From Bacilli bacterium (GTDB taxonomy: Bacteria; Bacillota_I; Bacilli_A; RF39; UBA660): a stretch of 64,000 nt of DNA. Made by a program: the position numbers and the translations under genes. This document shows positions 1 to 64,000 of the stretch, piece after piece. The stretch lies in assembly GCA_017511375.1 (NCBI GenBank), contig JAFWKJ010000011.1, positions 4,023 to 68,022 on the forward strand, written 5' to 3'. The number at the start of each line of letters is the position of its first letter. Positions within the stretch are counted from its first letter, which is position 1. The notes under the pieces were generated by a model. That model searched no databases. It was not told where the DNA came from and worked only from the letters and a program-made list of their open reading frames with translations.

Positions 1-1100
1 TGAGAACTAATACTTTTAGGATCACAGTCACTTATTACAGAACTTTCTTCATTTCCCTCAGGATCTGAACAAGTTTGATAGACCCTAGTCATTTCTTTAT
101 TAGTTCCATAAGTTCCTCCTGTACCTCCTTCTAAACTCAACCATTGGTTTTGAAGAAGAGTAGATCCTGATGTATCGGACGTAGGGATTGTTTTAGGATA
201 AGAGGATGCGCCAGATCCTGTTGCATAGTCCTGATCAATACCGCATTCTGGTATCGTATAATCAATTTTTACGGTTTGATCTGCTGGACATTCTTCACTT
301 TCATTATCGGCAAAATCATAAACATATCCACCTTTTCCAACCCCTCTTGCTCCTGCATTTGTAACTTCCATCTCTTTATCATAAATACAATATTTACTTT
401 TAGACGTATTACAATCACTATTAACTATCGAACTTCCTTCATCTTTACATACCTGAGAAACCTTTGCTTTTTCTCTTGCTGGTCCTGCTCCACCATTAGC
501 AAGACCTATCCAGCCATAATTAGTATTAAGAGGTGTCTTTCTAAGGTCATTAGAAGTAGAAGTAAAGTTTCCAGTACAATCATCACTTCCCCCAGTTCCT
601 GTTCCAAAACTTAGATTCGTTGTACAAGTTGGTAAAGTATAATCGATTTGTACCGTTTGATCTGCTTTACAATCACTATAGTTTCCAGCAATATCGTGAA
701 TTTTTCCACCTTTTCCATTTCCCAATGCTCCTGCAGTATCGGTTTGTATTTCTTCTCCATAAACGTAACTCTCCATGTCATCAGGGCAATCACTTCTTTC
801 TCTATCTGCATTATCATTTGGACGTGGATCGGTACACACCTGAGTAACTCTTGCTTTCTCATATTCCTGGTTTGTGCTTACTTTTTTTCCGTCCTTTAGC
901 CCTAACCATCCAGCAGCAGATAAAAGCCCTGTGGTAGGATCACCGAATTTAGTTTGATTTCCTCTATTTTTTGCTACTGAATATTCTATCTTGTTTGAAC
1001 ATTCAGGATGCGTTCTATCAATATTTGCTTTCATCACAACCGTAGTACAGTTTCCTGCTTTATCACACATAGTAAACATAGCAGTCCTTTTTCCTTCTCT
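1..1100 (-). repeat. Tandem in-frame coding repeats (period about 381 nt, or 127 aa) inside the giant pilin gene
   Basis: The string gtttgatctgct recurs at 274 and 655, an offset of 381 nt. The encoded motifs are CPADQTVKIDYTIPEC and CKADQTVQIDYTLPTC, with a degenerate third copy (DKAGNCTTVVMKANIDRTHPEC) near 1000-1080. The GW(L/I)GL...V(T/S)QVC...SDC spacing is also shared. Confidence 0.6.
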
Positions 1101-2609
1101 ATATAAACGCAAACCCTCAATTTTCGCACTTTGTAACCCTTTTTCTGCCAATTCTAATGTTGCTCTGTCTTTTACATCATCATAAACTGTGGAAGTAAGA
1201 ATTCCAGATGCCTCAACTCCATTATCTTGTTCTGCAGATTCATCGCTTAATGTAGTACTATTATCTTTTTCATTAACTTCCCACTTATAATTATATAAGT
1301 ATAAATTATCCGTAACTTCAGCATCAATAATGACTCCATTTGGATATTTATCATCATTCATCCAAGTATTAACCAAATCGGAATATGCATCAACAGGAAT
1401 CGTTCCAGTTGGCATGACATTTTCTTTTGGTTTATTATCTTGAACCGTGAACGAATCTAATACTTTTGCACCTCTTGATCCATCTGCTTTTGCTTTATAA
1501 ACTGTTAATTTAACAGTTGGTGCTTGTAAGTCTACATTAACCCTTGCATAACAATCTGTTTCATTCACTGCTTTCGCATTATCAGAAATAATAACCAAAC
1601 TCCATCTTGCACCAAAATTATAATTAACTTTGCCAGATGGTGACATCGCATTATATGGCCATGTTTGACTGAATTTTTGTCTCTTACATCCTGAACCATT
1701 TTCATTATCTTTACAATCTACCGTAATACGACGAGATGCCACCTGTGTATCAAGTATCGTCTTATTAATCCAATCATCATCATCTGTTGCTTGTCCTGAT
1801 ATTTTCTCACAAACTGGTTTTGTTTGGTCTTGGAAACTTCCTACACCCCCTCCAACAATTTCAGAGGTATAATCAAGTCTTCCACCTTCCACATTAAATA
1901 CTGTTACTTCTACATATATTCTAGAATTACCCGCAATATCAACATAAGAAGATAATTTTTTTGACTTAATATCAATAGACTTTTGTTTATTTCCTTTAAT
2001 AGATCCAGAATTATATACTTCTCTAACTCCAGATCCAGTATTTACCATAATTGCATATTGATAACTATATATTTCTTTACTATTTTTAGTTTGTCCACCG
2101 TAAATGGTGAAAGTGAAGTCAGCATTCTTAACGGCACTAGTATCGAACTGATTATCTTTTGTCACACCATGAAATTCAAAGTTCACAACAGATGGGCTTT
2201 CTGGAATAATTTTGTCAGGTACTATGTCATCTCCACAATATAAATACGTGGTATAAGAATAATCATCTTTTCCTAATTTATAGACACGAACAAAAGACTT
2301 CTCCATACAACTTTCGCCTTCATCGTTTTTTACATCTTCCTTCAAGTAGTTGTTATCCCTTAGCTTGCTAATTGGAATAATTGTTTCATCACCAATTTGC
2401 TTTGGAAATAACTGCCTATTTGCCTGCAAATAAAGTTCTGCAGCCATCGTAACACTTTTACGACTCTGCTCATTATGTTCATCATGTGCACTACGAACAT
2501 AACGGTTAACAGCTGTAATTGCAATAACAGATAAAACTCCCAAAATTGCAATAGTTGCTAAAAGTTCAACTAAAGTAAAACCTTTTTTCTTACTCTTTTT
2601 TCTACCCAT
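1..2609 (-). CDS. Giant type IV pilin-like protein (prepilin-type N-terminus), partial; the 3' end runs off the window
   Basis: The minus frame is open from the ATG at 2609 (GGGAG RBS about 11 nt upstream) to position 1. It is absent from the supplied track, presumably because there is no stop inside the window; no sub-ORFs are listed in that frame. My hand translation begins MGRKKSKKKGFTLVELLATIAILGVLSVIAITAVNRYVRSAHDEHNEQSRKSV, which is a class III signal with the G/FTLVE cleavage-methylation motif. This is followed by a C..CG pilin-head module and tandem Ig-like modules. Confidence 0.8.
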   Translation of the reverse strand, partial: MGRKKSKKKGFTLVELLATIAILGVLSVIAITAVNRYVRSAHDEHNEQSRKSVTMAAELYLQANRQLFPKQIGDETIIPISKLRDNNYLKEDVKNDEGESCMEKSFVRVYKLGKDDYSYTTYLYCGDDIVPDKIIPESPSVVNFEFHGVTKDNQFDTSAVKNADFTFTIYGGQTKNSKEIYSYQYAIMVNTGSGVREVYNSGSIKGNKQKSIDIKSKKLSSYVDIAGNSRIYVEVTVFNVEGGRLDYTSEIVGGGVGSFQDQTKPVCEKISGQATDDDDWINKTILDTQVASRRITVDCKDNENGSGCKRQKFSQTWPYNAMSPSGKVNYNFGARWSLVIISDNAKAVNETDCYARVNVDLQAPTVKLTVYKAKADGSRGAKVLDSFTVQDNKPKENVMPTGTIPVDAYSDLVNTWMNDDKYPNGVIIDAEVTDNLYLYNYKWEVNEKDNSTTLSDESAEQDNGVEASGILTSTVYDDVKDRATLELAEKGLQSAKIEGLRLYREGKRTAMFTMCDKAGNCTTVVMKANIDRTHPECSNKIEYSVAKNRGNQTKFGDPTTGLLSAAGWLGLKDGKKVSTNQEYEKARVTQVCTDPRPNDNADRERSDCPDDMESYVYGEEIQTDTAGALGNGKGGKIHDIAGNYSDCKADQTVQIDYTLPTCTTNLSFGTGTGGSDDCTGNFTSTSNDLRKTPLNTNYGWIGLANGGAGPAREKAKVSQVCKDEGSSIVNSDCNTSKSKYCIYDKEMEVTNAGARGVGKGGYVYDFADNESEECPADQTVKIDYTIPECGIDQDYATGSGASSYPKTIPTSDTSGSTLLQNQWLSLEGGTGGTYGTNKEMTRVYQTCSDPEGNEESSVISDCDPKSISS

Positions 2610-2653
2610 ACTAACTAACACTCCCTAGACTTTCTACTATAAAATAATTATAT

Positions 2654-2693
2654 AAAAAAAAAAAGAAAGATAAAGACATTTTTAGTCTTTATC
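2654..2693 (-). terminator. Intrinsic terminator after the 2716-3084 gene
   Basis: Perfect 9-bp inverted repeat GATAAAGAC/GTCTTTATC (2669-2677 and 2685-2693), followed on the minus strand by a run of 11 T. Confidence 0.6.
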
Positions 2694-2715
2694 CTTCTTT
2701 TTTATATATAGATAA

Positions 2716-3084
2716 CTATTTCTTTCTAGGTTTTCTATTTTTCTTCTCCATGGATCTAAAATCATAAAACTTTCTAGCCCAATCAAATACTTCTTTTGCA
2801 CTTTCTGTGATTCCCTCTAATGAATCTAAATCACAATCAATTAATTCTTGTAAATTGGTAATATTATTTCTTTGTAATATTTCTATCTCCCAAGGATAAA
2901 ATACATGATTTTTTATCCACCAATCCATATTGAAGTAAGAATTTAAACCTTTCTTTTGTATTTCTTGTCTAGTAGAAATAATAGTATCAAGATCATGTCT
3001 AAATGTTCCCATACTTGCATATTGAGAAGCAATTTTTCTTAATTTCTTTAATTCATCTAAACTATACTTTTCTAAACCTTTCAT
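2716..3084 (-). CDS. Hypothetical small protein (122 aa), possibly with a helix-hairpin-helix-like C-terminal half
   Basis: ORF track entry 2716-3099. I moved the start to the ATG at 3084 because GGGGGAG lies 5 nt upstream. No confident family match by eye. Confidence 0.45.
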   Translation of the reverse strand: MKGLEKYSLDELKKLRKIASQYASMGTFRHDLDTIISTRQEIQKKGLNSYFNMDWWIKNHVFYPWEIEILQRNNITNLQELIDCDLDSLEGITESAKEVFDWARKFYDFRSMEKKNRKPRKK

Positions 3085-3189
3085 AACTACTCCCCCCAAT
3101 TGGTAGACACATTATACCATATTTTTGTCATTTTTGCAACCAACTCCCTCATTTTATACGATATAATAAAAGAGATAGAAGGTTTTAAT

Positions 3190-3780
3190 ATGAAATTTGA
3201 TTTTAATAATATACAATTTGATTATAATTCCAAAGTCATCTTAACTTATTTATTTATATGTTTAGGAGCTTGGTTTTTAAATGTCATCACAAGAGGAAAA
3301 ACAAATAAATTATTCTTTGAAAATTATCGTTCTTCTCCTCTTAATCCCCTAACCTACATTAGATTATTTACCCATGCAATTGGTCATCAAGATTTAGATC
3401 ATTTAATTAGAAACTTTTTATATATTTTATTAGTAGGCCCTATGATAGAAGAAAAATATGGAAGTACAAATTTAATTATCATGTTTTTAATAACTTCTTT
3501 AGTCATAGCTCTATTTAATATTATATTCACAAAATACACAGTCCTAGGAGCCAGTGGAAATGTATATATGTTAATTGTTTTAAGTTCTTTCACAAATATT
3601 TCAGAAGGAAAAATCCCTCTAACCGTTATTATGATATTAATATTTTATATTTTAGGAGAAATAAAAGGTTCTCTTTTAGATAAATCCAAAGTATATCACG
3701 ATGGCCACTTAATAGGAGCCTTATGTGGATTATTATTTGGAATCTATTTTCTCTATTTCAAATCTTTTCCATTTTTTTAA
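3190..3780 (+). CDS. Rhomboid-family intramembrane serine protease
   Basis: Multi-TM protein with GASGNVYML (the GxSG catalytic Ser motif) and a downstream HLIGALCGLLFG (catalytic His followed by GxxxG). Start set to the ATG at 3190, which has an AGAAGG RBS. Confidence 0.7.
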   Translation: MKFDFNNIQFDYNSKVILTYLFICLGAWFLNVITRGKTNKLFFENYRSSPLNPLTYIRLFTHAIGHQDLDHLIRNFLYILLVGPMIEEKYGSTNLIIMFLITSLVIALFNIIFTKYTVLGASGNVYMLIVLSSFTNISEGKIPLTVIMILIFYILGEIKGSLLDKSKVYHDGHLIGALCGLLFGIYFLYFKSFPFF

Positions 3781-3817
3781 AAATATGATAGAATACCATT
3801 AGAAGGAGTGATTATTT

Positions 3818-4822
3818 ATGAAGAAAACAATTCTTACCGGTCTTAGACCAACAGGGAACTTACACTTAGGACATTTTTTTGGTGCCGGAAAGACATGGCG
3901 TGAAATTCAAGATGATTACGACTTTTATTTAGAAATTGCAGATGTACAAGCTTTAACAGATAATTTTAATAACCCAGAAAAAGTAAGAAAGAATGTATAT
4001 GAAATTACAAAAGATTTACTCGCAATAGGATTAGATCCAGAAAAAGTTCATTTCTTTATTCAATCTAAAATTCCACAAATTGCAGAATTAACAGTTTTTT
4101 ATTCAAATCTTGTAACAGTTTCTAGATTACAAAGAAATCCTACAGTCAAAACAGAAATAGCTCAAAAAAAAGAATTATTTGGAAATGATGGAGAATCTAT
4201 TACGTATGGTTTCTTAGGATACCCAGTAAGTCAAGCTGCCGATATTACATGTTTTGAAGGCGAAGTTGTTCCTGTAGGAGATGATCAACTACCTCTTCTA
4301 GAACAATGTAGAGAAATTGTTAGAAAATTTAATTCTATCTATGGAGAAACTTTAGTAGAACCACAACATCTATTATCAAACACCCCAAGAATTAAAGGAT
4401 TAGACGGAAATGAAAAAATGGGTAAAAGTCTAGGAAATGCTATCTTCCTAGTAGATGATGATGAATCCATTCAAAAGAAAGTAATGGGTGCTATTACAGA
4501 TCCAAATAAAATAAAAAAAGATGATCCTGCAAACCCAGATATCTGTATGGTTTACTATTATCATAAACTAGTAAATAAAGAAGAAAATACACAAAGAATT
4601 TGTGCAGAATGTAAAAAAGGAGAAAGAGGATGTGTTGGTTGTAAAAAAGAATTAATAGAAGCATTAAAAGAATTCTTAAAACCAATTCAAGAAAAAAGAA
4701 AATTCTATGAAGAACATCCAGAGGAAGTAGATAAAGTCCTAGAAAAAGGAACAAAAGATGCCCAAGAAAAAGCAGATAGAACCATAAAGAAAGTAAAACA
4801 AGCTATGAAGATAGATTACTAA
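3818..4822 (+). CDS. trpS: Tryptophanyl-tRNA synthetase carrying a C-terminal Cys cluster
   Basis: Class I aaRS motifs: TGNLHLGH (HIGH-like) and KMGKSLGN (KMSKS). Length 334 aa and overall TrpRS-like sequence. Cys motif: C-x18-C-x2-C-x6-C-x2-C. Confidence 0.85.
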   Translation: MKKTILTGLRPTGNLHLGHFFGAGKTWREIQDDYDFYLEIADVQALTDNFNNPEKVRKNVYEITKDLLAIGLDPEKVHFFIQSKIPQIAELTVFYSNLVTVSRLQRNPTVKTEIAQKKELFGNDGESITYGFLGYPVSQAADITCFEGEVVPVGDDQLPLLEQCREIVRKFNSIYGETLVEPQHLLSNTPRIKGLDGNEKMGKSLGNAIFLVDDDESIQKKVMGAITDPNKIKKDDPANPDICMVYYYHKLVNKEENTQRICAECKKGERGCVGCKKELIEALKEFLKPIQEKRKFYEEHPEEVDKVLEKGTKDAQEKADRTIKKVKQAMKIDY

Positions 4823-5033
4823 TCTATCTTTTTTTTATTGATAAAAAAAGAAGTAGAAAAAAACCAAGTAAAAAAAGATAGAATTCCCCTCTTCCTAATA
4901 GAAATAAAAAATACTCTTTCATATGATATCCAAAAGATAATAAATTAGTATCAATCATCATAATAGTAAAACCAAGACTCATAAAAATAATACTAATTAT
5001 AAATAATATAATTCTCATAATAAACTATATGAT

Positions 5034-5058
5034 AAAAAAAAGAACCTATTCAGGTTCC
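5034..5058 (-). terminator. Intrinsic terminator overlapping the rmuC stop codon
   Basis: On the minus strand, GAACCT-GAAT-AGGTTC is followed by T8. Confidence 0.6.
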
Positions 5059-6131
5059 TCTGTATTATCATATTCTATCTTGGCCATATCCACTTTGTTA
5101 ATAGTATCAAATTTTTTAGAAATCTTATCGGTCGTAATGGATACATTTTCTACATCTTTATTAACAGTTTGAATACTTCTAGCTAACTTATCCCATCTTT
5201 CTTTATATCTAGCAAATTCTAATCCTAATTTGTTTAATTCTTCATGAATAATAGAAGTATACTTATCTCTCTCCATATTCTTGATAATCATCTCAATAAC
5301 TGTCAAAGTAGATATCAAAGTAGTGGGACTTGTAATCCACACTTTTTTCTTATAAGAATAATTAATGATATCAGGATGATAAGCATTTATTTCTGCAAAA
5401 ATAGCTTCGGCTGGTAAAAACAAAATGGCTTGATCTGCGGTTTCTCCTGGAATAATATACTTATCATGAATGGCATCAATATGTTTTTTCATATCTACTT
5501 TAAATTGTTTTTCATATTCTTCACGTTCTTTAGGTTTTGCATTTTTATCTACCATTAATTGGTAATGTTCTAATGGGAATTTAGAATCAATACAAATTGT
5601 TCCTAAAGGATCAGGTGCAAAAAGTACAGCATCCGCAATAACCCCTGTTGAGAAAGTATGTTGAAGTCTATAAACGGATTCATTCTTCTCTCCAAAAACA
5701 TTCGAAAGAATATGTTTTAAATTGACTTCTCCATAAATACCTCTTGTTTTTTTATCGGTTAAAACACTTTGTAAACTGACAATATCTGTGGAAAGTGTTT
5801 CAATTTTTTTCTGCGCTTCATCTATTTTTGAAAGTCTTTCAATAACATTCATAAAAGTTTTATTTGTCTTTTCAAAATTTTGATCTAATCGCTCATTTAC
5901 TTTTTCATTCATCAAAAGAAGTCTCTTCTCTACTCCTTCATTGAACTTCGTAAAATCATCATTCAGTGTATGAGACATTTCTCCTTTAAAATCACTCATC
6001 TCTTTCACCATTTGTATTTCTAATCGTCCTAGTCTTTCTGTAATTTGTGCTTCATTTATATTTTTCACAAGAGACAAAATTACTAAAATAATTAAAACAA
6101 CTAATAAAACAATAATAACAATATCCATCAT
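5046..6131 (-). CDS. rmuC: DNA recombination protein RmuC
   Basis: N-terminal TM, a long coiled-coil and a C-terminal RmuC-like nuclease region (ILFLPAEAIFAEI, WITSPTTL). AGGTGA RBS. Confidence 0.8.
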   Translation of the reverse strand: MMDIVIIVLLVVLIILVILSLVKNINEAQITERLGRLEIQMVKEMSDFKGEMSHTLNDDFTKFNEGVEKRLLLMNEKVNERLDQNFEKTNKTFMNVIERLSKIDEAQKKIETLSTDIVSLQSVLTDKKTRGIYGEVNLKHILSNVFGEKNESVYRLQHTFSTGVIADAVLFAPDPLGTICIDSKFPLEHYQLMVDKNAKPKEREEYEKQFKVDMKKHIDAIHDKYIIPGETADQAILFLPAEAIFAEINAYHPDIINYSYKKKVWITSPTTLISTLTVIEMIIKNMERDKYTSIIHEELNKLGLEFARYKERWDKLARSIQTVNKDVENVSITTDKISKKFDTINKVDMAKIEYDNTEEPE

Positions 6132-6136
6132 ATCAC

Positions 6137-6715
6137 CTACTCTAAATTCATTTTTCGATTAATCATTTTAGAAAGAATAAAAGCGAGTCCTAACGTAACA
6201 AGAATATAAATAATAGATTTCATATCCGTAAGACTTTCTAATAAACTTTTACCAATATAGCCCCAGAAGATAATGGAAAAACATTTCCCAATCAACAAGG
6301 CACAACAAAATTTTTCCTGAGACATCCTCGTTAAACCACATAAAATATTAACTAAAAAAGATGGCGTAAAAGGTAACGTAATAATGAGTACTAATTCTGT
6401 AAAACGTATCTTTTTAAATTTATCAATTCCTTTTTTTATTTTTTGAACTGTTTTCTTATTCATATATTTTTGTGTTACTTTTTTTTCAACAAAACTAAAG
6501 AACCGGTAACAAATATAACTTCCTAAGCAAGTGGCTATCCAAGAAATAAAAACTCCCAGTAAAAAGCCAAAGGCATTTACATTCAAAGCTACAAAAGCAC
6601 ATAAGGGTAAAGCTGGAACAAAGCATTCAAGAAACACCAAAAAAAAGCCTACAAAAACCCCTCCGGAAGAAATAAAATCCGTACTATGTCCCACAAAATA
6701 TTCAATGGCATTCAT
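6137..6715 (-). CDS. TVP38/TMEM64 (DedA-related) family membrane protein
   Basis: 192 aa, multi-TM, with a typical SNARE-associated/DedA-like layout. Lies 5 nt from the rmuC start. Confidence 0.6.
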   Translation of the reverse strand: MNAIEYFVGHSTDFISSGGVFVGFFLVFLECFVPALPLCAFVALNVNAFGFLLGVFISWIATCLGSYICYRFFSFVEKKVTQKYMNKKTVQKIKKGIDKFKKIRFTELVLIITLPFTPSFLVNILCGLTRMSQEKFCCALLIGKCFSIIFWGYIGKSLLESLTDMKSIIYILVTLGLAFILSKMINRKMNLE

Positions 6716-6750
6716 AGCATCACCTTCACGTTTATTATAGTATATAATCC

Positions 6751-6996
6751 TTATTTAAACAAGTGATTCACATATCCACCTTCTATGTTGACACAATGAT
6801 ATCCCTGTTTATTCAAATAAACTACTAAGATTTTACTTTTTACTCCTGTATCACAATATAAGTAATAAGTTGATTTTTTATCTAAATACAAATCTGGATG
6901 TAAATATAATTCAAAAAAAGGAATATTACGAGCATCTTTTAAATGTCCTTTTGCATATTTAGAAGCATCTCGTATATCAATAATCATTCTATGCAC
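6751..6996 (-). CDS. Single-domain rhodanese-like protein
   Basis: 81 aa with DIRDASKYAKGHLKDARNIP and the active-site loop YCDTGVKS. Confidence 0.7.
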   Translation of the reverse strand: MHRMIIDIRDASKYAKGHLKDARNIPFFELYLHPDLYLDKKSTYYLYCDTGVKSKILVVYLNKQGYHCVNIEGGYVNHLFK

Positions 6997-7012
6997 CTCC
7001 TAAATATTTAAT

Positions 7013-7044
7013 GCAAAAAAAAGAATCTATCTTATGATAGATTC
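7013..7044 (-). terminator. Intrinsic terminator closing the 27.5 kb Tad/T4SS array
   Basis: Perfect 9-bp inverted repeat GAATCTATC/GATAGATTC (7023-7031 and 7036-7044) immediately after the TAG stop at 7045-7047, followed on the minus strand by T8. Confidence 0.7.
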
Positions 7045-8277
7045 CTACTTAACTGTATATGGATCTGTCTCTGTTCCTTTACCAGAAGCAGACATTACAT
7101 TACTATTTAAATAGATAACAGGACGAACCCTAGAATAAGAACTTGCCCATTCTACCGTAGCAGAACCATCTCGACCTATTTTGAAAACTTTACAAGTTGT
7201 TGAAGAATCAGGTGTCATTAACCACCAATCATCTCCTAAAACCAAATAATTATAATTCATACAAGATTTTGTTTCTGCACTTTTACAATTAGAATCAAGA
7301 CTTGCATATAAATAATCAGATAGTGTTAGTAATCCCAACTTTTGGTTTTGAACTTTTTGACGGCACTCCTCACTATTCGTTTTAGACTGACTCGTCGCAG
7401 TTCTTCCCCCTACACATAACGTATGAGCAACAATTTTAGATCTATCTTTATCAGATAATATTTTTTCTCCCATATCTTCATCAGGATTCACATATATTTT
7501 TTCCATATATTCTTTAATTCTACTTACACTATATTTATTAAGGCCTGCTTCATAAGCCATTTCTTCATTATAACGATCATCCCATGGTTGAGAATATTCA
7601 ATTCCTGTAGAATGAATTAAAACAACATTTCCCTCTGGAGTAATTTTAACAATTCTCCATAAATTTTCTTCTAATTGAACCCAATTATTAACTTGTTCTC
7701 CGCGGAAAACATAATTTCCATTATAACTATATAATCCTTCTCCACTAGAAGTAACTGGATTATCATTTTGTACTTTGGTAGCTAGTGGTACAGAATTATA
7801 GTTCGAACCACAATTCAAGAAAGGTGTATACACATACTCTCCACCAACTTTTTCTACCTGTACTTTTCCTGTACAAGGTTCCCCATCATTTCGATAACTT
7901 GATAAATCATTCATCTTTCCAGCATATACCAAATTAGAAGAATCGATTTCCACAACATCTCCATCATTTTGAGGTAAACTATCAGGATAATCTGCAAAGT
8001 AAGAAATAGCCGCATTTTTCAAAATGTTTTCAATATCTTCATACTCATAGGATCTAGAAGTAAATAAAGAAGCAATGAATAAAATCAATAAGAGAAGAAG
8101 GACTGCCCCTACAATCACACCCATAAGTAGGAACAATCTTTTTTTAGGATCAAGATCTTTACTTATTAAACGTCTTGAAGAAGAATCATCCTCATCGTCA
8201 TCTTCATCTAATTCAATTTCTTCTTCTTCGTATTCCACTTCATCTTTATTTGGTTTTTTTACTATATTACCATTCAT
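7045..8277 (-). CDS. Membrane-anchored surface protein: acidic cytoplasmic N-terminus, one TM, pilin-head-like module, beta-rich C-terminal module
   Basis: N-terminus EYEEEEIELDEDDDEDDSSS, then the TM LFLLMGVIVGAVLLLLLILFIASLF. Next comes an A..Y....P..LP...G...C...V.V......Y.Y..FLNCG module shared with 31139-32947 and the giant pilin. The C-terminal end is ...VRPVIYLN...GKGTETDPYTVK. GGAGG RBS. Confidence 0.6.
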   Translation of the reverse strand: MNGNIVKKPNKDEVEYEEEEIELDEDDDEDDSSSRRLISKDLDPKKRLFLLMGVIVGAVLLLLLILFIASLFTSRSYEYEDIENILKNAAISYFADYPDSLPQNDGDVVEIDSSNLVYAGKMNDLSSYRNDGEPCTGKVQVEKVGGEYVYTPFLNCGSNYNSVPLATKVQNDNPVTSSGEGLYSYNGNYVFRGEQVNNWVQLEENLWRIVKITPEGNVVLIHSTGIEYSQPWDDRYNEEMAYEAGLNKYSVSRIKEYMEKIYVNPDEDMGEKILSDKDRSKIVAHTLCVGGRTATSQSKTNSEECRQKVQNQKLGLLTLSDYLYASLDSNCKSAETKSCMNYNYLVLGDDWWLMTPDSSTTCKVFKIGRDGSATVEWASSYSRVRPVIYLNSNVMSASGKGTETDPYTVK

Positions 8278-8291
8278 ACTTATCCTCCTTT

Positions 8292-10658
8292 CTAATTATC
8301 AAAAAAGTCGTCAAAGAAATCATCATCCTCTTCTTCTGAATCATCATCCAAACTTATATCTACTTCTGGTCTAATATCAGAAAGAGGTTTAATAACAGGA
8401 ACATCTTTCTTTTCTGTCAATTTAATATCAGGTACAATCTTTTCTTCCTTCATAGGAACTGTCTTTGAAATGAAAGGTTCTGAAACAACCGGCTTTTTCT
8501 TTTCTGCCTCTTTGTTCTTCTTTTCTTCTTCTTCTAACTCAGCAATTTTCGCATCAATTTTTCGAACCAATTCATCTACATCAAATCCCAAATCATCCTC
8601 TTCATCATAATCATCATAAACAGGTTTTGACTTGGCCGTAGGAACCTTAGAAACGGTATCTTCTGTAAAAGGATTAAACCCATTTTCTTCTTCCATTTGT
8701 TTTTTGAATTCATCAAAAGAAGGAATACCCGCAGATTCTGTTTTCTTAGAAGGAGAATCTACTCTTTCTCGTTTTAAAAAATCTGGAATTTGTTCTGGAT
8801 TAGGCTGTGCATGTGCCCTTCTATCACGAATTGCTTGTAATTCAGGAGGAAGTTGGTCTGCCATAGGATTCATTCTTGGCATACCATCCATAGCAGAAAA
8901 CTGAGCGTTTTCTCTATCTTTTTCATCTGCTGAATTCATCATTTCTAAAAGTTTCTTTTTTTTCTGATTTTTAACATACTCTTTAATATCAAAAGTATGA
9001 ACTTCTTGTTTTGGTCTAGTTGGATATTTTGCAATAGGATATTTCTTTCCCCAATTCAATTTAAAATAAGGGGTGAATTTTGTTTTAAATGGTTGTTTAC
9101 GCATTCTTAAGATAATAACCTCAAATGGTTTCATTCTTTGTAAATCAGAAACAGTAACTAAAGGGGTTGAAGCAGTCTTATCATCTTTTTTAGATTTGAC
9201 TTCTCCACACATTTTAGAGATTTCTTCGAGTGCCTTTAACTCGGTAGTAATTAAGTAAATAATATTTCCACAGTTACCACGAATCGTCTCTGCAGTTTCT
9301 TTTCCATATACATCATCAAGTTGAGCAAAGTTCTGAATAATCATCGTGAAACGAATATTTCTAGAACGAGCTGCCGTAATCATCGTTGTAACATCTTTTA
9401 ATGGTGGCATATTAGGAAACTCATCCAATAAAAAGTTGGTACGGATTGGTAATTTTCCACCATGTCTTTGGGCTACAGCTATTAAAGTTTCATAGATTTG
9501 TTTTAATAAAATCGTAACTAAAGAGTGATATGTTTTCTTTTCATCCTGAATAACAATAAACACTGCCGTTGGTCTTTCTCCAATACTCTCTAAATTTATA
9601 TCTGAGTGACTTAACATCTCTGATAAATTCTCACGAGATGCAAATAATTTTACTTTTTGTTTAAAAACAGATAAAATACTTCCTTTTGTTTCACTAGGTG
9701 CCATAATCGTACTAGAAGCATTGATACTAGCAGCACTATTAGGATCTTTTCCGGCAAAGTATTCCTTAATATAAGTAGAACCACCAAATTTTTCTTCTCC
9801 TACTGTTGTTGCTAAAGAAATACTATTGATATTAATTTCATTTGGTTTTGCATCTACGAATAACCCTAGGGCAACACCAGAAAAATAATCAGCAGATGTT
9901 TTTTCCCAGAAAGGATCTGCATTTTTATTAGAATCATCATACAAAATATTTAAAGCTAAGTCATCTAATAACTCTATCGCTTTATCATGATTTCCATTTT
10001 TATACATTTGATATGGCAAAGCCATTGGGTTCCAAGCATTACCATTTTGTGGATCACGGAAATTTAATAATAAGATTTGATAGCCTCTGGCTCTAAGCAT
10101 ATTAGAAGTCTTTTCATAAATCTCACCTTTAGGATCGGTTATAATCATAGACTCTCTTGCTTTAGCCAAACTATGAACCATTGGTAAAATTAAACATTGT
10201 GTTTTACCAGAACCAGTAGCACCAATTACTAAAGAATGGTACTCGCCATTATCAACCCACATCTCTTTTTCATTCAAAAGAATAGGTACTCCTGCAGATT
10301 TAGAATTTCTCTGTGTAAGTTCTACACAATCTAACTCTTCTTTAATTTCTTTGTCCTTTGCCCATCTTGAGTAACCTTTATCCTTTTTATCTGTAGTAAT
10401 TCCAAATCCTTTTTCACGATCAAAAAACCAGGAACTTACACTAGCAAAGATTCCCAATAAAGCTAATATATAAAATATAAATGTCGCACTAATAACAGAA
10501 GGATCAAAAGCAGGAATTGGATTTAAACCACTAAGATGCCCTTCCATGGCAAACATATGAATGTTAGCTACCGTAATACAAACAATATAAAACAAGAAGA
10601 TTGCAAACATGATAAATATTAGTAAATCTTCTGGATCTGCACGAAACTTAAACTTCAT
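8292..10658 (-). CDS. virD4: VirD4/TraG-family type IV coupling protein with a disordered acidic C-terminal tail of about 230 aa
   Basis: Two N-terminal TMs. Walker A VIGATGSGKTQCLILP, DPKGEIYE, Walker B FLLDEFPNMPPL, and RSRNIRFTMIIQNFAQLDDVYG. The tail ends DDDSEEEDDDFFDDFFDN. Confidence 0.9.
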   Translation of the reverse strand: MKFKFRADPEDLLIFIMFAIFLFYIVCITVANIHMFAMEGHLSGLNPIPAFDPSVISATFIFYILALLGIFASVSSWFFDREKGFGITTDKKDKGYSRWAKDKEIKEELDCVELTQRNSKSAGVPILLNEKEMWVDNGEYHSLVIGATGSGKTQCLILPMVHSLAKARESMIITDPKGEIYEKTSNMLRARGYQILLLNFRDPQNGNAWNPMALPYQMYKNGNHDKAIELLDDLALNILYDDSNKNADPFWEKTSADYFSGVALGLFVDAKPNEININSISLATTVGEEKFGGSTYIKEYFAGKDPNSAASINASSTIMAPSETKGSILSVFKQKVKLFASRENLSEMLSHSDINLESIGERPTAVFIVIQDEKKTYHSLVTILLKQIYETLIAVAQRHGGKLPIRTNFLLDEFPNMPPLKDVTTMITAARSRNIRFTMIIQNFAQLDDVYGKETAETIRGNCGNIIYLITTELKALEEISKMCGEVKSKKDDKTASTPLVTVSDLQRMKPFEVIILRMRKQPFKTKFTPYFKLNWGKKYPIAKYPTRPKQEVHTFDIKEYVKNQKKKKLLEMMNSADEKDRENAQFSAMDGMPRMNPMADQLPPELQAIRDRRAHAQPNPEQIPDFLKRERVDSPSKKTESAGIPSFDEFKKQMEEENGFNPFTEDTVSKVPTAKSKPVYDDYDEEDDLGFDVDELVRKIDAKIAELEEEEKKNKEAEKKKPVVSEPFISKTVPMKEEKIVPDIKLTEKKDVPVIKPLSDIRPEVDISLDDDSEEEDDDFFDDFFDN

Positions 10659-10713
10659 ACCAATTCTTCCCTTCTTTCCTTATTATATCGTATTTTTAAC
10701 AAACTGTCATTAG

Positions 10714-11493
10714 TTACTGATTAGAAATTAGTAAATTAAATCTCTCATCATAAAACTGAAATAACATATCAACTTGATCTGTAGCACTAAATTTTCCACA
10801 ACTTAGTATTACTTCAGAAACTCCATCATAATTTGTATCCACAAACGTATGGTAAAAAGGTTTACAACCATTCAAACCTTTATTAGAACTTACATCCGTA
10901 TAAAGGGGATAAATTACATTATTTTTAACCATAAAAGCAATAGAAAAAGTTGTCTCTGGTTCAAAATCTATTGGTAAGGCATTACTAATAATATAAAAAT
11001 CCTCTTCGATAGAATCTCCATCAAAATCTAAAGAAACTTTGTAAGAAGAAGTAAACTGACTACTGGAACTAATTCCATTTTCGTTTAATACTTCATAGAC
11101 AAAACTATAATCATCAATTTTTGATTCTTGAAAATCAAATACTTTCAAATCAACGTTAGAGTTATAAGCAAATAGTCTACCGCTTAAATTAATTGCTTCT
11201 TTTTTTTCATCAAAAACATACCATTTATCATCATGCCATAAATAATAATCTCCCTTATAATTATTATCTTCAAACACATGAAAAGTCTGCCAACTATAAG
11301 AATCCATAGAAGAAGTATATCTCAAGAAAGACCAATTTTTTTCTCGTAATACCCATGTGGTATTATCTCCCACAATAAAGGTCCCTTCTATGTTTTCTTC
11401 TCTTATATTTGGAATTCCATAGAAAATAAACATAACAATTCCAAATGTTAATAACATGATAAATAATATGATATAAATTTTTTTACTTGGCAT
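10714..11493 (-). CDS. Hypothetical N-terminally anchored extracytoplasmic protein (259 aa)
   Basis: Single N-terminal TM. Contains two D.DGD/D.NYDG-type acidic loops (DFDGDSIEEDF and DTNYDGVSEVIL) reminiscent of FG-GAP/VCBS calcium loops. No family recognised. Confidence 0.5.
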   Translation of the reverse strand: MPSKKIYIILFIMLLTFGIVMFIFYGIPNIREENIEGTFIVGDNTTWVLREKNWSFLRYTSSMDSYSWQTFHVFEDNNYKGDYYLWHDDKWYVFDEKKEAINLSGRLFAYNSNVDLKVFDFQESKIDDYSFVYEVLNENGISSSSQFTSSYKVSLDFDGDSIEEDFYIISNALPIDFEPETTFSIAFMVKNNVIYPLYTDVSSNKGLNGCKPFYHTFVDTNYDGVSEVILSCGKFSATDQVDMLFQFYDERFNLLISNQ

Positions 11494-11501
11494 AATATCA
11501 C

Positions 11502-13994
11502 CTATCCAACCTTATAATATGCAATCGTAGAGGTATTAGCCCAATTATATTGAGCCCACATATCTCTCGAACGAGATGATGGATCCATCATATTAATCGT
11601 AGATCCTGTCACACTATCAATAGCAACCCAGTGTTGTCCTGTATTTCCTTTTACTTCAGCAACAGCATAGACACCTGGTTGGTTTACAATTCCCTTAATC
11701 GTATTTAACTTATCATTTCTACTCATTCCGGAAACATCCACTTTTCCTTGATAGTGGAAAGATGGTGCTGCCTGCGTAGCTACACCCCACTGGAAGTTTC
11801 CACCGGAATCAATTCCTCCATGTTTATTTAAGAATTCTACAAAGGTTCCTGGATTAAATGGATTGATATTAACCGGAACTTGACTCTTTGCAATCAACAT
11901 AGAAACAGAAGTAACCAAACATCCAATTTGTCCTAAAGTACTACTACTTCCTCCCATACGGGTCCCACTCCATTTTGGATCTGTTTGTTTCCAATTAGAA
12001 TATTCTCCTGTAGAAATACAATTATTAGTTTCACTCGTACCACAAGCTGCTTTTACAATATCAGAAGCACCATAATTACGAGATCCACTATTATAGGATT
12101 GTAAAAGAATTTGTTTATAATTTAATCCTTGCCTAGCAAGAGAGGCCCACTTTTTCTGATCGGTATCTACATAGGCAGCACTAATAATATAACCTTGGGC
12201 ATTTACCAAAACTTCTCCCTGCGTTTCGGCAGCAGCTTGTCTAAGAACGTGATTTTGAGGTAAAGCTGCTCTTTGTCTAACAGCTCCTTGCACATTACCA
12301 CTACGAACAATACCACCTTGTCCATCTCCGCCACCCATATAAGAGCAACCCAAATCAATATTACAAAACACTTGATCCGCAACACAAGAAGATATCTGTA
12401 GAATCCATTGTCCGTTTTCTTGAACTAGTTTTTTTCCATTAGCATTTCCCATAGCTGTAGGTCTAGAAAGAGCAAAACTTCTAGCTACAACCATTTGTGC
12501 TTTTAATACTTCTTCCGATGCACTTGGACCAACTTCTGCATAAGCGACCCCTGCAACATAATCTTCAAAGTTTACTAAATCCTGATTAATAGGTGTATTA
12601 TAACTACCATTTCCATAAGGCCTTCCACATTCCATTAATCGAACTTTTAGATTACTTATTTGCATGTTTTTAACAACATTTCCTCGACCAGGTAATGAAA
12701 ATCCTTTAATATTATAAGAACAACTTCCAATCGCTGCACAATTAGAACTTGGCATTTCCACTTCAATCAAATCATAATAACGTTCTAGATAATCAAATAC
12801 CTCATCTGTCATGTGTTCATAATATTCTCTTGATTCATGAGGTTTATAATGAGGAAAAATATTCACAGTTAAATTTTCACGAAATGTCTCTTCACTATAA
12901 TAATTATTAGAGAACATGGCATCAGCCCAAATTCGAATATCATCCTCCGTTACATCATCATAACTAATAGAAACATTACTGGATACCAAAGAATGATAAA
13001 TAGCAACAATCTTCATCGCATCAAAAGACTTTCCTTGTTGCTGGAACTCCTTTTGAATATTCGTTATACGTTTTAAAAACCTTTTTTGTTCTTTAGAAGA
13101 AGGATTAAACTCCACTCCTCCTGTTTCTTCTCCTAATTCGTCACTCATACCAAAAGCATCATCATAATCATCAAAGATACTTGTAACCGTCGTGACAAGA
13201 GCTAAAAGCAATAGAATAACTATAAAGAAAGGAGTAACTGAAATAATAATTGCCACAACAGATTTTCTAAAGAAAAAACTTCCAAAACCTTTACTCCTAT
13301 ATTCCTCTGAACTTTCAGTACTTGTTCCTTCACTAGAAGAAGGAGAACTCTCTTGTTCTCCTTTTCTCAATCTATTAGAGCCTGGTGCTTTGGACATTCC
13401 TCCAGTCGCATCCCCGCCTCCTGTAGATAAATTTTCTTTTGCTTTTTGAGGTCCTGCACCTGCTGCTATATTCGATACATTATCTCCTGTATTAGATGCA
13501 TTTCCTGTTTTTGGCATACTGCCTGTATTGAGAGCACCACCTGGTTTCGCAGCTTCTCCCGCTTTTCCAGCAGCACCACCTGTTTTTCCCGCAGCGTCTC
13601 CTGGCTTCGAAGCTCCCCCACCAGAGAAACTACTTTTAAGGGAAGCAGCCTTACCAATTTTATCTCCTGCACCACTTTCAGCCAATTTATTAGAAGCTCC
13701 TTGAACCGCTTTTCCAGCAGGATTCATCTTATTGGCTCTCGTCATGGCTTTTCCAAGCATTTGAGTACTTTTACCACCTGTTAATTTATCGGCAGCTTTT
13801 ACCCCCGCACCAATTGCTGCAGCAACAGGATGTTTAGAAGCCATGGCAACATCAGCGGCATTATTAATTGTATTAGCATTGTTTCTTGTATTGCGGTCAT
13901 CTTGCGCTTTTCTCTGCTCAGAATAATTCTGAGAAGCATCATAATCATCTTCCTTGTTACCGCGCCTTGCTTGATATGCCACCAACACCACCAC
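11502..13994 (-). CDS. Bifunctional cell-wall hydrolase (SpoIID-like lytic transglycosylase plus papain-like Cys peptidase); functional VirB1 analogue
   Basis: Gly/Ala/Lys-rich N-terminal region of about 230 aa, then a TM (VVAIIISVTPFFIVILLLLALV). SpoIID/LytB signature YVAGVAYAEVGPSASEEVLKAQMVVARSFAL. C-terminal Cys/His/Asp set: TLGQIGCLVTSVSM ... GQHWVAID ... MMDP. The start is ambiguous among GTG/TTG codons at 13985-13994. Confidence 0.75.
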   Translation of the reverse strand: MVVLVAYQARRGNKEDDYDASQNYSEQRKAQDDRNTRNNANTINNAADVAMASKHPVAAAIGAGVKAADKLTGGKSTQMLGKAMTRANKMNPAGKAVQGASNKLAESGAGDKIGKAASLKSSFSGGGASKPGDAAGKTGGAAGKAGEAAKPGGALNTGSMPKTGNASNTGDNVSNIAAGAGPQKAKENLSTGGGDATGGMSKAPGSNRLRKGEQESSPSSSEGTSTESSEEYRSKGFGSFFFRKSVVAIIISVTPFFIVILLLLALVTTVTSIFDDYDDAFGMSDELGEETGGVEFNPSSKEQKRFLKRITNIQKEFQQQGKSFDAMKIVAIYHSLVSSNVSISYDDVTEDDIRIWADAMFSNNYYSEETFRENLTVNIFPHYKPHESREYYEHMTDEVFDYLERYYDLIEVEMPSSNCAAIGSCSYNIKGFSLPGRGNVVKNMQISNLKVRLMECGRPYGNGSYNTPINQDLVNFEDYVAGVAYAEVGPSASEEVLKAQMVVARSFALSRPTAMGNANGKKLVQENGQWILQISSCVADQVFCNIDLGCSYMGGGDGQGGIVRSGNVQGAVRQRAALPQNHVLRQAAAETQGEVLVNAQGYIISAAYVDTDQKKWASLARQGLNYKQILLQSYNSGSRNYGASDIVKAACGTSETNNCISTGEYSNWKQTDPKWSGTRMGGSSSTLGQIGCLVTSVSMLIAKSQVPVNINPFNPGTFVEFLNKHGGIDSGGNFQWGVATQAAPSFHYQGKVDVSGMSRNDKLNTIKGIVNQPGVYAVAEVKGNTGQHWVAIDSVTGSTINMMDPSSRSRDMWAQYNWANTSTIAYYKVG

Positions 13995-14010
13995 CTAACT
14001 TCAATTCATT

Positions 14011-15801
14011 CTAGAATCCTCCACCAGAACCGAAGGAATCTAATTCATCTTGTGTAACAGCCACATTAATTCTCATACGCCTGTTTCCACATACGAACAA
14101 CGCTTCTCCTTGAGAATAACGTTTTATACTTTCCTTTTCACTCTCATTCAAATCAATGAGTAATCCTAAATCTTCAACAGCCTGTTTTCTAAGACCCATT
14201 ACTAAATAGTAAGAGGAGTTATCAAAGATAGCTTTCCCTTGTGTAATAACCGCAGGATCTGAGAAATCAGAAGGTTGTTGTGTAATTATTACCGTACCAG
14301 TATTATACTTACGAGCACGTCTTTGTACTTGTGCTAAGAAATCAGCTCCTAAGGCATTATTATCTCCTAATAATACATGAGCCTCATCTACCATAAGTAC
14401 TGTATCTACATTAAAATCTAAGCATAGTCCCCATGCATACTTAAGTACATTGAAGAACAAAGCATTTTTAATCGTAGAATCACTATTCATTAATTCTTTA
14501 ATATTAAATACCATGAAGTCACTACCTTTACGAATCGTAGTATGACCATCAAAGTAAAATTTCAATTCTTTCGTAATAGGACGAACTTTTAATTCAAGTC
14601 TTTCCATAATATCTCTCTCTTGTGTATGATCTGTCATAGACATAAGTCTACCTTTAATCGTTGCATACACATCACTAAATGTTGGATAATCTTGAGAAGT
14701 ATATTTAGAAAAATCTGTATTAAAATCAATTCCAAATCGACGATAAGTATCTTGAACAATCTCAGAAAACATCGTAAGAACATCCTCTTCAATAGAAGGA
14801 TCATAATATTTCATAAATGCTTTCAAAAATTGTAGAGTTCTTGTAAGAACTGTATATCCAAGTCCTTGTTTAATTTCTTCTTCATCTGCATCAATAACAA
14901 TTTCCAATGGGTTAATTAAACCAAACTCTCCACCTTTTCCAATATCTACGGTATCTCCACCAAAAGTTTGTGTTAATTCTCTAAACTCATCTTCTGGGTC
15001 AATAATAACAATTTGACATCCATTACGAATATGCGTACGAAGTAACAACTTAGCTGCTGTAGATTTGCCAGATCCAGAAGTACCCAAAATAATCATATTA
15101 GCATTATTTCTATTATTTTCTTTACGAAGTTTATATAAAAATTGATTAAATAAAATAACTCCTCCAGAAAAATCAACTCCTAATAAAGTAGATAATCCTG
15201 GATCCTTAATACTATCAAAAATAAATGGATACATAGCTGCAATCGTAACAGAAGGAATGGGAGTACCAATTCTCTGTTCAATATCTTGAGAAGGGAAAAC
15301 TGGTAGAATGGATTTTAAAACTTTTTCTTGTTCAAATCTCAAAGAAATTGCTTTTAATTCCATCGCATCCAAATAATTCTTTACATTTAATTTCTTTAAC
15401 TCTAAATCTTCTTTCGTATCAGCTGTAATCATAATATGCATCTGAAAATCAAAGATACGAGCTTGACTACCAGCAAGCATAGAAATAAAGTATTCCAAAC
15501 TTTCTGCATCTTGTCTAATTCTTTCTTTTGTAGTTTGATCTCTTTCATCTTGATATTTTTGTTTTAATTCAGCTACTTGTTTATTTAACATTTTCTGCAT
15601 ATCACTAAACAATACAGGAATATGTTTAATAACAACTTTAATTCCAGACATATTTGTTAAACTTGATAAGTAACCTGGAGAAATATACTTAGGATAAGAA
15701 ACAACTGTCAAAATAGTTGCATACTTATCACTAATGAAAAAATCACTCGCATTGAATTGTAAGCCCTTAGGAGCCAACTGACTTCTTAATCCTGTACTCA
15801 T
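14011..15801 (-). CDS. virB4: VirB4-family conjugation ATPase, C-terminal (ATPase) portion
   Basis: Walker A ILGTSGSGKSTAAKLL, Walker B VLMVDEAHVLL, RRARKYNTGTVIITQQPSDF. Its start overlaps the stop of the upstream ORF as ATGA. Confidence 0.9.
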   Translation of the reverse strand: MSTGLRSQLAPKGLQFNASDFFISDKYATILTVVSYPKYISPGYLSSLTNMSGIKVVIKHIPVLFSDMQKMLNKQVAELKQKYQDERDQTTKERIRQDAESLEYFISMLAGSQARIFDFQMHIMITADTKEDLELKKLNVKNYLDAMELKAISLRFEQEKVLKSILPVFPSQDIEQRIGTPIPSVTIAAMYPFIFDSIKDPGLSTLLGVDFSGGVILFNQFLYKLRKENNRNNANMIILGTSGSGKSTAAKLLLRTHIRNGCQIVIIDPEDEFRELTQTFGGDTVDIGKGGEFGLINPLEIVIDADEEEIKQGLGYTVLTRTLQFLKAFMKYYDPSIEEDVLTMFSEIVQDTYRRFGIDFNTDFSKYTSQDYPTFSDVYATIKGRLMSMTDHTQERDIMERLELKVRPITKELKFYFDGHTTIRKGSDFMVFNIKELMNSDSTIKNALFFNVLKYAWGLCLDFNVDTVLMVDEAHVLLGDNNALGADFLAQVQRRARKYNTGTVIITQQPSDFSDPAVITQGKAIFDNSSYYLVMGLRKQAVEDLGLLIDLNESEKESIKRYSQGEALFVCGNRRMRINVAVTQDELDSFGSGGGF

Positions 15802-16361
15802 ACTGGCATCACCGTTCCAAACTCCGTAGTATTTCCCCCATTTAAGAAGTTCTCTAAGATTAATCTTAAATCTGAATTGCTAACCATAGAAGCATTTAAT
15901 CCACAAGTAGCAAGTCCATTAATCATTTGACGAACTCTCTTTTGTGCCATATCAGCATCTTTCGTTTTAAACAAGAAATAATATTCCGTATCTACTACAT
16001 TATTTCGAATAAAGGTTTCTCCTTTATCGATATCTTGTAAGATAAGTTTTCGAATTGCTGGAGAACTTGTTTCATTTAATAGTAATTGCATTTGAGACAT
16101 ATAAACAGATATATCTACGGGTCTATCCGCAACTACTAACCAGAATTCAAAATCGATTGTGTTATAAAAGTTTCGTAACGCAATCAAAATATTATTTTGT
16201 AAATCAGGATCTAAAATAAAGATATTACGTGGAGTAATCTTAACTCCCGTTACTTTATTATGATCTTTTGTAATAATCATATTATTTTGGATAGCTCTAA
16301 CAGGTAACCAATCTTCTGTAAATCCACTACCCGCGTCTCTTACGTTTTTTGATGACGACAT
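15798..16361 (-). CDS. VirB4-family N-terminal domain encoded as a separate ORF
   Basis: 187 aa. The pattern DWLPVRAIQNNMIITKDHNKVTGVKITPRNIFILDPDLQNNILIALRNFYNTIDFEFWLVV matches the usual N-terminal domain of Gram-positive VirB4 homologues (ConE/PrgJ/TcpF type). It ends in TGA within an ATGA overlap with the ATPase ORF. Confidence 0.65.
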   Translation of the reverse strand: MSSSKNVRDAGSGFTEDWLPVRAIQNNMIITKDHNKVTGVKITPRNIFILDPDLQNNILIALRNFYNTIDFEFWLVVADRPVDISVYMSQMQLLLNETSSPAIRKLILQDIDKGETFIRNNVVDTEYYFLFKTKDADMAQKRVRQMINGLATCGLNASMVSNSDLRLILENFLNGGNTTEFGTVMPV

Positions 16362-16668
16362 TTCTATAACACCAACCTTTCCATCTATATCTTTGACGAT
16401 TTGTTAAGAATTGATATGCTTCTATAATAATCACTAACATATTATGGTAATATGGCACCGGCATCACAAGAAAACCTGTGATAGCCGCCGGACTCAAACA
16501 AAAGACCGTAACCATGGTACTTGTTAATGGTAAGAAAGCAATCAATATGAATGTAAGTAATACTCCTCCCCCAAACAAATACAAATCCATCGGTCTAAAT
16601 AATCCTAAGATCAATTGACCTCTCTTCGTATTTGCAGGAATTAAATAATTGTCATACACAAATATCAC
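16327..16668 (-). CDS. VirB3/PrgI-like small two-TM conjugation membrane protein
   Basis: 113 aa. It has a short N-terminal segment, then two hydrophobic helices (LYLFGGGVLLTFILIAFLPL and VTVFCLSPAAITGFLVMPV). It sits immediately upstream of VirB4, as in PrgI/ConD-type loci. Confidence 0.55.
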   Translation of the reverse strand: MIFVYDNYLIPANTKRGQLILGLFRPMDLYLFGGGVLLTFILIAFLPLTSTMVTVFCLSPAAITGFLVMPVPYYHNMLVIIIEAYQFLTNRQRYRWKGWCYRNVVIKKRKRRG

Positions 16669-16682
16669 ACACCTTTATTCTA

Positions 16683-18845
16683 TTATTTCTTTTTAAAACG
16701 CTGTGCATTAGATTGAGCACTTTGTCCTCTGAATCCTTGTCTTTCATCATTAATAGCAGAACGTCTCTGATTAATCTCTTGAACTTGTTGAGCAATTTGA
16801 GCATTAACGCTATCAATAGTTCTTCCCTCTGCTCCAGTATTAATCTTAAGATTCTTGAAATCCGTTTCAATAGTATGACCAGATTCTCGTTCATAAGCAG
16901 CTCCTTCACCCTGTATAACAGCATTGTCTATTGTTCCAGCAAGAGCTTGCTCATAGTAATTATTCCGGTTTGCTTTCCTAATTTCATTATCATAAACATC
17001 CATTTCTGAAACTCTAATTCTTTGACCACCATATTCAAACCATTGACCATCAGCTGATACACCAACACCACGTGTTTTTGCAGCTTCAACAGCAGAATGA
17101 AATCGATAATAATTTGCATCTGTAATTGATCCATAACTACCTCTTGTATCAAGACTATCATCAGCTTTAGAGTTAACCTCTTGTATCATAGCTTGTCTAT
17201 GAGCATTAGCATCTTTTCTACGTTTCATCTCATCCTGTTGTGGTTTTAATGCAAGTTCTCGATCTTTAAGTCTTTGTTCTTCTGCTTTCCAACCAGCTTC
17301 CATTCTGTCATATGCCGATTCACCAGATACCAATTGTCCTATATCCGATCCAACTGCACCAAAGAAAGTACCTCCACTACGACCAGCACTAAGAGCAGCA
17401 GTATTTCTTTTTGCCATGGCATCCAGTGCAGCACGCCCAGCATGATCTTTTGCTTTCATCGCCGCACTTACTCCCGTAGCACCTCCAGCTACTCCTCCAG
17501 CAATTCCTGACAAAAGATGTTTTCCCCTATTTAAAATACTGTCAGGATTGTAATTTGGATCAGCATTTGCTCGTTCTCTATCCGCTAAACGGCTAGCTCT
17601 TGCACTGGCAATTCCAGAACCAATTGCTCCGGGAACAGCAGCCGCAGCTCCCACAACAGCTCCAATCTCACCAAATCCACCGAATAGTTTACCTCCGGCA
17701 TCTCCTTTTAGACCCAATACTTCTTTAATGAACTTAGGGGCTTGTTTCGCAAAGATGAACAAACCAATCCAAATAAGGATAAAGGATAGAACTCCAATAA
17801 CACCACTACCATGATTCATAACAACACCATGTGCAATCATGTCTTGAATTAAATAAATAACAAAGTAAACAACCGCTAAACGAATAAACAAATCTAAATA
17901 CGTTGTTGTCAAAGCTTTTGTCCAAGCTTTAAAGGCTTCATCTCCCTTACCACTAGGATTCATATAAGAAATAAGTGGTATAGGGGCAATTAAACGTAAT
18001 ACAGCAAGTTTCACAGCACGAACTGCTACATCTACTGTAAAACTTAACAAGATAAATACAAATATCAAAGCAACAACCGTAGAAACAAATGGCATGTAAT
18101 TAAACATATATCTTTTTTCTCCGTCAGAATCGCAGTCTTCATTAACCAAACTAATAATCTCTCCTGGATCCGCATCGACTTTTGTATATTTTTCCAAAAT
18201 CTTACTAGGAATATCACACATACGATTTTCAGCTAAAGTCGCAGGATCTCCTGTTGTTGTTTTTTTATAATTTTCTTTTAAGTTAATACGATAAAACGCT
18301 TTAAGCACAGTAGAAGTAAATATCTTAGAAGACGTTTCAAGATCATCGTCACTAGAATCTATAAAAGTAGATGACTCGCTAGATGTTCCTAAAACCAAAC
18401 GTCCAATGGTATTATTTGATAACAACCTATATTGTAAAGAATATAAAGTACCAAACAACAAACCATTGTTATTTAATTGAATTTCATATTCATTTCTAGG
18501 ATTTCCAACATTAACAGGCATTAAAGCCGTAATTAAAAGCAAAGATATGACGACTCTTCGCAATAAAGAGCCTGCACCTTTTTCTTTTGTAAAATTATCT
18601 GGTTCAACGATTCCACGCAGAATAGTCATAGCTAATTGAAACATCATAAAAACTCCAAGGATCACTTGGACTCTTCCATAAAATTTCATAATCGTATCAT
18701 TACTAAATAAATCTGCAGAAGCAACATTGAAGAACAGTTGATATACAATTCCTAGTAACCAATAGGCTGGTCTATCTAAAAATGCAAAAACAGATCTTAT
18801 AATGTCATTAGATACTTTGGCTTTTTCTGTGTAGGAATCACCCAC
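16683..18845 (-). CDS. VirB6/TrbL-like polytopic channel protein with a Gly/Ala-rich and coiled C-terminal extension
   Basis: 720 aa with a GTG start and an AAAGGGGTGA RBS. Multiple TM segments in the first 400 aa or so, then GGKLFGGFGEIGAVVGAAAAVPGAIGSGIA and a long charged region. Position and size match ConG/TcpH-type proteins. Confidence 0.65.
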   Translation of the reverse strand: MGDSYTEKAKVSNDIIRSVFAFLDRPAYWLLGIVYQLFFNVASADLFSNDTIMKFYGRVQVILGVFMMFQLAMTILRGIVEPDNFTKEKGAGSLLRRVVISLLLITALMPVNVGNPRNEYEIQLNNNGLLFGTLYSLQYRLLSNNTIGRLVLGTSSESSTFIDSSDDDLETSSKIFTSTVLKAFYRINLKENYKKTTTGDPATLAENRMCDIPSKILEKYTKVDADPGEIISLVNEDCDSDGEKRYMFNYMPFVSTVVALIFVFILLSFTVDVAVRAVKLAVLRLIAPIPLISYMNPSGKGDEAFKAWTKALTTTYLDLFIRLAVVYFVIYLIQDMIAHGVVMNHGSGVIGVLSFILIWIGLFIFAKQAPKFIKEVLGLKGDAGGKLFGGFGEIGAVVGAAAAVPGAIGSGIASARASRLADRERANADPNYNPDSILNRGKHLLSGIAGGVAGGATGVSAAMKAKDHAGRAALDAMAKRNTAALSAGRSGGTFFGAVGSDIGQLVSGESAYDRMEAGWKAEEQRLKDRELALKPQQDEMKRRKDANAHRQAMIQEVNSKADDSLDTRGSYGSITDANYYRFHSAVEAAKTRGVGVSADGQWFEYGGQRIRVSEMDVYDNEIRKANRNNYYEQALAGTIDNAVIQGEGAAYERESGHTIETDFKNLKINTGAEGRTIDSVNAQIAQQVQEINQRRSAINDERQGFRGQSAQSNAQRFKKK

Positions 18846-18859
18846 TCAAATCACCCCTT

Positions 18860-19315
18860 TTATTGACCAATACCGCAGGTAGATTCAGATGTTAATCCAA
18901 ATATGTCAAGCATTGCATTTGTAATAGTTGGAACAAAGAATAATAAAGCAGCAAGGATTAATCTTATTAATAATTTCTTAACAGCTTTCGCCATCGCCTC
19001 ATCATCACTTTTCGCAATAACTTTAAGAAAATCCAAACTACTTAAAACTACAACTAACACGATTCCAGCGATTGTAACATAAGTTAAAATCTTATCTAGC
19101 AACCAAGCAACTGAAGTTTCTACATTCGGATCTCCCAACATAGAATCATTTCCTGTACAGTCTTGTGGTTGATTATATTGATCAACCAAAGGATATGCTT
19201 GATAATCCTCTGCTATCATTATAGAATCAGAAACAGTTAATGCTTTAGCATGAACTGGATAGAACATAAACAATGATAAAAATGTAAATATAACAACAAA
19301 AAATACACTTCTCAT
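18860..19315 (-). CDS. VirB2/TrbC-like pilin-type membrane protein, paralog 2 (with signal peptide)
   Basis: Signal peptide ending VHA/KA. Hydrophobic helix, charged loop AKSDDEAMAKAVKKLLIR, then a second helix LILAALLFFVPTITNAML. Same layout as the 19401-19730 product. Confidence 0.5.
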   Translation of the reverse strand: MRSVFFVVIFTFLSLFMFYPVHAKALTVSDSIMIAEDYQAYPLVDQYNQPQDCTGNDSMLGDPNVETSVAWLLDKILTYVTIAGIVLVVVLSSLDFLKVIAKSDDEAMAKAVKKLLIRLILAALLFFVPTITNAMLDIFGLTSESTCGIGQ

Positions 19316-19362
19316 ATGTAAATCACTCCGTATACATTATATCATATTAAGTATATCAAATG

Positions 19363-19391
19363 AAAAAAAAAATAGCAATTAAATTGCCATT
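19363..19391 (-). terminator. Internal terminator/attenuator-like hairpin between the two VirB2-like genes
   Basis: On the minus strand, AATGGCAAT-TTA-ATTGCTATT (9 bp including one G-U pair) is followed by T10. Confidence 0.45.
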
Positions 19392-19400
19392 CTTTTCTAA

Positions 19401-19730
19401 TTATTTTCCAGCTGCTACCCAGCAGTTTTTCCAGCTATCAGTATTTGCATCTACTTGTCCTTGAGAAACAATATTCATTAATACAGTTACAAAAGTTACA
19501 ACAAAGAAAACAAGCGCAGCATAAACGAATCTTTTAATTAATCGACTTTGTGCAGCTTTAACTTCTTTTTCATCGCTAGAAATAACAGCTTTTCCCAAAT
19601 CAATTGTACCTAGTAAAATTAAGATAATTGGAATACCCATTTGAAAAATTGGGAAAACACCTTTTCTTATAACTCTAACAAGAGGTAATAAACCTCCACA
19701 TACATCACCGATTTGAAATAGATCTACCAT
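19401..19730 (-). CDS. VirB2/TrbC-like pilin-type membrane protein, paralog 1
   Basis: Start moved to the ATG at 19730, which has an AAGGAG RBS 8 nt upstream. Two hydrophobic helices separated by GKAVISSDEKEVKAAQSRLIKR. The end is FVYAALVFFVVTFVTVLMNIV. Confidence 0.5.
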   Translation of the reverse strand: MVDLFQIGDVCGGLLPLVRVIRKGVFPIFQMGIPIILILLGTIDLGKAVISSDEKEVKAAQSRLIKRFVYAALVFFVVTFVTVLMNIVSQGQVDANTDSWKNCWVAAGK

Positions 19731-19785
19731 TGCAACCACTCCTTCTTAACCAATTATAATATTTTTAACGACAGTTTGTCAATTA

Positions 19786-20838
19786 TTAACGTCTAAATAA
19801 ACCAAAAATTTTACTTGATTTAGAAACACTTGTTTGATTAGATTGATCAATCAATCCTAACCGAGAAAGAAAATCAGAAATAATAGAATTTCGTTTTCTC
19901 TCATCTAATGGCGGAATGTTATAGAAAATTTCAACACCCGCTTCATTTTCAAAATCATATACATCATTTGCTTGCAAAATACTTTGGTTCAATACAACCT
20001 TTTTATCCACCAAACTACTAAAAATAGATTGATTCTTCTGAACTAATCGATTTAATTTAAGCGTTGTAGGTTCTACTAAATAGATAATTTCATTACAAAC
20101 AGCTGCTTCTTTATAATCATTTAAATCTAATAAAATAACTTTCATATTAGAATAATGATTTAAAGTTTGCTGTAAAGCACTTTGTCTAATAGAAATCATT
20201 CTATCATGATAAAAGAAATTAAAATCTATTTTATTGATTTCAATTGCTATTACATTTTCAGAACCATATACTTGAATCAATTCTTTCAACATCATATAAA
20301 TCAAAGTAGTTGCTCCTGCAGAAGCAGTAATATTATGAACTCCAATAATAATAGGTTTTTGCCCTTCATTATGAGTCATAGAACCACCTGCCTGATTACT
20401 TGAAAAAGTTGCATTTGCTGCAACTTGAGCAACAGGTGGATTCGTATTTTGCATCGTAGCCATATGAACAATCTTTTCAACATCCTGATAGTTATTTGGA
20501 TGCTTAATTAGATAAGAAACGCCCTTGACATTTGTCGTAAAATTATAAATCCCAAAAGATATAATTTGTTGTAAAAAGCCAGGGGTACACAATACCGTTC
20601 CTTCAGGCAACAAAAAAATGATTCTATCCGGATCTAGTCCTTTTACTAATCTTCCAAAGACATTATAATCGTTATGGTTTTTTAACGCTGTTGCATCAAT
20701 GATTAAATGATTATAGTAAAAGTTTTGAAACATTCCTATAATCTCATTAGCATCATATTCTCCTCTAACGAATTTTATAACATCTGTATCAAGATTTTCT
20801 AATTGTTCTTGAAAAAGATTAGCAATAACAACATCCAT
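19786..20838 (-). CDS. TadZ/CpaE-like protein: receiver-like N-terminal domain plus a ParA/MinD-fold domain with a degenerate P-loop
   Basis: The C-terminal half shows ParA-like spacing (IIIGVHNITASAGATTLIYMMLKEL ... VILLDLN ... IIYLVEPT), but the KGGxGKT lysines are missing. It sits next to the tad-like genes. Confidence 0.5.
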   Translation of the reverse strand: MDVVIANLFQEQLENLDTDVIKFVRGEYDANEIIGMFQNFYYNHLIIDATALKNHNDYNVFGRLVKGLDPDRIIFLLPEGTVLCTPGFLQQIISFGIYNFTTNVKGVSYLIKHPNNYQDVEKIVHMATMQNTNPPVAQVAANATFSSNQAGGSMTHNEGQKPIIIGVHNITASAGATTLIYMMLKELIQVYGSENVIAIEINKIDFNFFYHDRMISIRQSALQQTLNHYSNMKVILLDLNDYKEAAVCNEIIYLVEPTTLKLNRLVQKNQSIFSSLVDKKVVLNQSILQANDVYDFENEAGVEIFYNIPPLDERKRNSIISDFLSRLGLIDQSNQTSVSKSSKIFGLFRR

Positions 20839-20877
20839 CAACAATCATCTTCCCTTTAATACATTCTTTTTTATTTT

Positions 20878-21381
20878 TTAATTATTTTTATATTTTTTAT
20901 CATGGAAATCCTTTGTATCTCCAGATACATAATTAAACTGCATCATATTTTCAATAATAGGCACACGAATATTAATAATCGTAGCAACACGATAATAAAA
21001 ACCATATTGATGATTATTATCGTCTACAATTTCCCCTGATCCTGATTCTGTTTTACGAACCTTTACTTTATATAAGCAAAAACCCGGATCAGAAAAATAC
21101 TGAGTATCCATTACATTTATATTAGGCTTATATTTATTATTATCACAAAAGTTTGTAGTACTAGGACGATAACTAATTTTATCAGCATATGTTTTTATTT
21201 CTCCCATACAACCATTTGTATTTGTACAATCTCCATCGTACTTTTCAATCGTAGCAACAATCTTATTTTTCATTCGAAATGCCTTTGTATAATTGACATT
21301 GTAAGCCATATAGGCTGAAACAAGAGCAATAAAAACAACAATTATTGCAATAATAACTGTACTACCTAATCCTTCATTCAT
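20878..21381 (-). CDS. Minor-pilin-like (TadE/TadF-like) protein, paralog B
   Basis: N-terminal hydrophobic segment, then Y.KAF.MKN.I.ATIE.Y.G, which is shared with 21414-21848. Confidence 0.4.
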   Translation of the reverse strand: MNEGLGSTVIIAIIVVFIALVSAYMAYNVNYTKAFRMKNKIVATIEKYDGDCTNTNGCMGEIKTYADKISYRPSTTNFCDNNKYKPNINVMDTQYFSDPGFCLYKVKVRKTESGSGEIVDDNNHQYGFYYRVATIINIRVPIIENMMQFNYVSGDTKDFHDKKYKNN

Positions 21382-21413
21382 ATTCGCACACCACCATCAA
21401 AATTTTTTTCTGT

Positions 21414-21848
21414 TTATCGAAGAACAATCTCTTTCGTATCACCAGACACCTCAAGAACTGAGAAACCTACAATATTTTTAATAAGAGGAAGACCAATATC
21501 AACTTGAACAACCACAGTATAATACCTCGATTTCATCTGTGGATTGGTATCTGGAATATTTCTAGTAACCGAAGAGTAGCAATAAAACCCATCTGGGGAA
21601 ACAGAAAAATCACTAGGACAACTTTTACTTATCTTATTGTATCCTAATGACTTTGCTTCATTTTTTATTTTTGCTTGACATCCAGAATGTCCAAGATTTC
21701 CTTCATATTCTTCAATTGTAGCAATAATTGCATTTTTCATTTTAAAAGCTTTGGCATACGAAAAAGTAAATCCTAACAATCCAATCGCAATTACCAAAAA
21801 AATTGCAAGAAAAACAAAATTGAAAATTCCTCCAAACGCCTCTTTCAT
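21414..21848 (-). CDS. Minor-pilin-like (TadE/TadF-like) protein, paralog A
   Basis: MKEAFGGIFNFVFLAIFLVIAIGLLGF, then YAKAFKMKNAIIATIEEYEG. Lies 17 nt downstream of the Flp-like gene. Confidence 0.4.
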   Translation of the reverse strand: MKEAFGGIFNFVFLAIFLVIAIGLLGFTFSYAKAFKMKNAIIATIEEYEGNLGHSGCQAKIKNEAKSLGYNKISKSCPSDFSVSPDGFYCYSSVTRNIPDTNPQMKSRYYTVVVQVDIGLPLIKNIVGFSVLEVSGDTKEIVLR

Positions 21849-21865
21849 ATCCTAAACCTCTTTTG

Positions 21866-22015
21866 TTAGTTTCCTTTATAAGTATTGATATTAGACCATT
21901 GATTGTTGATGGTCGTTTGAATTTGAGGCCACATTAACCAGAAAAATGCAATAACAGCAGCAATAGCTAATAAAGTAATAACCGTTAAGTTTAATTCACC
22001 TGTAGCAGCTTTCAT
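21866..22015 (-). CDS. Flp-like short pilin (49 aa), not in the supplied ORF track
   Basis: My translation is MKAATGELNLTVITLLAIAAVIAFFWLMWPQIQTTINNQWSNINTYKGN. AGGTGA RBS 7-8 nt upstream. It has a short leader ending in G, a hydrophobic helix and a short polar tail. It sits between the TadC-like and minor-pilin-like genes. Confidence 0.55.
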   Translation of the reverse strand: MKAATGELNLTVITLLAIAAVIAFFWLMWPQIQTTINNQWSNINTYKGN

Positions 22016-22047
22016 CTATCTAATCACCTATCCTTCCATATATTAAA

Positions 22048-22076
22048 ATTATAACAAATATATATTTCTAAATCAA
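22048..22076 (-). promoter_or_regulatory. Sigma-A-type promoter with an extended -10 element, upstream of the Flp-like pilin gene
   Basis: On the minus strand: TTGATT, a 17-nt spacer ending in TGT, then TATAAT (TGnTATAAT). This lies about 33 nt upstream of the ATG at 22015. Confidence 0.5.
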
Positions 22077-22098
22077 TATGTAAAACTCTAATTTACAT

Positions 22099-22902
22099 TT
22101 AGAAAACCATCATCATAGAAATCAAAATTACAAGCATTACGCCAATACCTGTACAAGTCAACATGACCATGGTTTGACTTTCCATATGATCTAAACGCTC
22201 TTTGTATTTTGTCTCACGAGCTTTAGCTTGAAGAGATGAAACTGTCTTTGAAAACATCATCAATCTCTCCTGTTTTCTTTCTTGAGAACCGATTCCTAAA
22301 CGATATAAAAGTCTCATCATTCTCATAGAATCCCTAACTGGATAATTATTAGCAAATTCCATATAAGGATCTACAGAGGCATCCCCTGAGTTGATACGAT
22401 CAATCATTCTACGAAGACCAGGTTTAAATATTTCTGGTGCATCACCTATAGACTTACCAATCGCAACAGGAACTGTATAGTGTTGAATCAAAATTTCTAA
22501 ACTCTTTAAATAGTATGGCAACATAACATCTATTTCTTGTAAATGTTGTTTATAATAACTTCTTAGTTGCCAATATGGTAATTTAAATATACCAAAAGCA
22601 ACAACACCAGCAACTACTAAGTTCAAAAAGAATTGAGCATTAATAATTTCTACAGAATTATTTCTAGAGATAGATAGAACAAGAACAAATAAGAATCCTA
22701 CAAAAGCCATAGTAATTCTTTTGGAATATAATTGATCTACATCTACATCTTCCCCATATCTTGCATAAACCAAGAATTGATAATCATCTTCTTTTAAAGA
22801 CTCTAAATATTTTTGGTTATCAGCAAAGAATTTGTCCTTATCAATTGTATTGTTATAAATAAGGACATACATAATAATAGCACCTACAATTAATATCTCC
22901 AT
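22099..22902 (-). CDS. tadC: TadC-like (GspF/T2SSF-domain) pilus platform protein
   Basis: 267 aa. TM segments flank a cytoplasmic helical domain (LPYYLKSLEILIQHYTVPVAIGKSIGDAPEIFKPGLRRMIDRINSG). It overlaps the TadB-like stop by 1 nt. Confidence 0.6.
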   Translation of the reverse strand: MEILIVGAIIMYVLIYNNTIDKDKFFADNQKYLESLKEDDYQFLVYARYGEDVDVDQLYSKRITMAFVGFLFVLVLSISRNNSVEIINAQFFLNLVVAGVVAFGIFKLPYWQLRSYYKQHLQEIDVMLPYYLKSLEILIQHYTVPVAIGKSIGDAPEIFKPGLRRMIDRINSGDASVDPYMEFANNYPVRDSMRMMRLLYRLGIGSQERKQERLMMFSKTVSSLQAKARETKYKERLDHMESQTMVMLTCTGIGVMLVILISMMMVF

Positions 22903-23804
22903 TATTCAGCACCTACATTCTCATAATAATATTTTTCACCTTTAATTAGGAAAAATGTATTAACAATTAAAACACCATGCATTAAAAATTGAACATACCA
23001 TCTATCCAATAATTCCAAATAGGTATCTCTACCTAACAAATATTGAACCAGCATGACTAATAAATAAAGCATAATACCAAATTGAACAAAAGATTTATGG
23101 AAAGATGCTCTCTCCACCCTATCACGATATACACTTTCTACAAGCATATCGATATCTAATTGCATATTCTCTAAAGAATCTGCTGAGTTTTGAGCACCCT
23201 CTTTTGTAATTTGTAGGAACAATTGATGCATGTTTTTAACAATATAGTAAGGATATAACTTACTCATATAATCTAACGCTTCATCAATGGTACCATTATC
23301 ATAACTCATATTAATCATCTGTCTTACATCTGCTAAAACAGGGTCTTCTAATACTCCTGAATTGGCAACACCCTCTAACGCTTTTACAAACGATTGGGTT
23401 GTACCAAATTCCATAATCGTATTAGATGTATATACCTGTATCTGCTCAAATATAAATTCAGAATATACTTTTTTACATCTTAAAAAAGCAATATAAGGAA
23501 CAAAAGAAACAGCTACACCAGCATATATAATACTTATAATTAAGTTATAAAAGTATAAATAAGAAACAGCTCCCGCAAATCCAGCAAATAAGACTACTTG
23601 AAATGTATATTGTTTTACTGTATATTCCTGTCCTAATTGTTTTGTTTTTTCATGAACAACACGAAAGGAATAAGGAGCAAATTTTTCATACATTCCTTGT
23701 ACCTGGCCAGCAACATATTTTCCAACATTTTCACCTTTATAATTACGATACAAGTAGATTCCAACAACAAAACCTATAATGATAAAAAGTTCTTCAAAAT
23801 ACAT
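22902..23804 (-). CDS. tadB: TadB-like (GspF/T2SSF-domain) pilus platform protein
   Basis: 300 aa with TM-helical domain-TM topology. Lies directly downstream of the TadA-like ATPase. Confidence 0.6.
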   Translation of the reverse strand: MYFEELFIIIGFVVGIYLYRNYKGENVGKYVAGQVQGMYEKFAPYSFRVVHEKTKQLGQEYTVKQYTFQVVLFAGFAGAVSYLYFYNLIISIIYAGVAVSFVPYIAFLRCKKVYSEFIFEQIQVYTSNTIMEFGTTQSFVKALEGVANSGVLEDPVLADVRQMINMSYDNGTIDEALDYMSKLYPYYIVKNMHQLFLQITKEGAQNSADSLENMQLDIDMLVESVYRDRVERASFHKSFVQFGIMLYLLVMLVQYLLGRDTYLELLDRWYVQFLMHGVLIVNTFFLIKGEKYYYENVGAE

Positions 23805-23818
23805 ATATTCACCCCAAT

Positions 23819-25483
23819 CTATCCATCTACATGGGTCATATTAGGAGTTGCAGCATTGGCAGCAACTTGGGTCGCAGCTGCAACTTGAGCAACAGGAGCC
23901 CCTCCACCAGCAACTGGTGGAATAACTGCGGCAGGCTGTGCTACAACAGCTGGTTGTGTTACAGGTGTTCCTGATTGTGCAGCAACTGTTGGCTGTTGAA
24001 CTGGAGCAGCAGGTACTGCTCCCGTTGGTTGCGCAACAGGAATTACTGGCGGAGAAGAAGGGGCAGGTTGTACTGCAACAGGAGCACTGTTAGGAACTGT
24101 AGGAGTTCCCCCTACTTGATTAGCAGCCAAAACCTTAGGATCTGCTGCTGTTAAAGATGGAACATCTTTAGAAACAACAGAAGCATTTAATTGGACATTG
24201 CCAGATTCAGAAATAATTGGTTTAGATTGTTCTTTTCCCAATTCTGCTCCAACAGAAACAGTTTCTTTTTCATCTGGCTTAGCTCCAGGAACGCTTTTAT
24301 TCTCCTCAGAAACACCCACTAATACAGGCCCATTTCCTGTATTATCTTTCGTTTCATTTTTTTCTTTATTTTCTTCTTCAGGGCTGTTATTAAATTCATC
24401 ATCCGTCACTTCCATAAGAGGTAATTCATCAGGAAGATCTTTAATAATATCCCTAACTTGAATATTTTGATTTTCAAGATATTCAATCAAATGAGCAGAC
24501 GGTTTACACATCATCATCTTACCCATTTGTTTTTGATAAATAATTCTTGATTTTGGTTCATTATTATCATCTACATAAAATTCAGCCACTTCATCTAACT
24601 CACGATGGAATTTTCCATACTCTTTACTATAGAAAGCTTTAATATGAACACCCAATTGAATATAACGATAAATGGTCGTTAAGAATTGGTGGACATCCAA
24701 ATCCGTTTCCATTAAGGAATAAAGACGATATGGAATAGCTGATGCCTTATCAGCATGAATAGTTGATAAGATATTATGTCCAGATGATATAGAGTTACGT
24801 ACCGCAGAAACAGCTTCTGCAGAACGAACCTCTGATAGTAGAATCCATTTTGGATTCTGACGCATACAAGTAACTAATACATCTGAATAACTAGCTACAT
24901 TGTTTGTTTTCATAGCCACGATATCTCTTTGTGGATAAATTTTATCCAAGTGTAACTCTAGGGTATCCTCAATCGTAATAATTTTTTCATTTGTAATTGT
25001 ATGACTTGCCAAATATTTAACAAACTCTGTTTTACCAGAACCAGTTTCTCCAGCAACCATAATATTACAATGCCCTTGTACACATTTTATTAAGAAATCA
25101 TGAACAGATTCAGTAAAGTAATCTTCTTTTAATAATTTATCCTTTTCCAAACGAATCTTAGCAGGAGTTTTACGAATAACTAGTGCAATTCCATTTGTTG
25201 CAATCGATTGATGAACGAAGTTCATACGTAACTCTGCAGATTCTGCATCCAAGAAAGGCTTCGCATTATTAAAAGTAGTACCCATAACATTCGAACATTG
25301 AAAGGCCAACTTCTCAACAAATTCAGGAGTGGCACCTTCAATCTCTACTCTCATAGATCCTTGAGTTAACGAACGAATCCATATTTGCCCATTATTATCA
25401 TAGGAAATATCGGTGATATCATCATCGTCCAATAATGCACGAAATGGTCCAAAGTCTAACTTATCAAATATATTTTCGTTCAT
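23819..25483 (-). CDS. tadA: TadA/CpaF-family secretion ATPase with a Pro/Ala/Val/Gln-rich C-terminal tail of about 215 aa
   Basis: Walker A MVAGETGSGKTEFVKYL, Walker B region CMRQNPKWILLSEVRSAEA, His box STIHA. Start set to the ATG at 25483, about 10 nt after an AAGGGA RBS. The tail reads PVAVQPAPSSPPVIPVAQPTGAVPAAPVQQPTVAAQ... Confidence 0.85.
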   Translation of the reverse strand: MNENIFDKLDFGPFRALLDDDDITDISYDNNGQIWIRSLTQGSMRVEIEGATPEFVEKLAFQCSNVMGTTFNNAKPFLDAESAELRMNFVHQSIATNGIALVIRKTPAKIRLEKDKLLKEDYFTESVHDFLIKCVQGHCNIMVAGETGSGKTEFVKYLASHTITNEKIITIEDTLELHLDKIYPQRDIVAMKTNNVASYSDVLVTCMRQNPKWILLSEVRSAEAVSAVRNSISSGHNILSTIHADKASAIPYRLYSLMETDLDVHQFLTTIYRYIQLGVHIKAFYSKEYGKFHRELDEVAEFYVDDNNEPKSRIIYQKQMGKMMMCKPSAHLIEYLENQNIQVRDIIKDLPDELPLMEVTDDEFNNSPEEENKEKNETKDNTGNGPVLVGVSEENKSVPGAKPDEKETVSVGAELGKEQSKPIISESGNVQLNASVVSKDVPSLTAADPKVLAANQVGGTPTVPNSAPVAVQPAPSSPPVIPVAQPTGAVPAAPVQQPTVAAQSGTPVTQPAVVAQPAAVIPPVAGGGAPVAQVAAATQVAANAATPNMTHVDG

Positions 25484-25523
25484 ATAACTCACATCCCTTT
25501 TTTTATTCTTTTAATTCTTTATT

Positions 25524-26336
25524 TTAACTCTCCGTCCAAACGGTATTTCTATTAATCCACTCTTTTAATTCATCACTTGAAATTTCAAGTGGTCCTGGTT
25601 CATCTTTCAAACTTTCGTTAGTAGGAACCAAGATTAAAGTCGTATCATAAGTTCTCATATATTCTGCCTTTTTCATCAAAATATAGTATTCTTCTGGTAA
25701 TGCAAATACTACCATAGCTGGCACACGTGCCTCATCTATATTTTGGAACACAGCTCTACCTGAACTATCTTTTACTGCTAATACTTCAATGTTAGAGAAT
25801 AATTTTCCTAACATAATCTTATCAGCATCCTTTGTTAAAGCATTTGGATCATCTTCATCAATCCTATTTACCGCTTTCAAATAAATATCAATATAATTTC
25901 CTGGATAAACCGAATTACCATAAGTAGATTCAGAGTTAACCGCTAAATTATATAACACATATCCCTTAGGATACTGAAGAATGATATTAGCAGGTAATTG
26001 TTCTTTTTCAACAACTGCTCTTTTATAGAACAAGCTTCCTTCAGGAATAACAACATCGGCTGCAGAATATTTATCCACAATCTCACCCATGTTCGTTATA
26101 ACTTCCCCTTCAAGCATTGAAGGAGGAACTTGTCTAGTAGAAATCATTTGTTCCGTAATCTGTACCCCTGCAGGTATTTGTTCCGCAGCATATGGTACAG
26201 TAATAGGATTGATCGAACTCTTTATACGCATTGTATAAGCAAAATATAATACAAAGATGGCAAGCACCACACCTACAACCGTAACTGTATTTTTATTTTG
26301 CATAAATTTACGAAATCCAGTAGCAATATTTCCCAT
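25524..26336 (-). CDS. cpaB: CpaB/RcpC-like pilus assembly protein (N-terminal TM plus SAF-like domain)
   Basis: TM VTVVGVVLAIFVLYFAY, then VPYAAEQIPAGVQITEQMISTRQVP (SAF-like), and PGNYIDIYL further on. AAGGAGG RBS. Confidence 0.65.
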   Translation of the reverse strand: MGNIATGFRKFMQNKNTVTVVGVVLAIFVLYFAYTMRIKSSINPITVPYAAEQIPAGVQITEQMISTRQVPPSMLEGEVITNMGEIVDKYSAADVVIPEGSLFYKRAVVEKEQLPANIILQYPKGYVLYNLAVNSESTYGNSVYPGNYIDIYLKAVNRIDEDDPNALTKDADKIMLGKLFSNIEVLAVKDSSGRAVFQNIDEARVPAMVVFALPEEYYILMKKAEYMRTYDTTLILVPTNESLKDEPGPLEISSDELKEWINRNTVWTES

Positions 26337-26354
26337 TTTTATCCTCCTTATCTT

Positions 26355-26864
26355 TTATACTTCGGCCTCAAGGTCATACAATTTAAGTAGACTCTTGCAC
26401 TCTGTAGAATTCTTATCTTTTAAACCAACTTCAGTTCTTACATCTGATATATAATTGGTCTCTAGAATCGCATCATAGGTAGTAGTAATAACAGCATGTT
26501 CATTCTCTCCTCCACCATCTGTAGCATCAAAACTTAAAGTCGTTAATGAATCTACTTTAACGCTAACCTTAGGTGGTAACTCATTGATATCATAAAAACC
26601 TATTTTATAACTTCTTGTCTCATCTACGTTGGAAGCGAATCGATAAAGAAAGCTTTCAACAAACTTTTCTTTATCGATACGATATAAACCACACGTTGTT
26701 CTAAACATTGGATCAATAGCATCCTGTAAAGAAGCATCTGTAGTCTCTTTTAGCAAATAGTAATCCAATTCACTACCAGTTGCAACATTGTTAATAACAT
26801 TCAACAAATTTAATGCAATCAAAGCAAGTAAAATAATTCCAACAATTAAAATTCCTTTGTTCAT
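26355..26864 (-). CDS. Hypothetical N-terminally anchored protein (169 aa), pilus-associated by context
   Basis: MNKGILIVGIILLALIALNLL anchor. GGAGG RBS. No recognisable family. Confidence 0.45.
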   Translation of the reverse strand: MNKGILIVGIILLALIALNLLNVINNVATGSELDYYLLKETTDASLQDAIDPMFRTTCGLYRIDKEKFVESFLYRFASNVDETRSYKIGFYDINELPPKVSVKVDSLTTLSFDATDGGGENEHAVITTTYDAILETNYISDVRTEVGLKDKNSTECKSLLKLYDLEAEV

Positions 26865-26881
26865 ATATTATCTTCAACCTC

Positions 26882-29800
26882 CTAACCACCGTGAACAGCA
26901 GTATCACAACTATCGCTGCTGTAATTTACCATGTTATTACATTGAACGGCCTTACTCTTCGGATTAGGTGCTTTAACCTGATCAAAGTAACTTCCACGAA
27001 TGACATCACTTGAATATCTAGAAATACCATTCCTATCAATATAGAAGTTTTTGTCATCGAAATCTCCGTAAGATCCAAACTGATTACCTCTATTTCGTAA
27101 TGCTCTTAATCCTTTAGCACCTATAATAAACTGATAATCAAGTTTATCATTATCGTAATATTTTGTTCCTTTATTCTTTGCCTCTTGTTGTACAGCATCA
27201 AGATATTTTTCAGGGTTACTTAGATATCCACTACCTGGATCATCAGGATTAGCATAACGATCGGCATCAACAGTAGCTTCCTTTGTCCAGTTAAATCCAG
27301 CTACCCTACTTTCACCACTTGTTGAACTACCTTCTTTTTTAGGCCCTTCCCCAGAACCAGGGAACATATTTTCAAGGTCAACCGTACGAATGTCATATTC
27401 ATCACCACATGGCCTTGGAACCTTTGTATCTTCATCTTCCCTCTTGTAGGAAGGAGCCGTATTGATTGCATAGAAGCAATCAACATCTATATTCCATCCA
27501 AAGTATCCAAAATCTCTTGTCTCCGCATGAATATTCCATGTGTTAACACTAGATGGATAATATTTAGTAATTGTCGTAGTTGTATCTTGCCTTATACATT
27601 CATTCAATTCATTTGTAGTAGATGTAACAGTAATACCTTCTTGTTTAATATATCTATTAAAGTACTGGTTCCACCACTCAACATTAACTGCTCCTGAGTT
27701 AAGAGGAACACAGTATTTATCCTTAATCTCAACCCATGCCTTTCCACTCTTACCACTTGGATCATATGACAATTCTGCCGTCTTCTTATTTCTCCAAGAT
27801 CCTGGGAATCCCCAAGTAGAACGATATAAGTCTGCAGATGAATCGCCTTCTTTATAACAACCTAATCTTCCTTGTCCTTCACTAGGATAATCTGAGAAGA
27901 TAGTTGTCTTGGCATCAGCAAATGTACCAACAACAGAAGTACCACTTGTATGTTGAATCGTATCTTGTCCATTATATGGGAATTTATACCAGTTAATAGT
28001 TTCTGAATTCTTTGCTCTATAACCAGCACTAATTGTGTATGTAGATTGTGTTGTACTACACTTAGCATGTCCTTCGCATTCTTCGATTGCCTTATCTCGT
28101 TGTCTCATATTAATAATTAAATCCATTTGCGCGTATCCATCATTATAATAAATTGTTCCAGCAGTTGTATTATTTTGTCCCCCATCAGGTATGATATTAC
28201 CATCAGAATCCTTTCTTGGTGTTAAGGATGAAAGTGTACCTAAAGTAGCCTCAGACCTACAATCATTCCACCAACAATTATCATCACAATATCCATTTGG
28301 GAACTCATCAAGATTAGAGTATACATGTCTCCAGAATCCATCTTGTATTCCTGCAGGCAAGATATATTTTCCATTATGATACTTACCATCTGGATTATGT
28401 GTATACCATCTACCTTCAATACCTTTACATTTTGTTTTACAATCAGAATAACCACTACATCCGCAATCAGCAGTACGTGATGTTGTATCTCGAACACCAA
28501 ACCATTCTATACCTTTACTTGTTTTAAAATAACAACCTAAATGTTCTTCATTTGGATCATCATATTCGTCCCCAACACAAACACATTTTGCAAGCTCATC
28601 AGTAACTCCAGGATACTTACCTTGTACTTTGCTCATACAGTCACGCATATCGTCATCACTCATAATTGTAGTCCTTTTTGAAAGTTTATCAGCAGCCAAT
28701 TCCAAAAGCTCTGCATTGATTTGTGCACCTGCTACAGCATTAGAACCATACACTTCTTTATAACACTTTTGAGAACACTTTTTAGAATAAGCACCTCCAT
28801 CACAAGTATTAATACAGCTATCGTATTCATCACTTGGACCACCTTGACGCCATGATCTTCCATATCCATAACACTCTGGAACAGGATCACAATAACGACA
28901 ACTTGCGCTTCCATCTTTTATAACTTTAGATTCTTCAATATTGGTCTGTTCTCCAGTACCAGTTTCGGTAGAAGTACCTTCCACAACTTCATGAGTGGTT
29001 TTATCCACATATCCCGTTTCAATGTGGATTCTTGAACTCTTAGTATATGGATACGGCAAAGCTGGAGGTTGCTGCATTTCACAATTGACACGGCTAGTAA
29101 CACGTACTTTATATTCAAAGCATGCGCCCGCTTTTGTTGCAATAGGAGGTCCATATTCAACCTCAACCGCTTCTGAACATTTCATAACGCATGAAATAGT
29201 AGCACCATCTTTTGCAGGTTGCCCTTGATCAACATTGTATTGATATTTACCTTTGTTAATTACAAAAGTGTGTTCTGCATATAATTGTTGATTATTAGTA
29301 AAATAAGCATCCCCTTTAGCCGTTTCCATACTACCAACACTTGGCAATACTTTATCCCCTAAAGAAGAATCACCAAGACTGTAATTACACTTAAATGTGT
29401 TAATAGTTGAATCAGATAACGTTCCGCTTGCGCCAATTTCTGAATCTTTATAAACTACTTTTTCTTCTTCATTACTAACTGTATCAACACTAGAGCACTT
29501 AGTTGGATCCGTACAAGTAGTTGGATCGGTTGTTGAAATCTTAACCCAAGAAGAAACACGCTCTGTTTTTGAATTCTCATGTTGATAAGCAGCAGATTTT
29601 ACTCTACAAAACTCTCTTGCAAATCCTTCAGGCATATCTTCCCATTTCTCAGACTCACAATCTATTTTTTTAGTACTACTTGCTCCTGTAGCTGTAGAAG
29701 CGACAGTAGGACAGTCCTTTGTTTCATAGTATTCCTTAGCTTGTCCTTTAGATGATTCAAGTCTAATTTTAATAGAATCATAATAACAAGGATGTTGATT

Positions 29801-30319
29801 ACCATCTTCAAGCAAATTTAGATTCAAGCCAACATCTTCAGCTCGTAAAATAACCGTTATACCTGTTAATCCAGTTGGAGTGTCTTCATCAGTAATACCT
29901 TCAGAAAGTACAACAGAACTATGATCACAAGATAATATATGATCATCCGAATTATCATACTTTACTTTATTAACTTTTAATATTTGAAAAGTTTGTTTGC
30001 AATACTTCGAGTCAGGATCTTTTACTTGCATCGTAACCACAAATTGTCCAGACGCATTTCTTTCCAACTGCAAATCATATTTATTTTCTATGACCTGAGT
30101 AATATTGGGCAACTCAACATCTGAAGGTTTTGGACACTTACACTTTTTTGTCTCTGCATCGCAGGTGCTTTTCGTTCCACAAGAGTCTTCTGCCTCTGGA
30201 TCTTTTTGGTCTGGATTACACTTTTTTGCCGCAAAAACAGATGTTGTTGGAACAAACAAGAAAGCAAGCACTAATAAAACAAATACAACCCCATATATTT
30301 TTTTATTCTTCATTTTCAT
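26882..30319 (-). CDS. Very large secreted Cys-rich protein (1145 aa), candidate tip or adhesin component
   Basis: Sec signal peptide ending SVFA/AKK. About 45 Cys by my hand count. No C-terminal sorting signal and no TM besides the signal peptide. Confidence 0.7.
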   Translation of the reverse strand: MKMKNKKIYGVVFVLLVLAFLFVPTTSVFAAKKCNPDQKDPEAEDSCGTKSTCDAETKKCKCPKPSDVELPNITQVIENKYDLQLERNASGQFVVTMQVKDPDSKYCKQTFQILKVNKVKYDNSDDHILSCDHSSVVLSEGITDEDTPTGLTGITVILRAEDVGLNLNLLEDGNQHPCYYDSIKIRLESSKGQAKEYYETKDCPTVASTATGASSTKKIDCESEKWEDMPEGFAREFCRVKSAAYQHENSKTERVSSWVKISTTDPTTCTDPTKCSSVDTVSNEEEKVVYKDSEIGASGTLSDSTINTFKCNYSLGDSSLGDKVLPSVGSMETAKGDAYFTNNQQLYAEHTFVINKGKYQYNVDQGQPAKDGATISCVMKCSEAVEVEYGPPIATKAGACFEYKVRVTSRVNCEMQQPPALPYPYTKSSRIHIETGYVDKTTHEVVEGTSTETGTGEQTNIEESKVIKDGSASCRYCDPVPECYGYGRSWRQGGPSDEYDSCINTCDGGAYSKKCSQKCYKEVYGSNAVAGAQINAELLELAADKLSKRTTIMSDDDMRDCMSKVQGKYPGVTDELAKCVCVGDEYDDPNEEHLGCYFKTSKGIEWFGVRDTTSRTADCGCSGYSDCKTKCKGIEGRWYTHNPDGKYHNGKYILPAGIQDGFWRHVYSNLDEFPNGYCDDNCWWNDCRSEATLGTLSSLTPRKDSDGNIIPDGGQNNTTAGTIYYNDGYAQMDLIINMRQRDKAIEECEGHAKCSTTQSTYTISAGYRAKNSETINWYKFPYNGQDTIQHTSGTSVVGTFADAKTTIFSDYPSEGQGRLGCYKEGDSSADLYRSTWGFPGSWRNKKTAELSYDPSGKSGKAWVEIKDKYCVPLNSGAVNVEWWNQYFNRYIKQEGITVTSTTNELNECIRQDTTTTITKYYPSSVNTWNIHAETRDFGYFGWNIDVDCFYAINTAPSYKREDEDTKVPRPCGDEYDIRTVDLENMFPGSGEGPKKEGSSTSGESRVAGFNWTKEATVDADRYANPDDPGSGYLSNPEKYLDAVQQEAKNKGTKYYDNDKLDYQFIIGAKGLRALRNRGNQFGSYGDFDDKNFYIDRNGISRYSSDVIRGSYFDQVKAPNPKSKAVQCNNMVNYSSDSCDTAVHGG

Positions 30320-31124
30320 CAGCTCCTTTCAACCTTTCGGCAATTTTTTCATAATTTTTATTTCTATATACCTTAGCCAATTTAACTGGTTCCTCGTCTC
30401 CTACCAAACGACCAGTAACAATCAAATCATAACTTTTTCCATCTCCAAAGAATCTAGAACATGTCACAACAGATAATATCTTGTCATCTTTCTTATATTT
30501 TGTTGAAAAGTCATAAATTGTTTCTTCCATAATTCTTTCTATATAAGAATTGGTAGCAGTTTGACTCCAATTTCCATGAGGATAATTATCTAAGTCTTTA
30601 TAATACATAAAGTTTACTGCAAATACTTGATATAGATAATCTTTTCCATCAATAGATAATTGAATGAATTGATTTTCCTTAGCAAAATCATAGTACACAA
30701 AATTCATCAACTCTTCCATTCGAACGAAATCATCACCATGTGCTTCAGGAGGAGCACCCAAATTCATCACGTTGTGTCCATACACAAGCATTGTACTATG
30801 AAATTCACTATCTAAGTTTAATGACCATAAGTAGGACTTGGTAACAGGATAATCATATCCAGTACTCAACAAACCATACAACGGATAGTCAATGTTAGTT
30901 CCTTGAACCCTAACCCATCCAATGGTTTCAAAATCCTTTCCATCACTCTTTTTTGATTTTTCAATATTCTCTTTTCTTGATACAACCTTATAATCACCAC
31001 TATAACCAAACATTTGAAAAATCATCAAAATGCCCAGCAATAGCATCAATGCAACTAATGATGCAATCAATATGACGTTGTATCGTTTGAGTTTCATACT
31101 CAATTTCTTTTTTCTACCACTCAT
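30303..31124 (-). CDS. Sortase-family (class B-like) transpeptidase
   Basis: N-terminal TM. IGWVRVQGTNIDYPLY, VYGHNV (catalytic His), ILSVVTCSRF (TxC catalytic Cys) and a downstream Arg (IVTGRL). Its 3' end overlaps the next ORF by 17 nt. Confidence 0.65.
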   Translation of the reverse strand: MSGRKKKLSMKLKRYNVILIASLVALMLLLGILMIFQMFGYSGDYKVVSRKENIEKSKKSDGKDFETIGWVRVQGTNIDYPLYGLLSTGYDYPVTKSYLWSLNLDSEFHSTMLVYGHNVMNLGAPPEAHGDDFVRMEELMNFVYYDFAKENQFIQLSIDGKDYLYQVFAVNFMYYKDLDNYPHGNWSQTATNSYIERIMEETIYDFSTKYKKDDKILSVVTCSRFFGDGKSYDLIVTGRLVGDEEPVKLAKVYRNKNYEKIAERLKGADENEE

Positions 31125-31138
31125 CCTACCAATCCTTT

Positions 31139-32947
31139 CTATTTCAATTTATAAGGGGAATCAGCCGTACCAGAACCATTACTAATAACAGTTCCTTTTT
31201 TAATATAAGCAACGGCTCTAACACCAGCGGTTGTATAATTTGGAAATGGCGTTTCATTTATTGGAGTACCTAAATTAGTAATCGCCCCACCAACTCTTTT
31301 CTTACTAGTTGAAGAATTAATAACCCAATATGATTGCATATCTCCATATCTCACTAATGTTTGTGCACTAAACATGTCATACATATTAGGCGGAGATAAT
31401 TTTACTTTATAAGTATTCGTTTTCTTTTCTTCTCCGTAAGTAATCTTGCCACTATACACAGGAGCTTTCACTTCATGTGCTACAAAGTAAGAAGTATCAA
31501 TATATTGACTAGCTTTATTATTGATATAATATCCATAATTTTCTTTATCTTTAGGATCGTAAATAAATGTTGCACTATTTGGATTAGAATATGTTTGAGG
31601 TTTATCTTGTCTATTTCCAATTGTTTCAACGGAAATCACTTTTGTCGTTCCATCCTCAAGCGTATCAATAATTCTCCAAGGCGTTCCACCAATAACAACA
31701 TATTCTCCGATATAGCGTTCGTTTAATAAGGTTCCACCTTTAGCTTTCTTTGTCTCACCAAATACATATGGATTTTCTAAAGAACCATCCCCATCTGTTA
31801 CCAAAGCATCCCCACGAATCACAATCTTAGGACGAATTCCATAATTTGAATTCACACTGTAAGACAAGAAATCTTTACCCGCTTGATTATAGAAGAAAGA
31901 CACCCTTGTAACATATGCTTTATTATCACTTTCACTATTTCCAACCCAAGAAATAGTACGTGGTTTCATATAATTAAAACCATTCCCTTGCGCTCTATTA
32001 ACATCAATGACAGAAGGAATATAAGCATATCTTTTATCTGTATAAGAAGTACATTGTGTTGTATTTAAATCTTGCTTATCAATTCTCATATTACAAAACT
32101 TGCTTTCTACAAGCATTTTCTTTGCTTCCTCTGTAAAACTTGGAATATAGACTTCATCTAACCATTTTTCTATTTTTGTAAAATTAACATTATCAACATC
32201 TTCTTCTGCTACTAAAATGACATTATCTTTTTCATCAAGTCCAAAGATTCTAAAATACATATAAGAAAGACGAACATAATTATTGCTAGCATCTCCTACA
32301 TAATTTTTAATCTCTTTCAAATCATTTTTGACGATACCACTTAAAACTTTAATAACGTTAACCGTTCTAGTAACCGTTGTCTTATTTCCAAATCCATCAG
32401 AAATAGAATAAGTAATTTCATAAGATCCCACTTTATTTGTGTCAACTTCTCCTTTAATGGTTACATCTTTAGGATCTAATTTTCCATCTTTATCATCCAC
32501 AACACTACTAACACCAGGTTCTTTATATTTTTCCCCATAGTTAACAGTCATTTCCTCTTTTCCATTTAATTTGATTTGAGGTCCTTTATGATCAACTTGA
32601 GAAGTTATCAAACCACAGTCTAGATAAACATAATACCTATACGCACCATTTTCACGTCTAACTTTTACCCAACTTTTTTCTAAAGAACATAGTTTTTTAG
32701 AGTTAGGAACCTTAAAATCTTCTTTCAAATAAGATTGCTTATATAACGTGTTTAAAGAAAGAGTTTTGACTCTTTCTCCTGTAGGTAATTTATCTGGATT
32801 TAACTCATAGTAACGTCTAGCAGCATCTTCTAACACTTGTTCATTATGTCTAAAAGTTAGCATAGGAGAAATCACTAAGAACCATACAAACAAGCCAACA
32901 ATCGCAAGTACAACAATAATTTTAATACCGCCATATTTCTTTTGCAT
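31139..32947 (-). CDS. Membrane-anchored surface protein: pilin-head-like module, Ig-like domain and two beta-rich modules
   Basis: N-terminal MQKKYGGIKIIVVLAIVGLFVWFLVI. Pilin-head motif ARRYYELNPDKLPTGERVK...C...SWVKV...YRYYVYLDCG. Ig-like segment GPQIKLNGKEEMTVNYGEKYKEPGVSSVVDDKDG...ISDGFGNKTTVTRTVNV. Two modules end GDGSLENPYVFGE and GSGTADSPYKLK. Confidence 0.6.
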   Translation of the reverse strand: MQKKYGGIKIIVVLAIVGLFVWFLVISPMLTFRHNEQVLEDAARRYYELNPDKLPTGERVKTLSLNTLYKQSYLKEDFKVPNSKKLCSLEKSWVKVRRENGAYRYYVYLDCGLITSQVDHKGPQIKLNGKEEMTVNYGEKYKEPGVSSVVDDKDGKLDPKDVTIKGEVDTNKVGSYEITYSISDGFGNKTTVTRTVNVIKVLSGIVKNDLKEIKNYVGDASNNYVRLSYMYFRIFGLDEKDNVILVAEEDVDNVNFTKIEKWLDEVYIPSFTEEAKKMLVESKFCNMRIDKQDLNTTQCTSYTDKRYAYIPSVIDVNRAQGNGFNYMKPRTISWVGNSESDNKAYVTRVSFFYNQAGKDFLSYSVNSNYGIRPKIVIRGDALVTDGDGSLENPYVFGETKKAKGGTLLNERYIGEYVVIGGTPWRIIDTLEDGTTKVISVETIGNRQDKPQTYSNPNSATFIYDPKDKENYGYYINNKASQYIDTSYFVAHEVKAPVYSGKITYGEEKKTNTYKVKLSPPNMYDMFSAQTLVRYGDMQSYWVINSSTSKKRVGGAITNLGTPINETPFPNYTTAGVRAVAYIKKGTVISNGSGTADSPYKLK

Positions 32948-32955
32948 AAGTCCTC

Positions 32956-34509
32956 CTATGATAGTTTATAACTATAATCTTTATTACGAACCGTAATCTC
33001 TAAACGTATATTTTTATTTTGATCAAAATCCTCTGGAACCTTTAAGTAAATCGTCTTTCCAAAATAAGATCTTGTAACAGCAAATTTGATATCCAAAGAC
33101 TTCTCTTTACCATTACTATCTTTATAATTAATTCTACCATACTTCGATAAAAAGTCAATCATGTTTTTGGCTTCATAAGACTCTGAAGAGAAGACAATTT
33201 CCATGACTTTATAGTTCTTTGGAGCAATATAAGTATGGTCTTGCAATTCACACCCTTCAGAAGTACATTTATTGATTTTATAATCAATAGATTTACTATA
33301 ATGAACCTCTTCTATACTAATAGAATCCTCTTTCCCATATAGAGGAACATCAAAATACTCTCCTAATTTTAATTTTTTTGTCTTTTCAACCTTTCGTATA
33401 TCTTTAATCTTAAGTTTAATTTTTCTTAATTTAAAAATGCCACCCTTTTCCTGAAAATACAAAACAAATTTTCCTTTTCGTATTTTTTTATTAACTTTAT
33501 AAATCAAAATGAAAGTACCTTCTTCATCTCTTTTCATCTCTTTCACTTTACTATAGCATTTTCCTAAATCCTCAAATTCTTTCGCATACGTTGTCTCAGT
33601 TGTCTCATAAACTCTAGAACCTGCATGCAAATGGAAATTATTAATATTAAGATTCCTTGGGGCACTACTATTTTTAACAGAAACTTCCACAATTACAAAA
33701 TTACTATCTTTGGAAATAACTTCTCCTTTAACATCCTTATCCGTATAATACGAATTAGTAACTTTAAAGACATACCCATTAGCTTTATAAGTTTGTCCTT
33801 GTTTATAGGTCCTATTCGTAACAAAAATAAAGACATACGAATTATATAAGAACATAACAATCAGAACACCAATAATCGTTTTACTAATAATCTTATGTTC
33901 ATTATAAAAGTATCCAATATTACGAATCAGTTTTTTCCATATACGTTTAACTGTATTAAAATCAAAATCAATACTAATTTCAATTTCTTCTCGATCTTCT
34001 TCACTTAAATCAAGCATCTCTAAATCAGAATTAAAATCAAACTTTTTAATATCTAATCCAAAAATACGCATGACATAAACTCCCAAAGCAGGAAGTTGTC
34101 CCAACATAACCATCAATAATAAGTCTCTAGCAAAACGCAAATCTGTTGGATCTATCGTTTCTTTATAATCAGCAAAGAAACTTCTAATCATGCTTAATAT
34201 TAAAAATAAAGCAACATAAGTAATGGTAGGAATCAAATAAGTCTTCCAAGGTTTCTTTTTATGTAATAACAAGAACAATAAAGAAGCACTTCCTACAATC
34301 ATAAAGAAAGCGCAAAACATAACCAAAGAAGAAATATGTTTAGAGACAGGGTTTGCATATAAATCATAAATACCTTCACGCATATATGTATTAACAAACC
34401 TAGAAATATCAATCGTTCTATATATTAAGAACAAACCAACTATCAATAATGCAATATGTATCTTACGAAAGTTCTTAATCAAGAACGCATAAGGCTTACG
34501 TATAATCAT
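32956..34509 (-). CDS. Polytopic membrane protein with a C-terminal extracytoplasmic beta-sandwich (DUF4352-like) region; first gene of the array
   Basis: Start set to the ATG at 34509, about 10 nt after an AGGGGAG RBS. About 5 TMs in the N-terminal region. Later segment YVFKVTNSYYTDKDVKGEVISKDSNFVIVEVSVKNSS. Confidence 0.55.
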   Translation of the reverse strand: MIIRKPYAFLIKNFRKIHIALLIVGLFLIYRTIDISRFVNTYMREGIYDLYANPVSKHISSLVMFCAFFMIVGSASLLFLLLHKKKPWKTYLIPTITYVALFLILSMIRSFFADYKETIDPTDLRFARDLLLMVMLGQLPALGVYVMRIFGLDIKKFDFNSDLEMLDLSEEDREEIEISIDFDFNTVKRIWKKLIRNIGYFYNEHKIISKTIIGVLIVMFLYNSYVFIFVTNRTYKQGQTYKANGYVFKVTNSYYTDKDVKGEVISKDSNFVIVEVSVKNSSAPRNLNINNFHLHAGSRVYETTETTYAKEFEDLGKCYSKVKEMKRDEEGTFILIYKVNKKIRKGKFVLYFQEKGGIFKLRKIKLKIKDIRKVEKTKKLKLGEYFDVPLYGKEDSISIEEVHYSKSIDYKINKCTSEGCELQDHTYIAPKNYKVMEIVFSSESYEAKNMIDFLSKYGRINYKDSNGKEKSLDIKFAVTRSYFGKTIYLKVPEDFDQNKNIRLEITVRNKDYSYKLS

Positions 34510-34577
34510 AAAGTACACACTCCCCTATTATCATCATATTCAGTATACCTTATTTAGGAAAAAATAGGAAGAGAAAA

Positions 34578-34606
34578 TAAAAAAATGATAGAAGTTTTTC
34601 TATCAT
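34578..34606 (-). terminator. Second of two tandem terminators downstream of greA
   Basis: Perfect 9-bp inverted repeat ATGATAGAA/TTCTATCAT (34585-34593 and 34598-34606), followed on the minus strand by a T run. Confidence 0.55.
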
Positions 34607-34609
34607 TTA

Positions 34610-34635
34610 TAAAACAAAAAAGCACGTAAGTGCTT
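34610..34635 (-). terminator. greA intrinsic terminator (overlaps the stop codon)
   Basis: On the minus strand, AAGCAC-TTAC-GTGCTT is followed by TTTTTGTTTT. Confidence 0.6.
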
Positions 34636-35104
34636 ATTTTATATCAATTATTTCTACTTCGTAGTTTCCATTAGGACTTTCTACTGTAACAATATCTCCT
34701 ATTTTATGATCAAATAAAGCTTGCGCAATAGGACTTTCATTTGAAATTTTACTTTCAAATGGATCAGCTTCTTGGCTTCCCACAATCTTATACTCATCTT
34801 CTTCATCATCATCTACATATTTGATAGATACAGTATTTCCAATACTTACTTTATCTGTAGCAACTTCTGCAATAATAGAAACATTTTCTAGCATTTTTTC
34901 AAGTTGTTTAATTCTACCTTCAATTTGAGCCTGTTCATTTCTAGCAGCATCATATTCTGCATTCTCAGATAAATCTCCCAAAGCTCTTGCTTCTTTTATA
35001 GCTTGAATATTTTCAGGACGACGAATATTAATTAGGTCATCTAGTTCCTTTTTTAAATCATCTAATCCTTCTTGTGTTAAATAAACTGTATTTTTATTAA
35101 CCAT
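34634..35104 (-). CDS. greA: Transcription elongation factor GreA
   Basis: 156 aa. LTQEGLDDLKKELDDL...ALGDLSENAEYDAARNEQAQIEGRIKQLE is the canonical GreA coiled-coil with the acidic tip. Confidence 0.95.
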   Translation of the reverse strand: MVNKNTVYLTQEGLDDLKKELDDLINIRRPENIQAIKEARALGDLSENAEYDAARNEQAQIEGRIKQLEKMLENVSIIAEVATDKVSIGNTVSIKYVDDDEEDEYKIVGSQEADPFESKISNESPIAQALFDHKIGDIVTVESPNGNYEVEIIDIK

Positions 35105-35206
35105 TTAAATCACCTCATTTATAGTAAAAAAAAATTTAAATAGTGAATCACTAGACTCAACATGCCATAGTATATCACATCTAAAAATAAAAAACAATAT
35201 CCAAAT

Positions 35207-35854
35207 TTACTTAGTAGTTTCTTTATAAGTAAAATCAAAAGTTTTTTCTACTTCTATATTCGATACAATTTGTTGTAAATCACGAAGACTATACTTATCT
35301 GTAAATAAAATACAGAAAGGATCATCTTGTTTAAGAATCCACTTTGCCAATCTAGGATTTACACCAACCAAAGCATTTGGATAACTAAAGATATTTTGTA
35401 AATCTTCCAAATGTTCTTCACGATAACGAAGTTTATCTAATTCTTCAACATCCTGACGATTTTTACGTAACTTAGAATAAGCAGGAATAGTTCCTAAAAT
35501 AGCCACAACTCCAATTCCTGTATAAACTAAAGCAGGATGATTAGTTTGAACCATCTCATGAATTGTAGGAATAAAAGTAGCCCCTACTCCTGCGGCAGCA
35601 ATTCCTAAACCAGAAACAGCTGTTTTAAAAGCAGAAGAACGCTCTCTATTTTTAAACTTTCTATAACTTTCAATTCCCTTTTTTGCTTGTTCCTCTTGCG
35701 CTGCAATAATCTTTTCTAAATTTTCATCGCAAGCCTCTATATGTTGAAAAACTTTTCCATCTGCAAATTCAACAATTAATGTTCCATCAGAACTAGCACA
35801 CACATTCGTGATGAACTGTTCTGCATTCTCATCATTTAAACTGTAGTTTTTCAT
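35207..35854 (-). CDS. Hypothetical membrane protein (215 aa)
   Basis: Start moved to the ATG at 35854 (GGGGGGA RBS). Two central TM segments. Confidence 0.5.
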   Translation of the reverse strand: MKNYSLNDENAEQFITNVCASSDGTLIVEFADGKVFQHIEACDENLEKIIAAQEEQAKKGIESYRKFKNRERSSAFKTAVSGLGIAAAGVGATFIPTIHEMVQTNHPALVYTGIGVVAILGTIPAYSKLRKNRQDVEELDKLRYREEHLEDLQNIFSYPNALVGVNPRLAKWILKQDDPFCILFTDKYSLRDLQQIVSNIEVEKTFDFTYKETTK

Positions 35855-35913
35855 ACAATCCCCCCACTCAAATAGTGCAATCATTATATCACAAAGAACA
35901 GAAAAATGCAATA

Positions 35914-37038
35914 TTATAAACTAATTTCACGCAAAAACATTTCATCCGTCATTCCCGCAATAAAATCAATCACAATTCTCTGAGGAGAAGTAGATTCTAG
36001 ATAGGAAGAATCTTGTTCTTCAATAAAACGATATATAACGCTTTCATGGTTTTCTTGATTAATATCTTCTAAATATCGTTTATATATTTTATTCATTCCT
36101 TTCTTATAATGATCCTTTTCTTTTTCTGTCATACTATATCGATAAATATGTTCATAATTAAACTCTTTTAAATCAAATAAAGCTTGATAAACATCTTCAC
36201 TCAATTTGATATAAGGTTTCCCCATACTATGATTAATAATATCCAAAATAATCGTATTGATAATATCCTTATTCGTACAACCTAAAACACTTACGATATT
36301 TTTAGGAATTTCTTCTCTCTTAATCTTCCCAATCATAATCGCATCTTCAATATCTCTTCCAATATATCCAATCACATCACTAATACGTACAACACATCCC
36401 TCTAATGTCATAGGACGATTTTGATTAGCCTTTTTTAAATCTTTATAAGCCATTTCATATTCCAACACCACTTCATGAACATCTTTCTTTTGAGGTTCAT
36501 AAATTGGCCGTAATATTTCCCCGTTATGGCACATAATACCATCCAAAACTTGAATACAAAGATTAAGTCCTTTTCCATTTTTTTCTACAAAGTTCAAATG
36601 ACGTACACTTTGTATATTATGCGCAAAATACTCATTTAATTCCTGTAAAGATATTTCATTAAGTAAAGATTCTCCCATATGTCCTAAAGGAGTATGGCCA
36701 ATATCATGACCCAAAGCAATCGCCTCAATTAAATCTTCATTTAAATTAAGCCCTCTACCAATCGTTCTCGCGATTTTGCTAACCATTTGTACATGCGTAA
36801 TTCTCTTACTGACATGATCGTTTTGATTATGAGTAAAAACCTGTGTTTTATCCATATAACGTGTATAACTTAAAGAATGAATAATGCGATCAATATCCCT
36901 AAAAAAAGGCGTACGAATATCTTCTTTTTCATCCTCTTCTTTTAAACGAACTGCTTCACTACTTTTGGTTGCATATTCACTCAAAAACATTTCTTTTTTT
37001 AAAAAGTTTTCTTTCGCTATTTTCTCATTTTTAGTCAT
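35914..37038 (-). CDS. dGTPase-like HD-domain triphosphohydrolase
   Basis: RTPFFRDIDRIIHSLSYTRYMDKTQVF, HVQMVS...ALGHDIGHTPLGH and GMTDEMF are typical of the Dgt family. Confidence 0.8.
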   Translation of the reverse strand: MTKNEKIAKENFLKKEMFLSEYATKSSEAVRLKEEDEKEDIRTPFFRDIDRIIHSLSYTRYMDKTQVFTHNQNDHVSKRITHVQMVSKIARTIGRGLNLNEDLIEAIALGHDIGHTPLGHMGESLLNEISLQELNEYFAHNIQSVRHLNFVEKNGKGLNLCIQVLDGIMCHNGEILRPIYEPQKKDVHEVVLEYEMAYKDLKKANQNRPMTLEGCVVRISDVIGYIGRDIEDAIMIGKIKREEIPKNIVSVLGCTNKDIINTIILDIINHSMGKPYIKLSEDVYQALFDLKEFNYEHIYRYSMTEKEKDHYKKGMNKIYKRYLEDINQENHESVIYRFIEEQDSSYLESTSPQRIVIDFIAGMTDEMFLREISL

Positions 37039-37047
37039 AACTACCTC

Positions 37048-38238
37048 CTACTTTTTTCTACGAACAATTTTTATCATAGAATACTCTGGGACTTCTATTA
37101 GAAGTTTCTGCTTAATAAAATAGATTTCATCTGGGTGTCTAGCAACATCCATTTTTTCCTTATTTTTATCAAACAATTCTTCTACTACAAATTCTATATG
37201 ATCTCCGTTAGGAGTAAATAATTCTACGGTGTCTCCCTCTTCAAAATAATTTCTTTCATAAAACTGAAGAAGATTCTTTTCATTATCATAAGAAATCACT
37301 TGTCCTAAATAATCTTGATTAGAAACTTCACTTCTTCCCCCATAATATTGATCATTATAATTTTCATCTCTCATAAAGAAATGCGTAGAAGTTTCTCTAT
37401 TAGCAACTCGATCTAAGCGTTCTTCATATACTTTCATTTTTTCTTCTGTCAAAGTATGAGAATAAATATCATCTATTATATTTCGATAAGTTCCTATAAC
37501 AACCGCTAAATAATAAAGAGATCTCATTCTTCCTTCTACTTTTAAACTACATACTCCTATATCAATTAGATCCTCAATGTATCTTGCCATATTCATATCT
37601 TTTGTCGCAAAAGTAAATTCTTTTTTATCTTCATTCTCAAAAGAGAATCGACATACTTGAGCACAACCTCCACGATTCGCATCCCGATTTGTAACATAAT
37701 TGGATAAAGCACACCTTCCACTAAAACACGTACACATAGCCCCGTGAATAAACACTTCAATATCACAAGAAATATTCTTTATGATTTCTTCAATTTGTTT
37801 TTTAGAAAGTTCACGAGCTAAGACAACTCTATCTACTCCTTCTTCCTCAAAGAAATGAATGGCCTCATAATTACTCGTAGAGTTTTGTGTAGACAAATGC
37901 ACTTCTACCTGTGGATAGTTTTTCTTAATATGCGAAATAATAAAAGGATCACTTACAATAAAAGCATCAATTCCAGCTTCTACGACTTGTTGGATATATT
38001 CTTCTACTCCATCCATATCTTCATTGTGGAAAACAATGTTTAGTGTTAAATAAACTTTTTTCCCCAATTGATGTGCAAAACGACACCCTTCACGAATTTC
38101 CTCAACACTAAAATTCTTAGCATTCGCTCTCAAACTATAATGTTGTCCACCAATATAGACAGCATCAGCTCCATAAAGCAAGGTCACCTTCAAACGTTCT
38201 AAATCTCCAGCAGGAGATAACAATTCTATCTTTTTCAT
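37048..38238 (-). CDS. Peptidase U32-family protein (YrrO/TrhP-like)
   Basis: KIELLSPAGDLERLKVTLLYGADAVYIGG, EVFIHGAMC and NRDANRGGCAQVCR are U32 signatures. Synteny with yrrM and yrrN. Confidence 0.85.
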   Translation of the reverse strand: MKKIELLSPAGDLERLKVTLLYGADAVYIGGQHYSLRANAKNFSVEEIREGCRFAHQLGKKVYLTLNIVFHNEDMDGVEEYIQQVVEAGIDAFIVSDPFIISHIKKNYPQVEVHLSTQNSTSNYEAIHFFEEEGVDRVVLARELSKKQIEEIIKNISCDIEVFIHGAMCTCFSGRCALSNYVTNRDANRGGCAQVCRFSFENEDKKEFTFATKDMNMARYIEDLIDIGVCSLKVEGRMRSLYYLAVVIGTYRNIIDDIYSHTLTEEKMKVYEERLDRVANRETSTHFFMRDENYNDQYYGGRSEVSNQDYLGQVISYDNEKNLLQFYERNYFEEGDTVELFTPNGDHIEFVVEELFDKNKEKMDVARHPDEIYFIKQKLLIEVPEYSMIKIVRRKK

Positions 38239-39081
38239 TTACTTCACCTTATAAATAGTTTTCTTAAAAAAGAAATTAGTACTATCCCCTAACTTTTTAT
38301 ATTTAGAAATATAAGAAGAATCTTTACATCCGTTTTTTATATAATCCATGGTATCTTCAACCAACTCATAAAAATCATCCACACCATACTCTCTCATAAT
38401 AATAGCAGGACAACCCACCTCATATAGATCTTGAATAATAGAAGTACCATTCATCACGGTATTTAGATAAAAACAAGTTCCATATTCATCTTCTTTTACA
38501 TCATAAATATCTCCAGAAACTTTCTCTTTCACAATTAGTTCTTTTTCACCCTTTTCACCTAAATCACTATAATAATTAGAAATTAATTTACGCTTACTAA
38601 ACGCAACAGAGGGTCTAGATACCACTTCTACCATACAAGACATCTTACTCTTTGTAATAATTTCTTTGATTTCATCCAAAGTTATTTCTTTTCCAAGCAA
38701 TGCATAAGAAACATCCTTTTCATGATAATAATCACAGGTACGAACATTGTTGACCATATGTGTTTGATTCCATATAAGCGGAAGAGACAGATGAAGATTT
38801 CTTTTTATTTGTAGGACAGCTAAATCATAAAAGAAAACTCCGTCCACCTTTAAAGCATCCAACTCTGTTAATACAAACTTTAATCCATCTAAATCTTCAT
38901 TAAAAAAATTACGATTTACTTTCACAAAAACTTCCCCAGAAAAACTTTTTTGGATTTCTTTTATTTCTTCCAAGGTATACATACAAATCGATTCAACCGC
39001 ATAACCCTCTAAAGGTAAAATGATTCCATCACAAGATGGAATCTCTTCCTGTTTATGACTCATTTCTACAAAGCACTTCAT
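38239..39081 (-). CDS. Peptidase U32-family protein (YrrN-like partner)
   Basis: Adjacent to and contiguous with the yrrO-like gene. Start set to the ATG at 39081 (GAGGTG RBS). Confidence 0.65.
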   Translation of the reverse strand: MKCFVEMSHKQEEIPSCDGIILPLEGYAVESICMYTLEEIKEIQKSFSGEVFVKVNRNFFNEDLDGLKFVLTELDALKVDGVFFYDLAVLQIKRNLHLSLPLIWNQTHMVNNVRTCDYYHEKDVSYALLGKEITLDEIKEIITKSKMSCMVEVVSRPSVAFSKRKLISNYYSDLGEKGEKELIVKEKVSGDIYDVKEDEYGTCFYLNTVMNGTSIIQDLYEVGCPAIIMREYGVDDFYELVEDTMDYIKNGCKDSSYISKYKKLGDSTNFFFKKTIYKVK

Positions 39082-39116
39082 CCTATGCACCTCGCAAATA
39101 TTATATATTAAAAACA

Positions 39117-39143
39117 TAAAAAAAGAAAGAATTGATTCTTTCT
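39117..39143 (-). terminator. Hairpin plus T-run after the O-methyltransferase gene
   Basis: On the minus strand, AGAAAGAA-TCAA-TTCTTTCT is followed by T5-7. Confidence 0.4.
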
Positions 39144-39147
39144 TGTT

Positions 39148-39738
39148 TTAGATTTTTTCACTGACCGCAAGTCCATCTCCTACATCTAAAAATTCCGTAT
39201 GATATTTGGTATTATGTTCTAAAAAAACTTTATAGTCTTTTACCTTGCGAACTAACTGTCTTAAGTTTCTACTCTCAATTTTTTCTTCCTCTTCAAACAC
39301 TAATCCATGAAAATTCATATTATCGGTAATAATCGTTCCTTTTTCGTTTAAATTGTATTCATATTTTTCAAAAAATCTCATATTTTGCGCTTTCGCTGCA
39401 TCAATGAAAACCAAATCAAAAGTATCATCTAAATAAACTTCTAAAGCATCTCCAAAGATAAGTTCAATTCGTTGATCTAAACCCGCTTTTTTTACATTAT
39501 TGACTGCTTCTAAATAACGAGCATCATCTCTTTCAATGGTTGTTACAGTAATATCGGGAGAAACATTACACATACAAATGGCAGAATAACCAATAGCCGT
39601 ACCAATTTCTAAAATGCGCTTAATAGAATGTCTTCTAATATAGTCCTCTAAAAAATGAAGCCCCTCATCGGTAATAATTGGTACTTTATGTTCTATGGCA
39701 TATTCTCTCATTTGCTGTATGGTAGTATCATTTTCCAT
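39148..39738 (-). CDS. trmR: SAM-dependent O-methyltransferase (YrrM/TrmR-like)
   Basis: ILEIGTAIGYS (SAM motif I) and VFIDAAK. Lies between mltG and the U32 pair, as in Bacillus yrrL-yrrM-yrrN-yrrO. Start at the ATG at 39738 (AGGAAGGA RBS). Confidence 0.75.
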   Translation of the reverse strand: MENDTTIQQMREYAIEHKVPIITDEGLHFLEDYIRRHSIKRILEIGTAIGYSAICMCNVSPDITVTTIERDDARYLEAVNNVKKAGLDQRIELIFGDALEVYLDDTFDLVFIDAAKAQNMRFFEKYEYNLNEKGTIITDNMNFHGLVFEEEEKIESRNLRQLVRKVKDYKVFLEHNTKYHTEFLDVGDGLAVSEKI

Positions 39739-39748
39739 ATTATCCTTC

Positions 39749-40828
39749 CTAACTAAAAATCCAATCTCCATTTGCTTTTAAGTCTGCCACTTTTTTGTCA
39801 TGTTCTTGATTTGTTTTTGTATAGAAAATATTTCCATATTTATCTGCTACAAAGAAATAATAATCACTCTTAGTAGGATGGGTAGCAGCTTCCACACTTG
39901 ACATTTCTGGATTACAAATAGGACCTATTGGCATTTTACTAATCATATTAGCTCCTCGTGTATTATAAGGACTAACCGTTGCTAAATCATCTGCTGTTAA
40001 ATCTTCTTTCATACTTTTTTGTAGAGCATAATAAGTCGTTACATCACTACCCATATTCATACCAGAATCCATTCTATTTTGAAAAATGCCCGCAATCATA
40101 CTTCTATTTTCCGTATTATTTCCCTCTAGTTGTACAACAGAAGCCATCGTCATGTAATAATGTGGATCATCTTTCATAATATCTTTATAATCCTCTAAAT
40201 TCTTTTCTGTTTGATCAAGTAATCTTTGTACAACGTCTTCTACCGTAGCATCTTGTTCAAAATAATAAGTTTCTGGAGCCAAATAACCTTCTAAAGGATA
40301 ATAGATTCCCTCTTGTAAAATGGCATCTGTCAAGAACCAATAATTAGGAATAAGACTACTTAGATATTCTTTATCATTCATCTTTGCAACAACATCATCA
40401 TAAGAAACACCCAGTTTTTCGGAAATTATTTTTGCGTAACTTGGAATTCTTTCCCCATCTCTAAATGTGATTTTAATCGCCCCATCATTACTAATAACAC
40501 CTTTTTCTAACGCCTCAATAATTTCCTGTAAACTCATACTTTTACTAAATTTATAAGTAGAAGCCTTTAAAGACCCAACATGATCCATTTTTAGATGTAA
40601 CTTGAATAGTAATGTACTTTTTATCAAATGTTTTTCTTTTAAGATTTCCCCAATTTGTGTAGAATTGGTACCACTTTCTATTTTTACTTCTATTTCCTTT
40701 TTATCCTTCTTATCCACAGGGCTTTCTAAATATTGCCATGTTCCAGCAACCCCAAAACAAATAAGCGCACAAAAAAGAAAAAGAAATAAAAATGGTTTTA
40801 CTTTAGGTTTTAACTTCTTTTTTGCCAT
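39749..40828 (-). CDS. mltG: Endolytic murein transglycosylase MltG (YceG-like)
   Basis: N-terminal TM. EGYLAPETYYF, ASVVQLEG and SPYNTR are YceG motifs. Confidence 0.9.
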   Translation of the reverse strand: MAKKKLKPKVKPFLFLFLFCALICFGVAGTWQYLESPVDKKDKKEIEVKIESGTNSTQIGEILKEKHLIKSTLLFKLHLKMDHVGSLKASTYKFSKSMSLQEIIEALEKGVISNDGAIKITFRDGERIPSYAKIISEKLGVSYDDVVAKMNDKEYLSSLIPNYWFLTDAILQEGIYYPLEGYLAPETYYFEQDATVEDVVQRLLDQTEKNLEDYKDIMKDDPHYYMTMASVVQLEGNNTENRSMIAGIFQNRMDSGMNMGSDVTTYYALQKSMKEDLTADDLATVSPYNTRGANMISKMPIGPICNPEMSSVEAATHPTKSDYYFFVADKYGNIFYTKTNQEHDKKVADLKANGDWIFS

Positions 40829-40849
40829 ACTTCCTCCAAAAAATAAGAG

Positions 40850-41146
40850 CTACTGCTCATTATTTTCATCATTTTCTTTCTTCTTACGAACTTCTTCTTG
40901 TAAAGTATCTAAAATTGTTTCAATTACTTTCCATTCTTTTTCTGTTTTGATAGCCTCTAATTTACTATGAGGATCATCAGGATCATAGATAGAAGCATAA
41001 ACCTCTATATTTCCTATTTCATCTCTAGAATTGTCTGTATAAACGATATAATTCTTATTTGTTTCTTCACTCTCAAATGTAAATAAAACATCATATATGA
41101 CTTCATTTCCATTTTCATCAATCATACTAAAAGTATTCTTTTTCAT
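40850..41146 (-). CDS. DUF1292-family protein (YrzB-like)
   Basis: 98 aa, acidic. DENGNEVIYDVLFTFESEETNKNYIVYTD is typical, and it sits between ruvX and mltG. Confidence 0.75.
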   Translation of the reverse strand: MKKNTFSMIDENGNEVIYDVLFTFESEETNKNYIVYTDNSRDEIGNIEVYASIYDPDDPHSKLEAIKTEKEWKVIETILDTLQEEVRKKKENDENNEQ

Positions 41147-41562
41147 TATTTTTCTCTCCTATCTAGATAGCTTTGTAATATTATAGTCGCCGCAACCGAA
41201 TCAATTACTTCTTTTCGTTTTTTACGCGAAACATTCCCTGAAATAAGCATATCCGTAGCGCTCTTTGTCGTTAGTCTTTCATCCTGTAAAATAATAGGAA
41301 TAGAAAGCACTTCTTCTAACTTTTGCTTAAAATCTATACTTAGTTCTCCTTTTAAACCAATAGACCCATTCATGTTTTTAGGAAACCCCAAAACAATTCC
41401 ATCTATTTCATATTCACGAACTAAATCACAAACCTCTCGTACCAACAATTCATAATCTTCATGATGACGAATGATTTTTACACTGTTTGCAATCGTCCCT
41501 GTTTTATCACTCACCGCCACACCTAGTGTACGGCTACCCAAATCTAATCCTAAGTATCTCAT
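41146..41562 (-). CDS. ruvX: Putative pre-16S rRNA nuclease / Holliday junction resolvase-like RuvX (YqgF)
   Basis: MRYLGLDLGSRTLGVAVSD, GFPKNMNGS and DERLTT motifs. Confidence 0.9.
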   Translation of the reverse strand: MRYLGLDLGSRTLGVAVSDKTGTIANSVKIIRHHEDYELLVREVCDLVREYEIDGIVLGFPKNMNGSIGLKGELSIDFKQKLEEVLSIPIILQDERLTTKSATDMLISGNVSRKKRKEVIDSVAATIILQSYLDRREK

Positions 41563-41813
41563 TTATTATTCTTTTGAAATTCTAATAATAAAATTTCAAC
41601 TATCTTAGCGCGATCAATCTCTTGAATTTTACTTCTAGCTTCTTTGTAACTAGAAATATATCCAGGATCACCACTAATCAAGTATCCAACAATTTGATTG
41701 GTTGGATTATATCCTCTCTCCTCCAAAGATGCATAAACTTCTTTTAAGGTTTTTGCAATATTCTTTGTATCAATTTCTTGAATATCAAACAAACTGGTCT
41801 GTTCTTGTGGCAT
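41559..41813 (-). CDS. IreB-family regulatory phosphoprotein (UPF0297, YrzL-like)
   Basis: 84 aa. YASLEERGYNPTNQIVGYLISGDPGYISS is the family signature. Confidence 0.85.
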   Translation of the reverse strand: MPQEQTSLFDIQEIDTKNIAKTLKEVYASLEERGYNPTNQIVGYLISGDPGYISSYKEARSKIQEIDRAKIVEILLLEFQKNNK

Positions 41814-41887
41814 AATATCACCTCACTATAATATCATAATTTTATTTTACCATTTTCAATTAGTAAATACAAGAAATTAACTAGGAA

Positions 41888-41913
41888 AGAAAAAAACCAC
41901 ATAATTGTGGTTT
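41888..41913 (-). terminator. Intrinsic terminator after the rhomboid gene
   Basis: On the minus strand, AAACCACA-ATTA-TGTGGTTT is followed by TTTTTCTTT. Confidence 0.65.
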
Positions 41914-41916
41914 TAA

Positions 41917-43071
41917 TTATCTTCCAGCTAATACTAATCCCATATACCCTAAAAAAGCCAAAAATACACAGGCAATAACCCAACCATTCACTTTTTCAAA
42001 GGTAGAGGACTTATCTTTAATTCCTAATGCCATCGTAATAATAATTCCACCCACTAATCCTCCAATATGAGCAAAATTATCAACGCCTGTCGCAAAGAAA
42101 CCAAAGGCTAAGTTTAAAACAATTAGTGGCAAGATTTGACTTTTTACTACATTTCCTAAGTAAACTCTATAATAATATCCAAAATATAATAAAGCCCCCA
42201 TCAATCCAAAGATAGCTCCACTTGCTCCTACAGATACTCCATTTTTCAAGAATGTAATAGAAAGAAGAGAACCTGTTAAACCAGAGAAAAGATAAATAAT
42301 CGCATACTTATATCTTCCTATATAACTTTCTATTTGAGAACCAATTACATATAAAGAATAACAGTTAACACATAAATGAATTAAATCTGCATGCATCACA
42401 ATTCCCGTAAGTAAACGATAATATTGTCCTGCACGAATACTAGGTCCATGTACACATAACAAATTAACCACATAATTATATTGACCCAATAACTTAGGTA
42501 CAAAGAAGAAAATACAATTTAACGCAATTAAGAAATAAGTAATATAAGGAACTTTATTCTTAAATACTTTTTCTAATCTTCTCGCATCATCTTTATTATG
42601 TTTATTAATATCGCCTGTTATTTTCATAAATAATTCAACACCCTTTTCATCATATTTTAATTTATCAGATAAATCAGGAAAAACATTTTGAATTAATTTA
42701 TTCTTCTTAAGATCTTTCTCTTCTTTAACATTAATACACATTAAATTAGGATCTGCATTAATATCTTCCTGTATATTATCACCCATAGATAAAAAAATAC
42801 TCATAACATTGATTTTAAATGAAAAGGTCTTTTTCTTAATCTTTTTTAAGATTCTCTTCGTTTTAAATACATCAAAATCAAACTGTTCATCATTATGAAT
42901 ATAATTAGAAACAATACGAATCACTTTACAATCCTCATCTAAATTCTCAAGCCAAATCTCATTATCCACACCCTGTAAAATAATAGGATTATAATTCTTT
43001 TCAGTAATGAAATAATGAAGCAACTTCATTGTAATAACATTTTTTTCATCCAGCATAATTTGTTCTTCCAT
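41917..43071 (-). CDS. Rhomboid-family intramembrane serine protease with a cytoplasmic N-terminal domain (YqgP/GluP-like)
   Basis: GASGAIFGLMGALL (catalytic Ser) and HIGGLVGGIII (catalytic His). Cytoplasmic N-terminal domain of about 170 aa. Confidence 0.8.
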   Translation of the reverse strand: MEEQIMLDEKNVITMKLLHYFITEKNYNPIILQGVDNEIWLENLDEDCKVIRIVSNYIHNDEQFDFDVFKTKRILKKIKKKTFSFKINVMSIFLSMGDNIQEDINADPNLMCINVKEEKDLKKNKLIQNVFPDLSDKLKYDEKGVELFMKITGDINKHNKDDARRLEKVFKNKVPYITYFLIALNCIFFFVPKLLGQYNYVVNLLCVHGPSIRAGQYYRLLTGIVMHADLIHLCVNCYSLYVIGSQIESYIGRYKYAIIYLFSGLTGSLLSITFLKNGVSVGASGAIFGLMGALLYFGYYYRVYLGNVVKSQILPLIVLNLAFGFFATGVDNFAHIGGLVGGIIITMALGIKDKSSTFEKVNGWVIACVFLAFLGYMGLVLAGR

Positions 43072-43137
43072 AAATTTCCTCCTAAAAGACTAATAATATT
43101 ATAATATAAAACATAAAATAAGAAAAGAGGTGATAAA

Positions 43138-43596
43138 ATGATAAAAAAATTGTTTACATATTTATTATGTCTCCTACCCTGGTTTTTAACCAGTTTATTA
43201 AAGATAGATTATAATTACTTAAATAAAATAAAAACCCCTTCCTTTACACCACCCAATTATTTCTATGCCATTAGTTGGACAATTATTTATATTCTAGTAG
43301 CATATACAGTCTATCATATTGTAAATTCTTATTCTTTAAAACAAATACCCAACTCTTACAAAAGAACTCTTCTAATAAATTATGTACTAAACCAAAGTTT
43401 TACAATCATCTTTTTTATCTTTAAAAACAATTTTCTAGGATTCGTAGTATGTTTATTAACTCTTATATCTACTCTTTTCTTATATGAGGAAACCTCTCTT
43501 TTAAAAAACAAGATGAAGTATTATTTGATTCCTTATATTGCACTCTCTATTTTTGCAACAATTCTTTCTTTATCCATCTATTTATTAAACATATAA
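43138..43596 (+). CDS. tspO: TspO/MBR-family tryptophan-rich sensory protein
   Basis: 152 aa, five TMs. KTPSFTPPNYFYAISWTIIYILVAY is the typical TspO N-terminal motif. Confidence 0.7.
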   Translation: MIKKLFTYLLCLLPWFLTSLLKIDYNYLNKIKTPSFTPPNYFYAISWTIIYILVAYTVYHIVNSYSLKQIPNSYKRTLLINYVLNQSFTIIFFIFKNNFLGFVVCLLTLISTLFLYEETSLLKNKMKYYLIPYIALSIFATILSLSIYLLNI

Positions 43597-43624
43597 AAAA
43601 AGAACTAAACATAGTTCTTTTTTA
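43595..43624. terminator. Bidirectional terminator between the convergent tspO and histidine kinase genes
   Basis: AAAAAAAGAACTA-AACA-TAGTTCTTTTTT: a stem with A and T runs on both sides. Confidence 0.6.
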
Positions 43625-46249
43625 TTCTTCTACAGGATTATGAGAAGAATAATTCTTAGCGACCTCTAAAGTCTTTTTATATTCCTCTTCTAATTCAGGG
43701 AAATGTTCTCTTACATATTCCAAATCATTTTCTTTACTCTTTAATTCATGTTGATAAGCAATATCTGCTAAAGTCATAAATCCTAAATATTTACAATCAC
43801 TTTTTAAAGAATGAACATCAATGGCATAATTCTTCATATCTCCAGAATCTCTATAATCTTGAAGTCTTTGCCATTTATCTTCTACTTCTGTTAAGAAATC
43901 TTGAATGGTAGCATTATACATTTCCATATCACCAAGTAGCTCTAATGCATGATTAATATCAGCCCCATGTTTTTCAAGATAACTTCTATCATACACTTCT
44001 TCTTGAGAATCTACTACAGGTTCTTCTATAACTTCTTCTGAAAGATTTTCCACCTTCTCAGGGGTCTCTTCAACAGGAGCTATCTCTTCAAGGACTTCAT
44101 GAGATGGTTCCTCCGTCAACACTTCTTCTGTTTCCTTTTTATCTTCCTTAGAAGAATCCTTTCCAAAATGAATATCAACAACTGGAATTAAATTTACAAC
44201 AGGAGCAGTGGTAGTAGGAGCAATCACAGGTGTAAATTCAGAAACCTTTACAGACTCCTCAGCCTCAGATGGTTTAGGAGGACTCTCCACGTTAGTTACC
44301 GGTTCTTCTTTCTTTTCTATGATTTCTTCAATATTTTCTTCTACAGGAATTACATCAGAATTCTTTTCTTCTAATTCTTCTTTTGGGATTTCAATCTTAG
44401 CCGTAAAGCCTGTGTTTCTTCCCAACAAATCATTGCAGACACGAATCAATTCATTTTGTTCCATTGGTTTAGCAAGATAATCATTGAATCCTTCTGCCAA
44501 GTATTTTTCCCTCATTCCTGTAATGGCATTCGCTGTTAAAGCAATGGTAGGAATGTGGAAATTAGGATTTTCTTTTAATTTATGGAATGTTTCAATTCCA
44601 TTCATTCTAGGCATCATATCATCTAAGAATAATAAATCATACTCATCGCCATTTTTAATTTTTTCAATACATTCAAAACCACTTGTGCAAAGATCTACAT
44701 GATCTGCTCCATATTTTTTTAATAACTTATCTGTAACTTTTAAATTAAGTTGAGCATCATCCACAACCAAAATACGAATTCCTGTTAAATCTAGGTGTGT
44801 ATATTGTTTAGGGGTTTCAACACTTGTCATAGAATCTATTTTTTGATTAATAACAGCTGTAAACTTTGATCCTTCTCCGTATACAGTATGAACAATTACT
44901 TTTCCACCCATTAATTCTGTTAATTGTTTTGTAATAGCCAAACCAAGTCCTGTTCCTTCAATTGTAGTATTACGATCTTCATCTAATCTTTGGAATCTTG
45001 TAAACAACTTGTCAACACTTTCTGTCTTAATACCACGACCAGAATCTTCTACTGAAATAACTAATCTACAATAATCTTCTAACTTGACGCAATGAACTTC
45101 ATATCTAACAAATCCATGATCTGTATATTTACACGCATTACTTAAAAAGTTTGTAACAATCTTCTTAATATTTGCTTTATCTCCAAATAAAGTGGCAGGT
45201 AAGTTTGGATCAATAAAGAATGTAAAGTCCAACCCCTTCTCCTTCATTCTAGGAGTAATCAAAGTGGCTAATTCTGTAAACACTTCTTTTGGATTATACT
45301 TTGTATTAATAATTTCTAACTTTCCAGCTTCGATTTTAGAAATATCAAGTATTCCATTAACAATCTCTAATAAAGTCTGACTAGCATTGACAATATCTTT
45401 AGCATTTTCCTTTGCTTCTTCAATACTTCCAGCATCCATAATACAATCACTAAAACCAACAATTGCATTCAAAGGCGTACGAATCTCATGAGACATACTA
45501 GAAAGAAATTCTGTTTTAGAATTATTAGCCTTATCCGCAGCTTCTTTAGCTATTTCTAATTGCTGTACCAATTTCAAATCAGGATTCTCAATAGTAAAGA
45601 ACATTATAAATAAAGTAAACGCCATTGTTGAAGATGCAATTAAAATTGATGGGTTAACTGTTTGCAGTATTAAGTTTACAATGAGTAATAATATTACAGC
45701 ATAAATAGGAGCAAACTGTTTTTGCTTTATATCCTTGCGACTTGCCACTAATAGAACTAACCAAAATGTTAAACCCAATCCCAATGCAACCTTTAATGCA
45801 TTAACAGCAGGACCATAACTATATTTTTCTTCTCCGCTTATCATAATTTGAATTGGTAAAAACACAAATAAAAGACTGCCAATTATCATAATTACACCAA
45901 TGACACTTTTAGCAAAATTATACACTTTATTACGTTTCTCTTCAGATTCTATCTTTCTTGCCCTAGTAATATAATATGTGTAAATTGAAAACTCACAAAA
46001 CCAAAAAAATATCTCTACTAAAAATAACCGAGCTAAAACAATAGTAATGGCGTTATTTCCCCCAAGATTATTAACGGCAACATTTAACAATATCTCAGTT
46101 ATCAACACTACTATTTCTTCAATCGTCATAATATTAAATAATTTGTTTTCTTCTGAATTTATACTTTTTTTTGATTTAAAAACAATTACTAGTAAACACA
46201 CAAATAATAATGATTGAAATAAATACAAAATACCCCACATATTATTCAC
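43622..46249 (-). CDS. Hybrid sensor histidine kinase (polytopic sensor, HisKA/HATPase, receiver, long linker, HPt)
   Basis: H-box SHEIRTPLNAIVGFSD, G-boxes EDSGRGI and GTGLGLAI, receiver ILVVDDAQLN...LLFLDDMMPRMNG...ALTANA, and HPt HSLKSDCKYLG. Confidence 0.9.
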   Translation of the reverse strand: MNNMWGILYLFQSLLFVCLLVIVFKSKKSINSEENKLFNIMTIEEIVVLITEILLNVAVNNLGGNNAITIVLARLFLVEIFFWFCEFSIYTYYITRARKIESEEKRNKVYNFAKSVIGVIMIIGSLLFVFLPIQIMISGEEKYSYGPAVNALKVALGLGLTFWLVLLVASRKDIKQKQFAPIYAVILLLIVNLILQTVNPSILIASSTMAFTLFIMFFTIENPDLKLVQQLEIAKEAADKANNSKTEFLSSMSHEIRTPLNAIVGFSDCIMDAGSIEEAKENAKDIVNASQTLLEIVNGILDISKIEAGKLEIINTKYNPKEVFTELATLITPRMKEKGLDFTFFIDPNLPATLFGDKANIKKIVTNFLSNACKYTDHGFVRYEVHCVKLEDYCRLVISVEDSGRGIKTESVDKLFTRFQRLDEDRNTTIEGTGLGLAITKQLTELMGGKVIVHTVYGEGSKFTAVINQKIDSMTSVETPKQYTHLDLTGIRILVVDDAQLNLKVTDKLLKKYGADHVDLCTSGFECIEKIKNGDEYDLLFLDDMMPRMNGIETFHKLKENPNFHIPTIALTANAITGMREKYLAEGFNDYLAKPMEQNELIRVCNDLLGRNTGFTAKIEIPKEELEEKNSDVIPVEENIEEIIEKKEEPVTNVESPPKPSEAEESVKVSEFTPVIAPTTTAPVVNLIPVVDIHFGKDSSKEDKKETEEVLTEEPSHEVLEEIAPVEETPEKVENLSEEVIEEPVVDSQEEVYDRSYLEKHGADINHALELLGDMEMYNATIQDFLTEVEDKWQRLQDYRDSGDMKNYAIDVHSLKSDCKYLGFMTLADIAYQHELKSKENDLEYVREHFPELEEEYKKTLEVAKNYSSHNPVEE

Positions 46250-46267
46250 CTACTATGAACATTATAA

Positions 46268-46297
46268 CATAAAAAAAGCAAATATTACATTTGCTTT
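46268..46297 (-). terminator. Hairpin plus T-run overlapping the 3' end of the adenylating-enzyme gene
   Basis: On the minus strand, AAAGCAAAT-GTAAT-ATTTGCTTT is followed by TTTT. Confidence 0.45.
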
Positions 46298-48270
46298 TTA
46301 AATACTTTTGCTTTTTTTATTTTTGTTGGAGTATCTACCTTTGTAAGACCATCCTCTGATTCTATTAATCCAATGACAAGTTCTTCACCATTTACAATCT
46401 TCTTGTAGTCATCTTTCTCGTGATACATCGCATTTCTATCCACCTTCGAAGAAGTAGGAGAAACGACAAACCCGTCTACATGTTCCTTATATCCTGCTAT
46501 TACTAACTCACCATCAAATACTAATTCTAAATACTGATCAATTAGTTCTAACTCTTTATTCTTATCACCATAAAAATAATCTTCGAAAACAATATGAGCT
46601 AATAAGATACTACTATTATCTGCCAAAGGAATAGAAAAAACGATTGCATCTTTTATATTTTTGTCTTCTTTTATCTTATTGGCAATATCGAACAAGTATA
46701 CTTCTTTCCCACTAGGAAGAATTGCTTTATCACTTTTTCTTCCATAAATATATACCAATCCTTCTTCATCTATCTCTGCAATGTCTCCGCTATGAAGCCA
46801 TCCATCCTCTTTTAGTGTTTCCGTTGTTAGTTCTGGCTTGTTATAATATCCACGCATCACAATATCTTTATCTCGCATGCATAATTCTCCACGCTCATTA
46901 TATCTTAGTTCCTTCCCATTCTCATCAAATATTCCTGCCTGAATATTAGGAAATGGAAGACCCGTACAAATAACAGGTTTGTTTCTATCTTCTAAGCGTT
47001 TTGTCTCCTCCTTTTCTGTTGAAAAAACAGAAAACAATTCTGACATCCCATAACCATCAAACATGGTTGATGGAGAGCCACATAATTTAAGTGTTTCATT
47101 GATAGCATCTAATTCTCCAGGAGTAATAGATTCTCCTCCAACAATTGGCATTTTAAAAAAACTTAAATCCGGAAGACCATTTTTCTTAGCATCTGCTTTT
47201 AAATCATAAAAGAATCTCTTCCACAAACTACCAGATGCTAGAGCTACTTGTGGCTTATATTTGATAACTTGCGAATAAAATTTATCAGCACTTAACCTTG
47301 GCTCATCGATTAATGTTAAGCCCTTATATAGAGGATATATAAACAAACAAAACATAGCAGTAGATGCCATTGGTGGTAAATTTGTCAAAACTGAATCCCC
47401 TTTAAAATATGGTATTTGAGCAGCTTCTGTTTTTGCAAGTTGAGCAAGAGCAGCCTCATTTGTTGACATAATCCCTTTTACCTGACCATTAATTGTTGAA
47501 CCACTACTTGGATTTATAAATGCTATTCTATTTTCCTTAAAAGGTTCTTTATACTCTCCCCGATATGCATCTGCCATTTCCATCATATCCTTAGAATGCA
47601 AATATTTTTTGGAAGAAGGCATCAAAGATTTATTTTTTACCGCATCCAAATAACTCTTCATCTGTATAACCCGCTTTAAAGGAGGATATACTCCATCTGC
47701 AGCACTTACTGCAATTACATATTTAAATCTATCATCACTAAAAATATCTTCTACATTTTTCCACATTCCATCAAACACAATAGCAACCTTAGATTCAGCT
47801 GTTTCTCTATTAAAATCCTCTTTACTTTGGCTTAGTTTTAATGGATAAACAGTAGCCCCAATTTGGTTTAAAGCAAGAATCATTGCGCATACATCTGGAA
47901 AAAAAGTTCCGTAGATTGGTACAATTTCATCTCTTTCTACCCCTATTTCTCGAAAAGCCTTTGCCCATTTTTCTACTAACATCTTAAAATTCGGACGTGA
48001 AATAGTTGAATTAAAATATTTTAAAGCATCAATTTCACTATGTTCCTCTAATTTTTCTAGCACCACATCAGATATAGATCGATCTTTAATAATATTACTT
48101 GCAATTTCCCTTGCCCTTGGTTGATAGTTCTTCATCCAAGGTTCATCAATTGAAGCATAACCCGTTAAACCTTTTGATTGATAATAACAGGAATCAAACA
48201 TACCCTTTCTTTCTTCCGGACTTAATGATTCAAATCTTCTCTCTAATTCACTCAATTCATCTTTGGTCAT
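46285..48270 (-). CDS. AMP-binding (ANL-superfamily adenylate-forming) enzyme, paralog 1
   Basis: PSSGSTINGQVKG (AMP-binding core-like), GYGMSE, WLHSGDIAEIDEEGLVYIYGR. Start at the ATG at 48270 (AAGGTGGGGG RBS). Confidence 0.75.
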   Translation of the reverse strand: MTKDELSELERRFESLSPEERKGMFDSCYYQSKGLTGYASIDEPWMKNYQPRAREIASNIIKDRSISDVVLEKLEEHSEIDALKYFNSTISRPNFKMLVEKWAKAFREIGVERDEIVPIYGTFFPDVCAMILALNQIGATVYPLKLSQSKEDFNRETAESKVAIVFDGMWKNVEDIFSDDRFKYVIAVSAADGVYPPLKRVIQMKSYLDAVKNKSLMPSSKKYLHSKDMMEMADAYRGEYKEPFKENRIAFINPSSGSTINGQVKGIMSTNEAALAQLAKTEAAQIPYFKGDSVLTNLPPMASTAMFCLFIYPLYKGLTLIDEPRLSADKFYSQVIKYKPQVALASGSLWKRFFYDLKADAKKNGLPDLSFFKMPIVGGESITPGELDAINETLKLCGSPSTMFDGYGMSELFSVFSTEKEETKRLEDRNKPVICTGLPFPNIQAGIFDENGKELRYNERGELCMRDKDIVMRGYYNKPELTTETLKEDGWLHSGDIAEIDEEGLVYIYGRKSDKAILPSGKEVYLFDIANKIKEDKNIKDAIVFSIPLADNSSILLAHIVFEDYFYGDKNKELELIDQYLELVFDGELVIAGYKEHVDGFVVSPTSSKVDRNAMYHEKDDYKKIVNGEELVIGLIESEDGLTKVDTPTKIKKAKVFKKQM

Positions 48271-48364
48271 AATAATAACCCCCACCTTAATAAACATTAA
48301 AATACTCTAACATTATTTTAATAAATTTAGAAATTTTAATCAAATAAAACTGTAAAGTTTCTGT

Positions 48365-48730
48365 CTATTTTTCAACAAATTCATAAATAGATATGACATT
48401 CATATCTAAATATCTTTGATTTTTATCATAGATAATTCCATCCACAATAGCAAACATGTGATAGTCATCTTCTTTAAAACAAAATACCCCATACTTTCCT
48501 TTTTTCATATCTAAATCCTTTACAGGAATATCTATGTTCTTTTTTTGATAATGATTTCTTCTAAAGTATTCATCAAATACTTCTATATCATTTGTCGCTT
48601 TACATTCTAGTTGTTTGGCAATCTCTTCTAAATCATTTTTAATCATAGAAACATCTTTATCTAATAATTTAGAAAAGGTTCTAATGACACAACCACACCC
48701 AGGAACTGGATTATATTCTTGATATTTCAT
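48365..48730 (-). CDS. Hypothetical protein (121 aa)
   Basis: ORF only; soluble. No recognisable motif. Confidence 0.4.
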   Translation of the reverse strand: MKYQEYNPVPGCGCVIRTFSKLLDKDVSMIKNDLEEIAKQLECKATNDIEVFDEYFRRNHYQKKNIDIPVKDLDMKKGKYGVFCFKEDDYHMFAIVDGIIYDKNQRYLDMNVISIYEFVEK

Positions 48731-48773
48731 TTACATCTCTCCTTTTATAAAAAAAAGAGTAACCTTACCCTTT

Positions 48774-49661
48774 TTATAATATTTCTTCTGAGCTGGTTTC
48801 TGGTTGACTTACTTCTTCTGATTCGACAATGACAGGAGTAGCTTCTGGTTGACTTGTTTGTTCTGCTGCCAAACCTTCTGTTAGAGCAGCTTCTGCTTGC
48901 TTTCTTTTTTCTTCTTCTATTTCTTTCAATCTAGCTTCACGTAATCTTCTATATTTTTCTTCAATTGTTTCTTCTGAAAGATCAGGTTCCTCTTTATTTT
49001 CATAAGGATTCTCAATCGTAAAATACATTAAACAACAAATAACTGCTTCTACTAAATCAACAATTGTAATATGCGGATATTTATTTTGAATGATAACAGA
49101 AATAGTACAACCAATTACGAATAGAATTAGTGGTATAATTTTCTTTCTTGGAATCTTCTTATATTGAAATGCTAAAATAGCAATCATAATAAGAATATTT
49201 ACGGCAGATAGATAATAAGTTAAATTACAATCCAATCCATAAGTGTAAAAGATAAGTTGTTCAGCATCTCTATGAACGTTCATTGGCATGAACAAGAAAG
49301 AAGCACATACAGCAAGTAAAAGTATATTGATAACAGTATGAATCTTTCTCTTATTATTCAATTGGGATGCAACAACAAGATACTTTAATAGAATAACACC
49401 AAATGAGAAATAATAAATCAACATACCTTTTAACACAATAAATGATACAAAGTATGGAATTTTTAATAAGTAGTAGCAAACATTTTCCGCTATTAAATGT
49501 AATAGTAATCCTATTGTATTAAGAATCAACATAATCTTATATATTTTTGTTTCATCATTTTTCGCATTACTTTTTGAAAAGAAAATAAAGATTAGCGATA
49601 TAGAATACAATAAACACATAATAATCGCTAAGGTCATATTAGTAAATATCACATAAATCAC
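48774..49661 (-). CDS. Polytopic membrane protein homologous to the sensor domain of the 43622-46249 kinase, with a charged C-terminal tail
   Basis: It shares with the kinase N-terminus the FKSKKS/FFSKSNAKNDE loop, K(L/I)(F/Y).IM, and the junction motif YFTIENP versus FFTIENP. Confidence 0.55.
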   Translation of the reverse strand: MIYVIFTNMTLAIIMCLLYSISLIFIFFSKSNAKNDETKIYKIMLILNTIGLLLHLIAENVCYYLLKIPYFVSFIVLKGMLIYYFSFGVILLKYLVVASQLNNKRKIHTVINILLLAVCASFLFMPMNVHRDAEQLIFYTYGLDCNLTYYLSAVNILIMIAILAFQYKKIPRKKIIPLILFVIGCTISVIIQNKYPHITIVDLVEAVICCLMYFTIENPYENKEEPDLSEETIEEKYRRLREARLKEIEEEKRKQAEAALTEGLAAEQTSQPEATPVIVESEEVSQPETSSEEIL

Positions 49662-49713
49662 TTCCTATCCTACCTTTAAATTATATCATATTAAAAAAAA
49701 TATAAAAAGAATT

Positions 49714-51606
49714 TTATATTTTTTTGAATACTTTTTCATCATTTTTTACTAAAGAATCTTTATCCATATGGATGAAACCTTCTGTCTCCAGTTTCATAGC
49801 CTCTGTATCTCTTTTTCCAAATTGTTTATGTGGGAAAGAAGTACGAATTTTAAATTCAGTAGGAACCATATCCATATTTTGTGTATTTCTTAGAATCAAT
49901 TCTTGTAGTTGTCTTAAACGAGCATATAATTTTTCAACATCTTCCTCATATTCTTTTCTCTTCTCTTCTGTAAATATAAGGTGAAGTGCAAAACCATCTT
50001 CTATTCCATCTCTTATCATGCTGACACAATCACACAAGGAAATATCTTCTTCTCCTCTAATGGCGTTTTCAACATCAAAGTTATAGATTTTATTTCCATC
50101 AACAATAGAGTAATCTCCCGCTCTACCATTTACAAATAAGTCTCCATTTTCACCCATGCTTCCGATATCCCCAGTACAACTCCACTTTACACCAGACTCA
50201 TCATAATGAAAGTATTGGTCGGTTGCTTCAGGCTTATTGTAATAACCAAGCATTCCACAAGGTGTATTAGCAACAATCTGTCCTCTTTGTCCATAAGGAA
50301 GTTCATTAAAATCTTCATCCACAATTTTCACTGTAACACCTGGAATAGGAATACCAACTGAATCAGCAGGATGATCAATACGTTGTGATTGACTTGTCAC
50401 TTGAGCGCCACATTCACACTGACCATAGGCAACAATCATTTTGGTATCTACACCCATGTCTCTAAATTTGCCTTCCAGTTTTTCTTTCAATTCATGATTA
50501 AGAGCTTCTCCTCCTTGAACAGGATAATAAAATTCTGTTAATTTTTTTCCAGCTGTTAATTTTTCATCTAAGAATCCTTCATATAAACTGGTAGAACCAA
50601 TTGCATAATGAAGCTTATGATCAATAATATTTTTAACAAAAACATCTCTTTCGAATCTAGGATCTTGAAAAACAATCATCCCACCATGTAAAGGTAAATG
50701 AACGGAAGTACTTAAACCGGTAGAATACCAAGGTGGAACAACCTGATATAATTTTTGGCCTCTATTAAGATCAATTGTATTGGCATTATAGGATAATACA
50801 GAATTTTGAAAACTATCATGTGACAACACAATTGCTTTAGATGGCCCCGTAGTACCACTAGAATAAACCATACAGAATGGATAATTTTTTTCATAATCCA
50901 TAGTTGCTGGCACCGTTCTATGTTTTCCATCTTTGATAAATTGATTCCATAAAACCTCGTTGTCAAAACTCATCTTTTCTTCTTTTTTCTTTGGTAAGAA
51001 TCTCAAAGGACTAGAATTAAGTGCAGGTACTACAACTACATTTTCAACAGAAGTTTTTTTGATCGTATCCTTAATAATTGGATAAAAAGAATCCAATACA
51101 ATTAAATGTTTACTACCACAATCAGCAATTCTTTCCCCCATTTGTTTTGCATCAAAATTAGGTGCCATCATATTTGCTATAGCCCCAATTTTCGCAAGCG
51201 CATATACAACGTAAATACATTCTGGTATTCCTGCACAACAAATCGTTACAAAATCTCCTTTTTTAATCCCATATTCTTCCAAAGATTTTGCTACACGATC
51301 AATTTGTTGAAACAATTCTTTATAAGATATTTTTGCCCCTAAATACATGACTCCTGTATCATTCATATAATCCTTATTTTGACTTAAAATATCCTGATAT
51401 ACAGTCTTGTCATTATTAATAGTATAATACTTATCCATTTTGAAAAACTTAAGCCAAGGTCTATCAATAGAAGGATACCCTGTATGAAAATCAAACAGTT
51501 TTCCTGATTTGATTTCTCCTAATACCCTTTGTTTTTCTTCCTCAGTTAATTGTTTACTATCAACTACTCTTTTAGTTATTTCTTCGATATCTTTTTCTTT
51601 CGTCAT
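49714..51606 (-). CDS. AMP-binding (ANL-superfamily adenylate-forming) enzyme, paralog 2
   Basis: YSSGTTGPSKA (AMP-binding signature), GYGQCE, WSCTGDIGSMGENGDLFVNGR. The N-terminal YPSIDRPWLKFF parallels YASIDEPWMKNY in paralog 1. Confidence 0.8.
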   Translation of the reverse strand: MTKEKDIEEITKRVVDSKQLTEEEKQRVLGEIKSGKLFDFHTGYPSIDRPWLKFFKMDKYYTINNDKTVYQDILSQNKDYMNDTGVMYLGAKISYKELFQQIDRVAKSLEEYGIKKGDFVTICCAGIPECIYVVYALAKIGAIANMMAPNFDAKQMGERIADCGSKHLIVLDSFYPIIKDTIKKTSVENVVVVPALNSSPLRFLPKKKEEKMSFDNEVLWNQFIKDGKHRTVPATMDYEKNYPFCMVYSSGTTGPSKAIVLSHDSFQNSVLSYNANTIDLNRGQKLYQVVPPWYSTGLSTSVHLPLHGGMIVFQDPRFERDVFVKNIIDHKLHYAIGSTSLYEGFLDEKLTAGKKLTEFYYPVQGGEALNHELKEKLEGKFRDMGVDTKMIVAYGQCECGAQVTSQSQRIDHPADSVGIPIPGVTVKIVDEDFNELPYGQRGQIVANTPCGMLGYYNKPEATDQYFHYDESGVKWSCTGDIGSMGENGDLFVNGRAGDYSIVDGNKIYNFDVENAIRGEEDISLCDCVSMIRDGIEDGFALHLIFTEEKRKEYEEDVEKLYARLRQLQELILRNTQNMDMVPTEFKIRTSFPHKQFGKRDTEAMKLETEGFIHMDKDSLVKNDEKVFKKI

Positions 51607-51652
51607 AGAAATACCCCCATCCTAAAATTATAATATCTTAAAATAATTGTAA

Positions 51653-51682
51653 TAAAAAAAACATTTGCGCGCAAGCAAATGT
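51653..51682 (-). terminator. Intrinsic terminator after the histidine phosphatase gene
   Basis: On the minus strand, ACATTTGC-TTGCGC-GCAAATGT is followed by T8. Confidence 0.65.
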
Positions 51683-51706
51683 GTCAACTTATTGTAAACT
51701 AATTAG

Positions 51707-52237
51707 TTAGAGATGGATCTCATAAACCCATCCAGGTTGCCAATTACCTGTCTTTCTCCAATCTCCCTTATTTGCTTCTTCCCATGAAATATTTTTACTA
51801 ATGACTTCTAAAGCAAGTTGAGGTGCTCGATGGGCAATAATACCAATCGTTTGATTAGGATGTTTCTTTTCTAACTCTTTCAAAAATTCTCTCATTCTTT
51901 TCTCAACATCTTTTAAACTTTCTCCCTTAGGGAAAGGTTCCTGAATATGATCTTCAAACACAACAAGTTTCTTATCTTCTCCATCCAAATCTCCATAATT
52001 ACATTCCCTTAATCTACTATCTTCTATGGATTGAAAAGAGGAAAAGGCAAGATGAGCCGTTTCAATGGCTCTATCTAAATCCGATGTGTATAAAACATCA
52101 AAGGAGTAAGGCGTATTTTTTCCTAAATTAATGGCTTGCTCTTTTCCCAACTCATTTAGTTGCGCATTCCTCCAACCACTACATTTATGACTAGCATTGT
52201 CTGTCGTAGTACCATGTACATAATAAACGATTTTCAT
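51707..52237 (-). CDS. Histidine phosphatase (phosphoglycerate mutase-like) family protein
   Basis: YVHGTTTDN, SDLDRAIETA and IIAHRAP follow the family layout. The first motif is VHG rather than RHG. Confidence 0.6.
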   Translation of the reverse strand: MKIVYYVHGTTTDNASHKCSGWRNAQLNELGKEQAINLGKNTPYSFDVLYTSDLDRAIETAHLAFSSFQSIEDSRLRECNYGDLDGEDKKLVVFEDHIQEPFPKGESLKDVEKRMREFLKELEKKHPNQTIGIIAHRAPQLALEVISKNISWEEANKGDWRKTGNWQPGWVYEIHL

Positions 52238-52238
52238 T

Positions 52239-52634
52239 TTACTTCTCTTCTTTCTTTTTATTGTCTACAAAGAAACACATATTAATAAAATAATAAACGA
52301 TTCCAACGATTAAATAAACCACAATTAAAACTTTAGAGAGATTAATAGGATCAAAAGAATACATTCCCTCATTTGTATTTCCTCTCAATACCACAATTAC
52401 TTGAGGGGTCGCAAACAAAAGATATAAAATCAAACTATTAAAAAAACATATTTTTCTTCCTTTTTTATAATTTAATTTCTTTTTATTAAAAATCCAAAAT
52501 AAGAAAGGACCAATCATAAGAACAAAACTTACAAAGATTAGAATAATCATATCAGGAATAAGTTCCTCCCAAAAATGATAAAAATAGAATCCTCCAAAAA
52601 CAATTTGTATAACTACTAATACCCCAAGCAACAA
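52239..52634 (-). CDS. Small polytopic membrane protein; the upstream in-frame ATG is cut off by a TAG
   Basis: ORF track entry with a TTG start and no RBS. A strong AAGGAGAG RBS plus ATG lies at 52670 in the same frame, but is followed by a TAG at 52650-52652. Confidence 0.45.
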   Translation of the reverse strand: MLLGVLVVIQIVFGGFYFYHFWEELIPDMIILIFVSFVLMIGPFLFWIFNKKKLNYKKGRKICFFNSLILYLLFATPQVIVVLRGNTNEGMYSFDPINLSKVLIVVYLIVGIVYYFINMCFFVDNKKKEEK

Positions 52635-52713
52635 AAAAAATCCTATTATCTATTTTTTCTTATTATTCATCGTAATCTCTCCTTATATACGGAAAAAGAA
52701 TCCAAAAAGATTC

Positions 52714-53457
52714 TTATATTCTCTCACTTGAAACAAACAAATACTTCTCATCTACTCTTAAAAAAGTAAATAAATAAGAATTACCCTGATCAAAATATTG
52801 ATCAATGTTTTCATAATCATCTGTTATGTATTGAAGTCTCTCATAGTCGGCATAATAATGAACACTTTCTGCTTGAGAACCAAATAATACATTAACTGTA
52901 ACTTTTAAATCAAATCCATTATCTTCTACATCCATAATTTTATAAAGTGTACGATTAGGTCCACATTGATCGATACAAGCTATTTTTAGAGCAACAAATT
53001 CCTGTTTCTCTTCATTATAACTATAAGGATTACATGTTTCTTTATTAATCTTACTAGGATCAAAATTAAATCCAATACTAAAATAATTTTTCATCTCAGC
53101 AATAAAATCATTTAAAGGAACGGTAGAAGGTCCCTTTTTATAAAAACTTCCCCATTGTACTACTTGATATAATCTTTCATCCGGAATGTTTTTAACATCC
53201 ACTTTATGATCATTTGCATAATCCTCTACATTCCAGCAATCTCCCCCTGCCATAAGAGTATCCACTAAGTTTTTAACTCTCTCATCTTCTACTTCTGTTA
53301 TTTTTTTATACTCTTGAATATCTAGATTGGGAACCATATTCATACTACCTATCCCAAGGATATATCCAATCCCAAATACCAATAGAAAAACAACTAAGAT
53401 AGCCAAAAACTTCTTAAGAGATTGTTTTTTGATGATTTGATTTTTCTTTTTTTTCAT
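52714..53457 (-). CDS. Hypothetical N-terminally anchored protein (247 aa)
   Basis: KKKK-rich N-terminus, then the TM FLAILVVFLLVFGIGYILGIG. No family recognised. Confidence 0.45.
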   Translation of the reverse strand: MKKKKNQIIKKQSLKKFLAILVVFLLVFGIGYILGIGSMNMVPNLDIQEYKKITEVEDERVKNLVDTLMAGGDCWNVEDYANDHKVDVKNIPDERLYQVVQWGSFYKKGPSTVPLNDFIAEMKNYFSIGFNFDPSKINKETCNPYSYNEEKQEFVALKIACIDQCGPNRTLYKIMDVEDNGFDLKVTVNVLFGSQAESVHYYADYERLQYITDDYENIDQYFDQGNSYLFTFLRVDEKYLFVSSERI

Positions 53458-53466
53458 AATGACCTC

Positions 53467-53817
53467 CTATGATTCCATTACTTGTTCAAATTCAATTGCG
53501 ACAATTCCGTTTTTATCTACTTCTTCTTCCGAATAAAATTGTTTCATTAATTGAAGATACTCTTCATGACTTGTTCCTTCTAAATAAATTCTTTCCATAT
53601 CATAGGCATCTAATACTTCTTCAAAAGAAGAAAAATAGACTAAGTTCTTTACAGTTGTCTTTAACTTTTCTTGTTCTCCTGGACGCTTAACAAATATTAA
53701 AGTATCCCCTACTTTTAACGCTCTTCTCTTTTCATCATTGACACGGATTTCTACATCTTTCGTTCCTTGTAAAACAATGTCAAATATTTCTGGATGTAAA
53801 TGAACAATCATTTCCAT
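53467..53817 (-). CDS. ASCH-domain protein
   Basis: 116 aa. FDIVLQGTKDVEIRVNDEKRRALKVGDTLIF is the ASCH/PUA-like beta-barrel signature. Confidence 0.6.
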   Translation of the reverse strand: MEMIVHLHPEIFDIVLQGTKDVEIRVNDEKRRALKVGDTLIFVKRPGEQEKLKTTVKNLVYFSSFEEVLDAYDMERIYLEGTSHEEYLQLMKQFYSEEEVDKNGIVAIEFEQVMES

Positions 53818-53859
53818 ATTCTCACCTCTATCTATATTATACCTAACAATGAATTTTTC

Positions 53860-56058
53860 CTATAGACTAATAGCTCTAGCTCCATCAAATCCACTATATA
53901 CTTTTTTTCTCATTTCCGTCAAATCTTCTCCTGTAAAAGTATCCTCTTTTATTTCTATTAAACTTTGCTGAACAAAGTTTTTGCAGTACGCAATATATTC
54001 TTTTAGTACACCTGCTACAATAGGATCTTTCTCTAAATATTGTTCATAGATTTGATCTAAAATATGATATTTTTCTAAAAATTCAAAGGAACCTTTATTT
54101 CTCATATTAACCATAATAAATTGATTCAATTGCCAAATTAAACCACTGATAGCTCCATGAACCATATCTTCACTATTTTCACTATCTAATACCCATCCAT
54201 TTTTAATCCCATTTTCTGCTTCTAACATAAATCTTTTTTTCATGCCATCACTCACAAGTAAATTTCTAAAAGCTGATATTTTTTCATCTTCACTTTGATT
54301 CTTTAGATTATCTTCTAAATCTTCTCTAGAAATACCAATCGTCAATAAATCATAGTTTTGTTCTTTAAAACTTCTAAAGTCTTGAGAAGAATTCAACTGT
54401 AAGTTGTTTGATACATAAGAAATCCATTCATCCTGAAACATATGATAGAATTCACTACTTGGATATTCTACTCCTCCTATAACAACTTTATCATGATAAA
54501 CAATAATCTCCTGATCATTTGGAAATTTTTCTATATCAAAAATATCTAAATTTCCTAATTTTTCATGAATCATATTTCTTACATTCCTACTCATATGATT
54601 GATAACGCCCATCACTTTAGAATTAAGAATCATTGGTTCAGAATCTAAATGAAAATGAAATTTTTGATTTAAGATTTCTCTTAAACTTTGATCTTTCGTT
54701 GGGAATGTTTCAAGCGTATGAACTCGATAACTTGTATTATAAATACCCAGAGCTCTTTGATTTAAAATATCTATTTTATCAGCATCCATCGTCATATACA
54801 TAGCTGAAGATAATAAATATCGAACAGCATTTGGTGTCCTGTCTCCTGCTTTTAGACGGTCCTCTATCGATAACGCAATATCATAATCAAGCATTCCTTT
54901 TAGAGCCTCTTCTATTTCTGTTTTATATTGTTCTTTCTCTTTTTCATCTAGCTCCACACTGGATATTTCTTTTACTTTACGATTCATTATATCCACAATC
55001 TTACTGCTTACTTCATCACTACTTAATCCATGAATATTTCCTAATACATCATGGATTTCCTCATCTAATTCTTGAAACTCTCGATTGAATCTTCCTTCAT
55101 CAATTTGGAAACCACTCGCAACAGAATAATCAATTCTTCTACTAGATATAATATTTTTTATTTTTTGAATAAATTGATCAATAAACTCTTTATGTTTAGG
55201 ATTCATTTGATGTTTTACATCCATATTCATTAAACGAGCTTGATCATAAGATTCATTAATAAAGAGATACGCATCTCCTACCATTTGTAAATCATCTAAG
55301 GCACTACTAGATCCAGCATAATCAAAATAACTAATAGCTGAATTCTTCTTTTGATGACACTTTACAACAACAGCCGCAACAGATTCAGTAATAAAGCGAA
55401 GAACTTCATCTGCATTATCATCTACCCCTAATTTATGTAATTCTAAAGCACTCGCTAAAGAATAATAATAACCCGCAACAGCATGATCCACTTCCAAATC
55501 ACCAATTTGTTTTTCTGAGCGTCTCATACGTCCATCATCTAAATTATTATAATGAGCGGCTTGATAGAATCTTCCTACATCATGTAATAAAGCGGATAGT
55601 AATACCGTACGGCGTAACACTTCTATATTAGCCCCTTCTGGTATTTTTTCTAAAGACTGTTCCGCAATAAAAGTGATTCTTGCACTATGAGCCAATTTTA
55701 AATGCATATTATAAAGTCTCATTACTTTCGCAATCATCCACTCTTGTTTTGAATCATGATTAGTTTGTTGAAGAGCTTCCTCCATATCTTCTTTAGAGAA
55801 CCCAAAAACTTCTTCTACTTCTCTAACAAATATTTCATTCGATAACTTTTCCCTTACCGCTTTATATACTTCATCTTTTTCTTTCAAATCTATAAAAGGA
55901 GATTGACTATCCTCTAAAGATTTCAATTCATTCTTACACTCTTCATAATAACTTTTTAAAAGTTTCCAAGCATTTTCTAAAGCCGGTAATTCTAAACTCT
56001 TTTCCTCTAACCATCGAATTGCTTCATAATCATCTTCACTCATGGGATTGTATTTCAT
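53860..56058 (-). CDS. Large HD-domain protein (732 aa)
   Basis: HSARITF...ALLHDVGRF...VDHAVAGYY (the H..HD..H/D metal-binding pattern) near residues 120-200. The rest is unassigned. Confidence 0.6.
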   Translation of the reverse strand: MKYNPMSEDDYEAIRWLEEKSLELPALENAWKLLKSYYEECKNELKSLEDSQSPFIDLKEKDEVYKAVREKLSNEIFVREVEEVFGFSKEDMEEALQQTNHDSKQEWMIAKVMRLYNMHLKLAHSARITFIAEQSLEKIPEGANIEVLRRTVLLSALLHDVGRFYQAAHYNNLDDGRMRRSEKQIGDLEVDHAVAGYYYSLASALELHKLGVDDNADEVLRFITESVAAVVVKCHQKKNSAISYFDYAGSSSALDDLQMVGDAYLFINESYDQARLMNMDVKHQMNPKHKEFIDQFIQKIKNIISSRRIDYSVASGFQIDEGRFNREFQELDEEIHDVLGNIHGLSSDEVSSKIVDIMNRKVKEISSVELDEKEKEQYKTEIEEALKGMLDYDIALSIEDRLKAGDRTPNAVRYLLSSAMYMTMDADKIDILNQRALGIYNTSYRVHTLETFPTKDQSLREILNQKFHFHLDSEPMILNSKVMGVINHMSRNVRNMIHEKLGNLDIFDIEKFPNDQEIIVYHDKVVIGGVEYPSSEFYHMFQDEWISYVSNNLQLNSSQDFRSFKEQNYDLLTIGISREDLEDNLKNQSEDEKISAFRNLLVSDGMKKRFMLEAENGIKNGWVLDSENSEDMVHGAISGLIWQLNQFIMVNMRNKGSFEFLEKYHILDQIYEQYLEKDPIVAGVLKEYIAYCKNFVQQSLIEIKEDTFTGEDLTEMRKKVYSGFDGARAISL

Positions 56059-56537
56059 TTCTTAAATACCCCCTTTTGTAATAATTCATTATAAATAGAA
56101 CCAATTTTATCACGAAAAGTATAGTAAAATTGAACTTGTTTTTGCAAAGTCCCATCATAATAACAAGATTCTCTTCCAAACTTCTCTGATAACTGAAATC
56201 CACATTTAGGAGATAAAGATTGATATTCTTCATCCTCTATTAATCTTTGATATAACAAAATCGCATGCTGAACAAGCGCACTATTTTTTTCAACAGCAGC
56301 AGACTGCACATAATCAAACAAAAAACTACGTTTCAAAAAAAAGTCCATTCTTTTAAACATTTCATATTTTGACTTTAAATCCTGAGAGTTTTTAATAGAA
56401 TCTAACCAAGATAAAACAACAGAATTAAGAACTGCCATATCATTATATTGATTCCTACCGGAAATAGAATACTTTGTACTAGCTAGTACCATATCTGTTT
56501 TTAATTTTATTATCTCTTCTACTAATTCATCTTCCAT
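56055..56537 (-). CDS. Hypothetical protein (160 aa), translationally coupled to the HD-domain gene
   Basis: 4-nt overlap with 53860-56058. No motif recognised. Confidence 0.45.
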   Translation of the reverse strand: MEDELVEEIIKLKTDMVLASTKYSISGRNQYNDMAVLNSVVLSWLDSIKNSQDLKSKYEMFKRMDFFLKRSFLFDYVQSAAVEKNSALVQHAILLYQRLIEDEEYQSLSPKCGFQLSEKFGRESCYYDGTLQKQVQFYYTFRDKIGSIYNELLQKGVFKK

Positions 56538-56605
56538 ACAAATACTCTCCTATTAAATATAGTATATCATGATAACACAAAATAAAAAAGCAAATCAAAA
56601 TAGAT

Positions 56606-57496
56606 TTACTTCTCTCTCATCATCGCTAATTTATCCTGAAATTCTTTAGGAGCTTCCACCTCAAATGACAGTTCTTTTCCTGTTTTTGGATGTTGTAGTT
56701 TTATAAAATAAGAATGTAACATTTGTCCAAATTCACTACATTTTCCTTTACCATATAGAGGATCATTATTCACAGGATAACCAATATACGCCATATGAAC
56801 ACGTATCTGATGTGTTCTTCCTGTATCTAATATACACTCAATAAGTGTATTCTTTTCAAACCTTTCTAATACTTTAAAATGGGTGATAGCCTCTTTGGCA
56901 TTCACATCTGTCACAGCCATTTTTTGTCTATTATTTTTATCTCTTCCTATAGGAGCATCAATCGTACCCGTTTCATGAGGAATCACTCCATCGACAATCG
57001 CCAAATATCTTCTTTCTACTTTCTTATCGGCAATCATAGAAGATAATTTTTCAAGCATCTCTTCTGTTTTAGCCACTAACATCAAACCGCTAGTATCTTT
57101 ATCCAAACGATGAACAATTCCTGGTCTAAAATCCTCTCCTGCTAAAGGACCATATCGATACAACAAGGCATTCACAAGTGTTCCACTATAATGCCCAGGA
57201 GCAGGATGGACAACCATACCACTTTTTTTATTGATAATAAGAAAATCATCATCTTCATAAATAATATCTAAAGGAATATCTTCCGCTTCTACCGTAATCG
57301 AATAATCTAGCTTATCATTGATTTCAATCACATCATCAAGTTTAACCATATAAGAATTAGAAACTACTTTGTCATTGACAATAATTTTTTCTTCTTTCAT
57401 CAGTTTTTGAATTTTACTTCTAGATAACTCTAGTTTTTCTGACAAGTATTTATCAATTCTTATTCCATCATTTTCATCTACTGAAAGGATTACCAT
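56606..57496 (-). CDS. rluD: RluA-family 23S rRNA pseudouridine synthase (RluD-like)
   Basis: S4-like N-terminus (RIDKYLSEKLELSRSKIQKLM). Catalytic HRLDKDTSGLMLVAK. GRTHQIRVH. Start at the ATG at 57496 (AAAGGAGGGG RBS). Confidence 0.9.
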   Translation of the reverse strand: MVILSVDENDGIRIDKYLSEKLELSRSKIQKLMKEEKIIVNDKVVSNSYMVKLDDVIEINDKLDYSITVEAEDIPLDIIYEDDDFLIINKKSGMVVHPAPGHYSGTLVNALLYRYGPLAGEDFRPGIVHRLDKDTSGLMLVAKTEEMLEKLSSMIADKKVERRYLAIVDGVIPHETGTIDAPIGRDKNNRQKMAVTDVNAKEAITHFKVLERFEKNTLIECILDTGRTHQIRVHMAYIGYPVNNDPLYGKGKCSEFGQMLHSYFIKLQHPKTGKELSFEVEAPKEFQDKLAMMREK

Positions 57497-57552
57497 AATG
57501 ACCCCTCCTTTAATCAACCATATTATAACAAACAAAAAAAAGAATAGCAAAG

Positions 57553-57978
57553 CTATTCTCCAATTTCAATATATTTCTTTTCAGGTAATTCTTTCTTTGG
57601 ATCAACCTTAGGAATTTCTAAGCTTAAAATACCATTCTTAAAAGAGGCTTTAATATCTTCAGCTTCTACATCTTCTCCTACATAGAAACTTCTAGAACAT
57701 TCTCCAGAATATCTCTCACGTCTAATAAACTTACCTTTTTCCTCTTGATCATCTTTTGTATTCATAGAAGCATTGATATTCAAATAACCATCTTCTACAT
57801 CTATCTTAATGTTTTCTTTATCAAATCCAGGTAAATCAACATCAATAATGTAGTTATTTTCTCCTTCACGAATATCAGTCTTCATCATAGGCATTGGATG
57901 TTTATCAGCCTTAGTAAAGAATGGATCATCAAAAAAATCATCAAACAAATCATAGTTTCTTCTAGGTACAATCATCAT
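57553..57978 (-). CDS. Hsp20/alpha-crystallin-family small heat-shock protein
   Basis: MKTDIREGENNYIIDVDLPGFDKENIKIDVEDGYLNI...F.NGIL.L.IPK. The start is ambiguous among the clustered ATGs at 57975-57987. Confidence 0.85.
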   Translation of the reverse strand: MMIVPRRNYDLFDDFFDDPFFTKADKHPMPMMKTDIREGENNYIIDVDLPGFDKENIKIDVEDGYLNINASMNTKDDQEEKGKFIRRERYSGECSRSFYVGEDVEAEDIKASFKNGILSLEIPKVDPKKELPEKKYIEIGE

Positions 57979-58076
57979 ATACATCATCTTCCTTTCCTGA
58001 ATGTGTAGAGCCATGAATGGTAGCACATCTATATGAATCTAATACCTGCAAGGACATCTTTTTTCCTTACATCTAT

Positions 58077-58105
58077 GTTATACCACTAAGAATTAGCACT
58101 GTCAA
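58077..58105 (-). promoter_or_regulatory. Sigma-A promoter of hsp20
   Basis: On the minus strand: TTGACA (58100-58105), a 17-nt spacer, then TATAAC (58077-58082). Confidence 0.6.
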
Positions 58106-58119
58106 TACATAAGTGCTAA
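58093..58119. promoter_or_regulatory. CIRCE operator (HrcA binding site) overlapping the hsp20 -35 element
   Basis: TTAGCACTg-N9-aAGTGCTAA compared with the consensus TTAGCACTC-N9-GAGTGCTAA: 8 of 9 positions match in each arm, with correct 9-nt spacing. Confidence 0.8.
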
Positions 58120-58155
58120 TTTCATTAATAATATATGTAAATAAAATGTTTTTAT

Positions 58156-58182
58156 GAAAAAAAAGATATCTTTCGATATCTT
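58156..58182 (-). terminator. Intrinsic terminator after 58181-58978
   Basis: On the minus strand, AAGATATC-GAAA-GATATCTT is followed by T7. Confidence 0.65.
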
Positions 58183-58978
58183 ATTTTTCATCCTCTTCAA
58201 GAACCTCTTCAGATTCCGTTTCCTCATAGACCGGATTATCCATGGTTATAATAACGTTTCCAAAAGCAAACTTTAATTTTTTAGCATCTTTAGGAACGAC
58301 AAAGCCGATATATCCTTGAATCGTATCCATAGAATCAGCATAGGTTTCCAAAATAGAAATATAACTAGCTTTACCATATTCTACCCTTTCGGAAGTTCCT
58401 GCTTTTAAATCTGCAAATTCTACTTGATATCCATCTGCCTTCAAATGAATCATAGAAGAAGAAATATATTGTTTTTCTTTTTGTTTATTATGATAGATAA
58501 AGTGAAAAGCAATTTTTTGATATCCCTCTGGCGTATTATAAAAACTAGCAAAGTTATCTGAAACATAAGAATATAATTCATAGGAATCTAACTTTACAGA
58601 ATAGTTTTCTATCTCTCCTACTTCATTGAAACCAACATTCGCATTGTAAGAAGTATTTAATGCATTAGATCTACGATGAGAAGTATTAATCATAATAGCC
58701 ATTGTGATAGGAACCGCAATAATAAGGATGGATGCAAAGATAAAAATGAAAGGCGCTTTAAAAGCCTTACTTATATCCGCTGAAAGTTGTTGACTATACT
58801 CCGCATTCCTTCTACTTTCTTCTTCGCGAAGCTTATCTTGTTGTTCTTTGTATTTTTTAACTTTAGCTGTACAGTTCGCGCCACAATTTGGGCATCTATA
58901 ATCACTAATAGAAATAGGCACCCCACAGTAGTCACATTCTAACTCTATTCTTTTTTCATTATCCATTTTTATCACCAA
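58181..58978 (-). CDS. Zinc-ribbon / TM / DUF4352-like extracytoplasmic domain protein
   Basis: CDYCGVPISISDYRCPNCGANC (CxxC..CxxC), one TM, then a beta-rich region with Y.V.L.S... and GY.GFVVPKDAKKLKF. Confidence 0.55.
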   Translation of the reverse strand: MVIKMDNEKRIELECDYCGVPISISDYRCPNCGANCTAKVKKYKEQQDKLREEESRRNAEYSQQLSADISKAFKAPFIFIFASILIIAVPITMAIMINTSHRRSNALNTSYNANVGFNEVGEIENYSVKLDSYELYSYVSDNFASFYNTPEGYQKIAFHFIYHNKQKEKQYISSSMIHLKADGYQVEFADLKAGTSERVEYGKASYISILETYADSMDTIQGYIGFVVPKDAKKLKFAFGNVIITMDNPVYEETESEEVLEEDEK

Positions 58979-58993
58979 CCTATCATGGTTTTT

Positions 58994-59800
58994 TTAGGAA
59001 TCAAAATAATGATTCTTCTTACCAAACAAAGCTCCTATAAATCTTCTCATAGCCCTACCAGTCGTAAGCCAAACAAATTTAGCATGATTCTTTTGATTTT
59101 GAGAAATTTTCTCAACCATATATTCGGCAATTACTTCGGGAGGATCTCCTAAAATATTATATACATTTTTTGTCTTTTCATCCAACTCAATTTTATCACC
59201 ATCACCCATAGAAGTTCCTATAAAATTAGTAATCATAATCCCTGGCGTGATTTTTCCCACTTTCACATATCCACCTGCATCATCTGACTCTTTCGCAAGT
59301 GCCTCTGTAAAGTAAGTAACAGCCCTCTTACTTGTACCATAGATAGATAAACCTGTAATAGTCGCATCATTAGATCCATGGCCTTCCACATTATAAATAG
59401 CTCCACTCTTTTGTCTTAACATAATGGGCATAATACATTTACTGCATAAAATAGTTCCTTTTAAATCAATATCTATCAATCGATCAATAACTTTAGAATC
59501 CAATTCCCAAATAGGGTACATTGGTTGATTTACACCTGCATTATTAATCCAAATATCAATTGTGTCAACCTCTTCCAACACTTTTGAAATAAGATGTTGT
59601 ATTTCTTCTTCCTTGGTAACATCCATCTTATAAGCCAGAATCTTCCCTTGAGAGGAAATTGCTTCTAAATTTCTTTTTGCCTTCTCCAATTCTTCTTCAT
59701 TCACATCGCAAAGAACAACGTGATAGTTTTTTTGACGAAACAATGAAAGCATGGCATATCCAAAACCTCTAGCACTACCAGTAATAACCACCGTTTTCAT
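58994..59800 (-). CDS. SDR-family oxidoreductase
   Basis: VVITGSARGFG (TGxxxGxG), NNAG, and the YGTSK catalytic Y..K motif. Start at the ATG at 59800 (AGGTGA RBS). Confidence 0.85.
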   Translation of the reverse strand: MKTVVITGSARGFGYAMLSLFRQKNYHVVLCDVNEEELEKAKRNLEAISSQGKILAYKMDVTKEEEIQHLISKVLEEVDTIDIWINNAGVNQPMYPIWELDSKVIDRLIDIDLKGTILCSKCIMPIMLRQKSGAIYNVEGHGSNDATITGLSIYGTSKRAVTYFTEALAKESDDAGGYVKVGKITPGIMITNFIGTSMGDGDKIELDEKTKNVYNILGDPPEVIAEYMVEKISQNQKNHAKFVWLTTGRAMRRFIGALFGKKNHYFDS

Positions 59801-59811
59801 AAAATCACCTA

Positions 59812-60180
59812 TTATTTCTTCCACAAACCATGCAAATTACAATAAGCATAAGATGCAACAACAGTTTCCTCTTCTCCTAAAGTGAAAACACAACTTGGCT
59901 CTTCTCCTGGATGTAAAGATTGAATTTTAACTTCTTTATTTGTTTCTAAAATCATAAATTCAATATAATGATTTTCTTCCATAGGATGAAGCACTTCCCC
60001 ACAGGTAACGGTTACCTTAGATTGATCAACGTTTACGACAGGAACATGCTTTTCTACAGAAGCATCTACTGTATTTTCTTTTAATAGAAGCATCTCTTTT
60101 CCGCAGCAAACAGGAACTCCTGCCCCTTCTTTTAAAACAGCAACAATGTTACCGCATCCCATACATTTCCATATTTTCAT
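59812..60180 (-). CDS. dfx: Desulfoferrodoxin (2Fe superoxide reductase)
   Basis: N-terminal desulforedoxin CxxC...CC (KCMGCGNIV...PVCCG), EKHVPV, and C-terminal CNLHGLW. Start at the ATG at 60180 (AGGAGGAAG RBS). Confidence 0.85.
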   Translation of the reverse strand: MKIWKCMGCGNIVAVLKEGAGVPVCCGKEMLLLKENTVDASVEKHVPVVNVDQSKVTVTCGEVLHPMEENHYIEFMILETNKEVKIQSLHPGEEPSCVFTLGEEETVVASYAYCNLHGLWKK

Positions 60181-60246
60181 ATTACTTCCTCCTACACTAT
60201 ACTCCAATTATATTCTATCAAAAAAAAATCTAGTCGTAAACTAGAT

Positions 60247-60747
60247 TTAAGCAAAAGTAGGTTCTTCTTTAACAGAACGTTTCTTTTTGTTTTTAACAGG
60301 AACAGCAGTTTTTTTCGCAACACTAGCTCTTGGCTTACGTGGCTTTTTCACTTTTATTCCATATTTTTTACACAATTCATAATAAGCTAATAACGGATAT
60401 ATTTCCTCCACTTTGATAACACGGAATACATTTTTTAGGATACTAAATGATGTAAGAACAAATAGTCCTGAAAAAGGAATATTCATATTGAATAACATAA
60501 GTGATAACAACTCTATCAAGTAAAAGGCAATCGTTATAAATTTATATTTCTTTGTTTCTAAATAAAACAATAACAATTCTATCGAAATAACAAGTATTTC
60601 CGCAATAGAAACAATCACAAGAAACAATGTTTTTAAAAGTGCAAGTTGATAAGGGTGCACTATAGCAGCTACACTCATACATATAACACACATTATTACA
60701 CACACAGTCTCTATCATATTTAATTTTTTATGAATCTTTTTATCCAT
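60247..60747 (-). CDS. Hypothetical polytopic membrane protein with a basic C-terminal tail
   Basis: ORF only. Start moved to the ATG at 60747 (GGGGTGA RBS). Four TMs. Confidence 0.45.
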   Translation of the reverse strand: MDKKIHKKLNMIETVCVIMCVICMSVAAIVHPYQLALLKTLFLVIVSIAEILVISIELLLFYLETKKYKFITIAFYLIELLSLMLFNMNIPFSGLFVLTSFSILKNVFRVIKVEEIYPLLAYYELCKKYGIKVKKPRKPRASVAKKTAVPVKNKKKRSVKEEPTFA

Positions 60748-60806
60748 CCAAATCACCCCATCAATGCCGTATATTATATCAAAAAAAGGTTGATTTGTAA
60801 AGTGCG

Positions 60807-61325
60807 TCAATCATGAATAATAGAATCCATAAAAATATCTTGAGAATTCATTGGTACTTTATCGATTAGTTGTTCCCGAAAACAAATCCCAACTTTATTA
60901 GGAAAATGTTTTTCAAAATAGCGATCATAATATCCTTTTCCATAACCCATACGACCCCCATTTTCATCAAAAACAACTCCTGGTACTATCACTAAATCTG
61001 GTTCTATGCGATTTTGTATTTTTTTAAAAGGCTCCTCTATTCCATAAGAACTTTTTTCAAACAAATCGTCTTTTTCCGTCTTATAAAAAACCAAATCATC
61101 CCCTTCTACTCTAGGAAAACATACTATTTTTCCACACATATAAGAAGAAGCAATAATATCTTTCGTATCTACTTCACTCATAAAACTCTTATATATCCCA
61201 ACAATCTGAGAAGTTTGAAAAGAAGGATGTTTTTGAATTAGACTACAAATTATAGAAGATCTTTCTTCTCTATTTAAAATATTATTTCTTTTTTCTAAAT
61301 ATTCCTTTCGAATTTGCTTTTTCAT
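60807..61325 (-). CDS. 5-formyltetrahydrofolate cyclo-ligase
   Basis: 172 aa. VPGVVFDENGGRMGYGKGYYDRYF is the family signature. Confidence 0.85.
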   Translation of the reverse strand: MKKQIRKEYLEKRNNILNREERSSIICSLIQKHPSFQTSQIVGIYKSFMSEVDTKDIIASSYMCGKIVCFPRVEGDDLVFYKTEKDDLFEKSSYGIEEPFKKIQNRIEPDLVIVPGVVFDENGGRMGYGKGYYDRYFEKHFPNKVGICFREQLIDKVPMNSQDIFMDSIIHD

Positions 61326-61360
61326 AAACCCTCCTAAAAAAAAGAAGCCTAAGATTCATT

Positions 61361-62008
61361 TTAAAGACTTGCCTTCTTAGAATCATCTAAATCCACAAGA
61401 GCATTCATAAACAACATGGCTGTAGAGGAAGGAAACAAATGACTTACTTCAATATACTGATTTAATTCTTGATGATTAATCTTACTCCAATCTATTTCCA
61501 TTTTAACCAAGCCCAACTCACTACTCTTTTGAATAGAAAATTCACGAAGGAATTCTCTAACAACCCTACCATTTCCTTCTCGGTAAGGATGATAGTAAAT
61601 TAAAGAGGAATACAACTTGGACAACAATTCACAAAATTCTATTTTACTATGACAATGATTTAATCTTTCCTCTATTTCCGCAAACAAAGAATCAAGTTCC
61701 TTTTCCATATCATCAGGATCGTGAATAAAGAAAAATGTTCCTCTTGCTTTTCTCATATTCACCTTTCGGTATTTCCCCGCAAAAGGATAAACCTCTCCAA
61801 ATACAAATTGATGGATAGCATTTAAATGTTCTTTTCCACATCCCAAATCAAGTGGTTTTTCTCTTAATTCTAAAAGTTTTTCAAAAGAATAAGATGCATC
61901 AACTTCTTTTAATCTTTCAGGGTCTCTTATATCATAATGATTTATTAAAACTTCCGTCCCCGGATAAAAATATGCATCCCATAACAAATCATTTTCTTGT
62001 TCCGTCAT
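61361..62008 (-). CDS. Fic-family protein (class I toxin-like)
   Basis: The Fic motif HPYREGNGRVVR fits HxFx(D/E)GNGRxxR, with Y in place of F. Start at the ATG at 62008 (GAGGTGA RBS). Confidence 0.8.
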   Translation of the reverse strand: MTEQENDLLWDAYFYPGTEVLINHYDIRDPERLKEVDASYSFEKLLELREKPLDLGCGKEHLNAIHQFVFGEVYPFAGKYRKVNMRKARGTFFFIHDPDDMEKELDSLFAEIEERLNHCHSKIEFCELLSKLYSSLIYYHPYREGNGRVVREFLREFSIQKSSELGLVKMEIDWSKINHQELNQYIEVSHLFPSSTAMLFMNALVDLDDSKKASL

Positions 62009-62174
62009 TTTTATCACCTCTTGTTTTCATTTTCACTTTAGGGCGATTTTCTTTTCCTGTCGAAATACCTTTGGATGCCATTACTTTAACAACAAAATCA
62101 GATAAAACATAAGGAATATCTTCGTCATCGTATAAAGCAAGTACCCTTTTAATATCTTCTTGAGTAATTATCAT
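61989..62174 (-). CDS. Small Fic antitoxin-like protein carrying the inhibitory (S/T)xxxE(G/N) motif
   Basis: 61 aa from the ATG at 62174 (TAGGTGG RBS). It contains STGKEN and overlaps the Fic start by 20 nt. Confidence 0.55.
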   Translation of the reverse strand: MIITQEDIKRVLALYDDEDIPYVLSDFVVKVMASKGISTGKENRPKVKMKTRGDKNDGTRK

Positions 62175-62284
62175 AATACCACCTAATAATATCATAGCAA
62201 AAAGCAAAAAATAATTCTACAAATAGATAAGAAAATTCATCAAAAAAAATGGTAGCAAAAGCTTACCATCTATTATCATATAAG

Positions 62285-63130
62285 TTATTCTTCCTCCGCA
62301 GGTTTTTCTTTATCAAAGTTCATTAAATCACAAGTAGAATAAGAATTATTATGAAAATATCCTGTCATCGTAAACCAATTCTTTTTCGCAAAACATTGGA
62401 CCCCTTCAAAGTCTTCATAGTCATATTTTGAAGAACCATCTTTTCCTTCTTTTAATTTGTTTTTTTGAACAAAACCTTCGATAATAATAAACTCACTATT
62501 TTTCTCTGTAATAGTTCCATTCACTTTTATGGTCACTAGTTTATCTTTAAAGGTCACTTCGATTTCATCCCCAAAATGTTTTCCCTTCCAAGTTCCTTGC
62601 ACGTATTCTTCATCTGCGTCATCAAATAATTGAACATTAGATCCCGCAGAATTAAATTCATAACCATCTTTTTTTACAAATTCATGAAACAATTCAAAAA
62701 AACTACTCACAGAATTAGGATGAACCGTAATACATTGATTCGAATATTTGTAGATTTTCTCTCCCGAGTCATAAATAACATCTAAAGTATCTCCAAGCCC
62801 AGCAGGAAGGCCATCGACGGTTGTGCAAAATCCATTTCCGCGAGTCTCCTGATTTTGATCAATTACCTCTTGAAGACTTTTGAAAATGCTATCATCTTCT
62901 GTGTCATATTTAATAATAAAATAACTGCCATCTCTCTTATTATATTTGCCCCCACCACTTGCATAAATATGTACAACATTTCCTTCTTTCTTAGCTGAGA
63001 CCATATAATCAGAACCAACATAACAAAAAGATACAATATTTTTTGATTGTATAACCTCACTACATCCATCGATGTGAGATTCATGACGACCTCCACACAT
63101 AGGAGGAGTATTATTAAAAAAATCCATCAT
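62285..63130 (-). CDS. Hypothetical protein (281 aa)
   Basis: ORF only; soluble. No motif recognised. Confidence 0.4.
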   Translation of the reverse strand: MMDFFNNTPPMCGGRHESHIDGCSEVIQSKNIVSFCYVGSDYMVSAKKEGNVVHIYASGGGKYNKRDGSYFIIKYDTEDDSIFKSLQEVIDQNQETRGNGFCTTVDGLPAGLGDTLDVIYDSGEKIYKYSNQCITVHPNSVSSFFELFHEFVKKDGYEFNSAGSNVQLFDDADEEYVQGTWKGKHFGDEIEVTFKDKLVTIKVNGTITEKNSEFIIIEGFVQKNKLKEGKDGSSKYDYEDFEGVQCFAKKNWFTMTGYFHNNSYSTCDLMNFDKEKPAEEE

Positions 63131-63154
63131 TTTATAATCTCCTTACTAAAACCA

Positions 63155-63934
63155 TTAGTTTTTATAAAATGAAATATAATTCTTTTGATCCAAAACAAAC
63201 CAATCACATTCTTCTTCTATCATATATTCTTTTCCATCCTTCATAATAAATCTATATATTTTCGTATTATCTACACAAGATCTTTTTGTTTCAATACCAA
63301 GTTTTATTTTTTTGAAACGATTAACAATCCCCTCTATTTCTTCTTTCGTGTTATATTCTTTTGTAGAAACTCCCCCCTCACCATAGAATTCCTCAATGAC
63401 TTTTGTTACATCTTCTTCCTTAAAGCCTTTATAATTTTCATGCTCTAACAAATCAAAACACAAAGTATCATTGGCTTTATCAAATATTTCTACAATTTGT
63501 TTTATCGTTTCATTAAATCTTCTAGGATAAGCCATATAACCATGAACAGATACCGTTTGATTATCTTGCGTAACCACCTTAAAATTGTATGACTTGCCGT
63601 CTAACACGCGTGAATCTGCTTTATTAAAACCATCCCAAGAACCAGCCCGATTTTCTTGTAAAAGTTTTAGAATTTTATCTACATCCTCACGATTCATTTC
63701 TACTTCAAACAACTCATCATCAGGATAACCATCTAATTTAGAAGAAAGAATACATTTGTCATTGCATATTAAATGATAACTCACTTTTCCAAACATACTT
63801 CTACCATCTGAAAAATCATATGCAAGTTCCTTAATAGAATTAATCTCTTTTTTATTAAAAACTCCCTTAAACATAAAAAACACCACCAAAAACACTATAA
63901 TTAAAAATATAAATAAAATAAAAATCTTTTTCAT
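63155..63934 (-). CDS. Hypothetical N-terminally anchored or secreted protein
   Basis: MKKIFILFIFLIIVFLVVFFMF signal/anchor. Start at the ATG at 63934 (AAAGGAA RBS). Confidence 0.4.
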   Translation of the reverse strand: MKKIFILFIFLIIVFLVVFFMFKGVFNKKEINSIKELAYDFSDGRSMFGKVSYHLICNDKCILSSKLDGYPDDELFEVEMNREDVDKILKLLQENRAGSWDGFNKADSRVLDGKSYNFKVVTQDNQTVSVHGYMAYPRRFNETIKQIVEIFDKANDTLCFDLLEHENYKGFKEEDVTKVIEEFYGEGGVSTKEYNTKEEIEGIVNRFKKIKLGIETKRSCVDNTKIYRFIMKDGKEYMIEEECDWFVLDQKNYISFYKN

Positions 63935-64000
63935 TATAATCATTCCTTTTTCCATTTAGCATATATTTCTATATCTTGAAACCCTATCACACATTTATAT

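Follow-up and report, generated by a model that had tools for sequence, protein, structure and literature searches.

Is an array of genes for a type IV secretion system (T4SS) that lies among core genes part of a mobile element, or has a conjugation apparatus been turned to the use of its host cell? This question is raised by a locus in a 64,000-nucleotide stretch of DNA (the window) from a Bacilli bacterium of the order RF39. An earlier note, made from the letters of the window, had described the array and proposed that it represents a domesticated system.

Gene content and boundaries of the array

The array covers window positions 7045-34518 on the minus strand (27.5 kb), running from 34518 to 7045. 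Its coordinates and its 23 ORFs, a number that includes the 49-aa pilin gene g13b, agree with the earlier description (Table 1). All genes share the same orientation and are tightly packed, with overlaps or gaps of less than 100 nt, and terminator-like hairpins were found at both ends, after greA and after g01. Pfam scans reproduced the reported core-gene flanks: one side comprises greA, yrzL (IreB), ruvX, yrzB (DUF1292), mltG (YceG), trmR and two genes for U32 peptidases, the opposite side the genes for rhodanese and a VTT protein, followed by rmuC and trpS. In agreement with the earlier note, a search for direct repeats around the array found none apart from imperfect matches at chance level, and the AT-rich composition of the array resembles that of the neighbors (GC 0.28-0.38 within versus 0.27-0.33 outside). 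A few genes are slightly richer in GC, and no skew break occurs across the array. The label T4SS-like was correct for the T4SS part but incomplete. The array comprises a monoderm T4SS, a Tad/type-IV-pilus-like module which accounts for about half of it, a sortase, and surface proteins.

Table 1. Genes of the array and its upstream boundary, in gene order (window positions; aa, amino acids; TM, transmembrane segments)
Feature	Position	Strand	Assignment	Characteristics
upstream boundary	34519..34635	-		greA terminator hairpin 34635-34620 and 115-nt AT-rich leader before g22
g22	32956..34518	-	520-aa polytopic membrane protein, first array gene	5 predicted TM; extracellular DUF4352-like domain
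g21	31139..32947	-	membrane-anchored surface protein	Ig-like domain: Pfam Bact_surface_Ig-like 1.7e-22
g20	30303..31124	-	sortase, class B-like	His (YGHNV), Cys (VVTCS) and Arg (TGRLV) motifs present
g19	26882..30319	-	1145-aa secreted protein	signal/TM segment; 45 Cys
g18	26355..26864	-	DUF5411 protein	N-terminal hydrophobic helix; Pfam DUF5411 3e-41
g17	25524..26336	-	CpaB/RcpC-like, SAF domain	Pfam SAF 24.9 bits, above cut-off 21
g16	23819..25492	-	VirB11/TadA/CpaF-type secretion ATPase	Pro/Ala/Val-rich C-terminal tail
g15	22902..23804	-	polytopic membrane protein	TadB/TadC-like platform candidate
g14	22099..22902	-	polytopic membrane protein	TadB/TadC-like platform candidate
g13b	21866..22015	-	49-aa Flp-like pilin	N-terminus MKAATGELNLTVIT nearly invariant across species
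g13	21414..21848	-	minor-pilin-like	paralogue of g12
g12	20878..21381	-	minor-pilin-like	paralogue of g13
g11	19786..20844	-	TadZ/CpaE-like	N-terminal flavodoxin/receiver-like domain and ParA/MinD-type domain, degenerate Walker A
g10	19401..19739	-	VirB2-like (T4SS_pilin family)	two-TM hairpin; paralogue of g09
g09	18860..19315	-	VirB2-like (T4SS_pilin family)	two-TM hairpin; paralogue of g10
g08	16683..18845	-	VirB6/TrbL-like polytopic channel protein	long C-terminal extension; Pfam TrbL_4 3.4e-9
g07	16327..16668	-	small membrane protein, PrgI/VirB3-like	family profile vs pBMB67 PrgI-annotated ORF 4.2e-5
g06	15798..16361	-	VirB4 N-terminal domain	NF045975 profile positions 102-276
g05	14011..15801	-	VirB4 ATPase part	AAA_10, TraG P-loop, PDB 4AG5 7.4e-54
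g04	11502..13994	-	830-aa membrane-anchored cell-wall hydrolase	SpoIID/LytB domain, Pfam SpoIID 7.7e-11
g03	10714..11493	-	membrane-anchored all-beta ectodomain protein	invariant DxDxDG..E motif; AF2 pLDDT 91
g02	8292..10658	-	VirD4-type coupling protein (T4CP)	2 TM; acidic low-complexity C-terminal tail of ~270 aa
g01	7045..8277	-	membrane-anchored DUF6273 surface protein, last array gene	terminator hairpin 7046-7021 after the gene

Among the T4SS genes, g02 matched the Pfam families T4SS-DNA_transf (7.6e-57), TraG-D_C (1e-24) and TrwB_AAD_bind (2.5e-24), and with 300.7 bits exceeded the cut-off of 250 of the NCBIfam model NF045973 conju_CD1115. VirB4 is split into two genes, g06 for the N-terminal domain and g05 for the ATPase (jointly 14011-16361), of which the latter matched NF045975 over profile positions 295-891 (1.3e-107). 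The position of g07 corresponds to the order TrbL-PrgI-VirB4N-VirB4C in the Bacillus thuringiensis plasmid pBMB67. The TrbL_4 match of g08 (36.9 bits) exceeded the cut-off of 27 and was accompanied by weak NCBIfam matches to pLS20_p028, MMCAP2_0566 and Mbov_0396. Alignments of g09 and g10 revealed a conserved Cys on either side of the hairpin, and 22 out of 29 members of this family matched Pfam PF18895 (best 9.3e-7). A perfect sigma-70 consensus (TTGACA-18-TATAAT, 19782-19753) is located in the g11/g10 gap just upstream of g10. The hydrolase g04 is a functional analogue of VirB1, and in a deep RF39 branch its position is occupied by M23 and NlpC/P60 hydrolases instead of SpoIID. Neither family searches of g03 nor a comparison of its AF2 model with PDB folds gave a significant match (best E 0.066). 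The protein is not VirB8-like. Neither a VirB8-like protein nor a prepilin peptidase was identified within the array.

In the Tad-like module, the ATPase g16 matched Pfam T2SSE (2.5e-27), TIGR02788 VirB11 (2.9e-33) and TIGR03819 (3.2e-29). For g17, the RcpC score of 25.3 bits remained under the cut-off of 28.8, TIGR03177 matched with 1.4e-10, and homology to the SAF protein of pBMB67 was found (2.3e-35). Its gene is always immediately preceded by g18, and a DUF5411-like ORF is placed alike in pBMB67 (8.9e-6). The membrane proteins g14 and g15 had no match among Pfam and PDB sequences; they are weak paralogues of each other (hhalign E 6e-5) and homologous to two ORFs following the T2SSE ATPase gene of pBMB67 (3.4e-13 and 2.7e-12). 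The small pilin g13b was found in 67 loci with a median identity of 73% and had no match in a family search. That g15 and g14 are TadB/TadC-like platform proteins and g13b is a Flp-like pilin is suggested by where the genes lie, by the topology of the products, and by homologous plasmid genes that lack annotation. Alignments of g12 and g13, whose family searches gave no match, showed a common short MR(D/E)AxGG leader, a hydrophobic helix, and a NVNYTKAFRVKN motif; their position and this N-terminal signature point to a role as minor pilins.

The only soluble cytoplasmic array protein without family assignment is g11, which had no match in sequence-family searches. The earlier note had considered that an unassigned ORF may have a relaxase fold. 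Instead, the AF2 model of g11 (pLDDT 80) shows a ParA/MinD-type fold. Foldseek against PDB matched ParA, MinD, HypB, FlhG and BcsQ and no relaxase-like structure. E-values of 1e-3 or less were reached in 11 cases (best 3.4e-7, mostly 2e-4 to 9e-4), and those of MinD/FlhG were about 1e-3 to 6e-3.

The sortase g20 scored just below the Pfam Sortase cut-off (1.1e-5) and matched NCBIfam srtB (1.5e-8). DUF6273 was detected above its cut-off of 23.5 in g01 (25.9 bits) and weakly, under the cut-off, in g21 (0.0046); the DUF4352 match of g22 (4.8e-5) was also below the cut-off. In 62 out of 80 loci g22 adjoins greA, and many of the remaining loci are short contigs. The fastest-evolving component is g19 (median identity 29%), which had no match in the Pfam scan and is a candidate adhesin or tip protein.

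Mobility genes and conservation in RF39

Pfam scans of all window ORFs of at least 80 aa detected no relaxase, Rep_trans, tyrosine or serine recombinase, DDE transposase, or replication initiator. Neither the MobP3, IS21 and Tn3 proteins of pBMB67 nor the serine recombinase, Toprim protein and SSB of an ICE from Thomasclavelia ramosa gave a tblastn match with E<=1e-3 in the window and 167 related loci (2.5 Mb). Both searches agree with the absence of relaxase, recombinase and transposase motifs from the 64 kb that had been noted before. The sole related Pfam match in the window, located in a Fic protein (61361-62017), was a Relaxase_C hairpin which with 21.4 bits stayed under the cut-off of 30. 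A relaxase or integrase just outside the window had also been considered; the source contig contains neither of them, nor a transposase or replication gene, within about 6 kb past the left end, where giant pilin-like proteins are encoded, and about 9 kb past the right end, where transporter, RsgI-like and methylase genes are located. Relaxase, SSB, primase and anti-restriction genes are the usual companions of DNA transfer. Beside VirD4 they were absent in all of the more than 70 loci, a result which for the relaxase covers neighborhoods of about 20 kb of the RF39 loci.

At least 577 GTDB species of RF39, an order of uncultured gut Bacilli, encode a VirB4 relative and probably share the order of the array genes. 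The best 80 loci, which were kept, are 83-97% identical and colinear. Both junctions, to greA and to rhodanese-VTT-rmuC-trpS, recur in dozens of related genomes, a fixation that holds for the subclade of the window only. Other genes follow the array in locus L066 from a deeper RF39 branch, and in L160 greA adjoins tig-lon. The T4SS and Tad halves are adjacent and colinear in every locus reaching far enough. Median identity is 87% for VirB4 versus 80% for rmuC and 78% for trpS, and in pairwise comparisons VirB4, VirD4 and TadB diverge in step with rmuC (Pearson r 0.62-0.69). All array genes are under purifying selection (dN/dS 0.02-0.6), with values of 0.02-0.16 for motors and platform proteins (VirB4 0.04, g14/g15 0.02-0.07) and 0.2-0.6 for surface parts. 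No pseudogenes were seen among the array genes, and Walker A and B motifs are intact in all orthologues of VirD4 (71/71), VirB4 (81/81) and g16 (72/72). The RF39 VirB4 clade forms one cluster at 50% identity, with next relatives at 45%, 40% and 36%. The array has become fixed in the chromosomes of this uncultured, genome-reduced gut order and is strongly conserved there. Its breadth, fixed junctions, rmuC-like divergence and purifying selection, together with the ParA/MinD-type fold of g11, support the proposal of a domesticated, non-self-transmissible T4SS among core genes. A fixed and conserved array without DNA-processing and integration genes therefore looks like a conjugation apparatus adopted for the cell's own use.

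Possible functions of the locus

In our opinion the locus probably is a fixed, vertically inherited descendant of the Bacillota 'three-ATPase' conjugative apparatus which serves RF39 as a core organelle for contact-dependent macromolecule exchange. The three ATPases would be the VirD4 coupling protein, the split VirB4, and the VirB11/TadA-type enzyme with its Tad-like pilus module, while relaxase, oriT, integrase and replication functions may have been lost or never kept. The wall hydrolase g04 would open the peptidoglycan for a membrane channel and motor made of VirB6, the VirB3-like protein, and VirB4. Surface filaments are presumably built by the two VirB2-like pilins and the Tad-like module (TadA, platform pair, CpaB, TadZ-like protein, Flp-like pilin, and minor pilins). 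Contact to a partner cell may be mediated by surface proteins that evolve fast (g19, g21 and g01) and by the sortase, and VirD4 would pass a cytoplasmic substrate to the channel. Exchange with neighboring cells, by protein or nucleoprotein export through VirD4 and possibly with acquisition of resources, seems a better candidate function than self-transfer. That all parts assemble into a single machine is inferred, as are the kind of cargo, the direction in which it moves, and the partner cell. DNA is a plausible cargo of VirD4 because the CD1115 family is known from DNA conjugation.

A DNA-transfer machine, which would depend on a relaxase from another locus or follow a relaxase-independent route, could serve conjugation-like exchange of chromosomal DNA between RF39 cells or mobilize small elements; we regard this reading as rather unlikely. 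VirD4 fully belongs to the conjugative CD1115 family. Among the NCBIfam models, NF045975 for the mycoplasma ICE ATPase fits VirB4 best, and VirB6 matches conjugation proteins of mycoplasmas and pLS20. A precedent exists in mycoplasmas, where chromosomal DNA is moved by a minimal, ICE-encoded VirD4/VirB4/VirB6 pore (PMC12857230), and RF39 is a clade neighboring the Mycoplasmatales (10.1101/2020.01.21.914887). However, the NF045975 score of 360 is far under the family cut-off of 590, the companion genes mentioned above are missing beside VirD4, and order-wide fixation with housekeeping-level constraint is unusual, though possible, for a gene-exchange device. A classical or decaying ICE with relaxase, integrase and att sites outside the window would also account for gene content derived from conjugative elements. 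This reading is already largely refuted and retains hardly any probability, given junctions fixed across dozens of species, the lack of bracketing repeats and of mobility genes within about 6-9 kb past the window ends, genes without signs of decay at the dN/dS values given above, and conservation above that of neighboring housekeeping genes.

It is improbable that two independent systems are merely neighbors, i.e. a Tad adhesive pilus with sortase-anchored adhesins for attachment to host or mucus and a separate T4SS. The sigma-70 consensus could provide the T4SS half with its own transcript, and the T. ramosa ICE, unlike the RF39 array, has a T4SS core without a Tad module. Against this, the halves are never separated in loci reaching far enough, and plasmids of the pBMB67 type likewise have both in their tra region. 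Their linkage therefore is older than the domestication and has been kept since. A DNA-uptake (competence) or import apparatus like Helicobacter ComB or archaeal Ced/Ted, supplying nucleotides or repair templates, would suit an organism that is auxotrophic (PMC6784871) and has a T4SS derivative lacking a relaxase, but appears very improbable. VirB4 and VirD4 show weak NCBIfam similarity to CedD (6.4e-12) and CedB (1.1e-3), respectively, with scores far under the cut-offs (44.9 versus 600 and 17.7 versus 700), and no ComEA, ComEC or DprA-type gene is present within the array. The ComB and Ced import systems are not known to possess a VirD4. Of the functions that the earlier note had listed, namely DNA import, DNA export, protein delivery, and help in trans for mobilized elements, import of the ComB or Ced type fits the data least because a highly conserved VirD4 is present. 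The interpretation of that note is supported in its domestication part. Saccharibacteria require their analogous T4SS irrespective of ComEC-dependent competence (PMC12857230).

Comparison with mobile relatives and other T4SS derivatives

The pBMB67 genes are ordered MobP3 relaxase-VirD4(CD1115)-hyp-TrbL-PrgI-VirB4N-VirB4C, followed further on by DUF5411-like-SAF-AAA-T2SSE-two membrane proteins-small ORF-DUF4320. The plasmid has counterparts of nine RF39 families, and the T4SS and Tad layout is common to both, whereas the MobP3 relaxase is absent from the RF39 array. The three ATPases recur in the related conjugative plasmids pAW63 and pHT73 (PMC9673590). Among named relatives, the VirB4 of the T. 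ramosa ICE is closest (33% identity). This element encodes sortase-dependent pilins and surface proteins, SSB and a Toprim protein, and has a serine recombinase gene at its end. A VirB4 split into two genes is shared by RF39, pBMB67 and this ICE. We found no paper describing the T4SS-Tad system of RF39. The nearest conceptual precedent comes from the same ecological setting: Patescibacteria possess a chromosomal, relaxase-less T4SS derived from MPF_FATA, with VirB2-like pilins, which is essential for epibiotic growth (PMC12102498; PMC12857230). The takeover of a conjugation apparatus for use by the host cell thus has a recently reported parallel in that group.

Composition of the array

The window is AT-rich (GC about 30%), with almost all genes on the - strand. 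The array runs from 34518 down to 7045 as 23 ORFs in one orientation, which overlap or are spaced by less than 100 nt. Its genes are numbered from g22, the first, beside greA, to g01, the last, beside the rhodanese gene, and include g13b. Since promoter and terminator scans were at chance level overall, only sites in intergenic gaps are reported. Terminator-like hairpins follow greA (34635-34620) and the last array gene (7046-7021). A perfect TTGACA-18-TATAAT consensus at 19753-19782 (- strand) is located inside the 46-nt gap between g11 of the Tad-like half and g10 of the T4SS half and may act as an internal promoter, subject to the chance level of the scan.

Array features with assigned families or folds (window coordinates)
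Gene	Feature	Position	Strand	Evidence
g01, g21	surface proteins	7045-8277, 31139-32947	-	DUF6273 and Ig-like matches
g02	VirD4 coupling protein	8292-10658	-	T4SS-DNA_transf 7.6e-57; NF045973 CD1115 family, 300.7 bits (above cut-off 250)
g03	protein with all-beta ectodomain	10714-11493	-	AlphaFold model, pLDDT 91
g04	wall hydrolase, VirB1 analogue	11502-13994	-	SpoIID/LytB domain 7.7e-11
g05	VirB4 ATPase	14011-15801	-	AAA_10, TraG P-loop; PDB 4AG5 7.4e-54; TIGR00929 7e-22
g06	VirB4 N-terminal domain, separate gene	15798-16361	-	NCBIfam model shared with g05
g07	putative PrgI/VirB3-like membrane protein, 113 aa		-	family-profile match to pBMB67 PrgI-annotated ORF (4.2e-5) and conserved position
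g08	VirB6/TrbL-like polytopic channel protein	16683-18845	-	PF19597 TrbL_4, 36.9 bits (above cut-off 27); six predicted TM
g09, g10	two-helix paralogues, Pfam T4SS_pilin (VirB2-like)	18860-19315, 19401-19739	-	PF18895
g11	TadZ/CpaE-like protein, 352 aa		-	by fold: ParA/MinD and receiver-like domain
g13b	49-aa pilin-like ORF		-	N-terminus MKAATGELNL, nearly invariant
g16	VirB11/TadA-type ATPase	23819-25492	-	T2SSE 2.5e-27
g17	CpaB/SAF protein	25524-26336	-	SAF above cut-off; RcpC just below cut-off; TIGR03177 1.4e-10
g18	DUF5411 protein	26355-26864	-	Pfam
g20	sortase	30303-31124	-	Pfam/NCBIfam

One NCBIfam model spans both VirB4 ORFs, with g06 corresponding to model positions 102-276 and g05 to 295-891. 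The T4SS_pilin family was matched by 22 of the 29 members of the g09/g10 family (best 9.3e-7). In nearly all species these pilins retain two Cys, one ahead of the first helix and the other behind the second; speculatively, the pair could form a disulfide mimicking the head-to-tail cyclization of VirB2/TrbC. VirD4 carries an acidic tail of ~270 aa. No direct Pfam or NCBIfam match was obtained for g07. The g03 protein was considered as the missing VirB8 (NTF2-fold) and rejected, since its confident model consists of an N-terminal TM helix and an all-beta ectodomain, in which the motif DxDxDG..E is invariant, and nothing in the PDB matches this structure significantly (none at E<0.06). No other candidate for a VirB8-like protein was found in the array. 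By these predicted assignments the array contains the core of a monoderm T4SS apart from VirB8, the VirB3/PrgI-like part being a weak profile match.

The ATPase g16 fits the models for VirB11 (TIGR02788) and conjugal TadA (TIGR03819) about equally well, in both cases scoring under the equivalog cut-off. Its C-terminal ~190 aa form a low-complexity tail rich in Pro, Ala, Val and Gln, and orthologues range from 365 to 598 aa. The two polytopic proteins following it, g14 and g15, are probably TadB/TadC-like platform proteins, as their position and topology are those expected and they show weak mutual paralogy; neither Pfam nor a PDB profile search gave a T2SSF match. Profile searches with g03, g11, g14 and g15 against PDB sequences yielded nothing useful. 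Two ORFs with MRDAxGG leaders (g12, g13) look like minor pilins, and g13b looks like the pilin, of this module. The g13b protein has no family match, and its conserved N-terminus reads MKAATG/ELNL in place of a G/XXXXEY-type Flp motif. Hence the platform proteins, the Flp-like pilin, the minor pilins and the VirB3-like protein are putative assignments from position, topology and weak profile matches. An A24 prepilin peptidase (TadV) was found neither in the array nor in the window. By its predicted ATPase, CpaB and TadZ components this half is Tad-like, without a recognizable Flp motif or prepilin peptidase. Besides a sortase, the array encodes large surface proteins, but a recognizable C-terminal sorting signal was not seen on reading the sequences of all array proteins. 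The DUF6273-matching g01 and g21 share the terminal motif G-x-G-T-x-x-x-P-Y-x-x-K, of which g21 has an additional internal copy.

Two neighboring regions were also inspected. An ORF of >874 aa (1-2620, - strand) is cut off by the window start; its N-terminus has a type IV prepilin signal, KKGFTLVELLATIAILGV. On the source contig beyond this end (L165, 1-8791) it reaches 1584 aa; next come a 138-aa ORF and another N_methyl protein, of >1844 aa, so that giant pilin-like proteins adjoin trpS. About 5-9 kb past the right window end (L168, 1-4800), N6_Mtase, T5orf172 and large unannotated ORFs make up what looks like a putative defense or restriction-type island.

Mobility genes and conservation within RF39

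Pfam searches of every sizeable ORF in the window found no relaxase, recombinase, transposase or Rep domain; the ORFs outside the array have housekeeping or accessory functions. Likewise, tblastn with the pBMB67 relaxase MobP3, an ICE serine recombinase, and Toprim, SSB, IS21 and Tn3 proteins gave no match in the window and 167 related loci (2.5 Mb). An earlier note on this DNA had described the array as free of relaxase, recombinase, transposase and replication genes, and this is confirmed by both searches and by the contig beyond the window. A relaxase or integrase just outside the window, which the same note had envisaged, was not present in the source contig, which was read for ~6 kb to the left of the window and ~9 kb to its right. 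As had been noted, no flanking direct repeats bracket the array.

A hydrophobicity scan predicted membrane segments in all array proteins except VirB4, the VirB4 N-domain, TadA and g11. As the sole soluble unknown, g11 was thus the only hiding place for a cryptic relaxase. Its AlphaFold model (pLDDT 80) matches the NTPases ParA, MinD, HypB and FlhG. A relaxase fold in the unassigned ORFs, also proposed earlier as something to look for, was therefore rejected, the fold of g11 being of the ParA/MinD class and not HUH, Rep_trans or another relaxase fold. The only related signal in the window, from a Fic/DOC protein (61361-62017), was likewise dismissed, since the match of this protein to the Relaxase_C helical hairpin is sub-threshold (21.4 bits, cut-off 30). 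No relative with an empty greA-rhodanese site was found; the one locus resembling such a site (L160) was discarded because greA is followed there by tig-lon, a different arrangement. Across the window, its flanks and the related loci, the predicted gene content of the array fails every testable defining feature of a self-transmissible element.

VirB4 homologues at 88-96% identity number in the thousands in gut and rumen metagenomes, and at least 577 GTDB species-representative genomes encode a VirB4 relative. The 80 best of these at least 577 relatives are 83-97% identical. Their titles include uncultured Bacilli, Tenericutes and Erysipelotrichaceae, Mycoplasma sp. CAG:877, Ca. Faecimonas and Ca. 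Onthousia; Ca. Faecimonas corresponds to the GTDB genus CAG-877 of the order RF39 (PMC8035907). Gene order from CpaB to the last gene was essentially invariant in the 80 best loci, and most of them have rhodanese-VTT-rmuC-trpS downstream as in the window. On the other side, 80 metagenome loci found via greA show ruvX-mltG-trmR-U32-U32-HD-greA with the first array genes directly next. Three metagenome loci (L138, L157 and L161) have a rearranged array head, greA-g19-g18-g22-g21-g20. The fixed junctions hold for the subclade of the window. In the complete MAG OZ006970.1 from a deeper RF39 branch the array is kept, with Peptidase_M23 and NlpC/P60 proteins replacing the SpoIID hydrolase between VirB4 and VirD4 (11769-16714 of the retrieved locus, L066), and pncA/pncB located downstream instead of g01 and the rhodanese gene.

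Median identity is higher for VirB4 (87%) than for the neighboring rmuC (80%) and trpS (78%), and the pairwise divergence of VirB4, VirD4 and TadB correlates with that of rmuC (Pearson r 0.62-0.69). Walker motifs are intact in every orthologue. Rough dN/dS values, with dS near saturation, were 0.02-0.16 for motors and platform proteins, 0.05-0.11 for rmuC and 0.2-0.6 for exposed parts. In a representative library at 50% identity the RF39 VirB4s form one cluster, and the next relatives are at 45%, 40% and 36%. One of these, at 40% identity (P0285, GCA_016648615.1), adjoins a TraC-like N-domain gene, relA/spoT, a uvrD-type helicase and NUDIX; hydrolase and VirD4 are absent downstream of it on this contig, which may represent another chromosomal, non-ICE context. 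A patchy, horizontally transferred distribution was not seen among the at least 577 species, with their colinear loci and divergence tracking rmuC. Judged from these sequence comparisons, the pattern of conservation and clustering is that of a vertically inherited core system and not of an ICE.

Possible functions and their implications

The wall hydrolase, channel, two motor ATPases, coupling protein, two kinds of pilins and fast-evolving surface proteins would together form an envelope-spanning, contact-making machine. VirD4 would mediate substrate delivery from the cytoplasm, which is favored because this protein is strongly conserved. We consider it reasonably probable that the array is a domesticated T4SS with a non-conjugative role in the interaction with neighboring cells. 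This role is preferred over DNA exchange because no DNA-metabolism gene accompanies VirD4 in any locus examined, because the system shows the fixation and constraint of a housekeeping organelle, and because RF39 is a highly auxotrophic, uncultured lineage (PMC6784871). It is in this setting that Patescibacteria cannot grow epibiotically without their T4SS, which is derived from MPF_FATA, encoded on the chromosome without a relaxase and equipped with VirB2-like pilins (PMC12102498; PMC12857230). DNA exchange by the RF39 array, via an unlinked relaxase or with none as in mycoplasma chromosomal transfer, seems unlikely to us.

Import of DNA has also to be weighed. The Helicobacter ComB and archaeal Ced/Ted systems resemble the array in being relaxase-less T4SS derivatives that serve the cell rather than an element. 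To our knowledge, these systems have no VirD4 coupling protein, whereas the RF39 array has kept VirD4. Since, in addition, similarity to the Ced models is marginal (CedB 17.7 bits, cut-off 700; CedD 44.9 bits, cut-off 600), an importer of the ComB/Ced type is disfavored. Within the preferred non-conjugative role, a more specific proposal is that RF39 depends on a hybrid T4SS/Tad organelle, essential for growth, to attach to other gut bacteria or host cells and draw resources from them, or to inject factors into them. This would be an independent convergence on the Bacilli side with the epibiont strategy of Patescibacteria via a domesticated three-ATPase conjugation system. RF39 bacteria abound in the guts of humans and animals, have never been grown in culture and are devoid of fatty-acid, amino-acid and vitamin synthesis. 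As a whole, we regard this proposal as tentative and rather doubtful.

We found no published description of a T4SS in RF39 in the literature on RF39 with T4SS, pili, conjugation or epibiont, and the RF39 genomics paper is silent on conjugation, pili and VirB. A review of December 2025 describes the T4SS of Patescibacteria as unique among monoderms, the one case required for growth and potentially making conjugative-type pili, and states that the functions known so far for Gram-positive T4SSs are almost all in DNA transfer (PMC12857230). A second lineage-wide, relaxase-less, pilin-bearing T4SS in another phylum would indicate that domestication of conjugation machinery is recurrent in genome-reduced, dependent bacteria. 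RF39 has a high prevalence in human and livestock guts. The array provides a handle on its biology: it yields a hypothesis for the resistance of RF39 to pure culture, and it points to a surface structure for imaging and to a search for partner cells. Furthermore, it offers a natural case for the role of the Tad-like third-ATPase module in Gram-positive conjugation systems.

Relation to known systems

The best plasmid matches to VirB4 are from B. thuringiensis plasmids (29% identity). Both modules are laid out in full on one of these, pBMB67, beginning with MobP3 relaxase-VirD4(CD1115)-hyp-TrbL-PrgI-VirB4N-VirB4C and continuing further on with DUF5411-like-SAF-AAA ATPase-T2SSE ATPase-two membrane proteins-small ORF-DUF4320. 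For nine RF39 families, the gene in the corresponding position of pBMB67 is a homologue. Conjugation has been shown experimentally for related plasmids of the B. cereus group (pAW63/pXO2-like, pHT73-like) that encode these three ATPases (PMC9673590). The RF39 locus shares with this plasmid group the two-module architecture and the local gene order, VirD4(CD1115)...TrbL-PrgI-VirB4N-VirB4C in one module and DUF5411-like-SAF-...-T2SSE ATPase-two membrane proteins-small ORF-minor pilin-like gene in the other. In contrast, the plasmids have their own MobP3 relaxase directly upstream of VirD4, replication/partition genes and IS elements, whereas the RF39 locus has a fixed chromosomal position and also encodes VirB2-like pilins, a sortase and large surface proteins. 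The closest named VirB4 is that of a Thomasclavelia ramosa element (Erysipelotrichaceae ICE, 33% identity). This ICE shares the block VirB6 (about 700 aa)-small membrane protein-VirB4N-VirB4C-wall hydrolase and has sortase-dependent surface proteins or pilins upstream of it, but it encodes SSB, a Toprim protein and a terminal serine recombinase and lacks the Tad-like module. The layout of pBMB67 and the homology to the T. ramosa block thus suggest that the RF39 locus is the transfer apparatus of such an element minus its DNA-processing, integration and replication parts.

Mycoplasmas are, like RF39, genome-reduced members of the Bacilli. Their ICEs (CDS5/VirD4, CDS17/VirB4, CDS16/VirB6) are mobile and use a DDE recombinase. 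Of the NCBIfam models, that of the ATPase of these elements (NF045975) gives the RF39 VirB4 its best score, although this score of 360.6 bits is below the equivalog cut-off of 590, and matches to VirB6 are weak. A relaxase is not among the five VirB/VirD4-type genes listed for mycoplasma ICEs, which are also without a wall hydrolase (PMC12857230). The RF39 locus differs by the presence of a wall hydrolase, pilins and the Tad-like module and by not being mobile.

A parallel in concept is the chromosomal T4SS of Patescibacteria/Saccharibacteria (Wang et al. 2023; Quinonero-Coronel et al. 2025, PMC12102498; reviewed in PMC12857230). It is of the monoderm MPF_FATA type, has VirB1-, VirB3-, VirB4-, VirB6- and VirD4-like parts as well as VirB2-like pilins, and is near-universal, without an associated relaxase, in a genome-reduced auxotrophic lineage. 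The RF39 locus shows the features by which the Patescibacteria type is defined (PMC12102498): it is chromosomal, relaxase-less and lineage-wide and encodes VirB2-like pilins. Because both systems combine a chromosomal location, lack of a relaxase and near-universal occurrence with genome-reduced hosts, both are thought to have been co-opted for a non-conjugative role. The Patescibacteria T4SS is essential for epibiotic growth; in RF39 both essentiality and an epibiotic lifestyle are conjectural. Further differences are the host lineage (Bacilli, order RF39), the number of pilin paralogues (two, compared to six reported in Southlakia) and the fusion with a Tad-like module (VirB11/TadA, platform pair, CpaB, TadZ-like protein, Flp-like pilin), a sortase and adhesins. 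Among named sequences, the VirB4 proteins nearest to that of RF39 belong to Thomasclavelia, Solobacterium and a Mycoplasmatota plasmid. Since these are Erysipelotrichaceae and Mycoplasmatota elements, the nearest named matches, used here in place of a tree, suggest that domestication in RF39 occurred independently of that in Patescibacteria.

Follow-up and report, generated by a model that had tools for sequence, protein, structure and literature searches.

The locus studied here raises the question of whether filament-like genes and T4SS genes lying side by side in an RF39 bacterium belong to one machine, and whether this machine is still mobile. Within the window (the whole 64 kb stretch of DNA analyzed), 23 consecutive co-directional ORFs were found on the minus strand, running from 34518/34509 to 7045 and spanning ~27.5 kb (Table 1). 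As described in the initial annotation, the ORFs are spaced by 8–85 nt and overlap at four positions, namely 30303–30319 (17 nt), 22902 (1 nt), 16327–16361 (35 nt), and 15798–15801 (ATGA). For orf1, the ATG at 34509 was preferred over the program-called GTG at 34518, because orthologues start at MIIRKPYAF. The bracketing terminators were likewise recovered: the hairpins at 34635–34578 terminate greA and represent the upstream boundary of the array, and the stem at 7046–7013 closes it. The window flanks beyond the array consist of housekeeping genes.

Table 1. Features of the array in transcriptional order, with positions in the window.
Feature	Position	Strand	Evidence or remark
Tandem hairpin pair with U-runs	34578..34635	minus	MFE -19.5 kcal/mol, z = -6.6
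orf1, polytopic membrane domain and extracellular region	32956..34509	minus	~5 TM; DUF4352-like stretch
orf2, surface protein, N-terminal anchor	31139..32947	minus	Bact_surface_Ig-like 1.7e-22; DUF6273-like region
orf3, sortase-like (remote class B), membrane-anchored	30303..31124	minus	TIGR03064 1.5e-8, under cut-off
orf4, secreted protein, 1145 aa, 45 Cys	26882..30319	minus	sequence features
orf5, DUF5411 protein	26355..26864	minus	DUF5411 3e-41
orf6, CpaB/RcpC-like SAF-domain protein	25524..26336	minus	SAF and RcpC; TIGR03177 1.4e-10, under cut-off
orf7, secretion ATPase, FlaI/CpaF/VirB11 clade	23819..25492	minus	T2SSE family, Pfam 2.5e-27
orf8, first polytopic platform protein	22902..23804	minus	remote T2SSF (TadB/GspF-like), via bridging homologue
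orf9, second platform protein, TadC position	22099..22902	minus	homologues 3' of ATPase on plasmids
orf10, pilin-like protein, 49 aa	21866..22015	minus	N-terminal ~45 residues nearly invariant
orf11, minor-pilin-like	21414..21848	minus	M[KR][DE]AxG leader and hydrophobic helix
orf12, minor-pilin-like	20878..21381	minus	orf11 paralogue
orf13, soluble protein, 352 aa	19786..20844	minus	no fold match
Sigma-70 promoter, TTGACA-18-TATAAT	19753..19782	minus	12/12 consensus positions; orf13/orf14 gap
orf14, VirB2-like T4SS pilin	19401..19739	minus	two TM helices, charged loop between
orf15, second VirB2-like T4SS pilin, signal peptide	18860..19315	minus	orf14 paralogue
orf16, extended VirB6-like channel protein	16683..18845	minus	TrbL_4 3.4e-9, 36.9 bits (GA 27)
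orf17, small membrane protein, VirB3/PrgI-like	16327..16668	minus	upstream of VirB4
orf18, VirB4 N-terminal domain as own gene	15798..16361	minus	ATGA overlap with orf19
orf19, VirB4 ATPase	14011..15801	minus	NF045975 1.3e-107; 1e-89 to pBMB67 VirB4
orf20, cell-wall hydrolase, membrane-anchored, SpoIID domain	11502..13994	minus	VirB1 role
orf21, 259-aa protein, N-terminal anchor	10714..11493	minus	VirB8 position
orf22, VirD4-type coupling protein, CD1115 family	8292..10658	minus	T4SS-DNA_transf 7.6e-57
orf23, DUF6273 surface protein, N-terminal anchor	7045..8277	minus	orf2-related
Intrinsic terminator, 11-bp stem and U8	7013..7046	minus	z = -3.6; closes array

The downstream half encodes a complete monoderm T4SS comprising two VirB2-like pilins, VirB6, VirB3, a two-gene VirB4, a hydrolase, and VirD4, and the label 'minimal' given to it previously is not apt. 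The individual assignments were confirmed for the most part. In the family of the two VirB2/TrbC-like proteins, 60 of the 78 members match Pfam PF18895 T4SS_pilin, and the VirB6-like protein scored above the gathering threshold, with weak matches to the pLS20_p028, MMCAP2_0566, and Mbov_0396 families. The VirB3/PrgI-like protein matched a PrgI-family protein of pBMB67 (1.7e-4), and VirD4, featuring an acidic C-terminal tail, exceeded the NCBIfam cut-off (NF045973, 300.7 bits vs. 250). Upstream of VirB4, which was identified as expected and is conserved more strongly than any other array protein, orf18 covers positions 102–276 of NF045975 (8e-13), and an orthologue carries the TraC-like domain PF26593. 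Regarding the proposed SpoIID plus Cys-peptidase wall hydrolase, the SpoIID domain was found, but not the C-terminal Cys-peptidase; orf20 had no match in the PDB.

The upstream half contains a filament-like part consisting of a FlaI/CpaF/VirB11-clade ATPase, a CpaB-like protein, two remotely T2SSF-like platform proteins, and three to four small pilin-like proteins. The TadA/CpaF-type ATPase postulated earlier was supported by the nearest solved relatives of orf7, being FlaI and CpaF (6.7e-17), with VirB11 behind them; its C-terminal tail is variable and P/A/V-rich. The CpaB-like assignment also stood, since orf6 matches CpaB over its length; SAF proteins of a Priestia plasmid (1.7e-37) and pBMB67 (3.4e-33) were matched as well. 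The two GspF-like platform proteins were recovered indirectly: the orf8 profile hit a Priestia plasmid protein (5e-17), which is named T2SS F family by PGAP and reaches 3.4e-5 for Pfam T2SSF, just below the gathering score, whereas orf8 itself had no direct match in Pfam or the PDB and yielded an AF2 model of unusable quality. Homologues of orf9 follow the ATPase in Priestia (4e-16), pBMB67 (1e-10), Peribacillus (2e-8), and pLS20 (gene 39, 1e-4), and T2SSF was the sole recurrent Pfam family among its distant homologues (3 of 56). A fold search with the orf9 model, which is of moderate quality (pLDDT 70), gave no significant match, SpoIIIAB being the lone fold match with a probability >0.8.

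Among the small proteins, the N-terminus of orf5 resembles that of pilins, MNKG preceding a hydrophobic helix, and on the Priestia plasmid a gene for a DUF5411 protein likewise lies two genes upstream of the ATPase. The N-terminus of orf10 reads MKAATGELNLTVITL..., and its orthologues share ~75% median identity with the window protein. One short leader is common to orf10–12, as in pilin sets, and orf11 weakly matched a DUF4320 protein (0.0028). Direct Pfam or NCBIfam matches were obtained for none of orf8, orf9, and orf10–13. The designation of orf10 as 'Flp-like' found no support in Flp/pilin HMMs, and the 'TadZ-like' (TadZ/ParA) assignment of orf13 was likewise not supported by HMMs, its best match being a pBMB67 AAA ATPase at E 0.047.

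The array shares several traits with the Tad/Flp (Cpa) systems of Caulobacter and Aggregatibacter: its ATPase is of the same clade and is followed by two platform proteins of a single domain each, a CpaB/RcpC-like protein is encoded, and the major subunit is very short and has two larger paralogues. Unlike these systems, it has no Flp or TadE HMM match, no prepilin peptidase (HMM searches of the array including Peptidase_A24), no supported TadZ, and, instead of the canonical cleavage motif (G/XXXXEY) of Flp, the different leader of orf10–12; furthermore, the module sits inside a T4SS operon. The lack of a secretin is expected in a monoderm. These missing pilus parts would fit a T4SS devoid of any type-IV-filament pilus, in which the ATPase is the VirB11 equivalent energising secretion, the small hydrophobic and the two polytopic proteins are inner-membrane parts, and the VirB2-like fibre stands alone. 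The best NCBIfam match of orf7 is indeed VirB11 (TIGR02788, 2.9e-33), its homologues on pLS20 and pBMB67 are called VirB11 in the literature, two T4SS_pilin genes are present, and VirB2-like pili have now been proposed for most Gram-positive T4SSs (bioRxiv 10.64898/2025.12.18.695078). However, VirB11 of known T4SSs lacks CpaB-like and T2SSF-like partners, and the order SAF, ParA-like, ATPase, two platform proteins, and DUF4320 on the Priestia plasmid and pBMB67 mirrors cpaB-cpaE-cpaF-tadB-tadC. Together with the ranking of the orf7 relatives, the full-length CpaB match of orf6, the T2SS F homologue of orf8, and the shared pilin-type leader, this makes a pilus-free T4SS quite improbable.

Alongside both parts, the array encodes surface proteins and a sortase-like protein. 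The membrane domain of orf1 possesses the invariant residues D52 and D156, and a Peptidase_A24 signal was looked for in it without success. The orf3 orthologues conserve His, Cys (TC motif), and Arg, and orf23 is paralogous to the C-terminal region of orf2. With ~29% identity between species, orf4 varies more than any other protein of the array; it had no match in the PDB or Pfam and is a candidate adhesin or target-recognition protein.

The initial annotation had considered this architecture undescribed for monoderms, which was overstated, as homologous, largely colinear tra regions are present on pAW63/pXO2, pBMB67, and pLS20, where they go under a 'VirB11' ATPase with 'unknown' neighbours. 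The tra regions of pAW63, pXO2, pBT9727, and pBMB67 encode the same protein set as the array, comprising a large surface protein, small TM proteins, the 'VirB11' ATPase, two proteins of ~250–300 aa, further small TM proteins, VirB6-like, VirD4 (CD1115 family), PrgI/VirB3, VirB4 with its N-domain in a separate ORF, and a wall hydrolase, and the pAW63 gene table is colinear with the window array (PMC1196294). HMM matches to pBMB67 were obtained for VirB4 (1e-89), VirD4 (3e-82), the ATPase (4e-34), the SAF protein (3e-33), the VirB4 N-domain (9e-21, to a 227-aa ORF upstream of VirB4), and both platform proteins (1e-10); pLS20 and a Priestia plasmid were also matched. In contrast to the array, for which no relaxase was found, the tra genes of the B. 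cereus group are plasmid-borne and accompanied by a MobP-type relaxase and partition genes, their ATPase neighbours are annotated as hypothetical with no pilus module described, and their hydrolase is of the NlpC/P60 type rather than SpoIID. VirB4 identity to these plasmids is only ~29%, and in pBMB67 the secretion ATPase is preceded by a recognisable ParA-like ATPase, while orf13 lies elsewhere and shows no ParA signal.

Homology to Bacillus subtilis pLS20 is much more remote than to the pAW63/pBMB67 type. Its genes 34–55 form one co-directional operon, like the array, encoding an adhesin, gene 37 ('putative VirB11'), VirD4, VirB6-like (p028 family), VirB4, a hydrolase, a DUF5592 protein, and a 192-aa ORF; genes 38–47, listed as unknown, resemble array genes in size and TM pattern. 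HMM matches linked the ATPase, VirD4, VirB4, and gene 39, and VirB6 was linked by hhalign. Different from the array, the pLS20 genes are on a mobile plasmid that encodes a MobP2 relaxase, and VirD4 precedes VirB6 instead of standing at the end. The pLS20-family paper describes these plasmids as being without pilus components and most other central-region genes as lacking similarity to virB genes.

All mating-pair-formation T4SS genes and a coupling protein are present, and the closest homologues reside on conjugative plasmids and Mycoplasma ICEs, as would be the case for an active integrative conjugative element or plasmid caught in the window. This is nevertheless very unlikely given the genomic context. 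The array is located between greA upstream and rhodanese/dedA/rmuC downstream, flanks kept in dozens of species; neither GC content nor skew changes abruptly across it; and the window ORFs that were scanned contained no integrase, transposase, or relaxase, nor did the window give any tRNA or Rfam match. A tblastn search with three plasmid relaxase-type queries found a relaxase neither in the window nor in 164 loci with flanks of ≤10 kb; a relaxase gene may lie in another part of the genome. Median identity is 88% for VirB4, equal to that of GreA (88%; RmuC 78%), and VirB4 identity exceeded RmuC identity in 19 of 19 loci.

The survey of relatives, suggested for co-occurrence and gene order, was strongly positive: the order is essentially invariant in 160 related loci, representing 80 species-representative genomes, with orf1–orf19 all present as far as the contig extends, and 80 metagenome contigs, with orf13–orf23 and flanks present to the same extent. 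The two halves were never found apart in this lineage, keeping a constant address and housekeeping-level conservation, and the array is far more than a chance assembly. Its site is kept in hundreds of uncultured gut bacteria of the order RF39, whose genomes are reduced. The initial annotation had noted neither this place in the chromosomal core of a whole lineage nor the lack of a relaxase in the locus, nor the conserved promoter between the halves. Species-representative genomes, RF39 members among them, yielded at least 583 matching stretches. The genomes include Ca. Faecimonas, corresponding to GTDB CAG-877 of the order RF39 (PMC8035907).

The array is probably more than a single simple transcription unit, because a full sigma-70 consensus lies in the orf13/orf14 gap. 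This promoter matched at ≥11/12 positions in 93 of 120 orthologous gaps, compared to 0 of 120 coding controls, and would allow separate regulation of the two halves. Its position exactly at the junction could also point to two independent systems adjacent by descent, i.e., a Tad-like adhesive pilus (for mucus, host, or particles) and a DNA-transfer T4SS, each with its own promoter and phenotype. In line with such independence, the two modules of pBMB67 are separated by ~9 kb containing other genes, and the Priestia plasmid carries the filament module with no VirB4 within the 37 kb viewed. On the other hand, a single half was observed in 0 of 160 loci where the contig permits a check, no terminator was found between the halves in the window sequence, and the pairing recurs within a single tra region of the distantly related pLS20 and pAW63, leaving two separate systems as an unlikely option.

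Other systems share individual traits. In Mycoplasma ICEs (MICE), the Mbov_0397 family provides the best NCBIfam model for the array VirB4 (1.3e-107), and VirB6 weakly matches the Mbov_0396 and MMCAP2_0566 families, all scores being below the family cut-offs; MICE differ in being mobile and in having VirB4 as a single protein rather than two genes. Under the GTDB scheme, Mycoplasma belongs to the class Bacilli, as does RF39. MICE are not known to carry a secretion ATPase or platform module. A type IV pilus assists conjugative T4SSs in the case of the R64 thin pilus and the PAPI-1 type IVb pilus (PMC12857230), which, different from the array, are Gram-negative type IVb systems with PilQ/PilV and related parts, whose genes form a cluster of their own on mobile elements. 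The T4SS of Patescibacteria (Saccharibacteria) resembles the array in being monoderm-type, chromosomal, and lineage-wide in reduced-genome, largely uncultured hosts; it is mostly relaxase-less and has several VirB2-like (T4SS_pilin) genes (PMC12102498, PMC12857230). It belongs to another phylum and has an independent origin, its type IV pilus genes are separate, with no FlaI/CpaF/VirB11-type module reported inside the T4SS locus, and its essentiality was shown by Tn-seq.

Taken together, the array most likely represents, at a probability of roughly 0.6, a descendant of the pAW63/pXO2/pBMB67- and pLS20-type transfer apparatus that became fixed in the chromosome, is inherited vertically, contains a built-in type-IV-filament module, and has been repurposed. 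The filament module may form a short fibre or piston, which would establish contact with a partner cell or open a path through the wall towards it; upon contact, the VirB4/VirD4 translocon would export a substrate, either DNA or protein, and we infer that fibre and translocon are functionally coupled. Transcription of the T4SS half could begin at the conserved junction promoter, and transcripts of the upstream half may also extend into it. In the reduced-genome gut Bacilli of RF39, such a machine would no longer spread a mobile element and may instead serve the cell itself, in chromosomal DNA exchange or in an obligatory interaction with other cells, paralleling the proposal for the relaxase-less T4SS of Patescibacteria.

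The 23 consecutive ORFs located on the minus strand between 34518 and 7045 (orf1 to orf23, numbered in the direction of transcription) represent a complete monoderm T4SS including its coupling protein (orf14–orf23), to which an upstream module having the composition of a small type-IV-filament machine (orf1–orf13) is attached. The array proved to be real, and most gene calls of the initial annotation were right: the four overlaps described there (17 nt at 30303–30319, 1 nt at 22902, 35 nt at 16327–16361, and ATGA at 15798–15801) are exact, and gaps of 8–85 nt separate those genes that do not overlap. For orf1, the ATG at 34509 is to be preferred over the mechanically called GTG at 34518, as had been done, because the orthologues begin with MIIRKPYAF. 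The bracketing terminators are represented by hairpins at both array ends (see table), and neither the GC content (approximately 31%) nor the GC skew shows a break across the array. Nearly all genes of the window (1–64000) lie on the minus strand and the skew is strongly negative throughout (approximately −0.25), consistent with the window being a long piece of the leading strand in a low-GC Bacillota chromosome.

Coordinates of features in the window and, where stated, in the compared plasmids
Feature	Position	Strand	Remarks
Two tandem hairpins with U-runs	34635-34578	minus	z = -6.6; 3' of greA, upstream boundary
Intrinsic terminator, 11-bp stem + U8	7046-7013	minus	z = -3.6; downstream boundary
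Sigma-70 promoter TTGACA-18-TATAAT	19782-19753	minus	perfect consensus, in the 46-nt orf13/orf14 gap
orf1, membrane domain	33769-34509		polytopic
orf2	31139-32947		DUF6273 paralogue
orf3	30303-31124		remote sortase B-like
orf7, C-terminal third	23819-24420		long tail with many P, A, V, and Q residues
SpoIID hydrolase gene	11502-13994
orf23	7045-8277		DUF6273 paralogue
YceG/MltG-family gene	39749-40828
Hybrid histidine kinase and Fic-domain protein	43622-46249 and 61361-62017		upstream flank
Flank ORFs without Pfam match	53860-56058, 52714-53457, 58181-58978, 62285-63130, 48774-49661, 35207-35911
VirB2 pilin gene, Peribacillus plasmid NZ_CP133764	L166 21409-21681
Filament-like module, Priestia koreensis plasmid NZ_CP061869	L167 12407-21242

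Within the gap separating the two halves, the promoter is conserved beyond the window: the best −35/−10 match agreed with the consensus at 11 or all 12 positions in 93 out of 120 orthologous gaps, compared to none of 120 coding controls, and in the closer relatives the hexamers are kept while the spacer drifts. Since, in addition, no terminator was found between the two halves in the array sequence, the T4SS half can probably start transcription by itself, read-through from the upstream half still being possible.

The identification of the T4SS half is solid. orf19 encodes the VirB4 ATPase, matching the Pfam families AAA_10, P-loop_TraG, and DUF87, with the Mycoplasma ICE family model NF045975 as its best NCBIfam model (1.3e-107). 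orf18 matches positions 102–276 of the same 894-position model, corresponding to the VirB4 N-terminal domain; VirB4 is therefore encoded by two genes joined by the ATGA overlap, and this split was retained in all 143 full-length orthologues. orf22 represents the VirD4-type coupling protein (T4SS-DNA_transf, 7.6e-57; NF045973 'CD1115 family', 300.7 bits at a cut-off of 250), orf16 an extended VirB6 (TrbL_4, 36.9 bits; GA 27), and orf17 a VirB3/PrgI-like protein, as deduced from its conserved position and a weak match (1.7e-4) to a PrgI-family protein. For orf20, previously described as a SpoIID plus Cys-peptidase wall hydrolase, the SpoIID domain was recovered in Pfam (7.7e-11, 42.9 bits; GA 23), making it the wall hydrolase in the VirB1 role, but the Cys-peptidase part was not. 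Neither orf20 nor orf4 had a match among PDB sequences. By position, orf21 is plausible as VirB8, although it has no match among Pfam or NCBIfam HMMs. The paralogues orf14 and orf15, each composed of two TM helices with a charged loop between them, were rightly called VirB2-like, because 60 of 78 family members match PF18895 (T4SS_pilin; best 5.7e-7), even though the copies of the window itself fall below the threshold (E 0.1). With VirB4, VirD4, VirB6, VirB3/PrgI, and a wall hydrolase in place, this half is a Gram-positive conjugation-type T4SS, in the sense of MPF_FA/FATA, resembling those of pAW63 and pLS20.

Compared to the T4SS half, the identification of the upstream half is less clear-cut. 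orf7 encodes a T2SSE-family ATPase (2.5e-27), whose nearest solved relatives among PDB sequences are FlaI (1.2e-19), CpaF (6.7e-17), and an archaeal GspE-like protein, followed by VirB11 (1.3e-13), while the NCBIfam models VirB11, 'TadA family conjugal transfer-associated ATPase', TrbB, and FlaI, in this order, score closely together and all below their cut-offs. Judged by its sequence, the clade of orf7 is certain, but its sub-family is not. Between species, its length varies from approximately 410 to 613 aa, with a catalytic core being 83–97% identical; its C-terminal third is of biased composition (see table). The claim of a CpaB-like protein holds for orf6, which exceeds the GA for SAF (24.9 vs. 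21 bits), falls short of it for RcpC (25.3 vs. 28.8 bits), and matches TIGR03177 over positions 3–194 of 262 (1.4e-10, below the cut-off). orf5 was identified as a DUF5411 protein.

No direct family match in Pfam or NCBIfam was obtained for orf8, orf9, and orf10–13, nor does the precomputed Pfam record of one orthologous locus assign them a family; likewise, profiles of orf8, orf9, and orf13 found nothing among PDB sequences. The two GspF-like platform proteins proposed initially (orf8 and orf9) are therefore not backed by direct matches, but by bridging homologues only. The orf8 profile matched a Priestia koreensis plasmid protein (5e-17) that bears the PGAP name 'type II secretion system F family protein' and falls just short of the GA of Pfam T2SSF (3.4e-5, 24.2 vs. 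25.2 bits), and the orf9 profile matched the next gene of this plasmid (4e-16). Among 56 distant orf9 homologues, T2SSF was the only recurrent Pfam family (three proteins). The AF2 model of orf9 is of moderate quality (pLDDT 70), and its sole Foldseek match with a probability above 0.8 was SpoIIIAB, a protein with a GspF-like fold; at an E of 0.68 this match is not significant, its probability being 0.89 and its TM on the target 0.50. The orf8 model, built from a shallow alignment, was unusable (pLDDT 48), and paralogy of orf8 and orf9 remained unproven, the hhalign result being weak (probability 10%).

The leader M[KR][DE]AxG, directly followed by a hydrophobic helix, is common to orf10–12. 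In orf10, the N-terminal stretch of approximately 45 residues is almost invariant (median identity to the window protein approximately 75%), and orf11 and orf12 are approximately 37% identical between species. These proteins are predicted to be pilin-like, yet they lack the Flp motif G/XXXXEY, and with no match to the Flp_Fap or TadE HMMs and no EY in the leader, the designation of an Flp-like pilin finds no support. The same applies to the TadZ-like protein: orf13 has neither a family nor a PDB match, and across 36 orthologues no ParA/TadZ signal was detected (AAA_31 in one of them, at 0.039). A prepilin peptidase (TadV/CpaA, Peptidase_A24) was not found within the array. In this respect, orf1 was considered as a fused prepilin peptidase owing to two invariant Asp residues and FGxD(L/I)(N/K)K, and was rejected for lack of a Peptidase_A24 signal in 36 orthologues and against PDB sequences. 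The residue pattern of its membrane domain recalls intramembrane aspartyl proteases: D52 and D156 never vary, D156 being part of RIFGxD(L/I)(N/K)KF, and the same holds for a stretch reading HKKKPWK. No other family signal was obtained for this domain.

The remaining membrane and surface genes include orf3, a remote sortase B-like gene inside the array with conserved His, Cys, and Arg. A C-terminal LPXTG-type sorting signal was not visible by eye in orf2, orf4, and orf23. The paralogues orf2 and orf23 share the ending G(S/T)xxxPY(K/T)(L/V)K.

Thousands of close relatives of the orf7 ATPase domain were found, labelled only 'MAG: Bacilli bacterium', and when one genome was scanned for each species, at least 583 matching stretches were confirmed. 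The best 80 of these are 83–96% identical and belong to MAGs of gut and rumen origin that carry the labels Bacilli, Erysipelotrichaceae, Tenericutes, or Mycoplasma, among them Mycoplasma sp. CAG:877 and two Candidatus Faecimonas species. Faecimonas corresponds to GTDB genus CAG-877 of the order RF39 (PMC8035907), which has been described as an uncultivated, widespread order of gut Bacilli whose genome is highly reduced and which shows many auxotrophies (PMC6784871). Wherever the contig reaches in the 80 species-representative loci, orf1–orf19 are present in essentially invariant order, with greA upstream in most of them; orf13–orf23 and the downstream genes rhodanese, dedA, and rmuC are likewise kept in 80 metagenome contigs for which VirB4 served as the anchor. 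In more divergent lineages the architecture is the same, but the upstream flank differs or there is one DUF6273 gene more; in the divergent loci L138–L159, this additional gene lies between the two T4SS pilin genes. The expected co-occurrence and gene order of both halves in related genomes was thus confirmed, no locus among those compared carrying one half without the other. This unbroken linkage speaks against two independent systems kept together by descent, an explanation to which the junction promoter lends some weight and which we regard as the less probable one; the two halves probably work together.

The median identity of VirB4 (88%) equals that of GreA (88%) and exceeds that of RmuC (78%), being higher than RmuC in all 19 loci containing both genes, whereas the surface proteins vary far more than VirB4 (orf4 is approximately 29% identical between species). 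The similarity to GreA, together with the variable surface proteins, points to a core organelle that is passed on vertically and varies in its exposed parts rather than to a mobile element. The array occupies a fixed place in the chromosomes of a large lineage, shows the conservation of a housekeeping gene, and has no relaxase nearby. Of the properties expected of a domesticated, host-serving T4SS of the Patescibacteria type, it thus shows four, being chromosomal, lineage-wide, relaxase-less, and under strong purifying selection; essentiality for growth would be the fifth.

Regarding mobility functions, a cognate relaxase and oriT would be needed for the array to count as a conjugation system; no relaxase was found among the Pfam and NCBIfam matches of the ORFs scanned in the window, and tblastn queries from related plasmids (MobP2, replication-relaxation, and DUF3991) had no match in the window and 164 loci. 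Integrase and transposase genes were absent among the scanned window ORFs, and tRNA and Rfam scans of the window were empty. That the array could be an active ICE is accordingly of lower probability: neither integrase nor relaxase, nor a variable context, nor a compositional break was encountered, and conservation of the flanks extends to dozens of species. Outside the array, the genes of the window have ordinary housekeeping roles. Six sizeable flank ORFs, including one of 732 aa, had no Pfam match at E ≤ 1e-4. Also located in the upstream flank are genes for a hybrid histidine kinase (HisKA, HATPase, receiver, and Hpt) and for a Fic-domain protein; directly ahead of the array in the divergent locus L163 lies a histidine-kinase gene. 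The YceG/MltG-family gene and the SpoIID hydrolase indicate that the organism has peptidoglycan, despite the labels 'Mycoplasma' and 'Tenericutes' on related MAGs.

The array descends from the same stock as the tra regions of Bacillus plasmids. The nearest plasmid relatives of orf7 are 'CpaF/VirB11 family' proteins of Bacillus plasmids (33–37% identity). In pLS20, the operon comprises the ATPase, proteins of 267, 245, and 120 aa, several of 47–76 aa, and two of 485 and 363 aa, followed by VirD4, VirB6-like, DUF5592, a 192-aa protein, VirB4, and the hydrolase; its gene 37 was described as 'putative VirB11', genes 38–47 as unknown, and pilus components as absent (PMC8557374). Apart from VirB6, hhalign comparisons of RF39 profiles with single pLS20 proteins were mostly uninformative. 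The 2005 gene table of pAW63 is colinear with the window, the ATPase being called VirB11 (PMC1196294). pBMB67 of B. thuringiensis carries both modules on one strand, namely a T4SS module (MobP3 relaxase, VirD4 (CD1115), TrbL, PrgI, a 227-aa ORF, and VirB4) and, approximately 9 kb beyond VirB4, a SAF protein, a ParA-like ATPase, the secretion ATPase, proteins of 305 and 244 aa, and DUF4320. RF39 profile searches recovered VirB4 (1e-89), VirD4 (3e-82), the 227-aa ORF (9e-21), SAF (3e-33), the ATPase (4e-34), and both platform proteins (1e-10). Since the 227-aa ORF is matched by the orf18 profile, the split of VirB4 is ancestral.

In the Priestia koreensis plasmid, the module encodes Ig-like, DUF5411, SAF, ParA-like, ATPase, T2SSF-family, 279-aa, and DUF4320 proteins and is located near a replication-relaxation gene and a T4CP gene, with an LXG toxin gene nearby; no VirB4 was present in the 37 kb viewed. 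Alternatively, the upstream half might form no type-IV filament at all and consist of an energiser resembling VirB11 together with membrane parts specific to the T4SS, a view for which the missing prepilin peptidase and canonical motifs could be cited. This reading is given a lower probability, as it leaves aside the CpaB-like and T2SSF-like partners of the ATPase and the cpaB-cpaE-cpaF-tadB-tadC-like order on the plasmids, both of which argue for a filament-type module.

A clear TrbC/VirB2 gene (2.7e-14) follows just after the ATPase block in the pLS20-like Peribacillus plasmid, at odds with the published absence of VirB2 from pLS20-family plasmids (pLS20-type plasmid compared: L161). According to a December 2025 review, Gram-positive T4SSs universally lack VirB11 homologues and, Patescibacteria apart, VirB2 (PMC12857230), and a December 2025 preprint reports VirB2-like pilins in almost all Gram-positive conjugative plasmids, leaving the ATPase block unmentioned (bioRxiv 10.64898/2025.12.18.695078). 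No paper was found in which the plasmid 'VirB11' block is taken for a filament module of the Tad or archaeal type, and among the searchable ones none connects RF39 with a T4SS, a secretion system, or pili. The architecture, initially regarded as undescribed for monoderms, is therefore known as a gene set from Bacillus plasmids, but its filament reading had not been made before. The apparent novelty lies in the RF39 version, which is chromosomal, lineage-wide, and relaxase-less, and in the evidence of the 'VirB11 block' as a filament-type module.

The closest conceptual parallel is the T4SS of Patescibacteria, which is chromosomal, mostly relaxase-less, provided with several VirB2-like pilins, and essential for epibiotic growth (PMC12102498, PMC12857230). 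In RF39, the filament module may reach out to a partner cell, either touching it or opening a way towards it; the translocon would export DNA or protein, and the machine may now serve the cell instead of a mobile element. We tentatively propose, at a probability of roughly three in ten, that RF39 lives by physical cell contact and that the domesticated machine, with its filament module and two VirB2-like pilins, is its indispensable organelle of contact and exchange; if true, this would be a second independent case beside Patescibacteria. Likewise, the block of 'VirB11 plus unknown genes' on Bacillus conjugative plasmids would be an unrecognised filament serving Gram-positive mating. In contrast to the universal absence of VirB11 stated in the review, the plasmid relatives carry a VirB11-clade ATPase with CpaB-like and T2SSF-like partners, which, together with the VirB2-pilus proposal, suggests a second overlooked filament module in Gram-positive conjugation, testable in pLS20 or pAW63. 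For RF39 itself, a 27 kb machine kept at one site and in fixed order, with a motor conserved like GreA, would probably not persist as idle cargo in genomes of this small size, and the resulting hypothesis of a lifestyle of contact-dependent exchange with other cells could guide co-culture attempts.
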